From Candidatus Doudnabacteria bacterium RIFCSPHIGHO2_02_FULL_43_13b (GTDB taxonomy: Bacteria > Patescibacteriota > Doudnabacteria > UBA920 > O2-02-FULL-48-8), in the NCBI GenBank assembly GCA_001777655.1, contig MFER01000013.1, positions 68,322 to 132,321 on the forward strand: DNA of 64,000 nucleotides. The letters are read 5' to 3'. A program made the translations under genes and the position numbers. Shown here piece after piece: positions 1 through 64,000 of the stretch (the stretch's first letter is position 1; each line of letters begins with the position of its first letter). The notes beneath the pieces were generated by a model, which searched no databases, was not told the origin of the DNA, and was given only the letters and a program-made list of their open reading frames with translations.

Positions 1-20
1 GGTGAAACACTCGGTGCCAT
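1..20 (-). CDS. 5' end of a gene running off the window edge (MAPSVS...)
   Basis: Minus-strand ATG at 20 preceded by a strong SD, AAGGAGGG; only 6 full codons visible. Confidence 0.45.
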
Positions 21-125
21 TCTACTACCCTCCTTTCTGAGTAGAGTTTGGGTTTAAATAATAATTCTCTTTTTATTCCCTGTCAATGCTACAATTCCTA
101 TAGATAACTATTAGATCCCACTTTA

Positions 126-1616
126 ATGTTTCACGGTGAAACATATAAAACTATCAGAAATCTTAAGATTCACGAGGTTTTGTTCTACGTATTTCTGTTG
201 TTTTTGCCACTCCAGACCCGGATTCTCTATAATCCAACCTCGGCGTATATCCAAGATTACTTCAATTACCACTTGGCGTTTTTTGTCTATCTGACTGATC
301 TAATTCTAATCACATGTTTTATTAGTTGGTTCTTGTTTCCAACTAACGCATCTGCGAGCGAAGCGAAGCAGTCTATTTTAAGTTTTAGATTGCTTCGTCG
401 GTCAAATGGCCTCCTCGCAAATGCGAACAACCGATTTTTTTGGCTAATTTTAGCCTTTTTTCTAGTAATTTTAATAGGAATGTTCCCCGTGAAACATCTA
501 GATTTTGGCTTATATCAGGCATTTAAGTGGTTAGAGCTCTGGCTCCTAGTGATTTATATCTGGCAAACGTTTCACAAAAGGTTTCACTTCATAGTTTCAT
601 GTGCAACAATCTTCGTTTCTGGCCTGGGACAGGCCTTTCTAGGTCTATGGCAGTTCCACGTGCAACATGGGCTGGGACTGGGCTGGTTGGGCGAATATAT
701 CGCGCCAATAGGCACCTCTGGCCTGGCGACTATCAATGTGGCTGGGGAGAAACTAATCCGCGCCTATGGAACCATGCCGCATCCCAATGTTTTCGGGGCA
801 TTCCTAGTTTTTGGCTTATTTATGGGCTTTTTCTTGGTTTCACATGGAACCTCAAAAGAAACCCATCCCCGCGAAAGCGGGGATCTAAATAAAGCTTTAT
901 CAAGATCCCCGATTACTTATTTAATACTTGCCTCGGGGATGGTTATCGTTACCCTTGGAATCTTTGTGTCATTCTCTAGGTTAGCCTGGATAGCGGCGGC
1001 AATAGGGTTTTTCGGGTTTGGCCTCTATTATTTACTCAAAAAGGCTTGGAAACCCCTAATTTTATTAGGGTTTATAGCGATTGTTTCAGGTGGAACAATC
1101 CTGTTCTTCTTTGGGAACGACTTCAGTGCCCGAGTTTTTGATGCCAATCAAACGGCTTTAGTGGATCGCTGGTTTTTCGACGACCTCGGGTTAAAAATGA
1201 TGGCCCAACACCCACTGTTAGGAGTAGGAGTAGGCAATTATGTTCCGGCGTTACAGGCCGGGGTGTCGTTAGCCTCCTGGCAATACCAACCGGCTCATAA
1301 TATTTTTATCTTCTTGGGAGCAGAACTGGGCATCATTGGCCTGATAATTTTTCTCGGGCTGGTATGGGAAATTTGCCGGCGCCTAAAAAATATTTTTTCT
1401 GATCCATTACTATTTACTATTTACTCATTACTAATTACTATCCTGCTCATGGGACAGTTCGACCATTATTTTGTTACAATTCAACAGGGGAGACTGATGT
1501 TTTTTACTATCCTTGGATTATTAGCGGCGCTGCCCAATCTTTACGATCAACGGCGCGTCATTCCGGACCACGATCCGGAATCCAGATCTCTAGATTCTGA
1601 ATCAAGTTCAGAATGA
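126..1616 (+). CDS. O-antigen ligase (Wzy_C/WaaL-like) family membrane protein carrying palindromic insertions
   Basis: Multi-TM protein with RAYGTMPHPN, SFSRLAW, GVGVGNY and HNIF...ELGIIGL motifs. Confidence 0.85.
   Translation: MFHGETYKTIRNLKIHEVLFYVFLLFLPLQTRILYNPTSAYIQDYFNYHLAFFVYLTDLILITCFISWFLFPTNASASEAKQSILSFRLLRRSNGLLANANNRFFWLILAFFLVILIGMFPVKHLDFGLYQAFKWLELWLLVIYIWQTFHKRFHFIVSCATIFVSGLGQAFLGLWQFHVQHGLGLGWLGEYIAPIGTSGLATINVAGEKLIRAYGTMPHPNVFGAFLVFGLFMGFFLVSHGTSKETHPRESGDLNKALSRSPITYLILASGMVIVTLGIFVSFSRLAWIAAAIGFFGFGLYYLLKKAWKPLILLGFIAIVSGGTILFFFGNDFSARVFDANQTALVDRWFFDDLGLKMMAQHPLLGVGVGNYVPALQAGVSLASWQYQPAHNIFIFLGAELGIIGLIIFLGLVWEICRRLKNIFSDPLLFTIYSLLITILLMGQFDHYFVTIQQGRLMFFTILGLLAALPNLYDQRRVIPDHDPESRSLDSESSSE
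347..425. repeat. RPE-like palindromic element, family P1, in frame in CDS
   Basis: TGCGAGCGAAGCGAAGCAGTCT...AGATTGCTTCGTCG...CTCCTCGCA; related copies at 18445, 26307, 61925. Confidence 0.8.
862..942. repeat. RPE-like palindromic element, family P2, in frame in CDS
   Basis: CCCATCCCCG...CGGGGATCTAAATAAAGC...AGATCCCCG...CGGGGATGG; second copy at 44917. Confidence 0.8.
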
Positions 1617-1617
1617 C
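1557..1617. repeat. RPE-like palindromic element, family P3; supplies the C-terminus and stop codon of the ligase
   Basis: GTCATTCCGGA...TCCGGAATCC...GATTCTGAATCAAGTTCAGAATGAC; half copy at 59261. Confidence 0.75.
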
Positions 1618-1623
1618 AAGCTT

Positions 1624-2892
1624 ATGATGAAATCATTTATTAAACAATTTATTCCCGAAAGTTGGTTGAACTTCTATCACTTAAGTTTGGCGCGCTTGAG
1701 TAATTTTATTTTTAGGTATCCTTCAGAAAAATTAATTGTCATCGGGGTAACTGGCACCAACGGCAAATCAACTACAGTCAATTTGATTGCCAAAATTTTA
1801 TCCGGCTTCGTCGGGGATGAACGCAAGGTTGTAATATCATCAACAGTAAATTTTAGTGACGGCAGCAAAGAATGGTTGAATGATAAAAAAATGACCATGC
1901 CGGGAAGATTTTTTTTGCAAAAACTTTTAAACCAAGGGGTAAAAGCTGGCTGTAAATTCGCCGTCATCGAGTGTTCGTCTGAAGGGATTCTCCAACATCG
2001 TCAAGCGGGAATCTATTTCGACGTCATGGTTTTTACCAATTTAACCGCAGAGCACCTGCAAGCTCATGGGGGATTTGAAAATTATAAACAAGCTAAACTG
2101 ATTTATTTTCGACATCTAGAAAAACTGCCGCACAAAGTTATCGAAGGCAAAAAAATTCCGAAAATAATCATTGTCAACACAGATGACCCGCATGCACAAG
2201 AATTTTTGAATTGCAATGTCGATAAAAAAATTATGTATAGCAAAAACGCTGCTCAAAATATCCAAATTTCAGAAAGAGGCATTTCTTTCCAGTATCAAAA
2301 TACGCAATTTAGGCTTAATTTAAAGGGGATTTTTGATATTTATAACGCCTTAGCCGCGATTGCCACTACTGCGGCCTTGGGTGTTGGTCTAAACATTAGT
2401 AAACAAGCATTAGAAAAAATTTCTAACATCCCCGGCCGAATGGAATTAATTAATACGGGCCAAAGCTTTAAAGTATTGGTGGATTATGCACCCGAACCAG
2501 AAAGCTTAAAGCAAATGTATGCATCGATCAAAAGTTGGGATAAAAATAAAATTATTCATGTGCTCGGGTCAACTGGCGGTGGGCGCGATGTCGCCCGCCG
2601 AAAAATTTTGGGAGAAATCGCAGCGGCTAATGCGGATACGGTGATCATCACGAACGAAGATCCGTATGATGATGACCCCCAGCAAATTATCGATGATGTC
2701 GCCGTGGGTGTCCCACAAGCCTTAAAAATTCTCGATCGCCGAGAAGCGATTGCCAAAGCCTTATCGCTAGCGCAAAAAAACGATTTAGTCATTATCACCG
2801 GCAAAGGTGCTGAGCAAAAAATGGCAGTGCGCGGCGGCTATATTGACTGGGACGATCGGAAGGTTGTTCGAGAAGAGTTGTCGCGGTTGTAA
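1624..2892 (+). CDS. murE: Mur ligase, MurE-type
   Basis: GVTGTNGKST, ECSSEG, FTNLTAEHL, PGRME, VDYA, TNEDP, GKGAE motifs. Confidence 0.85.
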   Translation: MMKSFIKQFIPESWLNFYHLSLARLSNFIFRYPSEKLIVIGVTGTNGKSTTVNLIAKILSGFVGDERKVVISSTVNFSDGSKEWLNDKKMTMPGRFFLQKLLNQGVKAGCKFAVIECSSEGILQHRQAGIYFDVMVFTNLTAEHLQAHGGFENYKQAKLIYFRHLEKLPHKVIEGKKIPKIIIVNTDDPHAQEFLNCNVDKKIMYSKNAAQNIQISERGISFQYQNTQFRLNLKGIFDIYNALAAIATTAALGVGLNISKQALEKISNIPGRMELINTGQSFKVLVDYAPEPESLKQMYASIKSWDKNKIIHVLGSTGGGRDVARRKILGEIAAANADTVIITNEDPYDDDPQQIIDDVAVGVPQALKILDRREAIAKALSLAQKNDLVIITGKGAEQKMAVRGGYIDWDDRKVVREELSRL

Positions 2893-2921
2893 AAAAGACA
2901 GTTTATCTTTATAATCAATCT

Positions 2922-3086
2922 ATGCAAAGTCAAAATAATCAAGACGACTATCGGCAAGTCCGACACGATTTAATTTTTGTCCTCACGATGAATGCGATAT
3001 TTTTCGCCATCCTCATCGGTCTCTACTTTGTGAATCGCGCGACTGGGCAAATCGATAGTTTCTTTGTGAATTTGTTGAAATTTTAA
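2922..3086 (+). CDS. Small single-TM hypothetical protein (54 aa)
   Basis: MQSQNNQDDYRQVRHDLIFVLTMNAIFFAILIGLYFV...; TATAAT 6 nt upstream of the ATG. Confidence 0.65.
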   Translation: MQSQNNQDDYRQVRHDLIFVLTMNAIFFAILIGLYFVNRATGQIDSFFVNLLKF

Positions 3087-3159
3087 GGGCTCGTAGTAAA
3101 GTGGTATTATCCGCCTACACTGAAGTTTCGGCGGACAGGCACGCATTTGTCCCGCACCA
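3087..3159 (+). pseudogene. tRNA 5'-half remnant (probably Ala) interrupted by a palindromic element
   Basis: GGGCTCGTAGTAAAGTGGTATTAT (acceptor 5' strand and D arm), insert CCGCCTACACTGAAGTTTCGGCGGACAGGC, then ACGCATTTG; no T arm. Confidence 0.55.
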
Positions 3160-3166
3160 ATTTCGA

Positions 3167-3240
3167 GGGCTTATGGTCTAGTGGTATGACGCCACATTCG
3201 CATTGTGGAAGCGCCAGTTCGATTCTGGCTAAGTCCACCA
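3167..3240 (+). tRNA. tRNA-Ala(CGC)
   Basis: Cloverleaf with G3:U70, anticodon arm CCACA-TTCGCAT-TGTGG, GTTCGA, CCA end. Confidence 0.95.
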
Positions 3241-3251
3241 GAGAGGAAATC

Positions 3252-3707
3252 ATGAATCTTACTTACATCAATAGTATATTATCAGGGACATTACTACTGC
3301 TAGTGATCTGGCAAACCGTCCGACTGATCAAATTGGATCGCATTAGAAAAGAGTTTTTCTCCTCTGGATTAAAGAAAAATTTAGAGCAAATTTTAGTTGA
3401 CCAAAATCGGAGTCTAACCCAAATCAGCCAGGATTTACGGCACCTCGACGAAAACTTAACCAGGTTATACAAAGACAATCGGCATAATCTGCAAAAAGTC
3501 GGGTTTATCCGCTTTAATCCGTTCGACGATGCCGGAGGAAACATCAGTTTCGCTCTCGCCTTGCTGGATGGTGATGATAACGGAGCGGTAATTTCTTCCC
3601 TGCATGGACGCGAAGGAACGCGAATGTATGCGAAAGCAATTAAGGGCGGAGTTTCCGAATCTAAACTTACCGAAGAAGAGACGCAGGCTATTAAGGACGC
3701 TAAATAA
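3252..3707 (+). CDS. DUF4446 family protein
   Basis: N-terminal TM then KVGFIRFNPF..GGNISFALALLD..NG..ISSLHGR..YAK; start taken at ATG 3252, after the tRNA. Confidence 0.85.
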   Translation: MNLTYINSILSGTLLLLVIWQTVRLIKLDRIRKEFFSSGLKKNLEQILVDQNRSLTQISQDLRHLDENLTRLYKDNRHNLQKVGFIRFNPFDDAGGNISFALALLDGDDNGAVISSLHGREGTRMYAKAIKGGVSESKLTEEETQAIKDAK

Positions 3708-3800
3708 ATTTTAAATGATTTATTTTTAATTTTGATTCAATTTCTAATATTTTAATATTAAAAATTCACTCGAAATTCAAAACTGAAAATTAAAAATTAT
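3706..3800. repeat. Degenerate inverted heptamer array, intergenic
   Basis: AATTTT(G/T)A-like units followed by inverted (T/G)AAAATT-like units; same organisation at 15909-15994. Confidence 0.55.
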
Positions 3801-3803
3801 ATT

Positions 3804-4163
3804 ATGGCAAAACCAGAAACTAATCCAGAAACAATTGTCGCCGCTGGGATGCGGATCGAGGGGGAGCTTAAAAGCTCAGGCAATATCCGAATCGACGGCA
3901 TCGTCTCTGGTAAAATTCATACCTCACAAGATTTGATGGTCGGCCCAAATGCCCAAATCGACGCTGATTTGATTGCTGACAATGCTGTAATTGCTGGCGT
4001 GGTGAAAGGCAACATCACGGCGAAAGGATCAGTACTAATTTTAGAAACCGCCAAAATACTTGGCAACATCAGCTGTTTAAGTCTAGGGATTAAAGAAGGG
4101 GCATATTTCTCTGGCGCTTGTCGCATGAACGAGCCGAAGCCTACCGCAACCAATGGACAATAA
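3804..4163 (+). CDS. Bactofilin (polymer-forming cytoskeletal protein)
   Basis: TIVAAGMRIEGEL...IRIDG...G.V.GNI...L.I.EGAYFSG beta-helix pattern. Confidence 0.92.
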   Translation: MAKPETNPETIVAAGMRIEGELKSSGNIRIDGIVSGKIHTSQDLMVGPNAQIDADLIADNAVIAGVVKGNITAKGSVLILETAKILGNISCLSLGIKEGAYFSGACRMNEPKPTATNGQ

Positions 4164-4990
4164 TGTATTACTACATCGTCGATCCGGGAAAAATTTCACA
4201 GCGAGATTTCGAACGAGTCCAGAATCAGCTGTACTCGTCTGTTTCTGAATACAAAATTGCTGGTGAAATAGCGAGGGTTACCACGCTGCGCACCATTCCT
4301 CAGCTGGTCGAAGGAGCGTTGACCCGAGGGTATAAAACTATTGTGGCCGTGGGTGGTGACGATACTCTACACGATTTAATCAATGCCGTAGCCGGTCGGG
4401 AAGTGGGGATAGGATTCATCCCAATAATTGCATCTGAAGTTGGACAGATTTTGGGACTTGGCGATATTCCACATTCTGCTAAAACCATAGCCATTCGTCG
4501 AATCGAAGAGATGGATTTAATCTACATTAATCACAACGCGATTATCACATCAGTGGCGTTCGGCGCAGGCATGCAGGCTTACTCCTCGATATTTGAATTG
4601 TGGCGTTTGCCAACTTTTCAGATCGATTTTTCGGCTGACAACAATGAGTTTCGAGGAACAACTCAAGCAATTGGCGGGGTCGTCATTAACAGCCGCCTGA
4701 AAAAACCTGACAACCAAAAACTTTTTAATCCCACCGATGGAATATTGGATGTATTATTATTGCCGAAGCTTTCCAAGTTCCAAACCTTGAAGTTTCGAAT
4801 AGATATTTTAAAAGGAAACTTCGAAAAAATCCCGGGCAGCAGCATCATCCACGTCCGGCAACTGCAGATTTCTGCTCCTGAAGGCCTGCCGCTGCGGGTT
4901 AGTAATAAAATTATCACCCGCACGCCAGCAACGATCGAAGTCAAACCAAAGGCACTCAAAATCATCGTCGGAAAAGAGCGGAAATTTTAA
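4163..4990 (+). CDS. Diacylglycerol/lipid kinase family protein, divergent
   Basis: YYYIVDP, IVAVGGDDTL, PTDGILDV, PATIEVKPKALKIIV; start at ATG 4163. Confidence 0.75.
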   Translation: MYYYIVDPGKISQRDFERVQNQLYSSVSEYKIAGEIARVTTLRTIPQLVEGALTRGYKTIVAVGGDDTLHDLINAVAGREVGIGFIPIIASEVGQILGLGDIPHSAKTIAIRRIEEMDLIYINHNAIITSVAFGAGMQAYSSIFELWRLPTFQIDFSADNNEFRGTTQAIGGVVINSRLKKPDNQKLFNPTDGILDVLLLPKLSKFQTLKFRIDILKGNFEKIPGSSIIHVRQLQISAPEGLPLRVSNKIITRTPATIEVKPKALKIIVGKERKF

Positions 4991-5033
4991 ATACTAAAGA
5001 AAAAATTCCATCATCAGATGGGATTTTTTCTTC

Positions 5034-5107
5034 TGGAGCGGGTAGCGGGAATCGAACCCGCGTCATTTGATTGGCAACCAAATGTTCTACCATTGAACCA
5101 TACCCGC
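5034..5107 (-). tRNA. tRNA-Gly(GCC)
   Basis: Cloverleaf, anticodon loop TTGCCAA, CCA end. Confidence 0.95.
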
Positions 5108-5118
5108 TCAAATATTTT

Positions 5119-5403
5119 TGGTGCCGCAGGTCAGAATCGAACTGACTACGCTCGCCTCTTCCAAAGGCTACTTGGACTATATCATCATCCTTTATAAAAA
5201 GGAGTTGGGCGCTGGTGCAGGGTTATTGTTGGGACTCACCTGCTAGTCTCTACACCTTACAGGAAACCTTCAGCCCTTCCTGCCTTGGCTCGGGATTGTC
5301 TTTTGCAAGAGTTCCCCCGAATTCACCCAATTTTTCTCAAGAACCATTACTGGTTCTGGCCCCAAAGATTTAGGGCGACGCTCTACCAATGAGCTACTGC
5401 GGC
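5119..5403 (-). tRNA. tRNA-Phe(GAA) split by a group I intron (exons 5403-5372 and 5161-5119)
   Basis: Joined exons give a 75-nt cloverleaf: GCCGCAG/CTGCGGC acceptor stem, TCGCC-CT|GAAGA-GGCGA anticodon arm, GTTCGA, CCA. Confidence 0.9.
5162..5371 (-). ncRNA. Group I intron, 210 nt, ORF-less
   Basis: 5' exon ends in U with P1 GCCCU/GGGGC and U.G wobble; P2 AGAACCA-GUAA-UGGUUCU; P7 elements AGAGACUA and GAUAUAGUCC; terminal G. Confidence 0.9.
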
Positions 5404-5427
5404 GTGAAGTATATTATACATTATTTC

Positions 5428-5504
5428 TGGTGGACGCTAAAGGATTCGAACCTTTGACCTTCGCAGTGTAAATGCGACGCTCTAACCAGCTGAGCTAAGC
5501 GTCC
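5428..5504 (-). tRNA. tRNA-Val(TAC)
   Basis: Cloverleaf, TCGCA-TTTACAC-TGCGA, CCA end. Confidence 0.95.
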
Positions 5505-5508
5505 TAAT

Positions 5509-5594
5509 TGGTGGGGACGGAGAGATTTGAACTCTCACGCCTTGCGGCATACGCACCTCGAGCGTACGTGTATACCAAGTTCCACCACGTCCCC
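5509..5594 (-). tRNA. tRNA-Leu(GAG)
   Basis: Long variable arm, TACGC-TCGAGGT-GCGTA, CCA end. Confidence 0.92.
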
Positions 5595-5658
5595 AAAAAT
5601 CCCTCAAAGTATAAGTTAGATTGAACCATAGGTCAATTGTAGCATGAATTGCAGACTA

Positions 5659-5701
5659 CTCCGACGTTTCAGTCGGAGTCCCGACCGCTATGCGTTCGGG
5701 A
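5659..5701. repeat. Double-hairpin palindrome (CTCCGAC...GTCGGAG / TCCCGA...TCGGGA)
   Basis: First hairpin resembles the polA insert at 42103-42122. Confidence 0.55.
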
Positions 5702-5730
5702 TTGACAAATCTGCGTTTTTGTGCTAACAT
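5702..5730 (+). promoter_or_regulatory. Sigma70-type promoter for the orphan at 5880
   Basis: TTGACA-17 nt-TAACAT with TG extended -10. Confidence 0.6.
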
Positions 5731-5879
5731 ATTTAGTTTGATAGTACTTTTATATCGACTTGCGGAATGGCGCTGCTTGTGCAGTTCTAAAATTTAGGAC
5801 TTTATAAGCAGCGCTGTTCCGAACTCAATCGGAAAGCTCTGACCAGCTCCGATAAGGGGCACCTTCTTAGGAGGAAGTA

Positions 5880-6491
5880 ATGGAATTGCCAAATCGCGTG
5901 CTCGTGAAATTTCGAATCAATCTCACCCGGGCCGCCGAACTGCGTGCCGCTGGACTCTACGAAGTCAAGCGCAGCATCGTGCAAGACCAGGCACTGCGGG
6001 GCAGGCAGGCCATCGAAGCGGAGGCTCTCGGTCGCGACCCATACCGCGGGCAGCGAACGGACGCCACTGGCACTGTCCGCCCGGACAGCGGCACGCCCAT
6101 GTTCACCTGGGACCCCAAGGGTCGGGTGAACGTGTGCCTGGCGACAACGATCGAGGATCTCCAGACGATTCTGGGCATGGTGTTGACGCAAGTCAACACG
6201 CTACAGAAACCGAACGATCACATGGCTTTCCTCGTTCTCAAGTTGGAGAACGCGGGATCGCCGGTGAATCTGTCGGCCAAGCAGCAGGCCCTCATCGACC
6301 GGCTCACAAGCCGGATCTACGGTCACCTGCATGGGTACAGAAACCCAGACAGATCGTGGACGCTCAACGCGGCCCACGCCGAGGACAACCCGTCCGAGAT
6401 CCGCGACGTACGGTTTTCCACAGACGGCTCAGTTCGCTGCGTCCCACGCCAGCAACACCCATCACACCACCAGCCGCCACCCCGCGGCTGA
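5880..6491 (+). CDS. GC-rich orphan hypothetical protein
   Basis: 203-aa ORF with AGGAGG SD, own promoter and downstream hairpin terminator; visibly more GC-rich than neighbours. Confidence 0.7.
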   Translation: MELPNRVLVKFRINLTRAAELRAAGLYEVKRSIVQDQALRGRQAIEAEALGRDPYRGQRTDATGTVRPDSGTPMFTWDPKGRVNVCLATTIEDLQTILGMVLTQVNTLQKPNDHMAFLVLKLENAGSPVNLSAKQQALIDRLTSRIYGHLHGYRNPDRSWTLNAAHAEDNPSEIRDVRFSTDGSVRCVPRQQHPSHHQPPPRG

Positions 6492-6546
6492 AGAGACCCA
6501 AAGACTTAGATCGCAACGATTTAAGTCTTCTTCTTTTTGCTGAAAT

Positions 6547-7950
6547 TTATTCTTCTGATTCCGATTCCCTGGCCACGATAAACTTTTCTAATTTCTTTAA
6601 AGCTGGATCCATAGTGCCTGTTCCTAAAACCTGTTTAAGATCGTATTTCTTTGGATTAACTACGCTTGCTAATGATCCCTCAAGCGTAAAAAGATGAGAC
6701 AGAAAAGTCGTGGCATAAGCTCCCTTGGGCAAATCAAAGCTAATAATAACTCCTTCGGGTAAAATTTTGTAACCTAAAATCTTCGGCAATAATTTCGTTT
6801 CTACATATCTGAGTGTAAATCGAATAAAATCAAATCGTTTGATTTTTTGGGCGAAATCTAAGGGTATTTTATCCATTTCTAAAAACTGCCGATAAACCTC
6901 TCGATCTTTGGGGTCATTACTCAAAAGGAGAGGGAGGTTGGTGGGGACTTGAAATTTATCAGCAGCTGCCAATGACAGAACTTTATTAAATACAAAACTA
7001 CTGTAAGCATAAATCCACATTTTGACCTGTTCGGAAATGCTCCTGAGCGCCCCCGTATAATCGTGTCGAAATTCCTTCAAGTAATTTAAAAGTAATAACT
7101 CGAAACGCAGACTGAACCCGAATGGTTCATACAATTTTATTATTTCTTCCCAATTTCCGAATTGCTGGTTTGCCTGCTTCCGAAGTTGTGAAAAAAACGG
7201 CAATTCGCCGGGTCCTGGATCGCAAAGATAAGAACGCACCGTTTTTTCTTCCTTACCTTGTAGCAAAAGGAGTCCCCACCAATGACTCAGCAGGCGGTTA
7301 CCGAAACGCTGAAGCCAATAAAAATTCCAAAAACCCTCGGCCTGGATTTGAGTTAGACGTTGGACTAATTTTTCTTCATCAACCTGCTCTTGGGTTCGAA
7401 TAAATATTGTAAAACGATTCCCTAAAATATTATTCATGCTCATCGCTTCTTGGGCCGACTGGATATTTTTCAAATAAAAATTACTGTTAGGCAAAGTTTG
7501 GAGTTGATCTAGCGACACTTTACTTACACTTATTCGCTGTGACGTTAAAGCAATAGCATCTTTTACCCCACCATATCCGACTTGAGTTTCTTTGATATTT
7601 AGTTTCCGGGCCAGTTCCCGAATTGCATCGATGGTTGAAATTCCAACTTTAACCAAATCAGCACGAAAAAATGGAGCCGGTTGGCTGGAGACCGGAGACG
7701 AGTTAACGTCAATAGAAACTATGGTTCCATCGGACAATCTTTCTTCCACAATAAAATCAAAGGGATGGTATTTGATAAATCCTTTCACCAGAGGCTGGAC
7801 TGGCAAAACAATACCGACTCGCGTTAGTTGCTCTAAAATCTCTAATCCCTCTGTTCTTATAAATAATTCAGGATGTTGCTCTTTTTGGCTCGCCAAAAAG
7901 GCCTGTTCTTTCTGCCATTTCTCAAAGATCGGATCAAATAATTCGGGCAT
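6547..7950 (-). CDS. truD: tRNA pseudouridine(13) synthase TruD
   Basis: DFIVEE, GYGGVKDAIALTSQ, GNRFTI, NFYWLQRFG, FDLPKGAYAT; start at ATG 7950. Confidence 0.9.
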   Translation of the reverse strand: MPELFDPIFEKWQKEQAFLASQKEQHPELFIRTEGLEILEQLTRVGIVLPVQPLVKGFIKYHPFDFIVEERLSDGTIVSIDVNSSPVSSQPAPFFRADLVKVGISTIDAIRELARKLNIKETQVGYGGVKDAIALTSQRISVSKVSLDQLQTLPNSNFYLKNIQSAQEAMSMNNILGNRFTIFIRTQEQVDEEKLVQRLTQIQAEGFWNFYWLQRFGNRLLSHWWGLLLLQGKEEKTVRSYLCDPGPGELPFFSQLRKQANQQFGNWEEIIKLYEPFGFSLRFELLLLNYLKEFRHDYTGALRSISEQVKMWIYAYSSFVFNKVLSLAAADKFQVPTNLPLLLSNDPKDREVYRQFLEMDKIPLDFAQKIKRFDFIRFTLRYVETKLLPKILGYKILPEGVIISFDLPKGAYATTFLSHLFTLEGSLASVVNPKKYDLKQVLGTGTMDPALKKLEKFIVARESESEE

Positions 7951-7978
7951 GACCAAAGTATAGCCTGGTATGACACTA

Positions 7979-8007
7979 TTGACAAAGCGGGGATTTTGTG
8001 CTAATAT
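7979..8007 (+). promoter_or_regulatory. Sigma70-type promoter upstream of a long structured leader
   Basis: TTGACA-17 nt-TAATAT. Confidence 0.6.
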
Positions 8008-8014
8008 TATCAGT

Positions 8015-8315
8015 TGCGTACCCGACCCTATCCTCGTGGTAGGGCCGGGCAGGCAGCATGGGTCGCTGTGGTACATTTGCAAAAACTACCGGCAGTCAAA
8101 TTTAACTAAATTTGCTGCCTACGTGCTCGGTCGCTAAGGCGACCTGCGCAGGTTAGTTTTTGGCAAAGTACCTCGCTTCAGAGTAAAAAGTAAGTTCTTT
8201 ATAATATTAACTTCGCCTATTTCGTGGTCCCGCCTACGTGCAGGACGCAATACCCCGCGAACTAACACTTCGACGGGCAGGCAGGAGCCATAAAGTAAGC
8301 GAAGGATAGAAAGCA
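8015..8315 (+). ncRNA. Unassigned structured leader or ncRNA candidate with nested palindromes
   Basis: Long-range helix GGTAC..TTTGC.AAAAACTA / TAGTTTTT.GCAAAGTACC enclosing the hairpins GGCAG..AAATTTA/TAAATTT..CTGCC and GGTCGC-TAAG-GCGACC. Confidence 0.4.
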
Positions 8316-8322
8316 TTATTCA

Positions 8323-8862
8323 ATGACAAGCCGTTTTGTCTTGGTGGTGCTGACAGCAATTGTGATGGTAACTATATTCCCGCAAGCTGCATCAGCGCAT
8401 ATCAAAAACAAAACTCCACTCGTCTTTGAAATCAAAAGTATTCCAACAATTTCAGAACTAACTGGAAAAGCAGCGGTTGCGAAACCTTATGACCCTAAAA
8501 CTTACCAGATTCCTCCGAAAGTAACTGGCGACAATCGAATCTATATGCATGAGCCAGAAATTCGTGCTTATATCTGTCCAAAGATGGGCCAGAACGCTTG
8601 TAATATTTTTGTCGCTATCTTGAAAGCCGAAAACGGCACACATGAATGTACCAGAGACAATCGAGGATTAAATAAAAACGGATCAGTTGATGTAGGGTTA
8701 GCCCAGATCAATTGGAATCGAAATTATAACCCTCCTTATTCGATAGAACAGTTACAGGATTGCCAGTTCAATCTAGATATAGCGATAAAAAAATATGACG
8801 CCAGAGGATTCCAACCCTGGTATGCTTATACCAAAGGTGCCTACAAAAAATTCTTAAATTGA
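8323..8862 (+). CDS. Secreted lysozyme-like/SLT transglycosylase domain protein
   Basis: Signal peptide; AILKAENG, NGSVDVGLAQIN, NLDIA, GFQPW motifs. Confidence 0.8.
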   Translation: MTSRFVLVVLTAIVMVTIFPQAASAHIKNKTPLVFEIKSIPTISELTGKAAVAKPYDPKTYQIPPKVTGDNRIYMHEPEIRAYICPKMGQNACNIFVAILKAENGTHECTRDNRGLNKNGSVDVGLAQINWNRNYNPPYSIEQLQDCQFNLDIAIKKYDARGFQPWYAYTKGAYKKFLN

Positions 8863-8910
8863 GCACTATAAAATTATAAATAGACGAAATCCCGTCGAAT
8901 GACGGGATCT

Positions 8911-8938
8911 AAAAACCCCCACAAATGTGGGGGTTTTT
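8911..8938. terminator. Bidirectional rho-independent terminator
   Basis: AAAAACCCCCACA-AA-TGTGGGGGTTTTT between convergent units. Confidence 0.75.
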
Positions 8939-8954
8939 AGATCAATAATTTCTT

Positions 8955-9041
8955 TGGTGGGCGAGGAGGGATTCCAACCCTCAATCCCTTGCGGGCCCAA
9001 GATTTTAAGTCTTGTGCGTATAGCAGTTCCGCCACTCGCCC
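8955..9041 (-). tRNA. tRNA-Leu(TAA)
   Basis: CAAGA-CTTAAAA-TCTTG, long variable arm, CCA end. Confidence 0.92.
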
Positions 9042-9047
9042 AAATAT

Positions 9048-9121
9048 TGGAGGCGTCAACCGGAGTTGAACCGGTGTAAAAGGTTTTGCAGACCTCTGCC
9101 TAACCGCTCGGCCATGACGCC
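9048..9121 (-). tRNA. tRNA-Cys(GCA)
   Basis: GAGGT-CTGCAAA-ACCTT, U73 discriminator, CCA end. Confidence 0.95.
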
Positions 9122-9122
9122 A

Positions 9123-9368
9123 CTAGTCATTCTTGAAACGTTCTTTGAGTATTTCTTTTTGTTGATGAGCCTTGAGAAATCTTTCGCGTCTCACTGCTTC
9201 GCCTCTAGTATTATAACTCTCGGAGCCTAGCAACTTCCAGGGTGCATAAGCCTTTGTAGATCTAACTGACTTATTATTGTGCCTTGCAATTCTGCTGCTG
9301 ATATTCTCACAAGATCCTATATAGAGATCCCCGTTTACTTGGCTTTTAAGAAAATAAACATGGTACAT
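9123..9368 (-). CDS. Stand-alone GIY-YIG nuclease (81 aa)
   Basis: YHVYFLKS...LYIGS...RIARHN...STK...PW...EA..RE.FLK. Confidence 0.92.
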   Translation of the reverse strand: MYHVYFLKSQVNGDLYIGSCENISSRIARHNNKSVRSTKAYAPWKLLGSESYNTRGEAVRRERFLKAHQQKEILKERFKND

Positions 9369-9378
9369 AAAAAATAAA

Positions 9379-9449
9379 GAGTTTTGTCCCGCTACGCGGG
9401 ATCTCGCGAAGCGAGACAGACTCCAGCCTTACCCCTTGGCTACCAGGCC
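9379..9449 (-). pseudogene. tRNA-Cys 5'-half remnant with a 30-nt twin-hairpin insert in the anticodon
   Basis: GGCCTGGTAGCCAAGGGGTAAGGCTGGAGTCTG[30 nt]CAAAACTC; T arm and 3' acceptor strand absent. Confidence 0.8.
9387..9416. mobile_element. 30-nt twin-hairpin element (copy in tRNA-Cys remnant)
   Basis: Minus strand TCTCGC-TTC-GCGAGA + TCCCGC-GTA-GCGGGA. Confidence 0.75.
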
Positions 9450-9561
9450 ATAACTAGCATATTATAGTTTTTTTTTCGGAAATAATCTACACCAGACCAA
9501 TTGATCCTTAAGATCTAACAAAAATCCTAGAATTGATTAAGCATAAAAAAACTGCCTATTG

Positions 9562-10218
9562 CTAGGCAGTTTTTTGCTTTCTATTATCGGCCAATTCTCT
9601 TTCGATATACCCTATCTTTCCAGCAACAGCAGCCCATTTATGATCTCTCCTTAGTATGTCTTTTTCAATACCAGTTATGGCCTGGCGCAAATCCTTCCGT
9701 CTGGTTTCTGAAGTGCTTTCATCGTCGATCATGGATTTAAAATCTCGAATCCGTTGTCTCTCTGATTCTTGCACTTCCATAAATTTTTGGTGTTCAGCTC
9801 TGAGAATAGATAATTGATATTCCAATGCTCCCACCCGTTCTTGGAAAAAAGCTGACGAATAAGCGGCATCTGAACTTCGCCCCGGAGCATCTCTAAACGA
9901 ATAAGTAGAACCATCGGGTGATTGAAGTTCATAATCTATTTTCATATCAACCCAATCCGTATCTCCCTTTTGCTGATGTCTATAATCTATTACTGGAACG
10001 ACGGTTTGAGCAGATTCGATATTTTTTCTGTCATTGGCCAATAAAGGGTTTCTTTGGCGGCCCTCACCATAACTAGCTAAGATATCTTTCCTAAGCTCTG
10101 ACAGCAATGCCGCCTGAAACCTAGCCACCTGCTCTGTAGATTCTCGTCCCGATTCTTGCCCTTCAGGAGTAGCAATCCCCATCTCTTCCGGGGATGGACC
10201 TAATGTGTCTCTACCCAT
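9562..10218 (-). CDS. Hypothetical coiled-coil protein
   Basis: 218-aa ORF; no family recognised. Confidence 0.7.
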   Translation of the reverse strand: MGRDTLGPSPEEMGIATPEGQESGRESTEQVARFQAALLSELRKDILASYGEGRQRNPLLANDRKNIESAQTVVPVIDYRHQQKGDTDWVDMKIDYELQSPDGSTYSFRDAPGRSSDAAYSSAFFQERVGALEYQLSILRAEHQKFMEVQESERQRIRDFKSMIDDESTSETRRKDLRQAITGIEKDILRRDHKWAAVAGKIGYIERELADNRKQKTA

Positions 10219-10349
10219 ATTTTAATAGATTACTTATAATTTATGAGTTTAGTATATAACGACTAGGAAAAAAAACAAATATACGATGTTGATATACCAG
10301 GTTGACCTCTGAGTTAATTTTTAGTATCGTTTGGCTTGTAACAAATCCC

Positions 10350-11018
10350 ATGGATATAATAAAAGTCATTCGGTATTTTCATCTTAAAGCAAACTTTGAA
10401 AACCTTTCCTGGATAAATAAATTTTTCCTGATTATTTTTTTAGTTAGCTTGATTTTTAATCTTATCCCGCACGAAGCCCAAGCGGCATTTTTAATTGTCA
10501 AAGATTATAAACCGATCTTAGTGTTTGATAGTAGTAGTCTAGATTACACAGATTACCTGGTCCAAATCAGCCAAGAAGCCACAGATCGATACTACCAGTT
10601 GCAAATGCAACAACAAGCGCAAAAACAAGTCTTGTTAGCAGAAAAAATCCAGAATTATTTAGAGTCTTATAATTCCCCGCTGGCTGATTATGCCGCGGCC
10701 TTGATAACCATGCGAAACTGGAAAACCATCATCTCCCTGGCTAACGCCGAAAGCTCAATGTGCCGCAAATATCCAATTTCGACTGCTAATTGTTGGGGGG
10801 TGGGCGGGTCTAATCTTTGGGATATGGGTGATAACTTAGCCCAGGGTATTATTAGTATGAACCATTTTTTAAACAAATACCCGAAAGGTCCGGTCAAATA
10901 TTCACAAATGAGTTTTGAACAAATGAATGGGTTTTACAAGCAACCAGCCAGAGACCACTGGGTTTATAACAATCAAAAAATTTATGACGAGCTTGCAGCC
11001 ATCGAACAAAACCTGTAA
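10350..11018 (+). CDS. Membrane-anchored lysozyme-fold (glucosaminidase-like) protein
   Basis: TM segment then YLESYNSPL, ANAESS, NCWG motifs; start uncertain. Confidence 0.6.
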   Translation: MDIIKVIRYFHLKANFENLSWINKFFLIIFLVSLIFNLIPHEAQAAFLIVKDYKPILVFDSSSLDYTDYLVQISQEATDRYYQLQMQQQAQKQVLLAEKIQNYLESYNSPLADYAAALITMRNWKTIISLANAESSMCRKYPISTANCWGVGGSNLWDMGDNLAQGIISMNHFLNKYPKGPVKYSQMSFEQMNGFYKQPARDHWVYNNQKIYDELAAIEQNL

Positions 11019-11044
11019 AAAATCCCTCGAACGAGGGATTTTTT
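11018..11044. terminator. Bidirectional terminator
   Basis: AAAAATCCCTCG-AA-CGAGGGATTTTT between convergent genes. Confidence 0.75.
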
Positions 11045-11046
11045 AT

Positions 11047-12186
11047 TTATTCAGAAGTTGGTGTCACTGGTTGGGGTGGAAGAGCCACTACTGCTCGCAA
11101 GGACAAACCCAATCGGTGTTCCTGCGGCTCAATTGAAATGATTTTAAATTCTTTCACGTCGCCGACTTTGACAATCTCGGATGGATCAGAAACTTCTTCC
11201 GATGAAAGCTCTACCGAATGCACCAGGCCATAAATTTCTGGGTCCAGTTCGACAAATGCGCCAAACGGCATCAGCTTCGTCACTTTACCAAAAACGACCT
11301 GGCCGACTTGATATTTCTTGATTGATTCAAGCCACGGGTCAGCCTGCAACCGTTTGACAGACAGTGAGATTCGATCCCGATCTATAGAAATAATCTGGGC
11401 CTGAATCTTCTGGCCGACTTTATAAAGCTCTCGGGGATGATCAATTCGATTCCACGATAATTCGGAGATATGAACCAGCCCTTCCAAACCTTCCCCGAAT
11501 TTGATAAAGATGCCAAAATCAACAACACCGGTTACTTCCCCGTCAACGAGGTTGCCCAGTTGCAATTTGCCAATTTTTGCTCGCAACTCGTCTTCCCCGA
11601 CCGCCTTTTCTGAAACAATTAATTTTTCATCAGTTGAATCAGCTGTGATAATTTGGACATCAAAAACTTTCCCGATGTAGCTACGCAAAATTTCCAAAAT
11701 CTTATTCTTATCGCCCTCTTCAACCCGCGGGTAATGTTCCGAAGACAGCTGAGAAACTGGTAAAAACCCGACAACCCCGTTGATTTCAACCATCAGACCA
11801 CCTTTATTAGCTTCTAAAATTTTAGTCTTGATCGCTTCTTTGGTTTTTAGTTGCTCGTTGAGAGTTTGCCAAACCCGTTCTTGACCCGCGGCTCGAAACG
11901 ATAACTCCACATTACCATCCTTGTTTTCTGGTTCAAGCACAGAGGCCAAAACTTTATCGCCAACTTTTAGGGTAGCAATCCGAACCGCCTCATCATAAAG
12001 CTCACGGCCCCGGACTACCCCTAATCCAATCCCTTCAAGATCAACATAGACTTCGTTTTTACCGACTGACAACACTGTTCCTTCGAGCACATCACTAATT
12101 TTTGGAATTTTAATTTCCACTCCTTCTTGCGCTAGGAGCTCCTGCATGGTTTTGGGTTCCGCGATAGCGGTTGTATTCGTATTCAT
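11047..12186 (-). CDS. rpsA: 30S ribosomal protein S1 (four S1 domains)
   Basis: NKGGL..GFLPVSQ, FGIFI..EGLVHISELSW, FGAFVEL. Confidence 0.95.
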   Translation of the reverse strand: MNTNTTAIAEPKTMQELLAQEGVEIKIPKISDVLEGTVLSVGKNEVYVDLEGIGLGVVRGRELYDEAVRIATLKVGDKVLASVLEPENKDGNVELSFRAAGQERVWQTLNEQLKTKEAIKTKILEANKGGLMVEINGVVGFLPVSQLSSEHYPRVEEGDKNKILEILRSYIGKVFDVQIITADSTDEKLIVSEKAVGEDELRAKIGKLQLGNLVDGEVTGVVDFGIFIKFGEGLEGLVHISELSWNRIDHPRELYKVGQKIQAQIISIDRDRISLSVKRLQADPWLESIKKYQVGQVVFGKVTKLMPFGAFVELDPEIYGLVHSVELSSEEVSDPSEIVKVGDVKEFKIISIEPQEHRLGLSLRAVVALPPQPVTPTSE

Positions 12187-12251
12187 AACTTTAAGATTAT
12201 AGTTGAAATCGGGTTGAAAATCAAGCCCTTTTTTGGTAGAATATACAGGCT

Positions 12252-12881
12252 ATGACTATTTCCTGGTTTGGGCTTTCCAGCTTTAAAATCGTCGGACGCG
12301 ATCTCACCATCATCACTGACCCCTTTGGTAAACAAACCGGCTTGAGCGCGGTGCGGGGAGCAGCCGATGTGGTTGTTTCATCTAACCCCAAGTTAGACTG
12401 GTGTAACAATTTTTCCTCAATCCAAGGGTCGCCATTTATCATCACTGGTCCCGGCGAGTATGACATTAAAGGGGCTTTTATTATCGGCACGGCTGCTGAA
12501 AACAAAGAGTTAGGCGATTTGACAATTTATAGTATCGAAGTGGAAGGAATCCGCATCGCTTTCTTAGGCCCCATCAAACAAGGACAATTAACTGATGCCC
12601 AAAAAGCTATCTTTGAAGGCTCAGATTTGGTGTTAATACCAACCGGGGGTAAGCAAATCTTGGATTTTGAAAACGGCGCCAAAATCGCCACGCAACTGGA
12701 ACCTTATATTATCATCCCTCATAGCTATAAAACTTCGGGTCTGACATTAAATTTAGATAAACTGGACAAATTCTTGCAAGAGATGGGAAATAAATATGAA
12801 GAATCGGATAAACTGACTTTGAAAAAGAAAGACTTAAGCGGTGAACAAACCTCCCTGGTCGTACTTACTCCCCAACGATAA
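12252..12881 (+). CDS. MBL-fold metallo-hydrolase, metal ligands partly lost
   Basis: ISWFGLSSF, IITDPF, GPGEYDIKG, IIIPHSY. Confidence 0.8.
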   Translation: MTISWFGLSSFKIVGRDLTIITDPFGKQTGLSAVRGAADVVVSSNPKLDWCNNFSSIQGSPFIITGPGEYDIKGAFIIGTAAENKELGDLTIYSIEVEGIRIAFLGPIKQGQLTDAQKAIFEGSDLVLIPTGGKQILDFENGAKIATQLEPYIIIPHSYKTSGLTLNLDKLDKFLQEMGNKYEESDKLTLKKKDLSGEQTSLVVLTPQR

Positions 12882-13450
12882 TGGATATCAAAAAAAGCCT
12901 GGAAAACTTACAAGACAAACCGTTTGCGACCCGAGTCAAAATATTATGGCTGACTGTCGGGGTTGTTGCTATTGGACTTATTATTATTTTTATTTTCAAT
13001 TTAAAATCAACTGTTAGTAATCTAAGCGGGCAGGATTTGATTAATTTATCGAATCGTTCTTCACAAACTGATTCCGAACAGCTTGAAACTCAATTGATTC
13101 AGGTGGAACGGATTGAAAAAGCTAATAATTCCTTCAAAATTTATTTTAACGTCAACAACGAAAGCCAAAATATCCTTAATTTTCCAAAATCGGAAGATAT
13201 CACCCTAACGGTGGAAGATCGCTCTTACCACCCTCGGCAAATTTCCGACCGGCAAGGAGAACCTTTCGTGCAAAAAATTCTCTCCCGCACTCAAAATTTC
13301 GGGATTTTAATTTTTGATTCAATCAACGGCGACGAAGGAAAACTGATTTTGGATAATTTAACCTTTGAGGAATCAAGTGCGACAACCTTGAAACAAGAAC
13401 TTGATTTAGACTTTAAGCAATTATTAAATCCCGTCGAGGTAAGAAACTAA
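12881..13450 (+). CDS. Hypothetical single-TM protein
   Basis: 189-aa ORF with N-terminal TM, coupled to both neighbours. Confidence 0.7.
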
Positions 13451-13451
13451 C

Positions 13452-15914
13452 ATGGATATCGGTAAAGTCAATCCAAGATCAATTGAACGTGAGATGGAGG
13501 AGTCATATTTGGATTACGCGATGAGTGTGATCGTGGCTCGGGCCCTGCCGGATGTTCGAGATGGGTTAAAACCCGTCCACCGCCGAATTCTTTATGCCAT
13601 GTCAGAGCTCGGGCTTCGCTCCAACGTAAAATTTCGCAAATCAGCGGCTGTGGTCGGGGAAGTTTTAGCCAAATACCATCCCCATGGGGACGTCGCAGTT
13701 TATGATTCCATGGTCCGCATGGCCCAAGAATTCGCCATGCGTTATCCCTTAATTGACGGGCAAGGAAACTTCGGTTCCATGGACGGCGATGCCCCGGCGG
13801 CCATGCGTTATACGGAAGCGCGCATGATGGCTTTGGCCGAAGAAATTTTGGCCGACTTGGAAAAAGACACGGTGGATTGGATGGATAATTATGATGCCAC
13901 AAAAAAAGAACCGAAAGTGCTGCCGGCCAAAGCTCCCAACCTGCTGCTCAACGGCACTTTAGGCATCGCAGTCGGGATGGCCACTGATATCCCGCCTCAC
14001 AATTTAGGGGAAGTGGTGGATTCCGTGATTAAATTAATTGAAGAACCACAAACTACGACTGATGAACTAATGGAGTTTGTGAAGGGCCCGGATTTTCCAA
14101 CTGGCGGATTTATCTATGATTGGAATACAATCAAACAAGTTTACGCCACCGGCAAAGGCCCCATCGTCATGCGCGGCCGGACCGAGATTGTGGAAGAAAA
14201 AGGCGTCCATAAAATTCTGATTACGGAAATTCCCTATCGAGTCAATAAGGCAACTCTCTTAGAGCAGTTTGCCGAGCTGGTGAAAGATAAAAGAATCGAA
14301 GGGATTAAAGATCTAAGGGATGAGTCGGACAAAGACGGGGTGCGAATCGTGATTGATCTGAAAAAAGAAGGCTTACCGAACAAAATTTTAAATCAATTAT
14401 TTAAATACTCATCTTTGCAAGAAACCTTCCACGTCAACATGCTGGCCTTGGTAGATGGAATAGAACCGCAGGTTTTGAACTTAAAAAATATTTTAGAATA
14501 TTACATTAAACATCGGGCCGAGGTTATCAAGCGGCGCACTGCTTTTGATTTGAACAAAGCGAAAGACCGCGCTCACATTTTAGAAGGATTAAAAAAAGCC
14601 CTGGATCATATCGATGCAGTGATCCAAACAATTAAGAAATCTGATACCACGGAAGAGGCTCATGCAGCCCTGATAACAAAATTCAAATTGTCAGATAAGC
14701 AGTCAACCGCGATTCTGCAAATGCAGCTTCGCGCACTGGCGGGATTGGAGCGTAAAAAAATCGACGATGAATTGAAGGAAAAACGGAAATTGATTGAAGA
14801 ATTGGAAGATTTACTCAAAAGTGAAAAAAAGATTAAAACCGTGGTCAAAACCGAACTGTTGGAATTGAAAGATAAATATAACAATCCTCGCAAAACCACG
14901 TTAGTGAAACAACCGATTGGAGAATTTAAAGCAGAAGATTTAATCCCCGAGCAATCAACCATGGTAATCGTTACCAGGTCAGGATACGTCAAACGTCTGC
15001 CCCCAGATACTTATAAAACCCAGGGCCGCGGCGGCAAGGGGGTAATCGGCATGACTACCAAAGAAGAAGACGTGGTAGAATGGCTGTCGACGACCAATAC
15101 TCACGATGATATTTTATTCTTTACGAACAAAGGGCGGGTTTTCCAAACCAAAGTCTACGAATTACCAGAAGCTTCCCGCACCGCCCGCGGTCAGGCCTTG
15201 GTCAACTTCTTGGAACTGCCGACTGATGAAATGGTTTCGGCCATCTTAACTTTTTCCAAGAAAATCCCGGCCAAATTTCTGATCCTTTCGACCAAAAAAG
15301 GCTTGATTAAAAAAACCGTAATCGAGGAGTTCGCGAAAGTCAGGCGATCGGGTCTGATTGCTATAAAGCTCAAAACCGGTGACGAACTGCGCTACGTCAA
15401 ATATTCTACGGGCAACGACGATGTGATTTTGTCCACGGCAGGCGGGCAAGCGATTCGGTTTGATGAAAAAGACGTCAGATCCATGGGCCGCGCCACTGCC
15501 GGAGTGAAAGGTATGCGATTGAAATCCGCCAGAGGCGGATCCTCCTCCGGAGGAAAAGATGATTACCTGATGAGTATGGATTTGGTATCCAAGAAAAACA
15601 AACTGGAAAATTTGCAACTTTTGATCGTCACGGAAAATGGCTTAGGCAAAAAAACAGATTTGAAATTCTACAAACGGCAACATCGCGGAGGATCGGGTAT
15701 AAAAACTTTGAAAGTTAGCCCGAAAACAGGCAAGATTGTCTCCCTCCACGTAATTGATAAAACCGAGGAACACGATCTGATGGTTATTTCCAAACTCGGA
15801 CAAACTCTTAGGACCCCCATCGGCAAAATTTCAACGCTGGGCCGCGCCACCCAAGGCGTACGAATCATGACCTTGGATAATAAAGACAAAGTGGCTACAA
15901 CCACAATAATTTAG
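13452..15914 (+). CDS. gyrA: DNA gyrase subunit A
   Basis: [29 protein letters not shown], GyrA box QGRGGKG. Confidence 0.98.
15525..15554. mobile_element. 30-nt twin-hairpin element in frame in gyrA ([10 protein letters not shown])
   Basis: TCCGCC-AGA-GGCGGA + TCCTCC-TCC-GGAGGA; removal gives MRLKKDDY. Confidence 0.8.
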
Positions 15915-15994
15915 AATTTACAATTTTGATTGAATTTTCGAAATTTGAATATTTAATATTCATTCGAAATTCATAACTCAAAATTAAAAATTCA
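15909..15994. repeat. Degenerate inverted heptamer array, intergenic
   Basis: AATTTAG AATTTAC AATTTTG ... CGAAATT CATAACT CAAAATT AAAAATT. Confidence 0.6.
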
Positions 15995-15999
15995 CTTTC

Positions 16000-16662
16000 A
16001 TGCTCTACGTAGTGGCTACCCCCATCGGCAATTTACAAGACATAACCTTTCGCGCCCTGGAAGTCCTCAAGACTTCCGATTTCGTAATTGCGGAAAATCC
16101 CAAAAACAGCGGCTTGCTTTTGAAACATTTTCAAATTGACAAGCCCTTCAAACAATTTGCCGAACATAATGAGCAAAAAGCTCTCCCACCCTTAATCCTA
16201 CAACTTAAATCCCAAAACGGCGCCCTCATTACCGATGCCGGGACGCCAGGCATCTCAGACCCCGGTTTCAGGCTCGTCCGGGCCTGTGTGGAAGCGGGGA
16301 TTAAAGTTGTTCCGATTCCAGGAGCAAATGCGGCCATCAGTGCATTATCAGTTTCGGGGTTGCCTACGGATCGCTTTCTTTTTATTGGTTTTGCTCCTCG
16401 CACAGAAAACAAACTAATCAAAACAGTCTTACTGGGTAAAGACACGGAAAGCACAGTCATTTTCTACGAATCACCCTTTCGGATTGTCAAATCTTTAGAA
16501 TTTATCCAAAAACATTTCCCAGACTGTCATGTGGTCGTGGCCCGCGAAATCACGAAAGTCTACGAAGAATTCCTGCGAGGGGCGCCCTCGGAGATTCTGC
16601 CCAAGCTCACAAAAGAAAATACAAAAGGGGAATTTACAGTCCTTATATCTTTCAAAAAATAG
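16000..16662 (+). CDS. rsmI: 16S rRNA (C1402) 2'-O-methyltransferase
   Basis: LYVVATPIGNL.DIT.RA, DAGTPGISDPG, FYESP.R, AREITK, KGEF. Confidence 0.97.
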   Translation: MLYVVATPIGNLQDITFRALEVLKTSDFVIAENPKNSGLLLKHFQIDKPFKQFAEHNEQKALPPLILQLKSQNGALITDAGTPGISDPGFRLVRACVEAGIKVVPIPGANAAISALSVSGLPTDRFLFIGFAPRTENKLIKTVLLGKDTESTVIFYESPFRIVKSLEFIQKHFPDCHVVVAREITKVYEEFLRGAPSEILPKLTKENTKGEFTVLISFKK

Positions 16663-16702
16663 ATGTACTCTAATCTGACCGATCGGTCAATGGTGAGTAC
16701 AT
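16663..16702. repeat. Palindrome with TGACCGATCGGTCA core
   Basis: ATGTACTC..TGACCGATCGGTCA..GAGTACAT; related at 59198-59236 and, more weakly, 41304-41323. Confidence 0.6.
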
Positions 16703-16885
16703 GGCTATTTAATCATTCCCCACGAAAACGGATCTATTTTATCAAAAAGGAAAGACCAAGCCGAATTGCTCTTCCAAAATTTTCAAAGCTTGAAAACTTA
16801 GGAAGGGGCACAAACTGAATTGCTCTATTTGTGCTCTTGGGTCGTATCGCTTTGGGGCGACAATCAAACGGCAAAAAAGCCATCA

Positions 16886-16939
16886 CTGACCAAGGAAAAC
16901 ACCAAAGGTGAGTTTACGGTTCTAGTCTCGTTTAAATAA
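16886..16939 (+). pseudogene. Second, synonymously diverged copy of the rsmI 3' end
   Basis: Encodes LTKENTKGEFTVLVSFK* versus LTKENTKGEFTVLISFKK* at 16606-16662. Confidence 0.85.
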
Positions 16940-17007
16940 TTTGACAAGTTAATTTAGTGGGAGCATAATAAACACATAAGGCGGCCAAGGGCCGTTTTTA
17001 TATTTTT

Positions 17008-17334
17008 ATGAAAATAATTATTAGCAAAGAAATGGGAAAATTTATCTATTCTCTTGAGAAGCAAACAATTGCCAAAGTTTTACGCACTCTAGATTTATTA
17101 GAAGAATTTGGTTACAAACTGCCAATGCCTCACAGCAAAAAGGTTTCGCGGAACATATTCGAACTCAGAACACGAGGACAACAGGAAATTCGAATATTCT
17201 ATTGCTTTTATCAAAGTAGAATTTATTTAATCTCGGGATTTGTTAAGAAGTCGCAAAGAATACCTCGTAAAGAATTAGAAAATGCAGAAAATAAATATAA
17301 AACTTTGGTTATTAATACTCTTGACAAGATATAA
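17008..17334 (+). CDS. RelE/HigB-type toxin (Gp49-like)
   Basis: LPMPHSKK...IFELR...RIFY...GFVKKSQRIP..EL. Confidence 0.88.
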   Translation: MKIIISKEMGKFIYSLEKQTIAKVLRTLDLLEEFGYKLPMPHSKKVSRNIFELRTRGQQEIRIFYCFYQSRIYLISGFVKKSQRIPRKELENAENKYKTLVINTLDKI

Positions 17335-17348
17335 CTTATAAGTTATAT
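17329..17348. promoter_or_regulatory. Perfect palindromic operator overlapping an internal antitoxin promoter
   Basis: ATATAACTTATAAGTTATAT just after TTGACA. Confidence 0.6.
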
Positions 17349-17355
17349 TATATTC

Positions 17356-17628
17356 ATGCAAAGCTACAAATATTTCAAGGCTCAACTACTTAAGGATAAA
17401 ACTATCAAAAAGGCCTATAAAGAACTGGGACCGGAATTTGTTTTGGTGAAAATGTTGATTGAAAAGAGATTAAAACAAGGCTTGACTCAAACAGAACTAG
17501 CCCGAAAGATCGGTTCACAACAACCGGTAATTTCAAGACTGGAACGAGGAACTTATAATCCAACGATAAAATTCCTACATCGAATCGCTGACGCTCTAGA
17601 CGCCGAACTGAAAGTTTCAATTTCTTAA
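17356..17628 (+). CDS. HigA-type XRE HTH antitoxin
   Basis: GLTQTELARKIGSQQPVISRLERG..NPT; toxin-first gene order. Confidence 0.88.
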   Translation: MQSYKYFKAQLLKDKTIKKAYKELGPEFVLVKMLIEKRLKQGLTQTELARKIGSQQPVISRLERGTYNPTIKFLHRIADALDAELKVSIS

Positions 17629-17719
17629 ATTTAAATCGAAAAACCAAGCCGACGTGCCCCGCACCGACACTTTTTGAACTCGCTTGGCAATAGGCCACTT
17701 CTTATGACAAAATAAAACC

Positions 17720-18436
17720 ATGAGTGGGCATAGTAAGTGGGCGACAATCAAACGAGCCAAAGGTGCGGCTGATGCCAAGCGCGGTCAGTTGTTTACGAAA
17801 TTGGCCAAAAATATTTCGGTGGCTGTCCAAAGCGGCGGGGGATCCGATCCGTCTTTCAATTTCAAACTCCGCATGGCAATTGACAAGGCCAAAGAATCGT
17901 CCATGCCGAATGAAAATATTGAGCGGGCAATCAAGCGTGGCGCGGGTGAGGGCAAAGAAGCCATTGTTTCTGTCACTTATGAAGGTTTTGGGCCGGCCGG
18001 ATCAGCATTGATTGTGGAAGCTATCACTGACAATTCCAATCGAACCCTCCAAGCCATCCGGACCGTTTTTCAAAAACATAACGGGCGGTTGGGTGAGCAG
18101 GGCAGTGTAGCTTGGATGTTTGAATCAAAAGGCGAGGTTCTAGTTGAACGGCAGCGTGGCGCTATGGATCTATCGTTAGAATTGATTGACCAAGGAGTCG
18201 AGGATGTGAAAGAAACCGAACATGGTTTAGAAATCTACACTCTGCCCGTGGATTTGGAAAAAACAAAAAAATTTATCGAAGGAAAAGGATTAAAAGTTCT
18301 ATCGGCAGAGCTGATTATGCGTCCGCAACAAACCGTGCAGCTGTCCGAAAACGATGCGGCTAAAGTTCAGGCTTTAGTGGACACTTTAAATGATAATGAT
18401 GATGTGGTAAATGTGCATAGTAATGTGAACTTATAA
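17720..18436 (+). CDS. yebC: YebC/PmpR family protein
   Basis: MSGHSKWATIK, YEGFGP, TDNSNRT. Confidence 0.96.
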   Translation: MSGHSKWATIKRAKGAADAKRGQLFTKLAKNISVAVQSGGGSDPSFNFKLRMAIDKAKESSMPNENIERAIKRGAGEGKEAIVSVTYEGFGPAGSALIVEAITDNSNRTLQAIRTVFQKHNGRLGEQGSVAWMFESKGEVLVERQRGAMDLSLELIDQGVEDVKETEHGLEIYTLPVDLEKTKKFIEGKGLKVLSAELIMRPQQTVQLSENDAAKVQALVDTLNDNDDVVNVHSNVNL

Positions 18437-18444
18437 AATAATCT

Positions 18445-18521
18445 TGTCTTTGCGAGCGAAGCGAAGCAATCTCTTTACTTAGGTCGGGATTGCTTCGTCG
18501 CTGTCGCTCCTCGCAAAGACA
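18445..18521. repeat. RPE-like palindromic element P1, complete intergenic copy
   Basis: TGTCTTTGCGAGCGAAGCGAAGCAATCT...GATTGCTTCGTCGCT...CTCCTCGCAAAGACA. Confidence 0.85.
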
Positions 18522-18546
18522 GAAGGAAAAAGACAGAAGGAAAAAG

Positions 18547-19020
18547 ATGAGAATACTAGGAATCGACCCCGGAATCGGCCGCACTGGCTATGCAATTTTG
18601 GAACAAACCAAGCAGAAAATTACTCTGCTGGCTTGCGGTTGTATCACGACCAAAACCGGCGAGGCCGAGCCTGCGCGATTGCTCGAGATCAAAACTGACT
18701 TAATGGCGATTATCAAAAAATATAAACCAGAAGCGATTTGCATTGAGTCATTATTTTTCGCGGCCAACGCGAAAACCGCGATGATGGTTGGGCAAGCTAG
18801 AGGAGTGGTGGTCGTCACCGCAGCGGAGAGCAAACTAAAAATTATTGAGGTCACCCCACTGCAAGTCAAAATTGCTGCCACAGGTTATGGCAAAGCGGAT
18901 AAACGGCAAGTGCAAACCATGATTGTCAAACTTTTGAAGTTAAAAAAAATCCCCAAACCCGATGATGTAGTGGATGCCATCGCTATCGCATGGGCGGGGA
19001 TTGGACGGACTAAGTACTAA
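18547..19020 (+). CDS. ruvC: Holliday junction resolvase RuvC
   Basis: ILGIDPG..TGY, IESLFF, GQARG, GYGKADK.QV, PDDVVDA; start at ATG 18547. Confidence 0.96.
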   Translation: MRILGIDPGIGRTGYAILEQTKQKITLLACGCITTKTGEAEPARLLEIKTDLMAIIKKYKPEAICIESLFFAANAKTAMMVGQARGVVVVTAAESKLKIIEVTPLQVKIAATGYGKADKRQVQTMIVKLLKLKKIPKPDDVVDAIAIAWAGIGRTKY

Positions 19021-19130
19021 AATAAAAGAAAAGACCCTGTCCATCTACGAGAGTTGGACCGGGTCTTCGTTGTGCACGACCGGCTGTCGCCGGGAATTTC
19101 CGTCTTTCTGGTCGTTGCCGTCTACGACGG

Positions 19131-19397
19131 CTACGAGGCGTCGCGCGTCGCTTCCGCGTCCGGTTGCGGCGGTGCGTCGCCTTCCGGGGGCGTGTTGCTG
19201 GCCGCCGCATGAGCCGCCGGCATCCGTGTATCAACAGCACGCTCTTCGCTGAAATGGAATCTCTCCGAGGGCGGGCGGGCGGGCGGAGCTGCGGTGGTGG
19301 CGGGCCGGGTCGAGCGGTTCCGGCTCCGAGCTGTCCTCGTGGAACGGCGGTTGCGCTTGCTCACTGGCTTGGCTAAACGTTTGGTCGCCTTTGACAT
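19131..19397 (-). CDS. GC-rich orphan, basic low-complexity protein
   Basis: AGGAGGT SD, TTGACT-17-TACCTT promoter, terminator near 19025-19067; Arg/Lys/Ser/Pro-rich. Confidence 0.5.
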   Translation of the reverse strand: MSKATKRLAKPVSKRNRRSTRTARSRNRSTRPATTAAPPARPPSERFHFSEERAVDTRMPAAHAAASNTPPEGDAPPQPDAEATRDAS

Positions 19398-19513
19398 GCT
19401 ACCTCCTGCTGATAATTCACCTGGGATACCCAGGTGAACCATTGAGCTAAGGTATCAGAAACCACAGTTTTAGTCAACACTAAAAAAGGCCTCATAGTGA
19501 GGCGCCTCTTCAA

Positions 19514-19590
19514 CCCATCTCGAACGAAGGGAGAGATCTCGGTATTAACACCAAGATTTCTCGTCCCGATAAATCGGGACTCGAAATGGT
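19514..19590. repeat. RPE-like palindromic element P4, intergenic
   Basis: CCATCTCGA...GAGAGATCT...AGATTTCTC..TCCCGAT-AA-ATCGGGA..TCGAAATGG. Confidence 0.65.
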
Positions 19591-20744
19591 TATTCAGTTT
19601 TAATAAATTTACGCTTACCCACCTGAATTATGCTACTGGGAGGAACCTTAGTCCCTTCATTAGCAATCTCATCATTAACCCTTACTCCTTTTTGATCAAT
19701 TAAGCGCTTAGCTTCATTTTTACTTGATGCTAAATTCGTTTCAACTAAAATACCAATAATGCTCGATTCGTGAACTTTTACATTCCGGATCTCCGAAGGT
19801 TTCTCTTTCTTAGAAAAAACTTTCGCCCACTCATTGGCCGCGCTCGTTGCCAATTTGGCTCCATGATATAACGTAACAATCTCTTGGGCCAAACGTTTCT
19901 TAATATCGCGGGGGTTAGCTCCCGCTTCCAGTTCTTTTTCCAATTCCTTAATTTCACTTATCGGCATTTGGGTCGCAAATTCAAAATATTTGAGGATCAG
20001 GTCATCATTAATCGACATAACCTTACCAAACATGTCATTCGGCTCATCTTCCAAGGCAATAAAATTACCGAGAGTCTTGCCCATCTTTTGGCCATCAGTC
20101 CCAATCAAATAATCAGCCAAGACAATATCTTGCGGCTCCAACCCGTGAGCATGCATGAGTTCTCGGCCGGTCAATAAATTAAATTTTTGATCCAGGCCAC
20201 CCAGTTCAACATCGGCCTTAGTCGCCACCGAATCGTAGGCTTGGATTAAAGGATATAACAATTCGTGAAAAGCCAAGGACTGGCCCATCTTTAATCGCTG
20301 TCTGAAAGTTTCGTGAGACATAATCCAACCAGCAGATAATTGCGAGGCTTCATAAATAACATCTTGCAGAGTAAATTTAGCAAACCATTCGGACTGCCAA
20401 TGCAATTCCAGCCGATTTTTATCCAAGATTTTCAAGGCTTGCTGTTCGTAAGTTGCAAAATTTTTGGCAATGTCGCTTTTGGTCAGTGGCGGCCGAGTTT
20501 CATTTTTGCCAGAGGGGTCGCCGATTGAAGCAGTCGTATCGCCGATAATTAAAACGGCGGTATGGCCCAGGTCTTGAAATCGCCTCAAAATCCACAGGAC
20601 CACGGCATGTCCGATATGAAGCCTTGCTCCCGTTGGATCAATCCCGAGTTTGATTCGTAATTTTTTCCCGCTATGCAGCTGCTGTTCGAGATGCTTTCGA
20701 TCGATAATCTCAGCAACACTGCGAGTCAATATTTCGTCTTCCAT
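19590..20744 (-). CDS. tyrS: Tyrosine--tRNA ligase
   Basis: GIDPTG..LHIGH, YPLIQAYD, GGLDQ.FN, KMGKT, C-terminal S4 domain. Confidence 0.97.
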   Translation of the reverse strand: MEDEILTRSVAEIIDRKHLEQQLHSGKKLRIKLGIDPTGARLHIGHAVVLWILRRFQDLGHTAVLIIGDTTASIGDPSGKNETRPPLTKSDIAKNFATYEQQALKILDKNRLELHWQSEWFAKFTLQDVIYEASQLSAGWIMSHETFRQRLKMGQSLAFHELLYPLIQAYDSVATKADVELGGLDQKFNLLTGRELMHAHGLEPQDIVLADYLIGTDGQKMGKTLGNFIALEDEPNDMFGKVMSINDDLILKYFEFATQMPISEIKELEKELEAGANPRDIKKRLAQEIVTLYHGAKLATSAANEWAKVFSKKEKPSEIRNVKVHESSIIGILVETNLASSKNEAKRLIDQKGVRVNDEIANEGTKVPPSSIIQVGKRKFIKTE

Positions 20745-20796
20745 AGTAATAGTAAAGACATTATATCAGTTTTTTGCTACAATTAGTAGGCATTTT

Positions 20797-23361
20797 ATGA
20801 GTTATTATTATTCAAATTGGAATCGCAATCAAAGATCAGGGTGGAAAAAAATTGTCCAGCAAATTTTGGGTTATCCGAAAAACCTCTGGCAAAAATTCAG
20901 AACCCAAAAAACTTTCCGGCGGAAAATTTTTATGATCTGCGCTTACGCCATAACCGGCGCGTTATTAGCGGCCAGCGCCCTGTTTGCTGCCGTTTCATTA
21001 AGCTTACCTGACCCTAACAAACTCAATGCCAGAATTATACCTCAGTCGACGAAAATCTATGCCCGAGACGGCACCACGCTATTATACGAAGTTCACGGTG
21101 AAGCGAAACGCACTCTGATAGAACTGGCTGAAATTCCAGACTATGTAAAATGGGCGACTATTGCCATCGAAGATAAAAATTTCTATAACAACCACGGCAT
21201 TGACTGGCGGGGGATTTTCCGTTCCCTGTTTCGGAATATCACTTCCGGCGATTTAACTGGCCAGGGAGGTTCTACCATCACCCAACAATTTGTGCGCAAC
21301 GCGATTTTAACTCGCGAAAAAACCTTGATTCGAAAAATTAAAGAAGCCGTGCTGGCAATTGAGATCGATCAAAAATTTACTAAAGATGAAATTCTCAAAC
21401 TTTATCTAAACGAAATCCCGTATGGCCAAAACGCTTATGGTATTGAGGCGGCGGCTCAGACGTATTTTGGCAAACGCGCGCGTAATTTAGGCTTGGCAGA
21501 AGCAGCTTATCTGGCCGCTCTTCCTCAAGCCCCCACGTTTTACAATCCCCAGGGCCCCAACAAAGATCGGCTGGAAGCGCGAAAAAACTTAGTTTTGGAT
21601 CAAATGTTTGAGCAAGGATATATCAAAGAACAAGAACGCGACGAAGCTTGGGCCAGTCAAGTTACCTTTAATAAAATTAAGGATGCTATCTTAGCTCCGC
21701 ATTTTGTGCTCTATGTCCAAGGGTTGCTGGCGGAAACTTACGGGGAAAAAACTTTGGAAGAAGGCGGGCTCAAAGTTATCACGACCCTGGATTGGAATTT
21801 GCAGCAAATTGCCGACAAGGCGGTTAAAGAAGGCGTTGCTAAAAATGAAAAAAACAATAAAGCCAGTAACGCGGCGCTGACTGCGATTGATCCAAAAACC
21901 GGCCAGGTCTTAGCTATGGTCGGCTCCAGAGATTATTTTGATGACGAGCACGATGGTCAGGTTAATGTTGCTATCAGAGAACGACAACCAGGTTCCTCAA
22001 TCAAACCCTATATTTACGCAACAGCCTTTAAAGAAGGGATGGGCCCAGCAACGATGTTGGTGGATGTAAAAACCGTATTTGGGACTTATAACGGCAGGGA
22101 ATACGCGCCAACAAATTATGACGGAGCTGATCACGGAATCGTTAATATGCGAAAAGCGCTAGCCGGCTCCCTCAATGTACCCGCTGTCAAAACTTTGGCT
22201 TTAGTGGGAGTCCAAGATGCGATTGATACTGCCAAAGATATGGGAATTAGTTCGGATATCAGCGCCGACCGCTGTGGATTGGCCTTAGTTTTAGGGGGCT
22301 GTGAAATTAAACTAATCGATCATGTCTCAGCCATGGGAGTATTTGCCAACAATGGCGTTCGACACGAAGCGACCACCATCCTGAAAATTACGGACGGCTC
22401 AGGAAAAATTTTAGAAGAATACCAAGATAACGAAGGCGAGCAAGTTTTAGATCCGCAAGTTGCTTACCAAATCGTTAATATCATGACTGACAACGATGCC
22501 CGGTCTTTTATTTTCGGTTCCAATTCCCCATTAATTCTACCGGGAAGAACTGTCGCAGCCAAAACCGGCACGACGCAAGAATGGCGTGACGGTTGGACCT
22601 TAGGATTTACTCCCTCCCTGGCGGCCGGAGTTTGGGTTGGCAATAACGATTTTTCTAAAATGCGCGCGGGCGCTGACGGAGTGATTGTCGCCGCCCCGAT
22701 CTGGAACCAATTTATGCGGGAGGCGCTGAAGGATACCCCCCCGGAATTATTCATTGAACCTCCCGGCATCCAGCACATTCTCGTCGATTCGATTTCAGGC
22801 AAACTCCCCACCGAGTATACTACAGCTACTAAATCAGAAGTCTTTGCGGATTTTGCTCTGCCCAATACGTTTGACGATGTTCATGTCACATTAAACATCA
22901 ATAAATACAACGGTAAACTAGCTAACTCTCTAACACCTGCTGACGCGTTGGAAACCCGGGTTTATACGGTCTTACATTCAGAAATGCCAAATAATCCTGA
23001 CTGGGAGGTACCGGTGGTGTTCTGGGCCCAGGCGAATGGCTATAGTTATCCAACCGAACAAGATGATGGATCCACCAACCCCTCCTTTAATAACCCAACT
23101 ATTAACTTTATAACTCCGATTGAAAATCAAGAAATCTCAAATTTGCCTTTGATGGTCCAATTATCAGTCAGCGGCGATGTCCCCCTTAGTGTGGAACTGT
23201 CATTAAACAGCGTATTTATTGGTTCGACTAATACGCCTCCTTATAGTTTTGAAATCAAACAAGCGCCAAATGGTTGGTCCGTTCTTTCTGCGAAAGCAAA
23301 GATGTCGAATGGCAATACGATCCAAAAAAATATCCTTATCAATGTCAAGGTCAAAAAATAA
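20797..23361 (+). CDS. Class A penicillin-binding protein (PBP1A family) with C-terminal Ig-like domain
   Basis: EDKNF, GGSTITQQ, RK.KE, GSSIK, SLN, KTG; start at ATG 20797. Confidence 0.95.
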   Translation: MSYYYSNWNRNQRSGWKKIVQQILGYPKNLWQKFRTQKTFRRKIFMICAYAITGALLAASALFAAVSLSLPDPNKLNARIIPQSTKIYARDGTTLLYEVHGEAKRTLIELAEIPDYVKWATIAIEDKNFYNNHGIDWRGIFRSLFRNITSGDLTGQGGSTITQQFVRNAILTREKTLIRKIKEAVLAIEIDQKFTKDEILKLYLNEIPYGQNAYGIEAAAQTYFGKRARNLGLAEAAYLAALPQAPTFYNPQGPNKDRLEARKNLVLDQMFEQGYIKEQERDEAWASQVTFNKIKDAILAPHFVLYVQGLLAETYGEKTLEEGGLKVITTLDWNLQQIADKAVKEGVAKNEKNNKASNAALTAIDPKTGQVLAMVGSRDYFDDEHDGQVNVAIRERQPGSSIKPYIYATAFKEGMGPATMLVDVKTVFGTYNGREYAPTNYDGADHGIVNMRKALAGSLNVPAVKTLALVGVQDAIDTAKDMGISSDISADRCGLALVLGGCEIKLIDHVSAMGVFANNGVRHEATTILKITDGSGKILEEYQDNEGEQVLDPQVAYQIVNIMTDNDARSFIFGSNSPLILPGRTVAAKTGTTQEWRDGWTLGFTPSLAAGVWVGNNDFSKMRAGADGVIVAAPIWNQFMREALKDTPPELFIEPPGIQHILVDSISGKLPTEYTTATKSEVFADFALPNTFDDVHVTLNINKYNGKLANSLTPADALETRVYTVLHSEMPNNPDWEVPVVFWAQANGYSYPTEQDDGSTNPSFNNPTINFITPIENQEISNLPLMVQLSVSGDVPLSVELSLNSVFIGSTNTPPYSFEIKQAPNGWSVLSAKAKMSNGNTIQKNILINVKVKK

Positions 23362-23364
23362 ACT

Positions 23365-24504
23365 ATGATTCACTTTTTAGGTTTGGTTCTGGCTCTCCTG
23401 CCAACCTACTTGATCCGATTCAAGCTTTTTGGCGTTCCGACAACCCTGTTAGAACTCTTGATTGCGGCCTTTTTATTTCTAACTCTGATTAATTTTAAAC
23501 TAACTGATCTTGTCAAGTTAAAAAGTTTAGGAAAAATAAACTTAAGCGCGGGCTTATTTATTTTGGCTGGAATTATTTCAACAATTGTTTCACCAGAACC
23601 CTTGCGGGCATTGGGACTTTTAAAAGCTTTTATCATTGAGCCAGTTCTACTTTTCTATGCCACTATCGTTACTATAAAATTGCCCAAAGATAAAATCGTA
23701 GTTTTGCGATGGTTGTTGGCAAGCAGTTTTCTGATTTCTCTGTTTGGGATTGTTCAATACTTTACTTATCTTAACTTGCCGATCAAGTTTTGGGGAAGCG
23801 GAGATGAGGGGCTTCGGATTACTTCAATCTTTGAACACCCCAACCAGTTAGCATTATACCTAGCCCCGTTATTAATTTTCTTTTTTGCTCTTTATCTTTC
23901 TGGTTTTAAATTATTTAAGGTTTGGTTTGAACGATTAGCTTTAATCATTCTGGGGGTTGCTTTGGCCCTGACGTTTTCTCGGGGCGCCTGGCTGGCTGTG
24001 AGTCTGATGGGTTTGATTTTGCTGATAAAAAAATACTCTTGGAAACAAATTCTACCACTCGTGCTTTTGTTGGTATTAATTCTCTTCAGTATTGCTCCAA
24101 TTAGAGAACGAGTCATGCTTGGAATCTCTGACCCATCCAGCAGTGTCCGCTTGCAACTGATGAAAATCGGCTTTCAAAAAACCCTATCTTCTCCCTTCTT
24201 AGGCAACGGCTTGTATGGATTTCGGACCACCCTGGCCGAATCCCAATTTAGCGGGGAAATTTTAAACAATCCTCATAATATTTTTCTGACCTTTTGGCTG
24301 GAAATGGGACTATTAGGATTACTGACCTTTGCTTTAATTTTCTTCATCTCCGCTGAGCAGGTAAAAATACACCCGTCAGCACTAAAGTTTGCTGCGGGTG
24401 TATTTTTGTTAACTGTGATTATTCAAGGCATGGTTGATGTGCCATATTTTAAAAATGATCTCTCAATTTTATTTTGGTTTATGATCAGTTTATTTTTTAT
24501 TTAG
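23365..24504 (+). CDS. O-antigen ligase family protein
   Basis: R..SIFEHPN, TFSRGAW, PHNIFL..W.EMGLLGL. Confidence 0.85.
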   Translation: MIHFLGLVLALLPTYLIRFKLFGVPTTLLELLIAAFLFLTLINFKLTDLVKLKSLGKINLSAGLFILAGIISTIVSPEPLRALGLLKAFIIEPVLLFYATIVTIKLPKDKIVVLRWLLASSFLISLFGIVQYFTYLNLPIKFWGSGDEGLRITSIFEHPNQLALYLAPLLIFFFALYLSGFKLFKVWFERLALIILGVALALTFSRGAWLAVSLMGLILLIKKYSWKQILPLVLLLVLILFSIAPIRERVMLGISDPSSSVRLQLMKIGFQKTLSSPFLGNGLYGFRTTLAESQFSGEILNNPHNIFLTFWLEMGLLGLLTFALIFFISAEQVKIHPSALKFAAGVFLLTVIIQGMVDVPYFKNDLSILFWFMISLFFI

Positions 24505-25234
24505 GTTCTAGACTGTCCCACATAAAATTAAAGCTAGCTCGCTGCATCTGCGATAATTCTTGGCTTTCAATTAATATTGCTGAGAGGTCTTCGCCAAAAG
24601 AAAACATCGCAATTTTATCATTCCAGATATAAAACAATCCATGATAATCGTAATGTTCTGGAATCAATCTAACTTCTCTTAAATGTTGCGGTCCTAAAAC
24701 TTTTCTTTCCCGGGCCTTCGGAGAATCTCTGAGAATGACTCTAACTGGAATTTTTAGTTCCACTCTCTTTTTCACAAAATCTGGATAATTTTCCAGAGTC
24801 GCAAATAAATCTTCAACCGAGGCAAATGATAACAGACTCTTTGCTTCATTGAGAATTTCTTCGAGAATAATTTTCATCCCCGGCTTGCCTTCATAAAAAC
24901 GAACAGTTGGACGAGATTTGCTACTGCCATACACAGCCATAAATTTCGGCAAGGCTCTCTCCATAATCGTAGTTTTTTCTTTCAGCGATCCAATAATCGT
25001 ATGCGGATCATCGGCACTGAAATATCTGACGCGTTTCTTTTTGAATGACGAAACCAGCCCTTTGTCGAGTAGGGTATTAAGCACGATTTCGGTCGTGGAC
25101 CTAGCCAACCCGGCTTGCTGGGCGATTTTTAATATGGGTCCAGAGCCGACTTGAAGAGTAGCCAAGTAAACCTTGGCCTGTTTTGGCCTGAGGCCATAAT
25201 CGATTAAAGTTCGTTCTAGGTCTAGTTCTGCCAT
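24497..25234 (-). CDS. TrmB family transcriptional regulator
   Basis: GL...AKVYLA.L wHTH, VRFYEG, IWNDKIA; start could be 25249. Confidence 0.85.
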   Translation of the reverse strand: MAELDLERTLIDYGLRPKQAKVYLATLQVGSGPILKIAQQAGLARSTTEIVLNTLLDKGLVSSFKKKRVRYFSADDPHTIIGSLKEKTTIMERALPKFMAVYGSSKSRPTVRFYEGKPGMKIILEEILNEAKSLLSFASVEDLFATLENYPDFVKKRVELKIPVRVILRDSPKARERKVLGPQHLREVRLIPEHYDYHGLFYIWNDKIAMFSFGEDLSAILIESQELSQMQRASFNFMWDSLEPK

Positions 25235-25398
25235 AAAAACCGGCGGCATTAATTAGCTATATTATAGCTTATTTAAAGCCCTTTTGTCAATAGTTTACTA
25301 AAATATGCCAAAATTATTGTTTATATATCTATAATACTATAAACTTTCAAGTCAATGTAGGAATAGATCTAATTGACTGCCAATCCCAAGGAGGCAAA

Positions 25399-25869
25399 AT
25401 GGACGCGGTGCTACAGCTAGATAGGATAATGAATTTGCTTGCTGAATCTGAAGCGGTCTTGGAAGAAGTGGATCACAATCTTCAAGCGCTAGAAAAGAAA
25501 GTTCCTCAAGCTACGGCACATATGGTCAGATTCGCAACCTTGCAAGGAAGAATCGAGGCTATAAAGGGCCGGCTGAAGCACCAGAAACTCAGGTTACTGT
25601 CAGCAATGGACATCTGCATGAAACCCCTTTTTCCTGCATATAAATGGGGGGAAATGAGTATGGAAAATCTGGCTTCATGGGAAGGAAGGTATGATTTCGA
25701 GCGGTACTGTCCCGCAAGACTTCATGACCTCTCTACCAAATTTGAGGATGGTGAGAAATCTAGCCAAGCAGTCATGGAACAAGTGAGCAACCTTAATCTT
25801 GTATGCTTACAAATCCAAACCAAGCTAAATACTCTTATACGACGTGACCAGAAACTCGAGAAAGAATAA
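25399..25869 (+). CDS. Orphan helical protein
   Basis: 156-aa ORF with AAGGAGG SD and downstream hairpin. Confidence 0.65.
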   Translation: MDAVLQLDRIMNLLAESEAVLEEVDHNLQALEKKVPQATAHMVRFATLQGRIEAIKGRLKHQKLRLLSAMDICMKPLFPAYKWGEMSMENLASWEGRYDFERYCPARLHDLSTKFEDGEKSSQAVMEQVSNLNLVCLQIQTKLNTLIRRDQKLEKE

Positions 25870-25908
25870 TCTCAAAACCGGCCCAGTCGCTGACTGAGCC
25901 GTTCTCTT

Positions 25909-26300
25909 TTATTTAAACCCAAAGGATTTTGGTTTTTCTTCAACCGACAACAGATTCCTGATCGCGTTAAAGACTATTTTAAACCGCTGATCGTATTTGC
26001 GTTCCAGTTTTTTCCCGCCACTGCTATTTGAAAATTAAATGTAGGCGGGATCCCGCCAAAGGCGGTGACAATCTTTTCTCGCAACTCTTTATTACTCACG
26101 AGCATCTCGCGCAATTTCGTAAATGTCCGCATGATTTGGATATTGACTTGAATCGCGCGTTTACTATTGAGCACACTCGAAAGCATGGCAACGCCTTGTT
26201 CCGTAAAAACCAACGACGCGTATTTGATATTTTGCCTCTATTCAAGGTGCCAATTTGGAACCCCAAGTTCTTTAAGGTCACAAATTGTGACCTCGAAATT
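25909..26300 (-). pseudogene. ORF6N-type DNA-binding protein remnant
   Basis: RSQFVTL...[28 protein letters not shown]...[12 protein letters not shown] spread over shifted frames; 5' end lost at a P1 half element; hairpin insert near 26014-26069. Confidence 0.8.
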
Positions 26301-26306
26301 TTCTGA

Positions 26307-26366
26307 TAGATTGCTTCGTCGGCGCCGAGGTTCTAACTATAAAAAAAGCGCCTCCTCGCAAATGCG
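26307..26366. repeat. RPE-like element P1, right half
   Basis: AGATTGCTTCGTCGGCGC...GCGCCTCCTCGCAAATGCG. Confidence 0.7.
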
Positions 26367-26402
26367 CTTTTCGTACTTTTATATTTTTTCCTAGTTCGTA
26401 GA

Positions 26403-26900
26403 CTAGCTATTCTCAATAAAATTAAATCCGTCTTTGTCTTTAACTTTGGCTTTTGGCCGGATGATCAGTTTGCGATTGGGTTCCACTCCCATGCTTTCTG
26501 ACCCCACGTCAGAATATAAAGATAAATAAGAATGTACCACGCGACGCTCATATGCCGGCATGGGTTCTAAAGAGACCGCTCTTTTCGTTTCACGGACATG
26601 GTGAGCGGCCTTGCGCGCCAATTCCTTTAAATAAATCACGCGCTTATCTTTATAATCATCAATATCAATGGCAAATGGGAATCGATCATCTTGAATCTGC
26701 TTGCGAAACAACACTCTAAGGATGTATTGCAGGGCCTCTAGGTTGGCCCCCAGTTTACCAATCAAAAGCTGCGCGTCATGGGTTTTGATATTAAATACCG
26801 TGCGGCCTTCTTCTTGGCGTTCGAAAATTTCTGCTTCAAATCCCATTTTTCGCAACAAATTTAAAGTTATATTTTTCAAAAGTTCATTGCTTGGTTCCAT
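26403..26900 (-). CDS. jag: Jag/KhpB RNA-binding protein (KH + R3H)
   Basis: LIGKLG.NL.ALQ, PMPAYERRVVH, GVEPNR; downstream of yidC. Confidence 0.9.
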   Translation of the reverse strand: MEPSNELLKNITLNLLRKMGFEAEIFERQEEGRTVFNIKTHDAQLLIGKLGANLEALQYILRVLFRKQIQDDRFPFAIDIDDYKDKRVIYLKELARKAAHHVRETKRAVSLEPMPAYERRVVHSYLSLYSDVGSESMGVEPNRKLIIRPKAKVKDKDGFNFIENS

Positions 26901-27594
26901 ATAACGCTTCCTTGGCTTCCTTTCGCAAAAGATAATATTGCTGGCCCACCCCAAACAAAGTAGTGATAATCCAATACAAGGTCAGTCCGGCTGGAAAAGT
27001 GCTGCCAAAAAATACTGTCAGGGCTGGCAAAAAATAGAGCGTTTGGTATTTGACCATTTTGGTGGTCGCATCCTCTGTCTGATTCTTTGGGAGCATAATT
27101 TTACTTTGCCAATACTGTAAGGCACCCGCTACCACTGCCATAATAATATTTTTTTTGGCCAAATCCAGAAACCCCAAAAACACTGGATTGATTTTTTCTG
27201 GAGCAGTGATAAATGAATATATCCCGTGTAGCTCGTTGCCGTTTAAGCTTTGGATAAACACCTGATAAAGCGCAATCAGGATTGGTAATTGAATTAAAAG
27301 CGGTAAGCAAGAACTTAAGGGATTTACCTTATGAGTGGAATAAAGCTCCATCATGGCCTTGGCTTGACGCTCTTTGTCATCCTTATATTTCTCTTTAATT
27401 TCGGCCATTTTGGGCTGGAGCGCGGTCATGGCCCTTTGGTGTTTCAATGATTTATGAAAGGAGGGCAAAAGGAGTAAACGAACTATAAGCGTTAACAAAA
27501 TGATAACCGCCCCGATATCCGGAATAAAATTATAGAAAAAAACCAAAAGGTTCAAAAGTGGGTAAACTAAAATTTGATTAAAAACTTGAATCAT
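26884..27594 (-). CDS. yidC: Membrane protein insertase YidC, short form
   Basis: IILLT..VR, LQP, NP..SCLP.LIQ.P, P.GL.LYW. Confidence 0.95.
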   Translation of the reverse strand: MIQVFNQILVYPLLNLLVFFYNFIPDIGAVIILLTLIVRLLLLPSFHKSLKHQRAMTALQPKMAEIKEKYKDDKERQAKAMMELYSTHKVNPLSSCLPLLIQLPILIALYQVFIQSLNGNELHGIYSFITAPEKINPVFLGFLDLAKKNIIMAVVAGALQYWQSKIMLPKNQTEDATTKMVKYQTLYFLPALTVFFGSTFPAGLTLYWIITTLFGVGQQYYLLRKEAKEALYGTKQ

Positions 27595-27599
27595 AAACT

Positions 27600-27857
27600 T
27601 TAGGGCTGATCAATCACCGGAGCAACGCCGGGTCGGCACTTAATTAAACGCTTAATAATTTTAGGTAGCCCCGCCACGCCTTCATTTCTTAAAACTAATT
27701 CGGCATAAGCTGAACAAGAAGGATAAAATTTACAATAACCGTATGGGTAAAAAACCCTCAAGGGACCATGATCAAAAGAAAAGGTTTTTTGGTAAAGCCA
27801 AACCAGCCCTCTTAGAGGAAACGCCAAAATTAAATTAATATATTTTATGATTGCCAT
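27600..27857 (-). CDS. yidD: Membrane protein insertion efficiency factor YidD
   Basis: CKFYPSCSAY...R..KC.P; synteny. Confidence 0.92.
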   Translation of the reverse strand: MAIIKYINLILAFPLRGLVWLYQKTFSFDHGPLRVFYPYGYCKFYPSCSAYAELVLRNEGVAGLPKIIKRLIKCRPGVAPVIDQP

Positions 27858-28180
27858 ACGTTTGCTCGCTTCAGTAACTGGGTAACCTCTAATTCTAAAT
27901 CTTGGAATTTAATTCTCAAAATCTTACTGCTTGGAAAAAACAAGACATCAAAGGACTTAAATTTGTTTTGGTGCTGACTGACGATTGACTTTAAGCGCCG
28001 TTTAACTTTATTCCGATCAACTGCTTTGGGTAATATTTTTTTAGGGACAATAAAACCAAAACGTGGCAGGTTTTGGTTCGAGGGGAGAACTCTGATCCGA
28101 AGGTTTAAGCTTTGGAAGAAACGACCCGATCGAAATCTAGTAAAGTCAGCCTCATTTTTAAGTAAGTGAATCTTCCCCAT
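27845..28180 (-). CDS. rnpA: Ribonuclease P protein component
   Basis: RFGFIVPKK..KAVDRNKVKRRLK. Confidence 0.93.
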   Translation of the reverse strand: MGKIHLLKNEADFTRFRSGRFFQSLNLRIRVLPSNQNLPRFGFIVPKKILPKAVDRNKVKRRLKSIVSQHQNKFKSFDVLFFPSSKILRIKFQDLELEVTQLLKRANVWQS

Positions 28181-28315
28181 TTAAACAGTGAGTCGTTTTC
28201 TGCCCTTAGCGCGTCTTCGGGATAAAACTGCTCGCCCAGTTCTTGATTTCATTCGCTTTCTAAACCCATGAACCCGTTTGCGTCGAAGCTTTTTCGGTCG
28301 ATATGTTGGTTGCAT
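28181..28315 (-). CDS. rpmH: 50S ribosomal protein L34
   Basis: [44 protein letters not shown]; too short for the ORF track. Confidence 0.97.
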
Positions 28316-28523
28316 ACTGACACATTATACTGCAAAGTGAGAGTTCTGTCACCCGGTTGTCGGCTTTGTAACACTTAATCAACTAATAATCCACATTATA
28401 TTAACAAGCTATCTATTTTTTGCTTAATCTTAGGCAAAAAATATATATTTACATGTTGATAACTTATCTGTTAAAATAAGTCACAGCCATTAAAAATCTT
28501 CAACCTTTACGATTAGCCTTGAA
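28316..28523. promoter_or_regulatory. oriC region upstream of dnaA with DnaA-box-like sites
   Basis: AT-rich; TAATCCACA 28387-28395; TGTTGATAA 28454-28462. Confidence 0.6.
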
Positions 28524-29855
28524 ATGACAAACCAACAACTCTGGCAAGCAATCCTCGGCAACCTAGAACTAGCCATAAGTAAAGCTAGTTTTACTACTTG
28601 GTTTAAAAACACCTCAATTTTGGAAAAAACCGACTCCGCGATAATAGTAAATACCCCCAACGCTTTCACGAAAGAGTGGCTGCAGAACAAATACCACCAG
28701 GATATTCTGAAAGCCTTAAAATCAATCGCCCCAGAGATTAGAGAGGTTAAATTCCAAATCACCAACCCAACTTATGTTGCTCCTCAGGCTGCCAGAGAAA
28801 TCCCCAAAACTACCGTAAAACGACCTGAAAACCAAAGTCTTAACCCCAAATATACTTTTACCACCTTCATTGTTGGTTCGAACAACCAGCTCGCTCATGC
28901 CGCCAGCTTAGCAGTCAGCAAAAAACCAGGAACAGTCTATAATCCATTATTTATCTACGGCGGCGTCGGCTTAGGCAAAACGCATTTAATGCAGGCGGTT
29001 GGAACGGAAATTTTAAAAAAAGACCCTTCGACCAAAATTTTATACGTAACCAGCGAAAAATTTACCAATGATTTCGTCTCAGCCCTTTCGCAAGGTCGAG
29101 CAGATCAATTCAAGTCACTTTATCGAAACGTTGATGTATTGTTGGTGGACGATATCCAATTCCTAGCCGGGAAAGAAGGAACCCAAGAAGAATTTTTCCA
29201 CACTTTCAATGCTCTGCACCAAAATAATCGACAAGTGGTGATGACCTCTGATCGATTACCGAAAGAAATCCCCGCCATCGAAGAACGGCTAGTTTCTCGG
29301 TTTGAATGGGGGATGATCGCGGATATTCAGGCGCCCGACTTGGAAACACGAATCGCGATTTTAAAAACGAAGGCCAAGGAAAAAAATTACAACGTTGACC
29401 CGGAAATTTTAACCTATATTGCCGAAATTATTCAAAGCAATATTAGAGAATTGGAGGGAGCCCTAAACCGCTTGATGGTTTATTGCCAGCTCAATAACAC
29501 CAAGCCCACCATCGATCAGGTAAAAAGTGTGTTGGTTAACGTCATCACCCCACCCAAAAAACGCGGTGTCTCAGCCAAAAAAATCATAGAGGTAGTGTCT
29601 GATTTTTATAATGTTTCACCAGAAGACTTACTCAAACAATCGCGTAAAAAAGAGTATGTGAACCCCAGACAAATCGCAATGTATATCATCAGGAAAGAAT
29701 TAGAAACTTCCCTGCCTTCCATTGGTGAGTTTTTTGGTGGGCGCGACCATACAACAGTCATCCATGCCGTAGACAAGATTGAACGAATAATTAAAGAGAA
29801 AAATAGTTTAAAACAAGAGATTAATTTAATCAAAGATCGGTTATATTTGAATTAG
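28524..29855 (+). CDS. dnaA: Chromosomal replication initiator DnaA
   Basis: YNPLFIYGGVGLGKTHL, DDIQF, NIRELEGAL, GGRDHTTV. Confidence 0.99.
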   Translation: MTNQQLWQAILGNLELAISKASFTTWFKNTSILEKTDSAIIVNTPNAFTKEWLQNKYHQDILKALKSIAPEIREVKFQITNPTYVAPQAAREIPKTTVKRPENQSLNPKYTFTTFIVGSNNQLAHAASLAVSKKPGTVYNPLFIYGGVGLGKTHLMQAVGTEILKKDPSTKILYVTSEKFTNDFVSALSQGRADQFKSLYRNVDVLLVDDIQFLAGKEGTQEEFFHTFNALHQNNRQVVMTSDRLPKEIPAIEERLVSRFEWGMIADIQAPDLETRIAILKTKAKEKNYNVDPEILTYIAEIIQSNIRELEGALNRLMVYCQLNNTKPTIDQVKSVLVNVITPPKKRGVSAKKIIEVVSDFYNVSPEDLLKQSRKKEYVNPRQIAMYIIRKELETSLPSIGEFFGGRDHTTVIHAVDKIERIIKEKNSLKQEINLIKDRLYLN

Positions 29856-30060
29856 TTGTTAATTAACGGTTAACATCTTCTAGGTAAGTTTTTAGTAATA
29901 ATTATGTTAAAATATTTAGGGCAATCTTAACGACAGGTTTTACACAAGGTCCAGACAAGTTATTGCTTTGACCCAAACCTAAACCACCCAACAAAACAAA
30001 CAAAAACAACCTTACACACAAATCCACAGTACTTATTATCATTATTATTTTTTAAAATTT
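29856..30060. promoter_or_regulatory. oriC unwinding region between dnaA and dnaN
   Basis: Overlapping boxes TTACACACAAATCCACA (30012-30028) followed by TTA/TCA trinucleotide repeats, resembling the DnaA-box plus DnaA-trio module of Bacillus subtilis oriC. Confidence 0.75.
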
Positions 30061-31158
30061 ATGAAATTAATAGTAACTAAAGAAAATTTGAAAAAAGGTT
30101 TGTTTGCGGTTAGCCGGGTTGTTGGCAGCGGTAACCCCCTGCAGGTTTTAAATAATATTTTAATCAAAACCGACCAGGGCCGGGTTAAATTTTCTGCGAC
30201 CAACTTAGAAATTGGAGTAAACACTTGGGTAGGGGGAAAAACCGAAAAAGAAGGGGCTTTGACCGTACCGGCCAGATTAATTAATGAATATGTTAATAAT
30301 TTACCAACCGAGAAGGTAACGCTCGAGGGAACCGAAGGAAATACATTAAAACTTGACTCAGAAAATTATCACACGAATATTAAAGGTCTTCCTGCTGAAG
30401 ATTTCCCGCTAATCCCTCAGGTAACCGAAGAGCCGTTTGCTAAAATTGACGCTTCAGAGTTTAAAGATGCTTTAGCCGAAACAATCTGGGCTTCTTCTAA
30501 CAATGAGACCCAACCGGAAATTTCAGGGATTTTTATGGCGTTCGAAGATGAAAAAATAAGAATTGCCGCCACCGACCGATATCGTCTTGCCGAGCGAACA
30601 GCCACACTTAAAACCGCGGCCCGGGTTGTCAAAGAGGTCATTGTGCCATCCCGAACTGTTTCAGAGCTTTATAAAATCTTAAGCGTGGGGGCAGGAGAAG
30701 TAGAGATTTATTTTTCTGAAAGCCAGGTGTTGTTTAAATTTGATGATACCGAGTTGATTTCTCGCCTGATTGATGGCCAATACCCAGATTATCGGCAAAT
30801 TATTCCCAAGGAATTTAAGACTGAAGTCGAAGTTGAGCGAGAAGAATTTATCCACGCGCTTAAAGCTGCCGCGCTGTTTGTTCCAGATTCCAACAACATC
30901 ACAGTTGAGGTTAAGGCAGCAGGGATTACTGTTTCCGCCTCTTCTATGGCAGCGGGTGAGAACACCACTCAAATCAAAGCCAAGGTTTCCGGCAGTGATA
31001 ACAGCGCGGTGTTTAATTTTCGTTATTTGTTGGATTGCTTGAACAATTTGAGTGAAGCGATTGTGAAATTCAAAATGATTAATGACGCCTCGCCGGCCTC
31101 GCTGGCGCCCCTCAAACGGGACAATTATGTTTACATCGTCATGCCAATCAAGTTGTAA
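30061..31158 (+). CDS. dnaN: DNA polymerase III beta clamp
   Basis: ATNLE, ATDRYRLA, SRLIDG.YPDY, IVMPIK. Confidence 0.98.
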   Translation: MKLIVTKENLKKGLFAVSRVVGSGNPLQVLNNILIKTDQGRVKFSATNLEIGVNTWVGGKTEKEGALTVPARLINEYVNNLPTEKVTLEGTEGNTLKLDSENYHTNIKGLPAEDFPLIPQVTEEPFAKIDASEFKDALAETIWASSNNETQPEISGIFMAFEDEKIRIAATDRYRLAERTATLKTAARVVKEVIVPSRTVSELYKILSVGAGEVEIYFSESQVLFKFDDTELISRLIDGQYPDYRQIIPKEFKTEVEVEREEFIHALKAAALFVPDSNNITVEVKAAGITVSASSMAAGENTTQIKAKVSGSDNSAVFNFRYLLDCLNNLSEAIVKFKMINDASPASLAPLKRDNYVYIVMPIKL

Positions 31159-32222
31159 TGAAGTTAACTGAGGTTAAATTAGAAAACTTTCGTAATTATA
31201 AAAAAATCGGCGTCGCTATTGACGCTGATTTAGTTTTGGTTTTAGGGGATAACGCTTCAGGTAAAACTAATTTTTTGGAAAGTATCTATTTTTTATCTCG
31301 TTTAAAATCTTTTCGCGCCCCCGATGATTTGTTGATAAGAGTCGGAGCAGATTATTTCAATTTACAAGCCAAAGTCCAAGAACAAAAACTTGAAGCAGTA
31401 GTTGCAAAAAACACTATCGTTCGCCGGGTGTTTAAAATTAATGATCAGAAAGTTAAACGAACGATCTGGCAATCATACAAAACTGTTTTATTTGTTCCCA
31501 ACGATTTAAACTTGTTTATTTTAGGGCCTGCGACAAGACGGAAATTCTTGGATGAAATATTGTCACAAAAAAGCAAAGAATATTCGCTGGCATTAATATC
31601 ACTGGGGCACATTCTCAAACAAAAAGCCGCGTTGTTAGAAGTTTTGAATCAAGGGAGCGGGGATGTTTCTGAGTTGGAATCTTGGAACGAACAGTTAACT
31701 CAATCCAGCCGAATCATCGAGCAACACCGCTATTTATTTATTGATTTTATTAACCAAAGATTTAAGCATTTAAATCAGGAATTAACCGGGCTTTCTTCTC
31801 GCTTTTTGGTGGAATTTATAAGTATGGTTGCCGGTTTAGATGAACAAGGACTTTTAGCCAAGCTTTCACAATACCAAGAGGCAGAAATCAAAAGCGGTCA
31901 GTGTTTGGTTGGCCCGCACCGTGATGATTTTGTCATCAAAAAAGACGAAGTTTTAAATATCTTTAATTCTTCCCGTGGTGAACTTCGCACCCAAGTACTT
32001 ACATTAAAACTGCTCGAAGCTGAGTATTTATCAGACGACAAGCAAAAACCCATCATTTTGCTTGATGATGTGTTTTCAGAGCTAGATGAAATTCGGCGCG
32101 CCAAGCTAATTGAAAACTTAAAGGGTTATCAAATTTTTATTACATCCACCGAAGAGCACCATCTGCCGAAACTAAGCAAGGAAGCCTTGGTTTTGAAAGT
32201 TGAGAATAATGCTATAATTTGA
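31158..32222 (+). CDS. recF: DNA replication/repair protein RecF
   Basis: NFRNY, GDNASGKTN, GPHRDD, LLDDVFSELD. Confidence 0.96.
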   Translation: MKLTEVKLENFRNYKKIGVAIDADLVLVLGDNASGKTNFLESIYFLSRLKSFRAPDDLLIRVGADYFNLQAKVQEQKLEAVVAKNTIVRRVFKINDQKVKRTIWQSYKTVLFVPNDLNLFILGPATRRKFLDEILSQKSKEYSLALISLGHILKQKAALLEVLNQGSGDVSELESWNEQLTQSSRIIEQHRYLFIDFINQRFKHLNQELTGLSSRFLVEFISMVAGLDEQGLLAKLSQYQEAEIKSGQCLVGPHRDDFVIKKDEVLNIFNSSRGELRTQVLTLKLLEAEYLSDDKQKPIILLDDVFSELDEIRRAKLIENLKGYQIFITSTEEHHLPKLSKEALVLKVENNAII

Positions 32223-32226
32223 ATAT

Positions 32227-32856
32227 ATGAGAGATTATGCAACATTAGCAACACCTGAAGAGCCAACCGCCGGTACAGAAAAAAATCCGGGAGATAGGTC
32301 GAGTGTATCAGCTGAAGAAACCGAGGCTAGTAATTTAGAAATTGTTAAAGCACAGATAATTAATCAAGCCCAGTTGTTATATTCCCAAGGGGCTTGGACT
32401 GATCTGAATCAACTGGTTCATGAACCCTTAACTACAAGATTGTTTGCCACGACAAACCTAGCAGTGAATCTACACGATCGATTAGCCCACGGAGAATTTA
32501 GGCTAGCAAAAGATCACTATTATTTAGACGATACACCATATAACTTCGCGACGGATTTAGTAGAATCTATGGGTGATAATCCGGATAACCTACCCGAGTT
32601 AATGAAAATTTGGTTAAAACATAAAGTCTCATCAGAAGAATGCGAAGAAGCTTTTGCTACTGAAGAACTTTTTCGCCAGCCTGATGAACTGCATTCTCAT
32701 AAAGAAAATAGATATATTTTAATTAGCAAGACCAAAAAATCGAGATTATTATTTATTGTTTATACGATTAGAAAAAATAAGGTGCGTGTAATTTCCGCCA
32801 GAAGCATGCACAAAAAGGAGCAAGATTTTTATGAAAAAGAAGCTGGTTCTGCCTAA
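32227..32856 (+). CDS. Orphan N-terminus fused to a BrnT-type toxin domain
   Basis: C-terminal KHKVS.EECEEAF...HS..ENRY...LFIVYTIR..KVRVISAR. Confidence 0.75.
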   Translation: MRDYATLATPEEPTAGTEKNPGDRSSVSAEETEASNLEIVKAQIINQAQLLYSQGAWTDLNQLVHEPLTTRLFATTNLAVNLHDRLAHGEFRLAKDHYYLDDTPYNFATDLVESMGDNPDNLPELMKIWLKHKVSSEECEEAFATEELFRQPDELHSHKENRYILISKTKKSRLLFIVYTIRKNKVRVISARSMHKKEQDFYEKEAGSA

Positions 32857-33094
32857 ATTCAAAAATGAAGACGAAGAAAGAGAATTTTGGGATAAAATTG
32901 ACCTTGCCGATTATCTAGAACCTGGTGATTTTATCCGCGTCCGATTCCCAAACCTGAAACCCACTTCTCGATCGATTTCTATCCGGATCCCCGAATATAT
33001 CATTAATCAAGTCAAGATTGAAGCGAACAAGATTGACATTCCTTATCAGGCCTTGATGAAACAGTATATCGCCAAAGGTGTCTTAAAAAAATAG
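32831..33094 (+). CDS. BrnA/CopG-type antitoxin
   Basis: PKFKNEDEEREFW...ISIRIP...IPYQALMK; overlaps the toxin gene. Confidence 0.85.
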   Translation: MKKKLVLPKFKNEDEEREFWDKIDLADYLEPGDFIRVRFPNLKPTSRSISIRIPEYIINQVKIEANKIDIPYQALMKQYIAKGVLKK

Positions 33095-33158
33095 GCTTAA
33101 AAAGTCCGCTCCAAACTCAGGAGCGGATTTTTGGTTTTGAAAGTTGAGAATAATGAGA

Positions 33159-33719
33159 TTATTTATTAAACGGGTTTTTTTGTTTCTGTTTTTCGGGCAA
33201 GGCCTCGTAGAGATCCAAAAGTATTTTATTGATTTTGGTCGGGTTTGGTACGCGGTCAAACTCAAACCGATTGGTTTCAGCTGCGGTTTGGACGTAGACA
33301 TTACCATAATCAAAGAAGTTTTCTAAAATACCGTTGACCTCGGCGGTTACATCTTCAATTCTGCTTAAATGAAGCTCGGAAATTGTATGATGCAAGAGGG
33401 ATTTTTGGGTAATATCGACGATCCGTTCGTTCGTGACAATTTGCATATTCAGATAATACATGACCCAAGTGATCAAAAACCCCAGCAAGATGAAGAGTAG
33501 ATAAATAGTTTTGATCAGATTAACATAATCCAGATAAGGGTCTTTTTTAAGGGTCGGGGCATAACGGTTAATAGCCCAGTCAGAGAGGAACAAAATTATT
33601 ATAAATAAAAACCAAACCAAAAGTTTCGTGACCAACACCATCCAATGCTGGCGAGTGATGATGAAGATTTGCTCATTTTCTTGTTGGCCGGGGAAAAGGA
33701 TTTTTTTATTAATTAGCAT
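33159..33719 (-). CDS. Membrane protein with bacterial PH domain
   Basis: RQHW, two TMs, VTNERI, IEDV, YGNVYVQTA. Confidence 0.8.
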   Translation of the reverse strand: MLINKKILFPGQQENEQIFIITRQHWMVLVTKLLVWFLFIIILFLSDWAINRYAPTLKKDPYLDYVNLIKTIYLLFILLGFLITWVMYYLNMQIVTNERIVDITQKSLLHHTISELHLSRIEDVTAEVNGILENFFDYGNVYVQTAAETNRFEFDRVPNPTKINKILLDLYEALPEKQKQKNPFNK

Positions 33720-33721
33720 GG

Positions 33722-33946
33722 TCAGAATTTAATGTTACTTAGATTATTAACAGCCGCTACATAGAGTCCGGCGGTAATTGTTAAGTAGACTAAAGATACC
33801 ACAATCGCCAGGATTTTGGAGCGACCGTAGCGCAGGAGTGCATAAAGCGCGATTAAACTATAAAGCACAAACCCAGCCATGATTAGATAAAAAATTAAAC
33901 TGACAATGCTCGAGATAAGGTTGGTTGGTTGAAAAGCTGGAGTCAT
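33722..33946 (-). CDS. Small two-TM hypothetical protein
   Basis: 74-aa hydrophobic ORF coupled to ruvB. Confidence 0.7.
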
Positions 33947-34983
33947 AAAAGTGGTTTGGTTAGGGGTTTATTAATGGGTTTTTTCAAATGATCATAAGCC
34001 GCCGGTGTGGCCACCCGCCCTTTCGGAGTTTTGGCGATTAACCCTAAGCGTAATAAGTAGGGTTCATAAATATCCTCGATAGTCCCGGCATCTTCGGAAG
34101 TGGCAGCGGCGATGGACGTAATACCAACCGGCCCCCCCCCGAATTTTTCAATCAAGGCTTCCAAAATTCGTCTGTCGTTATTATCTAAACCCAAGTCATC
34201 AACTTCCAGCATATTTAAGGCGTCGTGTGCGACTTGTTCTGTGATCTTCCCTCCAGCGCGCACTTGCGCGTAGTCGCGAACTCGCTTGAGCAAGCGATTG
34301 GCAATTCTAGGGGTCCGCCGGGCCCGTTTGGCCACCTCTGCCCGGCCCGTAGATTCGATTTTGATATTCAAAATTTTTGCTGACCGCTCGATAATTTTTT
34401 CAATTTCTGGTTCTTCGTAATAATCTAGGCGGTAAGTCATGCCAAAACGGTCACGCAAGGGAGCTGAGAGCATGCCGATTCTCGTGGTGGCGCCAATTAA
34501 AGTAAATTTAGGCAGATCCAAGCGTAGGGCTTTTGCTCCCGCGCCTTTGCCCAAGACTATGTCCAAACTATATTCTTCCATGGCGGGGTAAAGAATTTCC
34601 TCTACCGTTTTGTTCAGTCGATGGATTTCATCTATGAATAAAATATCATTTTCTGAAAGATTCGTAAGCAACGAAGCTAAATCGCCGGATTTTTCAATGG
34701 CGGGGCCAGAGGTAATCTTAATGCCAACCTTTCCTTCTTTGGCAATAATATGAGCCAGTGTGGTTTTGCCCAAGCCCGGCGGGCCATACAGCAAGAGATG
34801 TTCTAAAGTTTCTTTTCTGCCCGAGGCGGCATCAATGAGAATTTTCAGACTTTCCTTGATTTTTTCCTGTCCGATGTATTCGGATAGCTTTTGCGGCCGC
34901 AGGGTTACTTCAAATAGCGTTTCAGAAGCATCTGGAACCGGGTTGATAATATCGATTTCGGCAACAGTTGGTTCAATAGCCAT
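33943..34983 (-). CDS. ruvB: Holliday junction helicase RuvB
   Basis: [35 protein letters not shown]. Confidence 0.98.
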
Positions 34984-35002
34984 GAGTTTAGTATATCAAA
35001 TC

Positions 35003-36445
35003 TTAAAGATTACGTAAGAATTTTAAAGTTAGGTATACTCCCCAGCCAGTCGCACCCACTGTCAGGTGTTTTTTTGGTCGCATCGTCGAGGCCGTACCTG
35101 CAATGTCCAAATGAATCCAAGGGGTATTTTGCACGAAATGTTTTAAAAATAGCGCTGCCGTAATCACCCCCGCTAAGCCTTTTTCACCAACATTCTTCAA
35201 ATCAGCAACTTGGCTCTGGAGCTGATCTTGATACTCGGACACAAGCGGTAAGGGCCAGAGATTTTCGGCAGTGGCTAAGCTTGCTTGGTTTATTAATTTG
35301 TCATAAGTTTTGGTATTGGCAAAAAACCCGGTATATTCATCACCTAAAGCCACTAATACCGCCCCAGTTAAGGTGGCGTAGTCAATGATCAGTTTGGGTT
35401 GATAATGTTTTTTGGCAAAACTAATCGCATCCGCCAAAACTAGCCGGCCTTCTGCGTCAGTATTAATAATTTCTACGCTGGTTTTATCGTGAGCGACTAA
35501 AATATCGCCTGGTTTTAAAGCGGCGCCTGAGACCAAATTTTCTGCCGCTGGAATGATGGCGACCAGATGGCTTGAGAGTTTGAGCATGGCCGCCGCTTGC
35601 ATAACGCCAAGCACAGTTGCCCCGCCCGCCATGTCGAATTTCATTTCTTCCATTTTTTCGGCAGGTTTAATCGAGATCCCGCCGCTGTCAAATGTTAATC
35701 CTTTGCCAATTAAGACTATCGGTGGCTGTTTTTGATTCCCTGATTCTAAAATAATAAACCGAGGGGGTTCGTCAGAGCCCCGGGAGACTCCTAAAATTAG
35801 GCCTAATTTTTCCCTCATCATTTCTGATTCACCGAGGATTTTGTAATTTAGTTTATATTTTTTGGCAATGGTTATGGCGTGTTGGGCTAAGTGTTTCGGG
35901 GTCATGATGTTGCCTGGATGATTAGCCAAGTCCCGCGCTTGGTTGGTAGCCAGACCGATCATCCCTCCATCATTAAGAGCTGTTTTATAGCTTTTATTGT
36001 TCTGAATCACGATCTCTATTTGTTCAAAAGCTGGCGTTTTGTTGCCTTGTTTATAAATATTAAATTGGTAAGCACTATGCGTTACAGCAAAACCCGTAAG
36101 TTCCAAATAATTTGGGACCCAAGCTCGGTTGACGCTTGGCAGAAACAAACTGATTGATTTTGCTTGTAATTTTTGAGCGTTAGTGATGGCAGTATGGATG
36201 GCAATTCGCCAATTTTTTGCACCAAAATTTTGCTTCTTTCCCAAAGCGATTAATAACAGCCGAGCTGTCGGGGTATAGACGAGCAGACTATTGCCAATTT
36301 CATTTTTAAAATCAGCCAAAGCAGCTTCGGGTATTAAGAGTTTAGTTTTTTGCTTAACCGTCTTGGCTGCCTCCTCGTTTTCAAACAATGGAAAAACAAT
36401 CAGATCGGTTTTACTAGATAGTTTTGGATTGAGAGTAATTTTCAT
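35003..36445 (-). CDS. pepA: Leucyl aminopeptidase (M17)
   Basis: GKGLTFDSGG, MKFDMAG, NTDAEGRL, ATLTGA, HLDIAG. Confidence 0.96.
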   Translation of the reverse strand: MKITLNPKLSSKTDLIVFPLFENEEAAKTVKQKTKLLIPEAALADFKNEIGNSLLVYTPTARLLLIALGKKQNFGAKNWRIAIHTAITNAQKLQAKSISLFLPSVNRAWVPNYLELTGFAVTHSAYQFNIYKQGNKTPAFEQIEIVIQNNKSYKTALNDGGMIGLATNQARDLANHPGNIMTPKHLAQHAITIAKKYKLNYKILGESEMMREKLGLILGVSRGSDEPPRFIILESGNQKQPPIVLIGKGLTFDSGGISIKPAEKMEEMKFDMAGGATVLGVMQAAAMLKLSSHLVAIIPAAENLVSGAALKPGDILVAHDKTSVEIINTDAEGRLVLADAISFAKKHYQPKLIIDYATLTGAVLVALGDEYTGFFANTKTYDKLINQASLATAENLWPLPLVSEYQDQLQSQVADLKNVGEKGLAGVITAALFLKHFVQNTPWIHLDIAGTASTMRPKKHLTVGATGWGVYLTLKFLRNL

Positions 36446-36546
36446 CCCGATTAGAAATTTTGATTAGTTAATTATACGATTTAATTAGATTATTCCCGTT
36501 GAATACATTTTTCTTGGCAAAGATGCTTGTGAGTATTTCTAACGGG
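36446..36546. mobile_element. MITE-like element family A abutting the pepA start codon
   Basis: TIRs CCCG.TTAGAAAT / ATTTCTAACGGG; minus-strand flanks ATGAAT and ATGAAA; homologous to 58625-58724. Confidence 0.8.
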
Positions 36547-36553
36547 ATTCATA

Positions 36554-37699
36554 TTATTGGGTTGAGGAAGGAGTTTCAGGGTTCGGAGTGGAGGGCTCGG
36601 TGACGGTTATTTTTTGGAACAGAGCAGGAGGGAGATAAGTGCTTTTGAAGGTTTGAGTAGTGGTTTGGTCATTCATAGTGACATGTCTAGTCCAGCTTGC
36701 TTTCATGGAGCCGTCTGGTTTTTGATCGAATTGGTATGGTCCTTCAAATACTACACTACGGTTATCTTTTGTGCCATAGAACTCAAAGTAGAGTTTACGA
36801 CCAACAATTTTGGTATGAATCAAAAAACTGCTCGGTAAGTTGTTAGTAAATTTTAAATCCAAGGCCCCCGGGTAGATCGTGGCATCGGAACCTTGTGGTG
36901 CGTAGTATTTTACGGCAAAAGAGTGATTCCGGCGAGCCGTAATCGGTAACCCCGCGTTCATCGCCGCTCGAAAAGCAGTGGTAGAGACTTGGCAGAGGCC
37001 TCCACCAAACTCTGGCACCAGGCCATCGGGTTTAATGACCAGCTCCGGCAAAAATCCGTGTTCCGCATCCACGTCGCCTAAAAATTTGTTGAAAGAAAAT
37101 TCTTCCAGGGGTTTAATAATCACTCCGTCGTATTTTTTTGAGCCGACGCTGATGTTATGAACCCGGTTAGCGGGAGAACCAGAGAAGTCCGACTCGCCTG
37201 CCGCCACTAATTCATTAATACCCAAGGTATTGGTTTGGGACAGTTTAATTTTTGGTTCTGAAATTAAAACCGGCAACCCAACAAGCAAGGCATCAGATTG
37301 CAAACTTTGGGCCAGAGAATAAATATCTAGGGCTTGTCCGTTTTGGCCTGGATTGAATTCTTCCGCCTTGCCGTTTTGCAAAATCAACTTGGCGTTTTCG
37401 GTTGATTGATTAATCTGGGCAGTTAAATCCTCGATTTGATTGATTGTGGCTGGGTCAAAAATTTTTCCTGGTTGTTCTAAATTTTTATCCAAAACTACCG
37501 AATTGATCAGACTAACTAGGGAAAAATCATTCCTAGTGTATGCTTGAGTAAGAAAATTAATACTATTAGTTTCAATTTCCCATTTTTTTTCACCAAAAAG
37601 TAAAGTTTTCCCAGAAACGATGGTAGGTAGGAGTAAAAGGGCAAGAACAATATTAAATTTTATGATTTTGGATCGTAACATTTCTGGTTTGGTTAGCAT
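36554..37699 (-). CDS. VanW family protein
   Basis: R.HNI, FSFN, GGGLCQVSTT.F, R.NHS, G.DAT; start uncertain. Confidence 0.9.
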   Translation of the reverse strand: MLTKPEMLRSKIIKFNIVLALLLLPTIVSGKTLLFGEKKWEIETNSINFLTQAYTRNDFSLVSLINSVVLDKNLEQPGKIFDPATINQIEDLTAQINQSTENAKLILQNGKAEEFNPGQNGQALDIYSLAQSLQSDALLVGLPVLISEPKIKLSQTNTLGINELVAAGESDFSGSPANRVHNISVGSKKYDGVIIKPLEEFSFNKFLGDVDAEHGFLPELVIKPDGLVPEFGGGLCQVSTTAFRAAMNAGLPITARRNHSFAVKYYAPQGSDATIYPGALDLKFTNNLPSSFLIHTKIVGRKLYFEFYGTKDNRSVVFEGPYQFDQKPDGSMKASWTRHVTMNDQTTTQTFKSTYLPPALFQKITVTEPSTPNPETPSSTQ

Positions 37700-38081
37700 T
37701 GATTTTGATCGTGATGATTAGATCGCATCGGGTTTTTACTTTCGGAAAACGATCAACCCATTCGATCAGTACCACATTTTTTTCACCAAGAATTTCATCT
37801 AAACCCAAGACCGAAAGTTGGTCCAGTTTTTTCAGCCGATAAAAATCTAGATGAAATAAAACCCGGGAGTCGAACTTATATTGATGGATGACAACAAAAC
37901 TCGGACTGCTGATTTTTTGAATTCCCAAAGCCCGGGCAAAGGCTTTGACAAAGGTGGTTTTCCCAGCCCCCAAGGGGCCGATTAACCCAATCACATGGGC
38001 CTTTTTACGATACCTCATCCCTAGGCTTTTGCCTAGATTTTGAAATTGTTTTAGGCTTAAGTTTTTAAGCTTCATCGCCAT
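37653..38081 (-). CDS. tsaE: tRNA t6A biosynthesis ATPase TsaE
   Basis: GPLGAGKTTF, SPSF, HLDFYRL, IEW. Confidence 0.94.
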   Translation of the reverse strand: MAMKLKNLSLKQFQNLGKSLGMRYRKKAHVIGLIGPLGAGKTTFVKAFARALGIQKISSPSFVVIHQYKFDSRVLFHLDFYRLKKLDQLSVLGLDEILGEKNVVLIEWVDRFPKVKTRCDLIITIKINANQTRNVTIQNHKI

Positions 38082-38082
38082 A

Positions 38083-38225
38083 CCCAGTATATCAACTTCG
38101 ATAAATGGTTTATTGGCTTTTGCATAAAATTAAAGTCTTTATTATAGATTTTTTGCTTAATCTATTATTATTAGTTTGATAATAAAACCATTTAGGGGCA
38201 AAAGCATCGAAGTTGTATTACTGGG
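38083..38225. mobile_element. MITE-like element family C abutting the tsaE start
   Basis: TIRs CCCAGTATATCAACTTCGAT / ATCGAAGTTGTATTACTGGG; homologous to 48128-48274. Confidence 0.8.
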
Positions 38226-38283
38226 CTTATTTTAGCAGCTATTGACGACTTAGCCAAAACCAATTATAGTAATATGATTTATG

Positions 38284-38425
38284 CCCGGTAGTAGAAATTT
38301 GATATTTATCCCGCGACTCGTGGGATAAATAAAAAACAACCGCGCGATAAAATTTCTTTGCTGGTTATAATAATCAAAGACAATTAGTAACTAATTTATT
38401 CTTTAATCAAATTTTCACTACCGGG
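38284..38425. mobile_element. MITE-like element family B abutting the DHH-gene start
   Basis: TIRs CCCGGTAGTAGAAATTTGAT / ATCAAATTTTCACTACCGGG; TATG on both sides. Confidence 0.8.
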
Positions 38426-38426
38426 T

Positions 38427-39566
38427 ATGGAAATCACAGCTCAAATTACCTCAAAAATTTCACAGGCCGCCACAGTCTTGATTATTGTGGCAGGAGATAG
38501 CGGTGATAGCCTGGCCGCCGGTTTAGCATTGCAAGGATTTCTTAAAAAACTGGAGAAGGAAACCGCTGTTTTATCCTTCACCCCGAAATTGAACAAGCTA
38601 GATTTTTTGCAAGGATTTAGGGAGGCTCGGGAAGAGCTGGATGTGACCAAAAGTTTTGTCATTGACGTCTCAACCAAGCAGACGCAAATCGAGGAACTAA
38701 GTTATAAAAAAGAGGTTGATAAACTCTCGATTTTTATTAAACCTAAAAAAGGCCAATTCGAAAAAAATGACATTAGTTTCCGCAGTTCAAACTTTCCCTT
38801 CGATTTATTAATCATGATCGGGGTTGACTCGCTGGACCGTTTGGGGCAGCTTTATAATGAAAATACGGAATTATTTTTTGAAACCCCGATTTTAAATATC
38901 GATTTTAAGGCTACTAATGAAAATTTTGGGCAATATAATCTAGTGAATTTGACTGCCACTTCCAATTCGGAAATTGTGTTTGATTTAATCAACCACATTG
39001 AGGCTACCTTTATTGATGAAGCGATCGCGACTCAACTGTTAACCGGGATTATTTCCGAAACCGAAAGTTTCCAGCATGTTCGGACTACACCCCAAACTTT
39101 TCTCAAAGCTTCCCAGTTAGTCAGTTTAGGCGCCAACCAACAGGAAATTATCTCAAGGCTTTATAAGACGAAAAGTTTGGGGTTACTAAAGCTATGGGGC
39201 CGGGTTCTTGCTCGTCTGCAGCAGGCGCCAGAAATTTCTTTGGTTTATTCGTCAATTAATCAAACCGATCTAGAACGCTCACAGGCTTCGGAAGAAGACG
39301 TTCAGACTATTATCAAGGAAATGTCGATGCAGTTAGGGTTTGCCAAACTGTTTTTATTTTTTAAAGAAGACCAGTCCAACCAAACCTCTGTTTGGTGCCA
39401 CTCCACTCTGCCGGTTGATTTAAGACAAATTTTCGCCCAGTTTAAGCCCAAACTACTCGCTTACCAGACGACCTATTTTAGTTTGAACCAACCGTTATCT
39501 GAGGCGGAAAAACAAATCGTCTCGTTGCTAAAAAGTGACATTGCCAAATATAAATTGAACATGTAA
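38427..39566 (+). CDS. DHH/NrnA-like protein with degenerate active site
   Basis: ILNIDFK in place of NIDHH, ATSNSEIV, ATQLLTGII.ET.SF. Confidence 0.7.
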   Translation: MEITAQITSKISQAATVLIIVAGDSGDSLAAGLALQGFLKKLEKETAVLSFTPKLNKLDFLQGFREAREELDVTKSFVIDVSTKQTQIEELSYKKEVDKLSIFIKPKKGQFEKNDISFRSSNFPFDLLIMIGVDSLDRLGQLYNENTELFFETPILNIDFKATNENFGQYNLVNLTATSNSEIVFDLINHIEATFIDEAIATQLLTGIISETESFQHVRTTPQTFLKASQLVSLGANQQEIISRLYKTKSLGLLKLWGRVLARLQQAPEISLVYSSINQTDLERSQASEEDVQTIIKEMSMQLGFAKLFLFFKEDQSNQTSVWCHSTLPVDLRQIFAQFKPKLLAYQTTYFSLNQPLSEAEKQIVSLLKSDIAKYKLNM

Positions 39567-39567
39567 A

Positions 39568-39596
39568 CATCCCGCCAATGGCGGGGTGTTTTTTTC
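39568..39596 (+). terminator. Rho-independent terminator
   Basis: ACATCCCGCC-AAT-GGCGGGGTGT followed by a T run. Confidence 0.7.
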
Positions 39597-39612
39597 GTGA
39601 TATACTAAAATC

Positions 39613-41253
39613 ATGTCCAACCAAGCCGATAAAGCGATGCGGCTAAAGCAGGTTTACTCTGAGCTTAATCGCAAGTTTGAAGAAGAAGAAACTCAAAGGC
39701 AAGCGCTAAAACTTAACCTTCCCTATATTAATTTATATGGTTATCCGACCGATACCCAGGCTTTAAACGTGCTGTCGAAAGAAGACGCCCAAACGCATGA
39801 CGCCGCGGTATTTTTCCGCGAAGGGCGAGTTTTAAAATTAGGGGTAGTCAAACCTTCCCCGAGCCACCAGCAATTAATTAAGGAATTAAAAGAGCTAGAC
39901 TATACCGCTGAAATATACCTAATTTCCCACAGCAGTTTGCAACACCTTTTTGGTGGTTATAATGTGCTGCTATCGACGAAACAGAGATCCTCAGAAATTA
40001 AATTGATCAGCAGCGACCCGCGGTTTAAAGCTGCTTCGATTAAAGAATTTGGTCAGCAATTATCGAAAGTTTCGGCCACGGAACTGATCGATGTGCTTTT
40101 GGGATCGGCCTTAGATTTAGATTCCTCGGATATTCATGTTGAACCAGAAGGCGCCGATTTGAAAATTCGATTTCGCATAGACGGGGTGTTACAAGACGTC
40201 GCCGCTCTTTCGTTGGATACTCACCATCAAATGGTTTCCCGAATCAAAATTTTATCCAAGATGAAACTGAATATAACAACCACTCCACAAGACGGCAGTT
40301 TCGGCCTGACTTTTAATCAATCGCAAGTGGATGTCAGGGTTTCGGTCCTCCCATCGGCTTACGGCGAATCTATCGTGATGCGGATACTGCGACAGGACAA
40401 GGGTTCATTGCAGTTTGAGGAGTTGGGGATTGTCGGATTGGCCCGCGAGCGGATTTTGAAAGAAATTGAAAAACCTAACGGCATGATTTTAACCACCGGG
40501 CCGACCGGTAGCGGCAAAACTACGACTCTCTACGCAATTTTGAAACGTCTCAACGAACCAGGGATTAAGATCATCACTTTGGAAGATCCCGTGGAATATA
40601 AGATCGAAGGGATTACCCAAACCCCGATAGATACTCGCGCTGGCATGACTTTTGCTTCGGGCCTGCGAGCCATTTTTCGACAAGATCCGGATATTATCAT
40701 GGTTGGAGAAATGCGCGATTTAGAAACTGCTGAAACCGCCTGCCAAGTCGCTTTGACCGGACACATCGTTTTGTCGACCCTCCATACCAATGATGCGCCG
40801 TCCGCGATCCCGCGGTTGTTAGATTTGGGCGTTAAACCATTTGTGCTCGCTCCCGCCATCAATGCGATCATCGCCCAGCGATTAGTGCGGAAAATTTGCA
40901 CCGCTTGCAAGGAAAGTTATAAACCGTCAGGAAGATTGCAAGAACGCGTGGAAATGATTTTGAAAGCAGTGCCCAAATCTGCTCAAGCCGACATCCCTTC
41001 AAAACTTAACTTCTACCACAGCCCGGGTTGTAGCGTATGCAAAGGTTTGGGGTATAGGGGGCGAATGGGTGTTTATGAAGCCTTTAATATTAGCGATGAG
41101 ATTGAAAAAATGATTACTCGAGGCGCTACGACTACGGAAATTCGCAACCAAGCCATCAGTGAGGGCATGTTAACTATGGCCCAGGATGGGCTATTAAAGG
41201 CCTTGCAAGGGATCACAGACGTGGAAGAAGTATTTCGGGTGACCGAAGAGTAA
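39613..41253 (+). CDS. GspE/PilB family type IV pilus assembly ATPase
   Basis: SDIHVEP, PQDG, TGPTGSGKTTTLY, EDPVEY, RQDPD, TGH..STLHTN, CxxC pairs. Confidence 0.95.
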   Translation: MSNQADKAMRLKQVYSELNRKFEEEETQRQALKLNLPYINLYGYPTDTQALNVLSKEDAQTHDAAVFFREGRVLKLGVVKPSPSHQQLIKELKELDYTAEIYLISHSSLQHLFGGYNVLLSTKQRSSEIKLISSDPRFKAASIKEFGQQLSKVSATELIDVLLGSALDLDSSDIHVEPEGADLKIRFRIDGVLQDVAALSLDTHHQMVSRIKILSKMKLNITTTPQDGSFGLTFNQSQVDVRVSVLPSAYGESIVMRILRQDKGSLQFEELGIVGLARERILKEIEKPNGMILTTGPTGSGKTTTLYAILKRLNEPGIKIITLEDPVEYKIEGITQTPIDTRAGMTFASGLRAIFRQDPDIIMVGEMRDLETAETACQVALTGHIVLSTLHTNDAPSAIPRLLDLGVKPFVLAPAINAIIAQRLVRKICTACKESYKPSGRLQERVEMILKAVPKSAQADIPSKLNFYHSPGCSVCKGLGYRGRMGVYEAFNISDEIEKMITRGATTTEIRNQAISEGMLTMAQDGLLKALQGITDVEEVFRVTEE

Positions 41254-41431
41254 TAGGAGTGAGACGATTATTAATTTTTCTATAATTATCTTTTACTATC
41301 ATTTTTTGACCGGTCGGACAAAATTTGAGAGTAATCATTTCATCCATTTTTCAATCTCCTGATCTGACTTCACCCAAGCTTGGTCGGACAAGCAGGCGTT
41401 TTTTTGATATGATAATTGTATCGATACTTCT

Positions 41432-43741
41432 ATGGAATTTAAGCAAAAACTCCTTTTAATTGATGGGCATGCGCTGTTTCATCGCGCTTATCACGCCTTG
41501 CCCAATATGACTGGGCCGGGCGGGTTTCCGACTGGCGCGATTTTCGGCTTTTTGTCCATGTTATTTAAAGCTTTGGTGGACATCAAACCGACCCATGCTT
41601 TGGTAACCTTTGACGTGCCTGGCAAAACTTTCCGCGATGAAATGGCGGCAGATTACAAAGCGCACCGCAAGGCGCCGGATGAACAGATGGTGATCCAACT
41701 CCCCAAGCTCAAAGAAATTTTGGCCGCGCTTGATATTCCAATTTATGAAAAAGAAGGATTTGAAGCCGATGATCTGCTCGGCATTATCTGTCACAAAACT
41801 TTAAAAGATGTCTTGAATATTATTGTCACTGGCGATTTGGATTTGTTGCAGCTAATCGATAATCATACCCATGTTTATCGGTTCAAAATTGGCTTTTCGG
41901 ATATCCAAATTTTCGATGCGGATAAAATGGTGGAAACTTTCGGGCTGCACCCGTCACAATGGGTGGATTACAAAGCCATCCGCGGGGATACTTCGGATAA
42001 CATTCCCGGTGTGCCAGGCATTGGTGAGAAAGGGGGCCTGGAATTGATTAAACAATTCGGATCTCTGGACGGCGTGTATGAAGCCGTAAATCAAGGAGCA
42101 GGCTCCGACGCTTCGGTCGGAGCAGGCAAAATCAAACCCGGGACCTTGAAAAAATTGATGGCTGGCAAAGATAAGGCATATTTATCTCAAAAATTAGCGC
42201 ACATTGACCAAACCAACCATCTGGATTTTGATTTTGAAGACACATTGCTTGATAAATATGATCAGGAAAAAACCAAAGAGTTATTGCATACGCTCGGAAT
42301 CAAAGCTTTGGATTCGAGACTGCCAGGGCTTAAGCAAGTTGAAAGTAAACAGGAAGCAGGAAGCAGTAAGCAGAGTGGTAAATCAAATAAATCTAATAAT
42401 CTAATCAAATCTGAAGCCCAAGCCCAAATCGCGGCATATCTTCTCGATCCCGGTCGGCGAAGTTATGATACGAGTAACTGGGACGAACTAGCTAAACAAC
42501 TGAGCGAACAGAAAAAACTTCTCGAACTTTATCAAGAGATTGAACTGCCGCTGATGCCAGTGCTTGAAAAAATGCAACAGCGCGGCGTCAAGGTGGATTT
42601 GCCTTGGCTGAAATCGTTAAGCGTGAAGCTTGAAGCGCGAATTGCAACTTTAACGAAACTGATTTACAAAGAAGCGAACATGGAATTCAATATCGCTTCC
42701 CCGATTCAACTGCGCGAAGTGCTGTTTGAGAAACTTAAGATTCCGACAGAGAATATTCGCAAAACCGGCAAAACCAAAGCGCTTTCCACGGGTGCGGAAC
42801 AGTTGGAAAAATTGCGCGGCCTGCACCCGATCATTGAATTAATCTTCGAGTATCGAGAACTGGCGAAACTCAAATCTACCTACATTGATGCGTTGCCGGA
42901 GTTAGTCGGACCAGATGACCGGATTCATACAACCTATAGCCAAACGATCTCGGCGCATGGGCGGCTGTCCTCGGTTAATCCCAATCTGCAGAATATTCCC
43001 ATCAAAACCGAACTGGGCAATAAAGTGCGCAAGGCTTTTATCGCTGATCCTGGCCAGGTCTTGTTGTCTTTGGATTATTCGCAGATTGAATTGCGCATAG
43101 CCGCGTCGTTGTCAGGGGACGCGGAGATGATTAAGATTTTTGACAAAGGCGAAGATTTTCATAGCGCCACGGCGGCGAGAATTTTCGGCGTGAAGGAGTC
43201 GGAAGTTACCCCGAAGCAACGACGCGATGCCAAAACCATTAATTTCAGCATTCTTTATGGGGTGTCAGCCTTCGGTTTATCCGAACGATCGGAAATGGAG
43301 CGGGCGGAAGCGGCCGACTATATCAAAAAATACTATGAAGCTTTTCCGCAATTGAAAGCCTATATCATGGGCCTAATTCAACTGGCCCACCAAGACGGCT
43401 TTATGACCAACCCGTTGGGTCGGATCCGTTATTTTCCGGAAATTCATGATTCGAAGTTCGCGGTTCGCACCGCGGCCGAGCGCTCGGCTGTGAATATGCC
43501 CATGCAATCGCTGGCTGCGGATATTATTAAAATGGCCATGATTGAGATTGATCAGAAATTGCCGGATCTAAAAATGCTCTTGAGTGTGCATGATGAATTA
43601 GTTTTTGAAGTAAAAGAAGGCGAGGAGAAAATTTGGGCGGCCAAAATTAAGCCGATCATGGAATCCGTCTATCAATTAAAAGTGCCAGTGATGGTGGAGG
43701 CCAAATTCGGCAAAAATTGGGCGGAGATGAAAAAGATATGA
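41432..43741 (+). CDS. polA: DNA polymerase I with 3'-5' exonuclease domain largely missing
   Basis: 5'-3' exonuclease (LIDG, EADD, GDTSDNIPGV) and polymerase (PNLQNIP, DYSQIELR, VHDEL); 769 aa. Confidence 0.96.
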   Translation: MEFKQKLLLIDGHALFHRAYHALPNMTGPGGFPTGAIFGFLSMLFKALVDIKPTHALVTFDVPGKTFRDEMAADYKAHRKAPDEQMVIQLPKLKEILAALDIPIYEKEGFEADDLLGIICHKTLKDVLNIIVTGDLDLLQLIDNHTHVYRFKIGFSDIQIFDADKMVETFGLHPSQWVDYKAIRGDTSDNIPGVPGIGEKGGLELIKQFGSLDGVYEAVNQGAGSDASVGAGKIKPGTLKKLMAGKDKAYLSQKLAHIDQTNHLDFDFEDTLLDKYDQEKTKELLHTLGIKALDSRLPGLKQVESKQEAGSSKQSGKSNKSNNLIKSEAQAQIAAYLLDPGRRSYDTSNWDELAKQLSEQKKLLELYQEIELPLMPVLEKMQQRGVKVDLPWLKSLSVKLEARIATLTKLIYKEANMEFNIASPIQLREVLFEKLKIPTENIRKTGKTKALSTGAEQLEKLRGLHPIIELIFEYRELAKLKSTYIDALPELVGPDDRIHTTYSQTISAHGRLSSVNPNLQNIPIKTELGNKVRKAFIADPGQVLLSLDYSQIELRIAASLSGDAEMIKIFDKGEDFHSATAARIFGVKESEVTPKQRRDAKTINFSILYGVSAFGLSERSEMERAEAADYIKKYYEAFPQLKAYIMGLIQLAHQDGFMTNPLGRIRYFPEIHDSKFAVRTAAERSAVNMPMQSLAADIIKMAMIEIDQKLPDLKMLLSVHDELVFEVKEGEEKIWAAKIKPIMESVYQLKVPVMVEAKFGKNWAEMKKI
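42095..42127. repeat. 24-nt hairpin insert in frame in polA
   Basis: GGAGCAGGC repeated at a 24-nt spacing around CTCCGAC-GCTTCG-GTCGGAG. Confidence 0.6.
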
Positions 43742-44385
43742 GTGAAATTAAAGCTGTAATTTTTGATATCGATAATACCTTGACCAAGAAAAATTCTTGG
43801 TGGATGATTGCTGAAGCTATGGGCATGACCATAGCAGAAGATTTGGAAATTTATGAATTATCCAAAAGGGAGAAGGTTTCTCCAAGAGAGGTGGATAAGC
43901 AACTTTTGACTTTGTGGCAAAGGAAAGGATTGGCAACCAAGAGTAATTTTGAAAAAACATTCAGAGAAATGGAGCTAAGAGATGGCGTGCTTGATTTGAT
44001 AAAGTAATTGAAGCAAAAGAGTATAAAAGTTTGTTTAATTACTGGATCGATGGGACCTTTCGCTAAAATTATCGCCGAACGAGTCGCTGCCGATGATTTC
44101 TATTTCAATACGCCTCTTAGCTATGACGAGCAGGGGAATATTACGGATTTAGTATATGAAAAAGATCAAGCGGGACATAAACTTAAGCAATTCACGGAAT
44201 TTTGTCAGAAGTATGGATTTAAACCCGAAGATTGTGTAGTAGTCGGAGATAGCGAAAATGATCTTTTGCTTTTCCTAGAAACCAAGAAAGGTATCGCGAT
44301 TCGGACTGAAGCAGAAGATAAAATTTTGGAGCCTGTCGCTTGGAAAATCATTAATAATTTAGCAGAAATAAAAAATATTTTATGA
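43738..44385 (+). pseudogene. HAD-IB family hydrolase with one in-frame TAA (44005-44007)
   Basis: FDIDNTLT before the stop; LITGS, K and VGDSEND after it in the same frame. Confidence 0.8.
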
Positions 44386-44879
44386 AACTTATAGAAACGC
44401 CCCTGGGAACGCCTGAGCAATTTAATGTTGTGATTGAAATTCCGAAGGGATCAGAAAATAAAATTGAATATGATGAGATAAAGGACGAAATGTTTGTAGA
44501 TTTTATTTTTACTGGTGGGTTTAAATTCCTATTCAATTATGGTTTTATTTCGAAGACCAAAACTGGCGACGGGGATACCTTGGACGCTATTGTTTTAGGA
44601 CCGAACCCGATTGCTTCGGGGACAGTAGTTTTATGTCGACCCGTGGGGATTATGCGGCAGTTGGATCGGGGGCAAGTGGATAATAAAATTATTGCAGTGC
44701 CAGTAAATGAACCAGAAACTATCTCGATTCAATCAATTCAAGACGTCCCCCAAGGAGAAATTCAAGCCTTTATAGAATTTTATGCCGAAGTGGCTCGGCA
44801 AAAACAGAAAACCATCGAAGTCACTGGTTTTGAAGATAAGGCGAGCGCGATCGAGGAAATAAAAAAAGCAATGATATGA
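44382..44879 (+). CDS. ppa: Inorganic pyrophosphatase, family I
   Basis: VIEIPKGS..K.EY, NYGFI..T...DGD.LD, D.KII. Confidence 0.93.
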   Translation: MKLIETPLGTPEQFNVVIEIPKGSENKIEYDEIKDEMFVDFIFTGGFKFLFNYGFISKTKTGDGDTLDAIVLGPNPIASGTVVLCRPVGIMRQLDRGQVDNKIIAVPVNEPETISIQSIQDVPQGEIQAFIEFYAEVARQKQKTIEVTGFEDKASAIEEIKKAMI

Positions 44880-44916
44880 TATACAATGCGAATACGCGAA
44901 TACGCGAATACCATAA

Positions 44917-45011
44917 CCCATCCCCGAGGCGAGGATTAGCCAAGTGATCGGGGATCTAAATAAAGCCAACTAAGATCCCCGCTCAACTTTAGGAATACTT
45001 AGCGGGGATGG
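44917..45011. repeat. RPE-like element P2, intergenic copy preceded by GCGAATAC x3
   Basis: Shares CCCATCCCCG, CGGGGATCTAAATAAAGC, AGATCCCCG and CGGGGATGG with 862-942. Confidence 0.8.
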
Positions 45012-45046
45012 TAAAAAAGCCCCGATTGTCGAGGCCTTTATGTTTC

Positions 45047-45301
45047 TTATTTCAACTTCGCAACCATCCGGCTTAGTCTGGATTTTTTGCGAGAAGCGTT
45101 ATTCTTATGAATAATGTTTTTCTTGGCAGCTTTATCCAGGGCAGCAAACGCGGCAGTTAGGGCTTTCGTCCCATCAGCCTTGGTCGCGGCCTTGTGGACC
45201 TGCTTGATGGCTTTGCGAATGGTTTCTAAAGCCTTAAGGTTAGTGACTCGGCGTTTCAGATTTTGCCGGACAGCCTTCATGGCGGATTTAGTGTTGGGCA
45301 T
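45047..45301 (-). CDS. rpsT: 30S ribosomal protein S20
   Basis: MPNTKSA.K...DKAAKKNIIHKNNASRKKSRL. Confidence 0.97.
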   Translation of the reverse strand: MPNTKSAMKAVRQNLKRRVTNLKALETIRKAIKQVHKAATKADGTKALTAAFAALDKAAKKNIIHKNNASRKKSRLSRMVAKLK

Positions 45302-45386
45302 GTTTCAAAGTAAAAGGTTAAAAGTAAAAAGTCAAAATTTGATTAGCCAAACAATGATAACAAAATTGCCTAAAAAAGACAAGGGT

Positions 45387-45656
45387 TTAATATGTTTTTG
45401 AAGTTCGCCGTTCGAGACGGAAGACTAAAATTATTTTTAGATCAATTAGAATTTTGTAGAAAATACGGTAGTTGCCGACTCTTCGGCGCCAAGTATGATC
45501 TTGGCCTTTCATTTTTTGGACATCACCGAAATAGGGATTAGTTGGCAAGAGTTTAATGACTGCTAAAATCGCCTCGGTATCGTGTTGAGGGATATTTTTT
45601 AACGCTTTGAAAACATCCGGGTCAATTCTTAAGTCCCAATTTTCTGATAGTGTCAT
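45387..45656 (-). CDS. RelE/ParE family toxin
   Basis: NPY...KMKG...WRRRVGNYRIFY. Confidence 0.88.
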   Translation of the reverse strand: MTLSENWDLRIDPDVFKALKNIPQHDTEAILAVIKLLPTNPYFGDVQKMKGQDHTWRRRVGNYRIFYKILIDLKIILVFRLERRTSKTY

Positions 45657-45900
45657 GGTAACTTAAGGATTTACCGTGTTCCAAATTTTGTTCGGCCTTA
45701 ATCAAGGCTTTTTTTTGAGCGGCAGTGGCAACAAATAGTTTCGGATCAGTTATTTCTTCCCAAATTTCCTCCTCGACGGGAGACACCCTAAAGATTGGTT
45801 CAGACCGTTTCATAACCACGACCGAATTACCATGTTTGACGTGTTTGATCCAGACGTCGACATTATTTCGAAATTCTTTTAGGCCCACAATATTTTTCAT
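45622..45900 (-). CDS. Phd/YefM-like antitoxin
   Basis: IVGLKEFRNN....V..G..VVV.KRS.P; palindrome GTTTATCTTAAGATAAAC (45931-45948) in its promoter. Confidence 0.8.
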   Translation of the reverse strand: MKNIVGLKEFRNNVDVWIKHVKHGNSVVVMKRSEPIFRVSPVEEEIWEEITDPKLFVATAAQKKALIKAEQNLEHGKSLSYHDTIRKLGLKN

Positions 45901-45959
45901 GTTTATTAAGTTAATTAAAGTTCAACTTAAGTTTATCTTAAGATAAACCTTATGTCAAG

Positions 45960-47960
45960 TTACTTGAAACTATGCCGCTTCATCCGTTGTTTTTGGCGGA
46001 TGGCTTGGATTTCATCCCGTAATTTGGCGGCTTGTTCGAAATCAAGATTGCGGGCGGCCAGATCCATCTGATCGCGCAGTTCTTCGATCGCATAAGCAAT
46101 TTCTTGCTTGGTCATTTTGGTCAGATCTCGTTGAGGGGTGAGGGGTGAGGGTTCGGGGGTGAGTTTTTGACCAGCAAGCCGAGATTCGCGAATTGCCTTT
46201 TCTATACCTTTGGGCGTGATGCCATGTTTTTTATTATAATCTTCTTGGATTTTACGGCGACGGAGGACTTCATCCGTGGCCCGCCGCATGGAACCCGTGA
46301 TTTTGTCAGCATACATAATTGCCTTGCCATCTAAATGTCTGGCTGCCCGACCCATGGTTTGGATAAGAGAGGTATCGGAGCGCAAAAATCCTTCCTTATC
46401 AGCATCAAGAATGGCAACCAGTGAAACTTCCGGCAAATCCAAGCCTTCTCGTAAAAGGTTGATCCCCACGACCACATCATAAACACCTATTCGCAAATCG
46501 CGCAAAATTTCCAACCGTTCTAGGGTCTCTACGTCAGAGTGCAGATAATGGACTTTTATCCCATATTCTGTCAGATAATTGGCCAATTCCTCGGCCATGT
46601 TTTTGGTCAAGGTAGTAACCAAGACGCGTTGGTGTTTTTTCACTCGAATTTGGATTTCCTCCATTAAATCATCAATCTGATTTTTCGTCGGCCGAATCTC
46701 GATCTTAGGATCCAACAGGCCGGTTGGTCGGATCAACTGCTCGGCGACTTGTTTTGAGATTTTAAGCTCGCGGTCTTTCACCGGGGTAGCAGAAACAAAA
46801 ATTGTCTGGCCGATTTTTTTCTCAAATTCCTCGAATTTTAAAGGCCGGTTATCGGCAGCAGACGGTAGGCGAAAACCGTAATCAATCAAAGTTTTTTTGC
46901 GGGATTGGTCGCCCAAATACATCCCACCGATTTGCGGCAGTGTCATGTGAGATTCGTCGATAAACAGCAGAAAATCGTCAGGGAAATAATCCAGCAGGGT
47001 AGATGGCGGTTCTCCGGCCTTACGAAAGTCTAGCTGCCGAGAGTAGTTTTCAATCCCTGAGACAAACCCTGTTTCCAGCATCATTTCGATATCGAAATTT
47101 GTTCGCTGCTCAATCCTTTGGGCTTCGAGTTCCTTTCCTTGTTTTTTGAAAAATTTAACCTGATCGGCAAGTTCCTTTCGGATATTGCCAATCGCCGCCA
47201 TTAGCTTTTCTCTCGGTGTGACGAAATGTTTAGCTGGAAAAATAGTATATTCATCCAAGGTCCCGAGATCTTGACCAGTCAGAGGATTGTGCTGGGAAAT
47301 TTTTTCCACCCTATCACCATCAAAATTAAACCGCAAGACCCAATCAGAGGAAGCGGGGATAATTTCGATGACGTCTCCTCTGACGCGGAACGTTCCGCGC
47401 TCTAAATTAATGTCGTTTCGTAAAAACTGCAGATCGGTTAAGCGCCGTAAAAATTTATCTCGCTTGAAAGTCTCACCAATCCTAACTGGAATTGATAATT
47501 CCAAATAATCGTCCGGGGAACCCAAGCCATAGATACACGAAACAGAAGCGACGATCAGGACGTCTTTGCGAGAAAGGAGGCTTTCGGTGGCGGCATTGCG
47601 CAATTTATCAATCTCTTCGTTAATTTCCGTTTCTTTTTCGATATAAGTGTCAGAGCGCGGGATATAGGCCTCCGGTTGATAGTAATCATAATAAGAGACA
47701 AAATAGTGCACAGCGTTATCTGGAAAGAAATTTTGAAACTCTGAGGCTAATTGCGCCGCTAAGGTTTTATTATGAGAAATGATTAAAGTTGGTTTTTGGA
47801 GTTTTTCGATAACGTTGGCCATGGTAAAAGTTTTACCTGAGCCTGTCACCCCCAAAAGCGTTTGGTAGCGGTATTTTTTGGCCAGACCCGCAACTAGTTT
47901 GTCGATGGCATCTGGTTGATCCCCCGCGGGTTTGAAATCGGAATGAATCTTAAACGGCAT
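45960..47960 (-). CDS. uvrB: Excinuclease ABC subunit B
   Basis: [36 protein letters not shown]-terminal UVR domain. Confidence 0.99.
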
Positions 47961-47961
47961 A

Positions 47962-48057
47962 CCAGGTAGTAGAAATTTGATTAATGCTTAAATTTACTGC
48001 AAGGTGTTATATTAATCTGTTCGCGAAGCGAACAGATATGAAATTTTCACTACCTGG
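47962..48057. mobile_element. MITE-like element family B abutting the uvrB start
   Basis: TIRs CCAGGTAGTAGAAATTT / AAATTTTCACTACCTGG; CATA (TATG on minus) on both sides. Confidence 0.8.
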
Positions 48058-48127
48058 CATAGTAAATTTCATTGTAGCAGAAATTTGTTGCGGGTGTATA
48101 GACCAACAGAGTATAATACGTTTATGA

Positions 48128-48274
48128 CCCAGTAATACAACTTCGATGCTTTTGCCCCTAAATGGTTTTTGAATTAACCTTCATTAGTTATATGACTAAG
48201 AATACAGTTAATAATAATGGTTTTTTTAGCGCAAAAGCGCACACAAAAACCATTATCGAAGTTGATATACTGGG
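48128..48274. mobile_element. MITE-like element family C abutting the ruvA start
   Basis: TIRs CCCAGTAATACAACTTCGAT / ATCGAAGTTGATATACTGGG; ATGA on both sides. Confidence 0.82.
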
Positions 48275-48841
48275 ATGATTGGATCAATTAAAGGCAGGGT
48301 TTCCAACAAAGGCACAGGGTACGCCATCCTGGATACTGGCAGTGTTGGCTATAAGATTTTTATTACTCCCACGCTTTGGGCGACCTTGAAGTTAAATCAA
48401 GAGATTGTTTTAATGATTCATACTTATGTTCGAGAGGATCAGCTCACTTTATATGGATTTCCCAGTTTACCAGAACTAGAATTTTTTGAACTACTCCTGA
48501 CTGTTTCCGGCGTCGGACCCAAATCGGCTTTAGGGATCATGTCTTTAGCTTCGATTGAGATGATCAAATCAGCGATCGTGTCAGAGGATCCGTCGGTGTT
48601 TACTAAAGTATCAGGGATTGGCAGAAAAACGGCGGAACGCGTAATTTTGGAATTGAAAGAAAAACTAAAAGATGAATCGTCGTCAACTCCGGTCGCCAAA
48701 GAACATTCGGATGCGATGGACGCCCTGATCGCGCTGGGGTACACTCAACAACAAGCCCGGGAAGTCTTAAAAACTGTACCCAAAGATGTGGTGGATTTGC
48801 AGGCCAAAATTAAGATGGCATTGAAGAGTTTAAATAAGTAA
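48275..48841 (+). CDS. ruvA: Holliday junction DNA-binding protein RuvA
   Basis: VGY, VRED..LYGF, VSGVGPK, GIGRKTAER, AL..LGY. Confidence 0.97.
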   Translation: MIGSIKGRVSNKGTGYAILDTGSVGYKIFITPTLWATLKLNQEIVLMIHTYVREDQLTLYGFPSLPELEFFELLLTVSGVGPKSALGIMSLASIEMIKSAIVSEDPSVFTKVSGIGRKTAERVILELKEKLKDESSSTPVAKEHSDAMDALIALGYTQQQAREVLKTVPKDVVDLQAKIKMALKSLNK

Positions 48842-48879
48842 GCAGGAAGTAGTAATCAGTAAGTAGATACGTCACCGAT

Positions 48880-49238
48880 ATGAATCATGGATATCAAAAT
48901 TTGATTGTTTGGCAGAAATCAATGTTGGTTGTTAAGGGCGTCTATAAAATCACAGGAGAATTGCCTAAACAAGAACAGTATATTTTAGTTTCACAGATGC
49001 TAAGAGCGGCAATATCTATTCCGTCAAATATTGCTGAGGGATGGTCACGCTAACTGGAATCAAGAGTTTATACGATTTTTTGAAATAGCCTTTGCTTCGC
49101 CTGCGAGCTGGAAACTCAGTTATTGATATGTAAAGATCAATATCAAAAAATAGATTGTAGTTCTGTCGAAGCGATCCTCGTAGAGGTTAAAAAATGTTAA
49201 CGAGTCTTATTCAGAACAAAACAAGGGCCCGGTTCTGA
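48880..49238 (+). pseudogene. Four-helix-bundle (23S rRNA IVP/Avd-like family) pseudogene flanked by inverted heptamer arrays
   Basis: YQNLIVWQKS...VY..T..LP..EQY.L.SQM.RAAISIPSNIAEG, then a stop and frameshifts through EFIRF..IA..S / ELETQL. Confidence 0.85.
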
Positions 49239-49264
49239 TTACTGCTTACTATTTACTGACTGCT

Positions 49265-50197
49265 ATGATAAGCGCTCTTACAGAACAAACTTGGGATGCG
49301 AAAGTTGTCGAGCTGGGCGGCTCGATTTTGCAATCATGGAGTTGGGGTGAATTTCAGAAATTTCTAAATCAAAAAATTTACCGTTTTTCTGGTCAGGATT
49401 TTATTTGTTTGGCAGTTGGAATCGAATTGCCACTAGATAAAAAATATATTTATTGTCCCCGCGGCCCAGTTGGCAATCTCGAGTCTGCTTTGAGTGATTT
49501 AAAAAAATTAGCAGAGGACCATTCTATTATTTTTTCACGGCTTGAACCCCCCCAACCGCTGTTATTGCCGAAAGCGATCAAAGATGTTCAGCCTCCGAAC
49601 AATTGGATGTTGTCATTGGAAAAATCCGAAGAAGAATTATTGATCGGGATGAAACCAAAAACCCGCTACAATATCAATTTGGCCCAGCGTAAAGGAGTGT
49701 CGGTGCGGCTTGGGAACCAAGTTGACCTTTTGGATTTTTATAAGTTGATGCTGGAGACGGCGAAGCGCAATCAGTTTAAATTACATCCGCAGAATTATTA
49801 TTTGCAGATGTGGGATCATTTAGCTCCAACTAATTTGCAATTACTCTTGGCTTATTATAAGAATCAATTATTATCAGGAATGCTGTTGTCATGGTTTGGC
49901 GATTCGGCGACTTATCTGCATGGTGGGTCCTCGGTCAGATTGAAAGAGGCAATGGCCCCTTATTTAGTGCATTGGGAGGCGATTAAATTAGCTAAAGAGC
50001 GGGGGTACAAAACTTATGACTTTGGCGGAGTGGCTCCGGGCAATCAAACAGGGCATAGTTGGGCGGGAATCTCGAGGTTTAAGAAGGGTTTTGGCGGCTT
50101 TGAGGTGACCTATCCCGGAGCTTATGACCTAATTTACTCGCCAATTTGGTATAATGTTTATACGCAAGCATGGAGCTTACGAAAAATCTTAAGGTAG
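49265..50197 (+). CDS. FemABX family peptidoglycan peptidyltransferase
   Basis: LQSW.WG, Y.PRGP, KTRYNI, YLHGGS, YDFGG, FKKGFGG. Confidence 0.92.
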   Translation: MISALTEQTWDAKVVELGGSILQSWSWGEFQKFLNQKIYRFSGQDFICLAVGIELPLDKKYIYCPRGPVGNLESALSDLKKLAEDHSIIFSRLEPPQPLLLPKAIKDVQPPNNWMLSLEKSEEELLIGMKPKTRYNINLAQRKGVSVRLGNQVDLLDFYKLMLETAKRNQFKLHPQNYYLQMWDHLAPTNLQLLLAYYKNQLLSGMLLSWFGDSATYLHGGSSVRLKEAMAPYLVHWEAIKLAKERGYKTYDFGGVAPGNQTGHSWAGISRFKKGFGGFEVTYPGAYDLIYSPIWYNVYTQAWSLRKILR

Positions 50198-50265
50198 TAA
50201 ACAGAAAACAGTAAGCAGTAATCAGAATTAGTTCCTGTTTCCTGATTACTATTTACTGCTTACTA
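50196..50265. repeat. Gene-less inverted heptamer array
   Basis: AGTAAAC AGAAAAC AGTAAGC AGTAATC ... GATTACT ATTTACT GCTTACT; same units as the flanks of 48880-49238. Confidence 0.75.
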
Positions 50266-50270
50266 AATTT

Positions 50271-50840
50271 ATGAATTACAAAATTGCTGTTTCTGGATCA
50301 GCCTCCAATAATTGTGCGAAGGGAGCATTTAGAAAATCTTTTGAAGTCGGGCGGCAGATTGCTTTGCATGGCTGTGTTTTAATCACCGGCGCTACTATCG
50401 GGATACCCGAATGGGCGACCAGGGGAGCGAAGTCAGTGGGTGGCGTATCAATTGGCCTCTCCCCGGCAGTTTCCAAGCAAGCCCACATCAATACTTATCA
50501 TTTGCCTACTCGTTACATGGATTTGATAATTTATACCGGTTTTGATTATTCTGGTCGGAACATGCTCATGACCAGAGCTTGTGATGCCGTAATTACGATT
50601 TGCGGCCGGATTGGTACCTTAAATGAGTTTACGACTGCGTTCGAAGATCGGCGGGTTGTGGGAGTCTTGACTAACACGGGGGGAATTGAAAGCGAAATTG
50701 ATGATATCCTAAAACTTGCTAAACGCGGCCGAAGACGGATAGTATTTGATGATGACCCCAAGCGTTTGGTCCAGAGGGTTATCAAGGCAATCCGGATCAA
50801 TGAAAGGCAAAAACATATTAGACACAAAGAAGTTGCTTAA
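50271..50840 (+). CDS. LOG/SLOG family nucleotide-binding protein
   Basis: IAVSGS, ITGAT.G.P, RN....DAVI...GRIGTLNE. Confidence 0.85.
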   Translation: MNYKIAVSGSASNNCAKGAFRKSFEVGRQIALHGCVLITGATIGIPEWATRGAKSVGGVSIGLSPAVSKQAHINTYHLPTRYMDLIIYTGFDYSGRNMLMTRACDAVITICGRIGTLNEFTTAFEDRRVVGVLTNTGGIESEIDDILKLAKRGRRRIVFDDDPKRLVQRVIKAIRINERQKHIRHKEVA

Positions 50841-50841
50841 T

Positions 50842-51168
50842 ATGATTTTATCCATTGACTCTTCAGATAACCAGATTACCAAGTTATCGTTGGTTTCTCC
50901 CAAAAAAATATTTACTCACCAATTTGAATCAGCAGGAAGTTTGTCCGAACAGCTGACGGAAGAGATAACCAGTTTTCTTAAAAAAAATAAGATCAGCATC
51001 CGGCAAATTAAAAAGATTACTGTCCATGAAGGTCCCGGTCCGTTTTCTCGAATTCGAACCGATATTGCCACAGCTAATGCTTTAATCTTCAGCTTGAACC
51101 TTAAGCAAAAATTGATTAAACCCCGATATGAAAAGGCACCAAATATCACCTTCCCCAGACATAGTTGA
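50842..51168 (+). CDS. tsaB: Short TsaB-like protein (N-terminal domain only)
   Basis: MILSIDSS...LSEQL...I..I.V..GPGPFSRIR...ATANAL. Confidence 0.75.
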   Translation: MILSIDSSDNQITKLSLVSPKKIFTHQFESAGSLSEQLTEEITSFLKKNKISIRQIKKITVHEGPGPFSRIRTDIATANALIFSLNLKQKLIKPRYEKAPNITFPRHS

Positions 51169-51273
51169 CAACTTTTAAAAAAAGATTAAGATAGTAATGT
51201 GATATCAAACTTAATAAGCTTATAGCCAAAAGAGCGGCTCTTTTTGCATATGTGCAGAAAGAGAGATTATTTT

Positions 51274-54200
51274 ATGTCTCAAAAAAAGAAAATGGCTAAT
51301 CTTAGCCTAAATTTTAGCCCAACAAAGAATCTTCAAAACTCCCGAAGGTTCTTCACTTCATTTACCGAGGTGATGGAGATGCCCAATTTGATTGAAGCCC
51401 AAATTCGATCTTATAAATGGTTTTGGGAAAAGGGACTCAAGGAGCTGTTTGCCGAAATTAACTCGATTAAGGATTTTACAGGGAAGAACTTAGAGCTATT
51501 TTTTGGCGATTACTATCTTGATAAGCCTAAATATGATGAAAAAACCGCGAAAGAACGCAACACCACTTATGAAGCTCCGCTTTATGTTTCGGTAAGATTG
51601 GTGAACAAGGTGACCGGCAAGACTAAGACCCAAGATGTTTATCTGGGTGATTTTCCATTGATGACCCCTCGAGGAACCTTTGTGATCAATGGAGTAGAAC
51701 GCGTGGTGGTTTCACAGTTAGTCAAATCACCAGGCGTTTTCTTTAGCGCTGAAGTTGCCCGGGGCCGGAACTGGTATGGCGCCAAGATTATTCCCAATCG
51801 CGGAGCTTGGCTTGAAATCGAAACCGATATTAATGGCATAATCAGTGTCAAGATCGATCGAAAACGCAGAATTCCAATCACGGCCCTGATGCGAGTATTT
51901 AAGTTTACGACTGACGAAGAAATTCTGTCAGCCTTTGCCGACGTGGATACCAACCCCGATCTTCGATACATTCAAAACACTTTAGAGAAGGATCCGTCGA
52001 AGAGCGCTGATGAAGGATTTAAGGAAGTATATAAAAGAATTCGACCAGGAGATTTGGCGACAGTCGATAACGCGCGATCCTTGATCGAGGCCATGTTTTT
52101 CCACGCTGATCGCTATGATCTTTCAGAAGTTGGTCGCTACAAGCTAAATCAGCGTTTAAATGTCAAAGATCGACAGGACCGGATTTTAACCAAACAAGAT
52201 TTAACTGAAATTATCCGCGAAGTAATCCGTTTAAATAACAGCCAAGGAATCTGGGATGACATTGATCATCTTTCTAATCGTCGAGTGAGGGCCGTGGGCG
52301 AGTTGATTCAGGGTAAGTTCCGAATTGGTCTGGCTCGCATGAGCAGAATCGCCAAGGACCGCATGAGTTTGGCAGATATCGAAACAGTAACGCCAGCCCA
52401 GTTAATTCATGTTCGTCCGATTGTCGCGGTTATTCAAGAATTTTTTTCCTCCTCTCAATTGTCTCAATTTATGGACCAGACTAATCCTTTGGCGGAACTG
52501 GAGCATAAGCGCCGATTATCAGCTATGGGGCCAGGTGGGTTATCGCGGGAACGAGCGGGATTTGAGGTTCGAGACGTCCATCGTTCTCACTATGGCCGAC
52601 TTTGCCCAATCACCACCCCGGAAGGACCCAACATTGGCCTGGTGGCCCATTTGGCTAGTTATGCCAGAATCAACGATTTTGGTTTTATTGAAACCCCTTA
52701 TCGAAAGGTCATTAAACAATTACCCAATAACGGCAAATCAGCCGTAGGCCAAGCCGCCCTTTATGATTTAAAAGACACTTCTGACCAAGTCCTTGTTTTG
52801 GCAGGCAAAAAAATTAGTAAAGAAGCGGCCGGCAAGCTAGCTGCGAATAAAGCGCTGGGAATGATTCGAATCAAACCTTATTTGACCGAGGAGATTGAAT
52901 ATCTTGATGCCTACGAAGAACAACTGACTATTATTGCCCAGGCTAATGTATTGACTGACGAGCAGGGATATTTTATCGATGAAAGAACTTCGGTTCGAGT
53001 TCATGGCGAACCGTCCATTGCCGAAACTTCTGAAATAGATTATGTTGAAGTTTCTCCCAAACAAATTATTTCAGTCACGACTTCTCTGATTCCTTTTTTG
53101 GAGCACGATGACGCGAACCGAGCCTTGATGGGATCCAACATGCAACGTCAAGCGGTTTCCTGTATTAAACCCCAAGCTCCTGTTGTTGGTACTGGCGTAG
53201 AGTCTAAGGCTGCTTATGATTCTGGCCAAGTAGTAATTACCGAAACCGCTGGAGTAGTATCAAGTGTCTCCGGTGAAAAAATTATCATCGCGGAAAAAAC
53301 CGGGAAAAAACGTGAATACTCTCTGCAAAAATTTGTTCGTTCCAATACTTCGACTTCGATTAACCAACACCCAACTGTCAAAAAAGGAGAAACGGTCAAA
53401 GCCGGCCAGCCAATTGCCGATGGTGCCGCGATTGAAAACGGGGAACTGGCCTTGGGTCAAAACATGTTGGTCGCTTTTATTTCTTGGGAAGGCGGCAATT
53501 ACGAAGACGCAATTTTGATTTCTTCCCGGGTCGTGGAAGAAGATCGTTATTCTTCAATTCATATCGAAGATTTTAAGGTTGACGTTCGGGATACCAAATT
53601 GGGACCTGAAATTATTACTCGAGATATTCCAAATGTCGGAGAAGAGAAGCTGAAAGATTTGGATGAACTTGGAGTGATTCGAATTGGGGCCCAAGTCAAA
53701 GCCGGTGACATTTTAGTTGGAAAAATTACTCCGAAAGGAGAAACGGATCTGACTGCTGAAGAAAAATTACTCCGAGTTATTTTCGGCGAAAAATCCCGCG
53801 ACGTGAAAGACACTTCTCTGACATTGCCGCACGGTGAATACGGTAAAGTTGTGCATATTCGAGAATTTTCTCGTGAACAAGGCGACAAATTACCATCGGG
53901 CGTGATCAGATCGATTCAGGTGTCAGTCGCGGTGCTTCGAAAAATTCAAGTGGGTGATAAAATGGCTGGTCGTCACGGCAACAAGGGAGTTATTTCCCAG
54001 GTAATCCCAGTTGAAAACATGCCATTTATGGCTGACGGCACGCCAGTGGATATAATTTTAAACCCTTTGGGAGTGGCAAGCCGCATGAACATCGGCCAAA
54101 TTTTGGAAACTCATTTAGGTTTGGCGGCTCAGCGACTCGGGTATACCGTCGCCTCCCCGGCGTTAAATGGGGTGTCGGAAGAGATCATAAAACAAGAACT

Positions 54201-54759
54201 TGATAGAGCTGGTTTCCCTCAAGATGGAAAGGTGACTTTGTTTGATGGGAAAACCGGGCAGCCATTTTTAGAAAAGGTGACGGTGGGCATAATTTATATG
54301 TTGAAACTGCACCACCTAGTTGATGATAAAATGCATGCTCGCTCCACCGGCCCTTATTCCTTAATTACCCAACAGCCCTTAGGTGGTAAAGCACAATTCG
54401 GTGGCCAAAGGTTTGGGGAAATGGAAGTCTGGGCTTTAGAAGGATACGGAGCAGCGCACACCCTACAGGAAATGCTGACTATAAAATCTGATGACGTGGT
54501 TGGTCGGGCGAAGACCTATGAATCGATCGTTAAAGGCGAGCCGATCAAAAAGCCAAATGTGCCGGAATCTTTCCGGGTCTTGGTGAAAGAATTGCAATCG
54601 TTGTGTTTGAGTGTCGAATTGGTCGGCGAAAAGTTGGCCCGTGACAATGAAGTTAGTAGCGAGATTCGCGAGCTTGCGACTACCGATGTCCAAATTCCAA
54701 TAGAGGAGAAAGAAGAGATTTTAGACGATAAAGGAAAAAAGAGGAAGGGGAAAAAATAA
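51274..54759 (+). CDS. rpoB: RNA polymerase beta subunit
   Basis: [36 protein letters not shown]; start 51274 or 51292. Confidence 0.99.
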
Positions 54760-54763
54760 TCTT

Positions 54764-57700
54764 ATGTTACAAGCAACCGAAGAATTTAAAGCCGTCCGAC
54801 TCAGGCTCGCTTCACCCGCGGATATTTTGAATTGGTCGTATGGAGAAGTGACCAAGCCGGAGACTATTAATTATCGCACTCAACGGCCGGAGAAAGACGG
54901 TTTATTTGATGAGAAAATTTTTGGTCCGATTAAAGATTGGGAGTGTTATTGTGGTAAATACAAGCGCATTCGTTATAAAGGAATTATTTGCGATAAATGC
55001 GGCGTGGAGGTGACTCGCGCAGCAGTCCGCCGAGAGCGGATGGGCCATATCAAACTGGCCGCTCCCGTCGCTCACATTTGGTTTTTGCGCGGCGTGCCAT
55101 CCAGGTTAGGTTTAGTTTTAGATCTTTCAGTCCAGGAACTTGAGAAAGTCGTTTATTTTGCAGCTTATATTATCACGAATGTTGATGAAGAAGCCAGGTC
55201 AGCTACCCAAGAACAGATTGAGCGAGAATTTAAAGCGAAACGAAAAGAAATTGACGGTCGTTATGAGCACTTACTTAATCAATCCAAAGAAGAGGCTGAG
55301 GGCTTGCGAACCAGAGACATGTGGAGTAAGGAGATTGAACATTTAGAATCAATTCGTGATTTGGCCCGCTCGGAACTTAAATCCATCAAAAAATACCAAA
55401 TTATTTCGGAATTGGAATATCGCGATCTGTCCTTAAAGTACGGTCCGGTCTTTCAGGCCGGCATTGGAGCCGCAGCGATTGAACAGTTGGTTTCGGAGAT
55501 TGATTTGGAAAAACTATTTACCTTGTTGCGAGAAGAAATTAATACCGCGGAAGGCGTGAATAAGCGTAAATTAATTAAACGTCTCAAGTTGGTCAAATCG
55601 ATGATTAAATCCGCGATCCGACCCGAATGGATGATTATCCAAAACTTGCCGGTCATCCCGCCGGATCTGCGTCCGATGGTTCAATTAGATGGTGGTCGGT
55701 TTGCCGCTTCGGATTTGAACGATTTATACCGTCGAGTGATCAATCGTAATAATCGATTAAAAAAACTTTTGGAAATCGGCGCGCCGGAAGTGATTACTAG
55801 GAATGAAAAAAGAATGTTGCAAGAGGCAGTGGATGCTCTGATTGATAATTCTATCCGGCATGGTAAGGAAGTCACGGCTTCGACCGGTCAAAAACGTAAA
55901 CTTCGATCGTTAGCGGATATGTTGAAAGGCAAACAAGGAAGATTCCGACAAAATCTTTTAGGTAAACGTGTGGACTATTCCGGCCGCAGCGTGATTGTGG
56001 TGGGACCGAAATTGAAACTGCACCAGTGTGGTCTGCCGAAAAAAATGGCCTTGGAATTATTTAAACCATTTGTCATTTCTAAATTGATTTTAAGAGAGTT
56101 TGCTCATAATGTTCGCAGTGCCAATCGGTTGATTGAGCAAGGACGACCAGAGGTTTACGATATTTTAGAAGAGGTGACCAAACATCACTATGTCTTGCTC
56201 AATCGAGCCCCGACCCTGCATCGATTAGGTTTTCAAGCTTTTTTGCCAGTCTTAATTGAAGGCAAGGCCATCCAGATTCATCCCATGGTTTGTGATGCTT
56301 ATAACGCTGATTTTGACGGTGATCAAATGGCTGTCCATGTTTCCCTGACCGAAGCCGCTCAAGAAGAAGCGCGGAACATTATGTTGTCTGCCAAAAATTT
56401 GTTGAAGCCAGCCTCCGGAGAACCAGTCATGGGACCTACGAAAGATATGGTCTTAGGATGTTTTTGGTTGACCCGCATCCAGGCGGGTCAAAAGGGAGAA
56501 GGCATGGTTTTCGGCAGCGCAGAAGAAGCAATTTTGGCCTACCAATCCGGGATTTTAAGTTTGAAAGCCAAAATTAAAATTCGTTTGGGAGAAAAATGGG
56601 GCAATTTGGGTTTAACAGAAACTTGCGTTGGCCGGGTAATGTTTAATCAGATTTTACCGGAGGGGGTTAGGTTTAATAACGAAGTCATGGATAAAAAGAA
56701 ACTGCAACAGGCCTTACAGGTAGTTTATCGGGATTTTGGCATTGAGCGTACGGCCGATCTTTTAGATGAGATTAAAAAATTAGGGTTTAATTACGTCACC
56801 AAATCAGGTTTGTCTTGGGGGATGGAAGATTTGAAGGTGCCGGAAATTAAGAAACAATTGGTTGAACAAGCCGATCGAGAAGTTTTGGAAACTTACGAAC
56901 AACATCGAATGGGACTGTTGACTGAGCAAGAACGATATAATCGGGTGATTGAAATTTGGGCTACGGTCCGTGATAAAGTGGCGGAAGCTGTGACGAAAAG
57001 TTTGGATGAATATGGACCGGTTTATCAAATGGTGATTTCCGGAGCGCGGGGATCAGTTTCGCAGCTGGCTCAGATGGCTGGCATGAAAGGGTTGGTGACT
57101 AATCCGGCTGGGGACGTCATTGAATTGCCAGCCAAAGATTCATTTAAAGAAGGTTTAAGTATTTTAGAGTATTTTATCTCTACTCACGGTTCCCGTAAAG
57201 GGATGACCGACACGGCGTTGCGGACTGCCGATGCTGGATACCTGACTCGTCGGTTGGTTGATGTGGCGCAGGATATCGTGATCAACGCTGAAGATTGTGG
57301 GGTTGAAGAGGGTCGGATTATTACTAGGGCCTCTTCGGAAGCCTTGGGCCGACCTTTGGCTCGGCGAATTTTTGGTCGGGTCTTGGCAGCCAACGTGAAA
57401 GACGCCTCTGGTAAAGTCATTGCCAAGGCAGGGACCCTAATTGACGATAAACTCTCGGTTGAAATTGAAAAATCTACCACTGATCAAGTAGAGGTCCGAA
57501 CCGTACTTCGCTGCACCCTAACTCGCGGCGTTTGTACCAAATGTTATGGTTATGACCTTGGCTTTAATCGATCCGTCGAACAAGGAGCGGCAGTCGGGAT
57601 TGTCGCAGCGCAGGCGATTGGAGAACCAGGAACTCAGCTGACCATGAGAACTTTCCATACAGGAGGGGTGGCGGGCTTAGATATTACCCAAGGTTTGCCT

Positions 57701-58600
57701 CGGGTCGAGGAGTTATTAGAGGCCCGTGAACCGAAAGGTCAAGCGGTAATTTCCGAAATCGATGGATTCGTTTCCGAAATTAAACCTACGAACAAAGAAA
57801 CCACGATTCGGGTGGAAGCCAAAGAGATTTCCCAAGACAAATACGCTCTCGATCTGCCAAGTGGGGGGCCACGATTACAATTAACTGATGGCGAAGGAGT
57901 CAAGCAAGGGGATCCACTGTTCGTCAATACCAAAGGTGAGACGATCAAGGCTAAAGCACCGGGAGTCGTAAAGATTAAAAATAATCAATTGTTCGTCGTT
58001 CATGAATCTGAGAATTTTAAAGAATATTCAGCGCCGCTTGGCTTTAACGTAATTGTGAAACAAGGTGAGCTGATTACTAAAGGGCAGGCCTTAACCGAAG
58101 GTAATTTGAACCTACATCAATTATTTATTTTGAAGGGAATTGAGGCTTGTCAGGATTATATCATCAAAGAGGTCCAGGAGATTTATTCTTCCCAAGGACA
58201 AAATGTGAACGAAAAACATATTGAGATTATCGTACGACAAATGTTTTCCAAAGTTCGAATCACTGAAGCCGGAGATGCTGATCTTTTAATCGGGGATTTG
58301 ATAGATAAATCGAGATTACAAATGGCTAACGCGAAAATTGAAAAAGGCAAAGAAGCACAAGCCGAACAACTCCTTATGGGAATTACCAAATCATCTTTGA
58401 ATACCGAATCGTTCTTGGCTGCCGCTTCTTTCCAAGAAACCACGAGGGTTTTAATTGAGGCAGCGGTCACGGCAAAAACAGATTATTTAAGGGGTTTGAA
58501 AGAAAATGTGATTATCGGAAAACTTATTCCAGCTGGCACCGGTTTTCGAAAAGAAGCGCTGGGTGAAAAAGAAGCGGCTGAAATTGCCGATAATATTTAA
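54764..58600 (+). CDS. rpoC: RNA polymerase beta' subunit
   Basis: KPETINYR, Zn-binding Cys, [25 protein letters not shown]. Confidence 0.99.
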
Positions 58601-58624
58601 AAGCGGTATACTAACGCCATGAAT

Positions 58625-58724
58625 CCCGTTAGAAATTTCACATTGCGAGTTTATACTAAAAACACTCTCTGACGGGCTGATTATAAAGAAATTATTTATT
58701 AACTAATCAAAATTTCTAAACGGG
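58625..58724. mobile_element. MITE-like element family A abutting the start of ORF 58725
   Basis: CCCGTTAGAAATTT...AAATTTCTAAACGGG with ATGAAT on both sides. Confidence 0.82.
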
Positions 58725-59165
58725 ATGAATAAATACATCCAAGGAATTATCTTATTAATCTTGGTCGTTGCGGCAATCTTTTTGATTCCTAAGAAACAAG
58801 AACAGGCGCCACCAACCCAGGTTACTGACCAACAACCTCAAGCTATTCCAGAAGTGATTGTTGATACCCCGCAACCCAACGATGTGATCATAAGCCCAGT
58901 GACTGTGACTGGCCGCGCTCGTGGGTTTTGGTATTTCGAAGCCAATTTACCAGTGACGCTGAAAGATGGCAATGGCAATGTTTTGGCGCAAAAAGGTTTT
59001 CAGGCTATTGGAGATTGGATGACCACGGATCATGTGGATTTTTCTGACACTTTAATATTTATTACTCCGGCCACGCAATACGGCACTTTGATTATCAGTA
59101 AAGATAACCCGTCGGGCGAGCCGATCAACGACGCTGATTTCGTAGTCCCTATAAGATTTTGGTAA
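58725..59165 (+). CDS. Membrane-anchored Gmad2-type immunoglobulin-like domain protein
   Basis: SP..V.G.ARG.WYFEA..PV.L.D..G...WMT...DNPSG. Confidence 0.8.
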   Translation: MNKYIQGIILLILVVAAIFLIPKKQEQAPPTQVTDQQPQAIPEVIVDTPQPNDVIISPVTVTGRARGFWYFEANLPVTLKDGNGNVLAQKGFQAIGDWMTTDHVDFSDTLIFITPATQYGTLIISKDNPSGEPINDADFVVPIRFW

Positions 59166-59260
59166 AAATCCGCTCGGACACTGCTAAAAAATCTGAGATG
59201 TATGCACATTTGACCGATCGGTCAGCTAAGAGTACAAAAAGAAAAGCGGTTTAGTAGGTT

Positions 59261-59287
59261 AGATCCTGAAACGAGTTCAGGATGACG
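59261..59287. repeat. RPE-like element P3 half
   Basis: AGATCCTGAAACGAGTTCAGGATGACG versus AGATTCTGAATCAAGTTCAGAATGAC at 1592-1617. Confidence 0.7.
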
Positions 59288-59295
59288 AATATTTT

Positions 59296-61521
59296 TTAGT
59301 TTAATTTTATCGGCCATTTTTCGACCAGCAGTAGGTTCTTGTGATTGATTTGCCAGGCGGCTTCGGTAACGAACGGCACGAATGGATGCAGGAGTTTGAG
59401 GCAAGTTTCCAAGACAGTTTTTAACATTAGTTGGGTGGAAGCCTTGGTTTTTGGATTGGCTAGCTGAGCTTTGGATTCTTCGATAATTTTATCAGCGAAG
59501 GTATGCCAAAAGTAATGATAGAGATTTTCTGCCGCATGGGCGAGGTCTTGTTTGTCCAAAAGTTTAGTTGTGCCATTAGTTACTTTGTCTAAATTTTTCA
59601 GGATGACTTTGTGAGCAGGGGCTAATTGAGCTGTTGCGTCCATGCCCTCTGTGTTTTGCATGACAAACCGAGCCGCGTTCCAAATCTTGTTGGCAAAGTT
59701 TCGGTAGCCGCGGACTTTATCTTCTGATAGCGGCAAATCATTGCCTGGCAAGTTGCCGACAACCAAAGCCATCCGCAGAGCGTCGTTGCCATAAATATCG
59801 ATCACGCCCAAAGGATCAATGACATTGCCCTTGGACTTGCTCATTTTTTGGCGATCTTTATCGCGCACCAGGCCATGAAGGTAGACGTTTTCAAACGGCA
59901 CCTGCCCGGTTTTGTAAAGCCCGAACATAATCATCCGCGCCACCCAGAAGAAGAGAATATCCCAACCAGTTTCCATCATTTGGGTCGGGTAAAAAGTCTG
60001 GAAGTTTATACCCCCCCTAGCCCCCCCTATGTTAGGGGGGGAATCTCTCTGTTCTCCTCCTTTCAAGGGGGAGTTAGAGGGGGTATTATCTAATGCCATG
60101 AGTGTGGCATATGGCCACTGACCGGAAGAAAACCAGGTGTCGAAAGTGTCAGGATCCTGGACCCAACCTTCCCCTGGCGATGCTTCTGAAATTTTCAGCT
60201 CATTGTCTTTATACCACACCGGGATCGGAATGCCCCACCAGATTTGGCGAGAAATCGGCCAGTCACGGATGTTTTTCATCCAATGCATTAGCACTTTTTC
60301 AAATTTTATTGGATTTATTTTAACTTTTTTATTTTTTACAGCATTTACGACCAAATCACGCAGTGAAATTTCGAATTTTGAATTTCGAATTTTGAATTTT
60401 TTTGTCATTGCCACATACCACTGGGGGATGATCAGGGGTTCCAGGACATTCTTACACTTGTAGCATAGTGACACGTTGTGCTTGTAAGTTTCATCGATTT
60501 TTTCCAGCAGTCCCAGCTTCTGCAGATCTTCGACAACTACCTTGCGTGCTTCGGCGACCTTCAGTCCGTGATATTTCGTGTTGGGCAAGTCCATCTTACC
60601 TCGCTTATCAATAACCTGTTTGGGCCCTGGGATTTCATCTTTTCCGCCGGGGACGGATCCGCCTTTGGCGGAATGTTTCTGCCAGATTTCGAAATCTGCG
60701 GCATCATGCGCCGGTGTTACCTTGACTACCCCGGTGCCGAAATCTTTATCTACTAGTTCATCCGCAATCACTTTGATTTTAAATTTGCCCAAAAGTCCTT
60801 CAGCCTCCAGTTCTTGGCCAATGTATTTTTTATATCTGGTATCTTTCGGATTGACTGCCAAGGCCGTGTCGCCAAATTTGGTTTCCGGCCGCACTGTCGC
60901 CAAAGTCAGCGGGCCGTATTTGATGTAATAAAGCGGATCGGTTCGCTCTTCGTGCTCGGTTTCGAGGTCAGCTAGGCCGGTTTGGTGTTTGACACACCAG
61001 TTGCAGATGCGGTTGCCGCGGTAAATCAGACCGTCGCGGTACATTTGCTCAAATGTTTCGTAAACGATTTGGATAATCCGCGGATCCAGGGTAAACATAT
61101 TGCGCGACCAGTCAGTCGAAGCGCCGAGGCGGCGAATGCCGTCTTCGGTTTGCTGTTTATAGTCCTGCACGAAATCCCAGACTTCTTTATAAAATTCCTC
61201 CCGCGTCATCTGAAAGCGTGACCGGCCTTCTTTTTCCAGTTTTTTCTCAAACACGACTTGGGTTTCGAACCCGGCATGATCCGTGCCGGGTAGCCAAAGG
61301 GTTTTTCGGCCGCGCATGCGTTCGAAGCGGATCATGATATCTTGCAGAGTAAAGCCTAATGCGTGGCCGACATGGACTTGGCCGTTGGCATTAGAAGGCG
61401 GCATGATGATCGTATATGGCTTGCCCGACAGATTATCGGGATTAAAAAAACCTGACTCTTCCCAGAGTTTGTAAATCTTGGACTCTTTGGATTGGTCATA
61501 GGTTGTGGGGATGTCGCGCAT
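59296..61521 (-). CDS. valS: Valine--tRNA ligase with three repeat-derived inserts and no C-terminal coiled coil
   Basis: HVGH, GTDHAG, TVRPET, DWPISRQIWWG, DTWFSS, KMSKS. Confidence 0.97.
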   Translation of the reverse strand: MRDIPTTYDQSKESKIYKLWEESGFFNPDNLSGKPYTIIMPPSNANGQVHVGHALGFTLQDIMIRFERMRGRKTLWLPGTDHAGFETQVVFEKKLEKEGRSRFQMTREEFYKEVWDFVQDYKQQTEDGIRRLGASTDWSRNMFTLDPRIIQIVYETFEQMYRDGLIYRGNRICNWCVKHQTGLADLETEHEERTDPLYYIKYGPLTLATVRPETKFGDTALAVNPKDTRYKKYIGQELEAEGLLGKFKIKVIADELVDKDFGTGVVKVTPAHDAADFEIWQKHSAKGGSVPGGKDEIPGPKQVIDKRGKMDLPNTKYHGLKVAEARKVVVEDLQKLGLLEKIDETYKHNVSLCYKCKNVLEPLIIPQWYVAMTKKFKIRNSKFEISLRDLVVNAVKNKKVKINPIKFEKVLMHWMKNIRDWPISRQIWWGIPIPVWYKDNELKISEASPGEGWVQDPDTFDTWFSSGQWPYATLMALDNTPSNSPLKGGEQRDSPPNIGGARGGINFQTFYPTQMMETGWDILFFWVARMIMFGLYKTGQVPFENVYLHGLVRDKDRQKMSKSKGNVIDPLGVIDIYGNDALRMALVVGNLPGNDLPLSEDKVRGYRNFANKIWNAARFVMQNTEGMDATAQLAPAHKVILKNLDKVTNGTTKLLDKQDLAHAAENLYHYFWHTFADKIIEESKAQLANPKTKASTQLMLKTVLETCLKLLHPFVPFVTEAAWQINHKNLLLVEKWPIKLN
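60007..60088. repeat. C/G-run palindrome in frame in valS
   Basis: Minus strand ACCCCCTCTAACTCCCCCTTGAAAGGAGGAG...TCCCCCCCTAACATAGGGGGGGCTAGGGGGGGTAT (TPSNSPLKGGE...PPNIGGARGG). Confidence 0.75.
60643..60672. mobile_element. 30-nt twin-hairpin element in frame in valS (SAKGGSVPGG)
   Basis: Minus strand TCCGCC-AAA-GGCGGA + TCCGTC-CCC-GGCGGA. Confidence 0.8.
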
Positions 61522-61558
61522 AGTAATAAGAAAAAAGCGGCTCGTCGGCCGCTAGTGG

Positions 61559-61765
61559 TTATTTTTGCATTCCGACTTTCTTTTCGAGTAATTCTACCCG
61601 TCGCTGTAATTCGACAAGCTCAAACCGATAAGCGACATTGTCGAGCTTAAGTTTAATTTCTTCTTGGCCTTCTTTAAGGTTGTTCAATCTTTTCTCAACC
61701 CCTCCAAAGCCTGTTTGGACCATTACAGCTAAGTCATCAATTGTAGTGCCTGATTTGTTACTCAT
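61559..61765 (-). CDS. Small coiled-coil hypothetical protein
   Basis: MSNKSGTTIDDLAVMVQTGF...ELVELQRRVELLEKK; TATAAT-like box just upstream. Confidence 0.7.
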   Translation of the reverse strand: MSNKSGTTIDDLAVMVQTGFGGVEKRLNNLKEGQEEIKLKLDNVAYRFELVELQRRVELLEKKVGMQK

Positions 61766-61827
61766 AAAAATAATTATACTCCCTATTGACAAATTCGTCA
61801 AAAAGGAGTATAGTATTAAACTGATAA

Positions 61828-62430
61828 TTTGACCATCAGATACTTTTGAATATTTTCAAGCAATATATCCCAGATCAAGATAATATTTTATGGTTGTTGG
61901 AGGAGATAATTGAGAGCTTTGGATTAGATTGCTTCGTCGCCCCGCCATGGCGGGACTTCTCGCAAATGCGTAAAGATGCTTCTGCGAGGAGCGAAGCGAC
62001 GTGGCAGTCTAAAAAAGGCCTGCCCTTAGGCAACCTCACCTCCCAGCTCTTTATCAATCTCTATATGAATGAATTTGATCAATTCGTGAAGCACAAACTG
62101 AAACTTAAATACTATATCAGATACGCCGACGATTTTGTGTTCTTATCCGATACTAAGAATGACCTTACTGCAATACTGTCCCGTATTGCAGTATACTTGA
62201 ACGATGGGCTAAAACTATCGCTTCACCCTAACAAAATTATCCTCAAAACCTTTTCGTCTGGCCTTGATTTCTTAGGCTGGGTGAATTTCCCGCAGCATCG
62301 AGTCTTAAGAGCCGCGACGAAGCGGCGGATGATGAAAAAAGTCAATGAGAAAAACATATCGTCATATTTGGGGCTTCTAAAACATGGAAATACTCGTAAA
62401 ATTTCTACTTCAATTCCAAATTTGGTTTAG
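61828..62430 (+). pseudogene. 5'-truncated reverse transcriptase, DGR-like
   Basis: GLPLGNLTSQLF, YIRYADDF, GLDFLG, SYLG; begins at FDHQIL so motifs RT0-3 are absent; P1 insert at 61925-62011. Confidence 0.8.
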
Positions 62431-63424
62431 CGGAGAAGGTTTTCACAAACTTTGCTTTGTGATTTTTTATGCGATAATAAGCCGCGAGGCCGATCATGGC
62501 TGCGTTGTCAGTGCAGTACTCAAGCTTAGGAATAGAAGCTTTTAGCTTATAGCTTTTAGCTAACAGTCCGAAGCGCTTGCGAAGTAATTTATTCGCAGCA
62601 ACACCGCCGCCGAGCATGATAGTTTTTGGCTTGTAACGGATGATGGCCTTTTCAAGCTTAGCAATCAGAACATCAACAATGGCTTGTTGCACGGAAGCAG
62701 CGATATCAGGTTTTAGGTTATAGGTTATAGGTGATAGTTCCTGAAGCTTATAAAGCACGGCGGTTTTCAGGCCGGAAAAACTGAATTCGAAATTTTTCGA
62801 GTTGATCATAGGCCGAGGAAAATCAAAGGCTTGCGGATTTCCTCGTTCAGCCAGTTTGCTTAAGTGTGGTCCCCCAGGATATGGCAAGCCGAGCATCTTT
62901 GCGGTTTTGTCGAATGCTTCCCCCGCGGCGTCGTCCAAAGTTTCCCCCAAGATGCGATACTGGCCATGTCCGCGCATGAGGACCAACAGCGTATGCCCAC
63001 CGGAGACAATCAATATTATCGCCGGGAATTTTGGATTTTGAATTTTGGATTTTGAATTTTCGCGAACGAAGTTCGCGTAGATATGGGCCTCCAAATGATT
63101 GACTGGCAGCACGGGTTTATTCAGAGCCAGGCCCAAAGCCTTGGCCGTATCAACGCCGACCATTAGTGAGGTCGCCAACCCCGGACCTTCGGTCACTGCG
63201 ATATAGTCGATTTGTTTCAGTGTCGTTTTCGCCTGTTTCAACGCTAAATCAATCGTCGGGATGATGGCCGTAATATGCTCCCGGGCCGCCACTTCGGGCA
63301 CGACACCACCATACTTTTTGTGCAGACTTGCTTGAGAGGCGATAATATTGGATTTTATCTGACCATTAATAATAACCGCGGCCGCGGTTTCATCACAACT
63401 AGTTTCGATGGCGAGGATCCTCAT
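62405..63424 (-). CDS. tsaD: tRNA N6-threonylcarbamoyltransferase TsaD
   Basis: AIETSCDET, GGVVPE.A.R.H, HLEAH, SGGHT, DDAAGEAFDK, DNAAMI; start at ATG 63424. Confidence 0.98.
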   Translation of the reverse strand: MRILAIETSCDETAAAVIINGQIKSNIIASQASLHKKYGGVVPEVAAREHITAIIPTIDLALKQAKTTLKQIDYIAVTEGPGLATSLMVGVDTAKALGLALNKPVLPVNHLEAHIYANFVRENSKSKIQNPKFPAIILIVSGGHTLLVLMRGHGQYRILGETLDDAAGEAFDKTAKMLGLPYPGGPHLSKLAERGNPQAFDFPRPMINSKNFEFSFSGLKTAVLYKLQELSPITYNLKPDIAASVQQAIVDVLIAKLEKAIIRYKPKTIMLGGGVAANKLLRKRFGLLAKSYKLKASIPKLEYCTDNAAMIGLAAYYRIKNHKAKFVKTFSAKPNLELK

Positions 63425-64000
63425 ACCAAACTTTCTGTTTCCATATGACGTCTGGATTTCCAGAAGAAATAACCCACAGTGCCGAACGTAATTAGCGGAG
63501 AAAGCCACGTAGGTATATGGAACCCAAAGCTATCCGAAAGCATAATCAGTCCCAAAAATAAAATTGAATACATCGCGCCGTTTTTCAAATATTTATATTT
63601 TTTGATCCGTTCAATATTGCTCACAGTCAGTTTTCGTAAAACCAAAGCTCCCAAACCGTTCCCCAAGAGGATTAAAGGAACTGAAAAAGTGAAAGCAAAC
63701 GCGCCAATCACGCCATCTATCGAAAAGGAGGCGTCTAATACTTCCAAATATGCGACTTTTGCAATATCAGAGATTCCCCCAGCCAGAAGTTTTTTTTCTT
63801 GCTCCTCGGCATATTGTCGAAAACCATGAATGATGAAGAAAGCAGTAGAACCCAACACTGCCCCAAAGGCCATGAGGGGATTGATTTTAAGAGCAAACCA
63901 GACAATCGTAGCCAATAAGATTGAAACTACAGCAAAATACCACGCCCCTTGTCGGTGCAGAAATTTTTCGCCGAACAACCCATAATTTTTTGGTTCTAAA
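63421..64000 (-). CDS. DUF475/TerC-like membrane protein, 5' end outside the window
   Basis: YLEVLDASFSIDGVIGAFA...GLGA..LR.LT...YKYL..GAMY. Confidence 0.85.
   Translation of the reverse strand, partial: LEPKNYGLFGEKFLHRQGAWYFAVVSILLATIVWFALKINPLMAFGAVLGSTAFFIIHGFRQYAEEQEKKLLAGGISDIAKVAYLEVLDASFSIDGVIGAFAFTFSVPLILLGNGLGALVLRKLTVSNIERIKKYKYLKNGAMYSILFLGLIMLSDSFGFHIPTWLSPLITFGTVGYFFWKSRRHMETESLV

Follow-up and report, generated by a model that had tools for sequence, protein, structure and literature searches.

Short inverted-repeat elements at gene starts in a Patescibacterial genome and longer forms encoding a GIY-YIG nuclease

Six elements and their host genes

The 64,000-nucleotide stretch of DNA analysed here (the window) carries six elements of 96-147 bp, each bounded by terminal inverted repeats (TIRs), containing no ORFs other than short uORFs and lying at the start of a gene. 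Three types of end, designated A, B and C, are represented by two copies each, and the elements, their host genes and one further degenerate end are arranged as follows.

10284..10301, plus strand: degenerate single family C right end, adjoining TTGACC-17 nt-TATCGT, a -35/-10-like pair
35003..36445, minus strand: pepA (M17 aminopeptidase), host gene of A1
36445..36547, minus strand: A1, short family A element of 103 bp, TCCCG...CGGGA, its final base being the A of the pepA ATG
36548..36552, minus strand: original ATG, captured, with the upstream copy of the TGAA duplication, 1 nt past the vanW stop
37653..38081, minus strand: tsaE, host gene of C1
38083..38225, minus strand: C1, short family C element of 143 bp, flanked by TAAG and TATG
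38284..38425, plus strand: B1, short family B element of 142 bp, with a TATG/TATG duplication (38280-38283 and 38426-38429)
38427..39566, plus strand: DHH/NrnA-like gene, host of B1 (weak NCBIfam match, E = 5e-8, below the cut-off; no match in a Pfam search)
45960..47960, minus strand: uvrB, host gene of B2
47962..48057, minus strand: B2, short family B element of 96 bp at uvrB, with a TATG/TATG duplication
48128..48274, plus strand: C2, short family C element of 147 bp, with an ATGA/ATGA duplication
48275..48841, plus strand: ruvA, host gene of C2
58624..58725, plus strand: A2, short family A element of 102 bp, with a TGAA/TGAA duplication
58725..59165, plus strand: 146-aa ORF with a Gmad2 (Ig-like) domain, host gene of A2

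An initial reading of the letters alone (the sequence-only reading) had described the six elements with the same places, TIRs and flanks, including TAAG/TATG for the sixth. Five of the six copies have 4-bp duplications, and at C1 the upstream flank copy, TAAG, differs from TATG by one base. That reading had given family A a 6-bp duplication of the ATGAAT type, which we reject, as the sixth base varies; the best description of family A is TCCCG...CGGGA flanked by 4-bp TGAA repeats, where the last A of the element rebuilds the ATG. It was right that the window holds no further complete copy, the degenerate C end being a single one. The captured ATG of A1 starts a 20-codon uORF, that of A2 (at 58619) has TATACT 6 nt before it, and the insertion point of C2 is the TATAAT-N6-ATG (leaderless-type) start of ruvA. 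The interior of A1 shows 81-87% identity with four other A copies, and RNA folding of the window elements gave z values of -2.6 to -7.9.

When orthologous starts were compared for ruvA, pepA and uvrB, an element was present in 0/23, 0/6 and 1/17, respectively, an outcome in favour of the sequence-only reading, for which orthologues always carrying the element would have counted as refuting; the one occupied uvrB orthologue holds a different B copy. A close empty allele of uvrB was also found (locus L258), and TATAAT-N6-ATG is retained in 18 of the 23 empty ruvA orthologues. No empty allele was seen in the contigs of six sequencing runs over two stretches, contigs of a kind that drop rare variants; joints in these contigs skip element interiors only and have their source in other copies or organisms.

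Distribution across the genome and its relatives

A genome-wide TIR search bore out the proposed enrichment at start codons: 35 of 46 two-ended copies lie at ATG starts (A 16/19, B 14/16, C 5/11, with gene starts from our own crude caller), among them those of rplV, rplP, rplE, rplO, adk and trpS. Nearly all copies of A and B are on starts and in a single orientation, and the duplications measure 3-5 bp, mostly 4 bp. Of 737 ATG starts, 13 are abutted by an ungapped TIR with a 4-bp direct repeat, whereas two shuffles of each gave none. Family A occupies ATGAA only at starts (16/16); the background consists of 182 ATGAA sites at starts and 193 free intergenic ones, none of the latter being occupied (p = 9e-6). 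B at TATG is on starts in 11 of 11 cases (p = 7e-5). No upstream motif beyond ATGAA stands out at the A loci. Subfamilies of short copies are 81-97% identical at unrelated genes, which have no evident common function, and interiors diverge to 50-70% while the ends stay fixed. Every recent-looking copy (96-97% identical) is at a start, including three B copies at rplV, rplP and rplE.

The sequence-only reading took the start codon, rather than the transcription start, as the target. For A and B this stands, since 9 of 16 A loci lie no more than 12 nt from an upstream stop, B copies are present within the operon of ribosomal-protein genes, and there is no excess of leaderless starts (21/76 vs 27/131, p = 0.31; in this genome 6/35 vs 71/639, p = 0.27); leaderless or transcription-start targeting is thus unsupported as a general rule. 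For C it does not hold in full. All nine copies at TTGA sites (one B, the rest C) lie in TTGAC and have a -10-like hexamer 16-18 nt away, as against 98 of 309 intergenic TTGAC in the background (p = 3e-5). In family C only about half of the insertions are directed to starts, -35 boxes being entered as well, and the target is therefore wider than start codons. Against start targeting, 12 of 26 C copies in relatives lie elsewhere than at an ATG start, and 8 of 20 B loci are unpaired or off-start. Across GTDB, the left flank reads ATGAA in 90 of 94 short A copies, and 79 reopen an ORF of at least 60 codons or one running off the locus. A further family, E, has elements of the same architecture, which are retained at stop codons and at other sites between genes.

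A built-in promoter was considered and rejected, as the two strands of the elements carry -10-like hexamers about equally often (36 vs 37 of 79). Translational coupling by short copies is not claimed, with 6 of 86 coupled against 2.7 expected and 72 ending early, and RNase P at a recurrent CCTA site was dropped, Rfam giving no match in five loci.

Long forms and their nuclease

The sequence-only reading reported no transposase, and searches of the 17-contig assembly for DDE-type and Y1 transposases indeed gave 0 matches (PF01609, PF01797, PF12762, PF13701, PF00665, PF00872 and PF13546). The genome does, however, hold longer copies with the same TIRs enclosing an ORF, of a kind which that reading had envisaged: 277 bp for A (C16), 315 bp for C (C13) and 331 bp for B (C6, frameshifted). 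Each shares its ends with the short forms and has as its sole gene a small GIY-YIG nuclease, so that the partner gene is a GIY-YIG nuclease, not a DDE transposase. The nucleases, of 94 and 102 aa counted from the captured ATG, match PF01541 alone (E = 2e-17 and 2e-15) over most of their length, and the catalytic-type Y, G, R, H and E columns are conserved among them; a PDB sequence search returned only two UPF0213 proteins. Median dN/dS values of 0.16 for A (147 pairs) and 0.13 for C (12 pairs) indicate that the gene is under purifying selection. In a tree that included one of two B sequences and from which subsampling had dropped 18 of 32 A-ending sequences, the A, B and C nucleases form one clade (support 96/93), so that the families, previously taken as three different ones, are sister lineages of one nuclease-carrying superfamily; each end type is paired with its own nuclease branch.

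The C-terminus of the A nuclease is encoded by the TIR, and TGA of the downstream duplication is the nuclease stop, overlapping the rebuilt host ATG. Most C and many A long forms have the captured ATG in the reading frame of the nuclease; among 17 C long forms, 13 occupy ATG starts, and in 11 of the 13 the frame is kept. In L247, the only B long form with a duplication, the captured ATG is out of frame. With one exception, the interiors of short copies have no homology to the nuclease gene, and an origin as in-place deletions holds only for C6:64663. Among matches to the DNA pattern (94 two-ended copies from 120 loci, Collinsella-type matches and a few others having been dropped for want of a right end), there was no long form, none exceeding 198 bp.

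At metagenome loci of the A nuclease, anchored A-type ends were found in 71 of 80 (62 distinct). Those ending in A are at starts in 28 of 35 cases, with TRA directly after the end in 35 of 35. Relatives ending in G are at starts in 6 of 25, then at GTG, and have a perfect duplication in 5 of 25 and inverted flanks in 8 of 25. In the wider A clade, TGAA/TAAA serves as the nuclease stop whatever the site.

Known systems, movement and choice of target

A literature search found no description of such elements, consistent with the sequence-only reading, which knew of no bacterial family with this behaviour; the nearest are the Ssn nucleases with NTS/SRM repeats (cd10448; Chenal et al. 2025, PMC11893778). 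These share a single-domain GIY-YIG protein of about 90 aa between inverted repeats and many gene-less repeats per genome, and the nucleases of 94 and 102 aa fall within the Ssn size limit (single-domain GIY-YIG, <150 aa); NTS-ssnA-NTS resembles an IS according to the authors (PMC11893778). Unlike NTS, an A, B or C end supplies a single arm of a long-range TIR instead of a complete hairpin, and the elements have target duplications, empty alleles and insertion at start codons and -35 boxes; the main text of PMC11893778 has 0 matches for start codon, MITE, duplication or Patescibacteria. Nine SRM-like matches in the genome, sought as hairpin flanks, include none at A, B or C long forms. Two proteins of this genome, which we take to be Ssn-like from an SRM-type repeat beside one and from motifs, fall on a long branch apart from the A/B/C clade, in a tree with no named SsnA sequence.

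Like bacterial MITEs (reviewed with their IS partners in Delihas 2011, PMC3184786), the short forms are <200 bp, TIR-bounded and hairpin-folding, with target duplications, empty orthologues, dispersed copies (46 two-ended loci) and no transposase gene. Unlike MITEs, they showed no same-ended DDE transposase acting in trans in searches of six DDE-type Pfam families, their long partners encoding a GIY-YIG nuclease only, and they combine interiors of 50-70% identity and fixed ends with start-codon targeting. TnGBS, ISLre2 and ISKra4 (p-MULT) likewise make oriented insertions at a fixed place relative to an expression signal, the sigmaA promoter, a placement read as limiting fitness cost (Guerillot et al. 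2014, PMC3942029). Those elements rely on Mutator-like DDE transposases, with insertion points 15-17 bp upstream of the -35, whereas the present ones enter the -35 hexamer itself or the ATG, at operon-internal genes too; PF00872 gave 0 matches, no such ORF lies in the elements, and 'start codon' has 0 matches in PMC3942029. Neisseria REP2 and Borrelia IR-A repeats also lie directly upstream of ORFs and end in ATG (PMC3184786), but REP2 has no TIRs and carries a promoter and RBS, in contrast to the TIRs, duplications and nuclease partner found here. REP/RAYT and IS200/IS605 (HUH) systems pair hairpin repeats with a small nuclease, and their single-strand logic is a plausible parallel, but this genome has no Y1_Tnp (PF01797) match. 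IS200/IS605 elements are not known to make a target duplication.

The six repeats are gene-less copies of ~277-331-bp GIY-YIG elements that probably move with the aid of the nuclease and probably insert into start codons by choice, and the elements are likely a bacterial class of jumping DNA that aims at gene-expression signals. The earlier proposal that they target starts and regenerate an ATG agrees with the start bias and the intact host ATG; that targeting is active rather than a matter of selective retention, and that the nuclease mobilises the DNA, we infer. On single-stranded DNA the nuclease would recognise the two ends in paired form, as hairpins are recognised by Ssn nucleases, and may cut the target with a 4-nt stagger, insertion being completed by host repair. 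The site would probably be marked by the expression machinery, as promoter-bound or paused RNA polymerase, with local opening of the DNA around -35/+1 or the start codon. The 4-bp duplication leaves the host gene an ATG, and the element would gain a promoter and start for its nuclease while the host gene is spared. GIY-YIG enzymes are not known to carry out strand transfer, and the inverted flanks and rare perfect duplications of the G-ending relatives are not explained by a plain staggered-cut model. Tentatively, and with slightly less than even confidence, we suggest that these are ~280-bp insertion sequences in which an 85-residue GIY-YIG nuclease is the transposase, steered by the host transcription or translation machinery, with sister lineages specialised on the start codon, the -35 box and the stop codon, borrowing host start and stop codons for the one gene they carry and harmless even in ribosomal-protein operons.

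The start bias might instead follow from a short sequence preference alone (TRAA for A, xATG for B), with survival at starts restricted to copies whose end rebuilds the ATG and all others purged by selection or deleted. The bias does track the terminal base, as the A-ending and G-ending relatives show, the wider A clade has its nuclease stop at any site, and ATGAA has no accompanying upstream motif. Against this, all 193 free intergenic ATGAA sites are empty while 16 starts are occupied, E and C copies survive at non-start intergenic sites, and the recent-looking copies are all at starts; the nine exact -35 matches would also be unexpected from harmlessness, because sites upstream of a promoter should be equally harmless and are far more numerous. 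We regard this explanation as unlikely.

Less likely still is movement of the ends in trans by another transposase or recombinase that went unrecognised, with the GIY-YIG gene as cargo or as a domesticated Ssn-like restriction of ssDNA. TIRs with 4-bp duplications are a typical DDE footprint, and the transposase search, negative throughout, covered seven families in a 17-contig assembly. SsnA cuts NTS-bearing ssDNA and modulates transformation, a role in mobility being a hypothesis only (PMC11893778). Such a division of labour sits poorly with the pairing of end type and nuclease branch, with a TIR that encodes the C-terminus of the A nuclease and a duplication that supplies its stop, and with the purifying selection on the gene. 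We judge it highly improbable that the repeats serve as fixed regulatory leaders, or as portable cassettes for promoter and initiation in the manner of REP2, which provides ORFs with a promoter, an RBS and an ATG (PMC3184786). They do adjoin starts in a single orientation and form hairpins, but the empty orthologues largely refute this reading, the original start and promoter persist upstream as the duplication, -10-like hexamers lack strand bias and no shared function is evident among the host genes. Individual genes may be subject to secondary regulatory effects.

If the nuclease-driven reading is correct, GIY-YIG would be added to the few enzyme types that move bacterial DNA, and would do so within <300 bp of element. 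Start codons, which carry no obvious DNA-level mark, would nonetheless be found by a DNA element; whether RNA polymerase or the initiating ribosome guides the choice of target would become directly testable, and a tiny start-targeted inserter would be a candidate tool. It would also explain dozens of mobile repeats in a 777-kb genome, about 86% coding, without a match to seven transposase families. About 4% of genes carry an element on their start, and because every insertion leaves two ATGs, start annotation in Patescibacteria is affected.

Elements and their insertion sites

The sequence-only reading had described six short elements with terminal inverted repeats (TIRs) that take over a host start codon and regenerate one for the gene; the elements are real and this model largely holds. 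All six were located with the flanks claimed for them (family A at pepA and ORF 58725, B at the DHH gene and uvrB, C at tsaE and ruvA), and the direct repeats are perfect 4-bp duplications in five of them, the tsaE copy having TAAG/TATG. Family A elements run TCCCG...CGGGA, and their last A plus TG makes the rebuilt host ATG. The regenerated start thus stands for family A, with the native ATG kept upstream, but the ATGAAT repeat is better read as a TGAA duplication. A strict TIR-plus-duplication test was positive at 13 of 737 ATG starts; each was also shuffled twice, with no positive. In the two divergent gene pairs, tsaE/DHH (38083-38425) and uvrB/ruvA (47962-48274), every start carries an element, a B copy in one direction and a C copy in the other. 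Elsewhere in the window, a broken PF05635 four-helix-bundle gene (48837-49265 and 50196-50270) separates ruvA from the gene that follows and has short AGTAAGC-type tandem repeats, on both strands, to either side of it, and 7-nt tandem repeats of the TTTGAAT/TTCGAAT type lie within coding regions (60353-60400 and 63027-63060).

The source genome (776,513 bp, 17 contigs, 99.7% complete; the window is C13:68322-132321) was annotated with a custom hexamer caller, which gave 836 genes and 86% coding DNA and recovered the starts of all six host genes. A census of 46 curated two-ended loci, in which neither single ends nor two partial A copies at contig ends were counted, placed family A at ATG starts in 16 of 19 cases (of the other three, one is at what may be a TTG start and two lie elsewhere), family B in 14 of 16, both exceptions being without the 4-bp duplication, and family C in five of 11, with five at TTGA and one at CCTA. 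All start-sited copies point the same way. Among 26 host proteins scanned, matches included rplV, rplP, rplE, rplO, rplI, rplY, two adk, murI, recJ, trpS, ftsK, uvrC, secG and rny, and eight had no match. In several of the matched proteins the alignment to the model begins at residue 1-3, which makes the rebuilt ATG the true N-terminus. Ribosomal-protein genes carry at least six of the 35 start insertions, which might reflect a preference for strongly expressed genes.

The expected enrichment at ATG starts is borne out genome-wide. Outside coding DNA, ATGAA occurs 182 times at starts (16 occupied) and 193 times starting nothing, and the A insertions at ATGAA are at starts in 16/16 (p=9e-6); TATG occurs 411 times at starts and 570 times not, and B insertions at TATG are at starts in 11/11 (p=7e-5). 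Copies of family E, which has the same build, survive at stop codons and elsewhere between genes, so there is no simple purge of intergenic insertions. The site bias probably reflects active targeting. Tandem A copies separated by a duplication (C13:151824-152033, C14:14927 and C8:110875, and loci L122 and L208 elsewhere) indicate that the same site was hit again.

Start codons and promoters as targets

Hexamers resembling a -10 box peak at 6 nt before the ATG (50 vs ~13 at other spacings, genome-wide, on our own gene calls), so a leaderless-type class of starts exists. Such starts are hit (ruvA, ORF 58725) but without preference; the upstream stop is no more than 12 nt away at nine of 16 A loci, four of the loci overlapping it as ATGA, and three B copies sit inside a ribosomal-protein operon. 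For A and B, therefore, the start codon is the better description of the target, as had been proposed over the transcription start. For C that proposal falls short, because this family has a second target, the TTGAC of the promoter -35 box. Nine TTGA sites are known, five from the source genome and four from relatives, of which three are C and one is B; all nine read TTGAC and have a -10-like hexamer 16-18 nt further on, whereas among intergenic TTGAC the figure is 98/309 (p=3e-5). The duplication keeps the -35 box intact downstream. In different genomes, three C copies (C8:102888, L314, L330) also follow sequence resembling GGTTAAGCC(T/C)A, which may mark a non-coding RNA that is hit repeatedly; an Rfam search at this recurrent site gave no match.

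Relatives and empty alleles

Among 24 same-family genomes, the exact A end is present in 13 and the B and C ends in nine each, and a Doudnabacteria record (L071) has a near-identical A right end. A GTDB scan for A yielded 120 loci, out of some 1,300 stretches by estimate, chiefly in Patescibacteria with some in Planctomycetota. Among them are 94 distinct two-ended copies: the left flank is ATGAA in 90, the A having been left free in the search pattern, and 79 reopen an ORF of at least 60 codons or one running off the locus. In Planctomycetota loci L018, L025 and L070, 40-59-bp A copies lie within short ACGAAT/GAACAC-type repeats and not at long ORFs. Of 20 B loci fetched from relatives, 12 are at ATG starts, five are paired but elsewhere and three are unpaired. 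C had 45 matches, of which 26 loci were examined and 14 proved to be at ATG starts.

Orthologues, drawn from genomes outside the source genus, are mostly empty and so do not always carry the element. None of 23 ruvA orthologues does, and 18 keep TATAAT-N6-ATG, identical to the reconstructed site; none of six pepA orthologues is occupied, and among 17 uvrB orthologues one is occupied, by a B copy whose length differs and whose duplication is 3 bp. L258 has a close empty uvrB allele. No empty allele was seen in contigs of six runs. A single low-depth contig from run X9 (L340:1432-2815) connects the B copies of rplV and rplP, skipping 1,382 bases, either because the copies recombined or because the assembly ran through the repeat.

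The GIY-YIG gene and related systems

Longer copies enclosing an ORF between the same TIRs, which the sequence-only reading had proposed to look for, are present in all three families, and the ORF is a GIY-YIG gene:

C16, 277 bp: family A long form, GIY-YIG gene between A ends
C13, 315 bp: family C long form, GIY-YIG gene between C ends
C6, 331 bp: family B long form, GIY-YIG gene frameshifted, no duplication

These are three of 14 PF01541 matches in the genome, where seven transposase Pfam families gave no match. The captured ATG (the host's original start) is in frame with the nuclease in the A and C long forms, and the nuclease also has its own ATG; in A its C-terminal end is encoded in the TIR and its stop is the duplicated TGA, overlapping the host ATG. 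A metagenome set for the A protein (80 loci, nine without anchorable ends) left 62 distinct elements. The 35 A-ending ones are at starts in 28 cases, show perfect duplication in 22 and are all followed by TRA, with an in-frame length in 15 of 23 copies with a captured ATG; of 25 G-ending ones, six are at GTG starts, five have perfect duplications and eight have inverted flanks. C long forms are at ATG starts in 13/17, 11 of these in frame, and in a B long form (L247), which has TATG/TATG flanks and lies at an ORF of 406 aa, the frame is not kept. The Y, G, R, H and E columns are conserved in the element nucleases, with dN/dS of 0.16 (A) and 0.13 (C). A lone C left end (C2:28839) is fused in frame to the downstream gene's N-terminus, the rest of the element being lost.

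This linkage and conservation suggest that the nuclease very probably mobilises the element ends, in cis and in trans. Interiors of short copies are unrelated to the nuclease gene in all but one copy, and subfamilies reach 97% identity between copies at genes that are not related, which suggests that short copies likely moved as short forms. RNA polymerase pauses at start codons; a tentative proposal is that the site might be marked by polymerase that sits on promoters or has paused at start codons, where it would open the DNA and give a single-strand nuclease access. After insertion the host promoter is kept, and the added leader is a 100-150-nt hairpin with a uORF of 3-46 codons. The proposed mechanism gives no account of the conserved length of short copies, although interior identity is 50-70%, or of the inverted flanks in many G-ending copies.

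The elements work in the same mode as a MITE/IS pair and resemble promoter-targeting elements in type of site choice, but by defining enzyme they fall outside each known transposon family checked. The full-text literature searched, whose coverage leaves out most subscription papers, describes neither GIY-YIG elements with TIRs nor start-codon-targeted bacterial elements. In a 58-row tree, whose 89 columns make inner forks weak, one clade (support 96/93) unites A, B (one row) and C with a few other sequences, and the genome's tRNA-linked and Ssn-like GIY-YIG proteins fall outside it; any membership in Ssn is putative, and relatives of these nucleases may be listed in the PMC11893778 tables on GIY-YIG proteins and the repeats beside them. 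Should the nuclease have its putative role, the elements would be a categorically new class.

Other GIY-YIG genes and family E copies in the source genome are:

Window 9123-9368 (-), C8:60557, C17:7349, C17:12128: small GIY-YIG genes, each immediately preceding a tRNA gene
C1:19764, C9:4215, C17:13352: Ssn-like GIY-YIG genes
C8:73638, C8:90301, C15:5786, C16:34747, plus roughly twelve others: family E
C11:1427-1738: 312 bp, GIY-YIG, ends related to those of family E

Family E elements are ~100 bp, with ends GGTGCGGGA/GGTGCTGGA and flanks TAAA/TGAA, several flush with stop codons; no long form was identified. The tRNA-linked genes, on a separate tree branch and preceded by what seems to be an incomplete duplicate of the 5' end of the tRNA, are probably a tRNA-targeting sister system. 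Nine SRM-like repeats occur in the genome, one beside the Ssn-like C1 gene.
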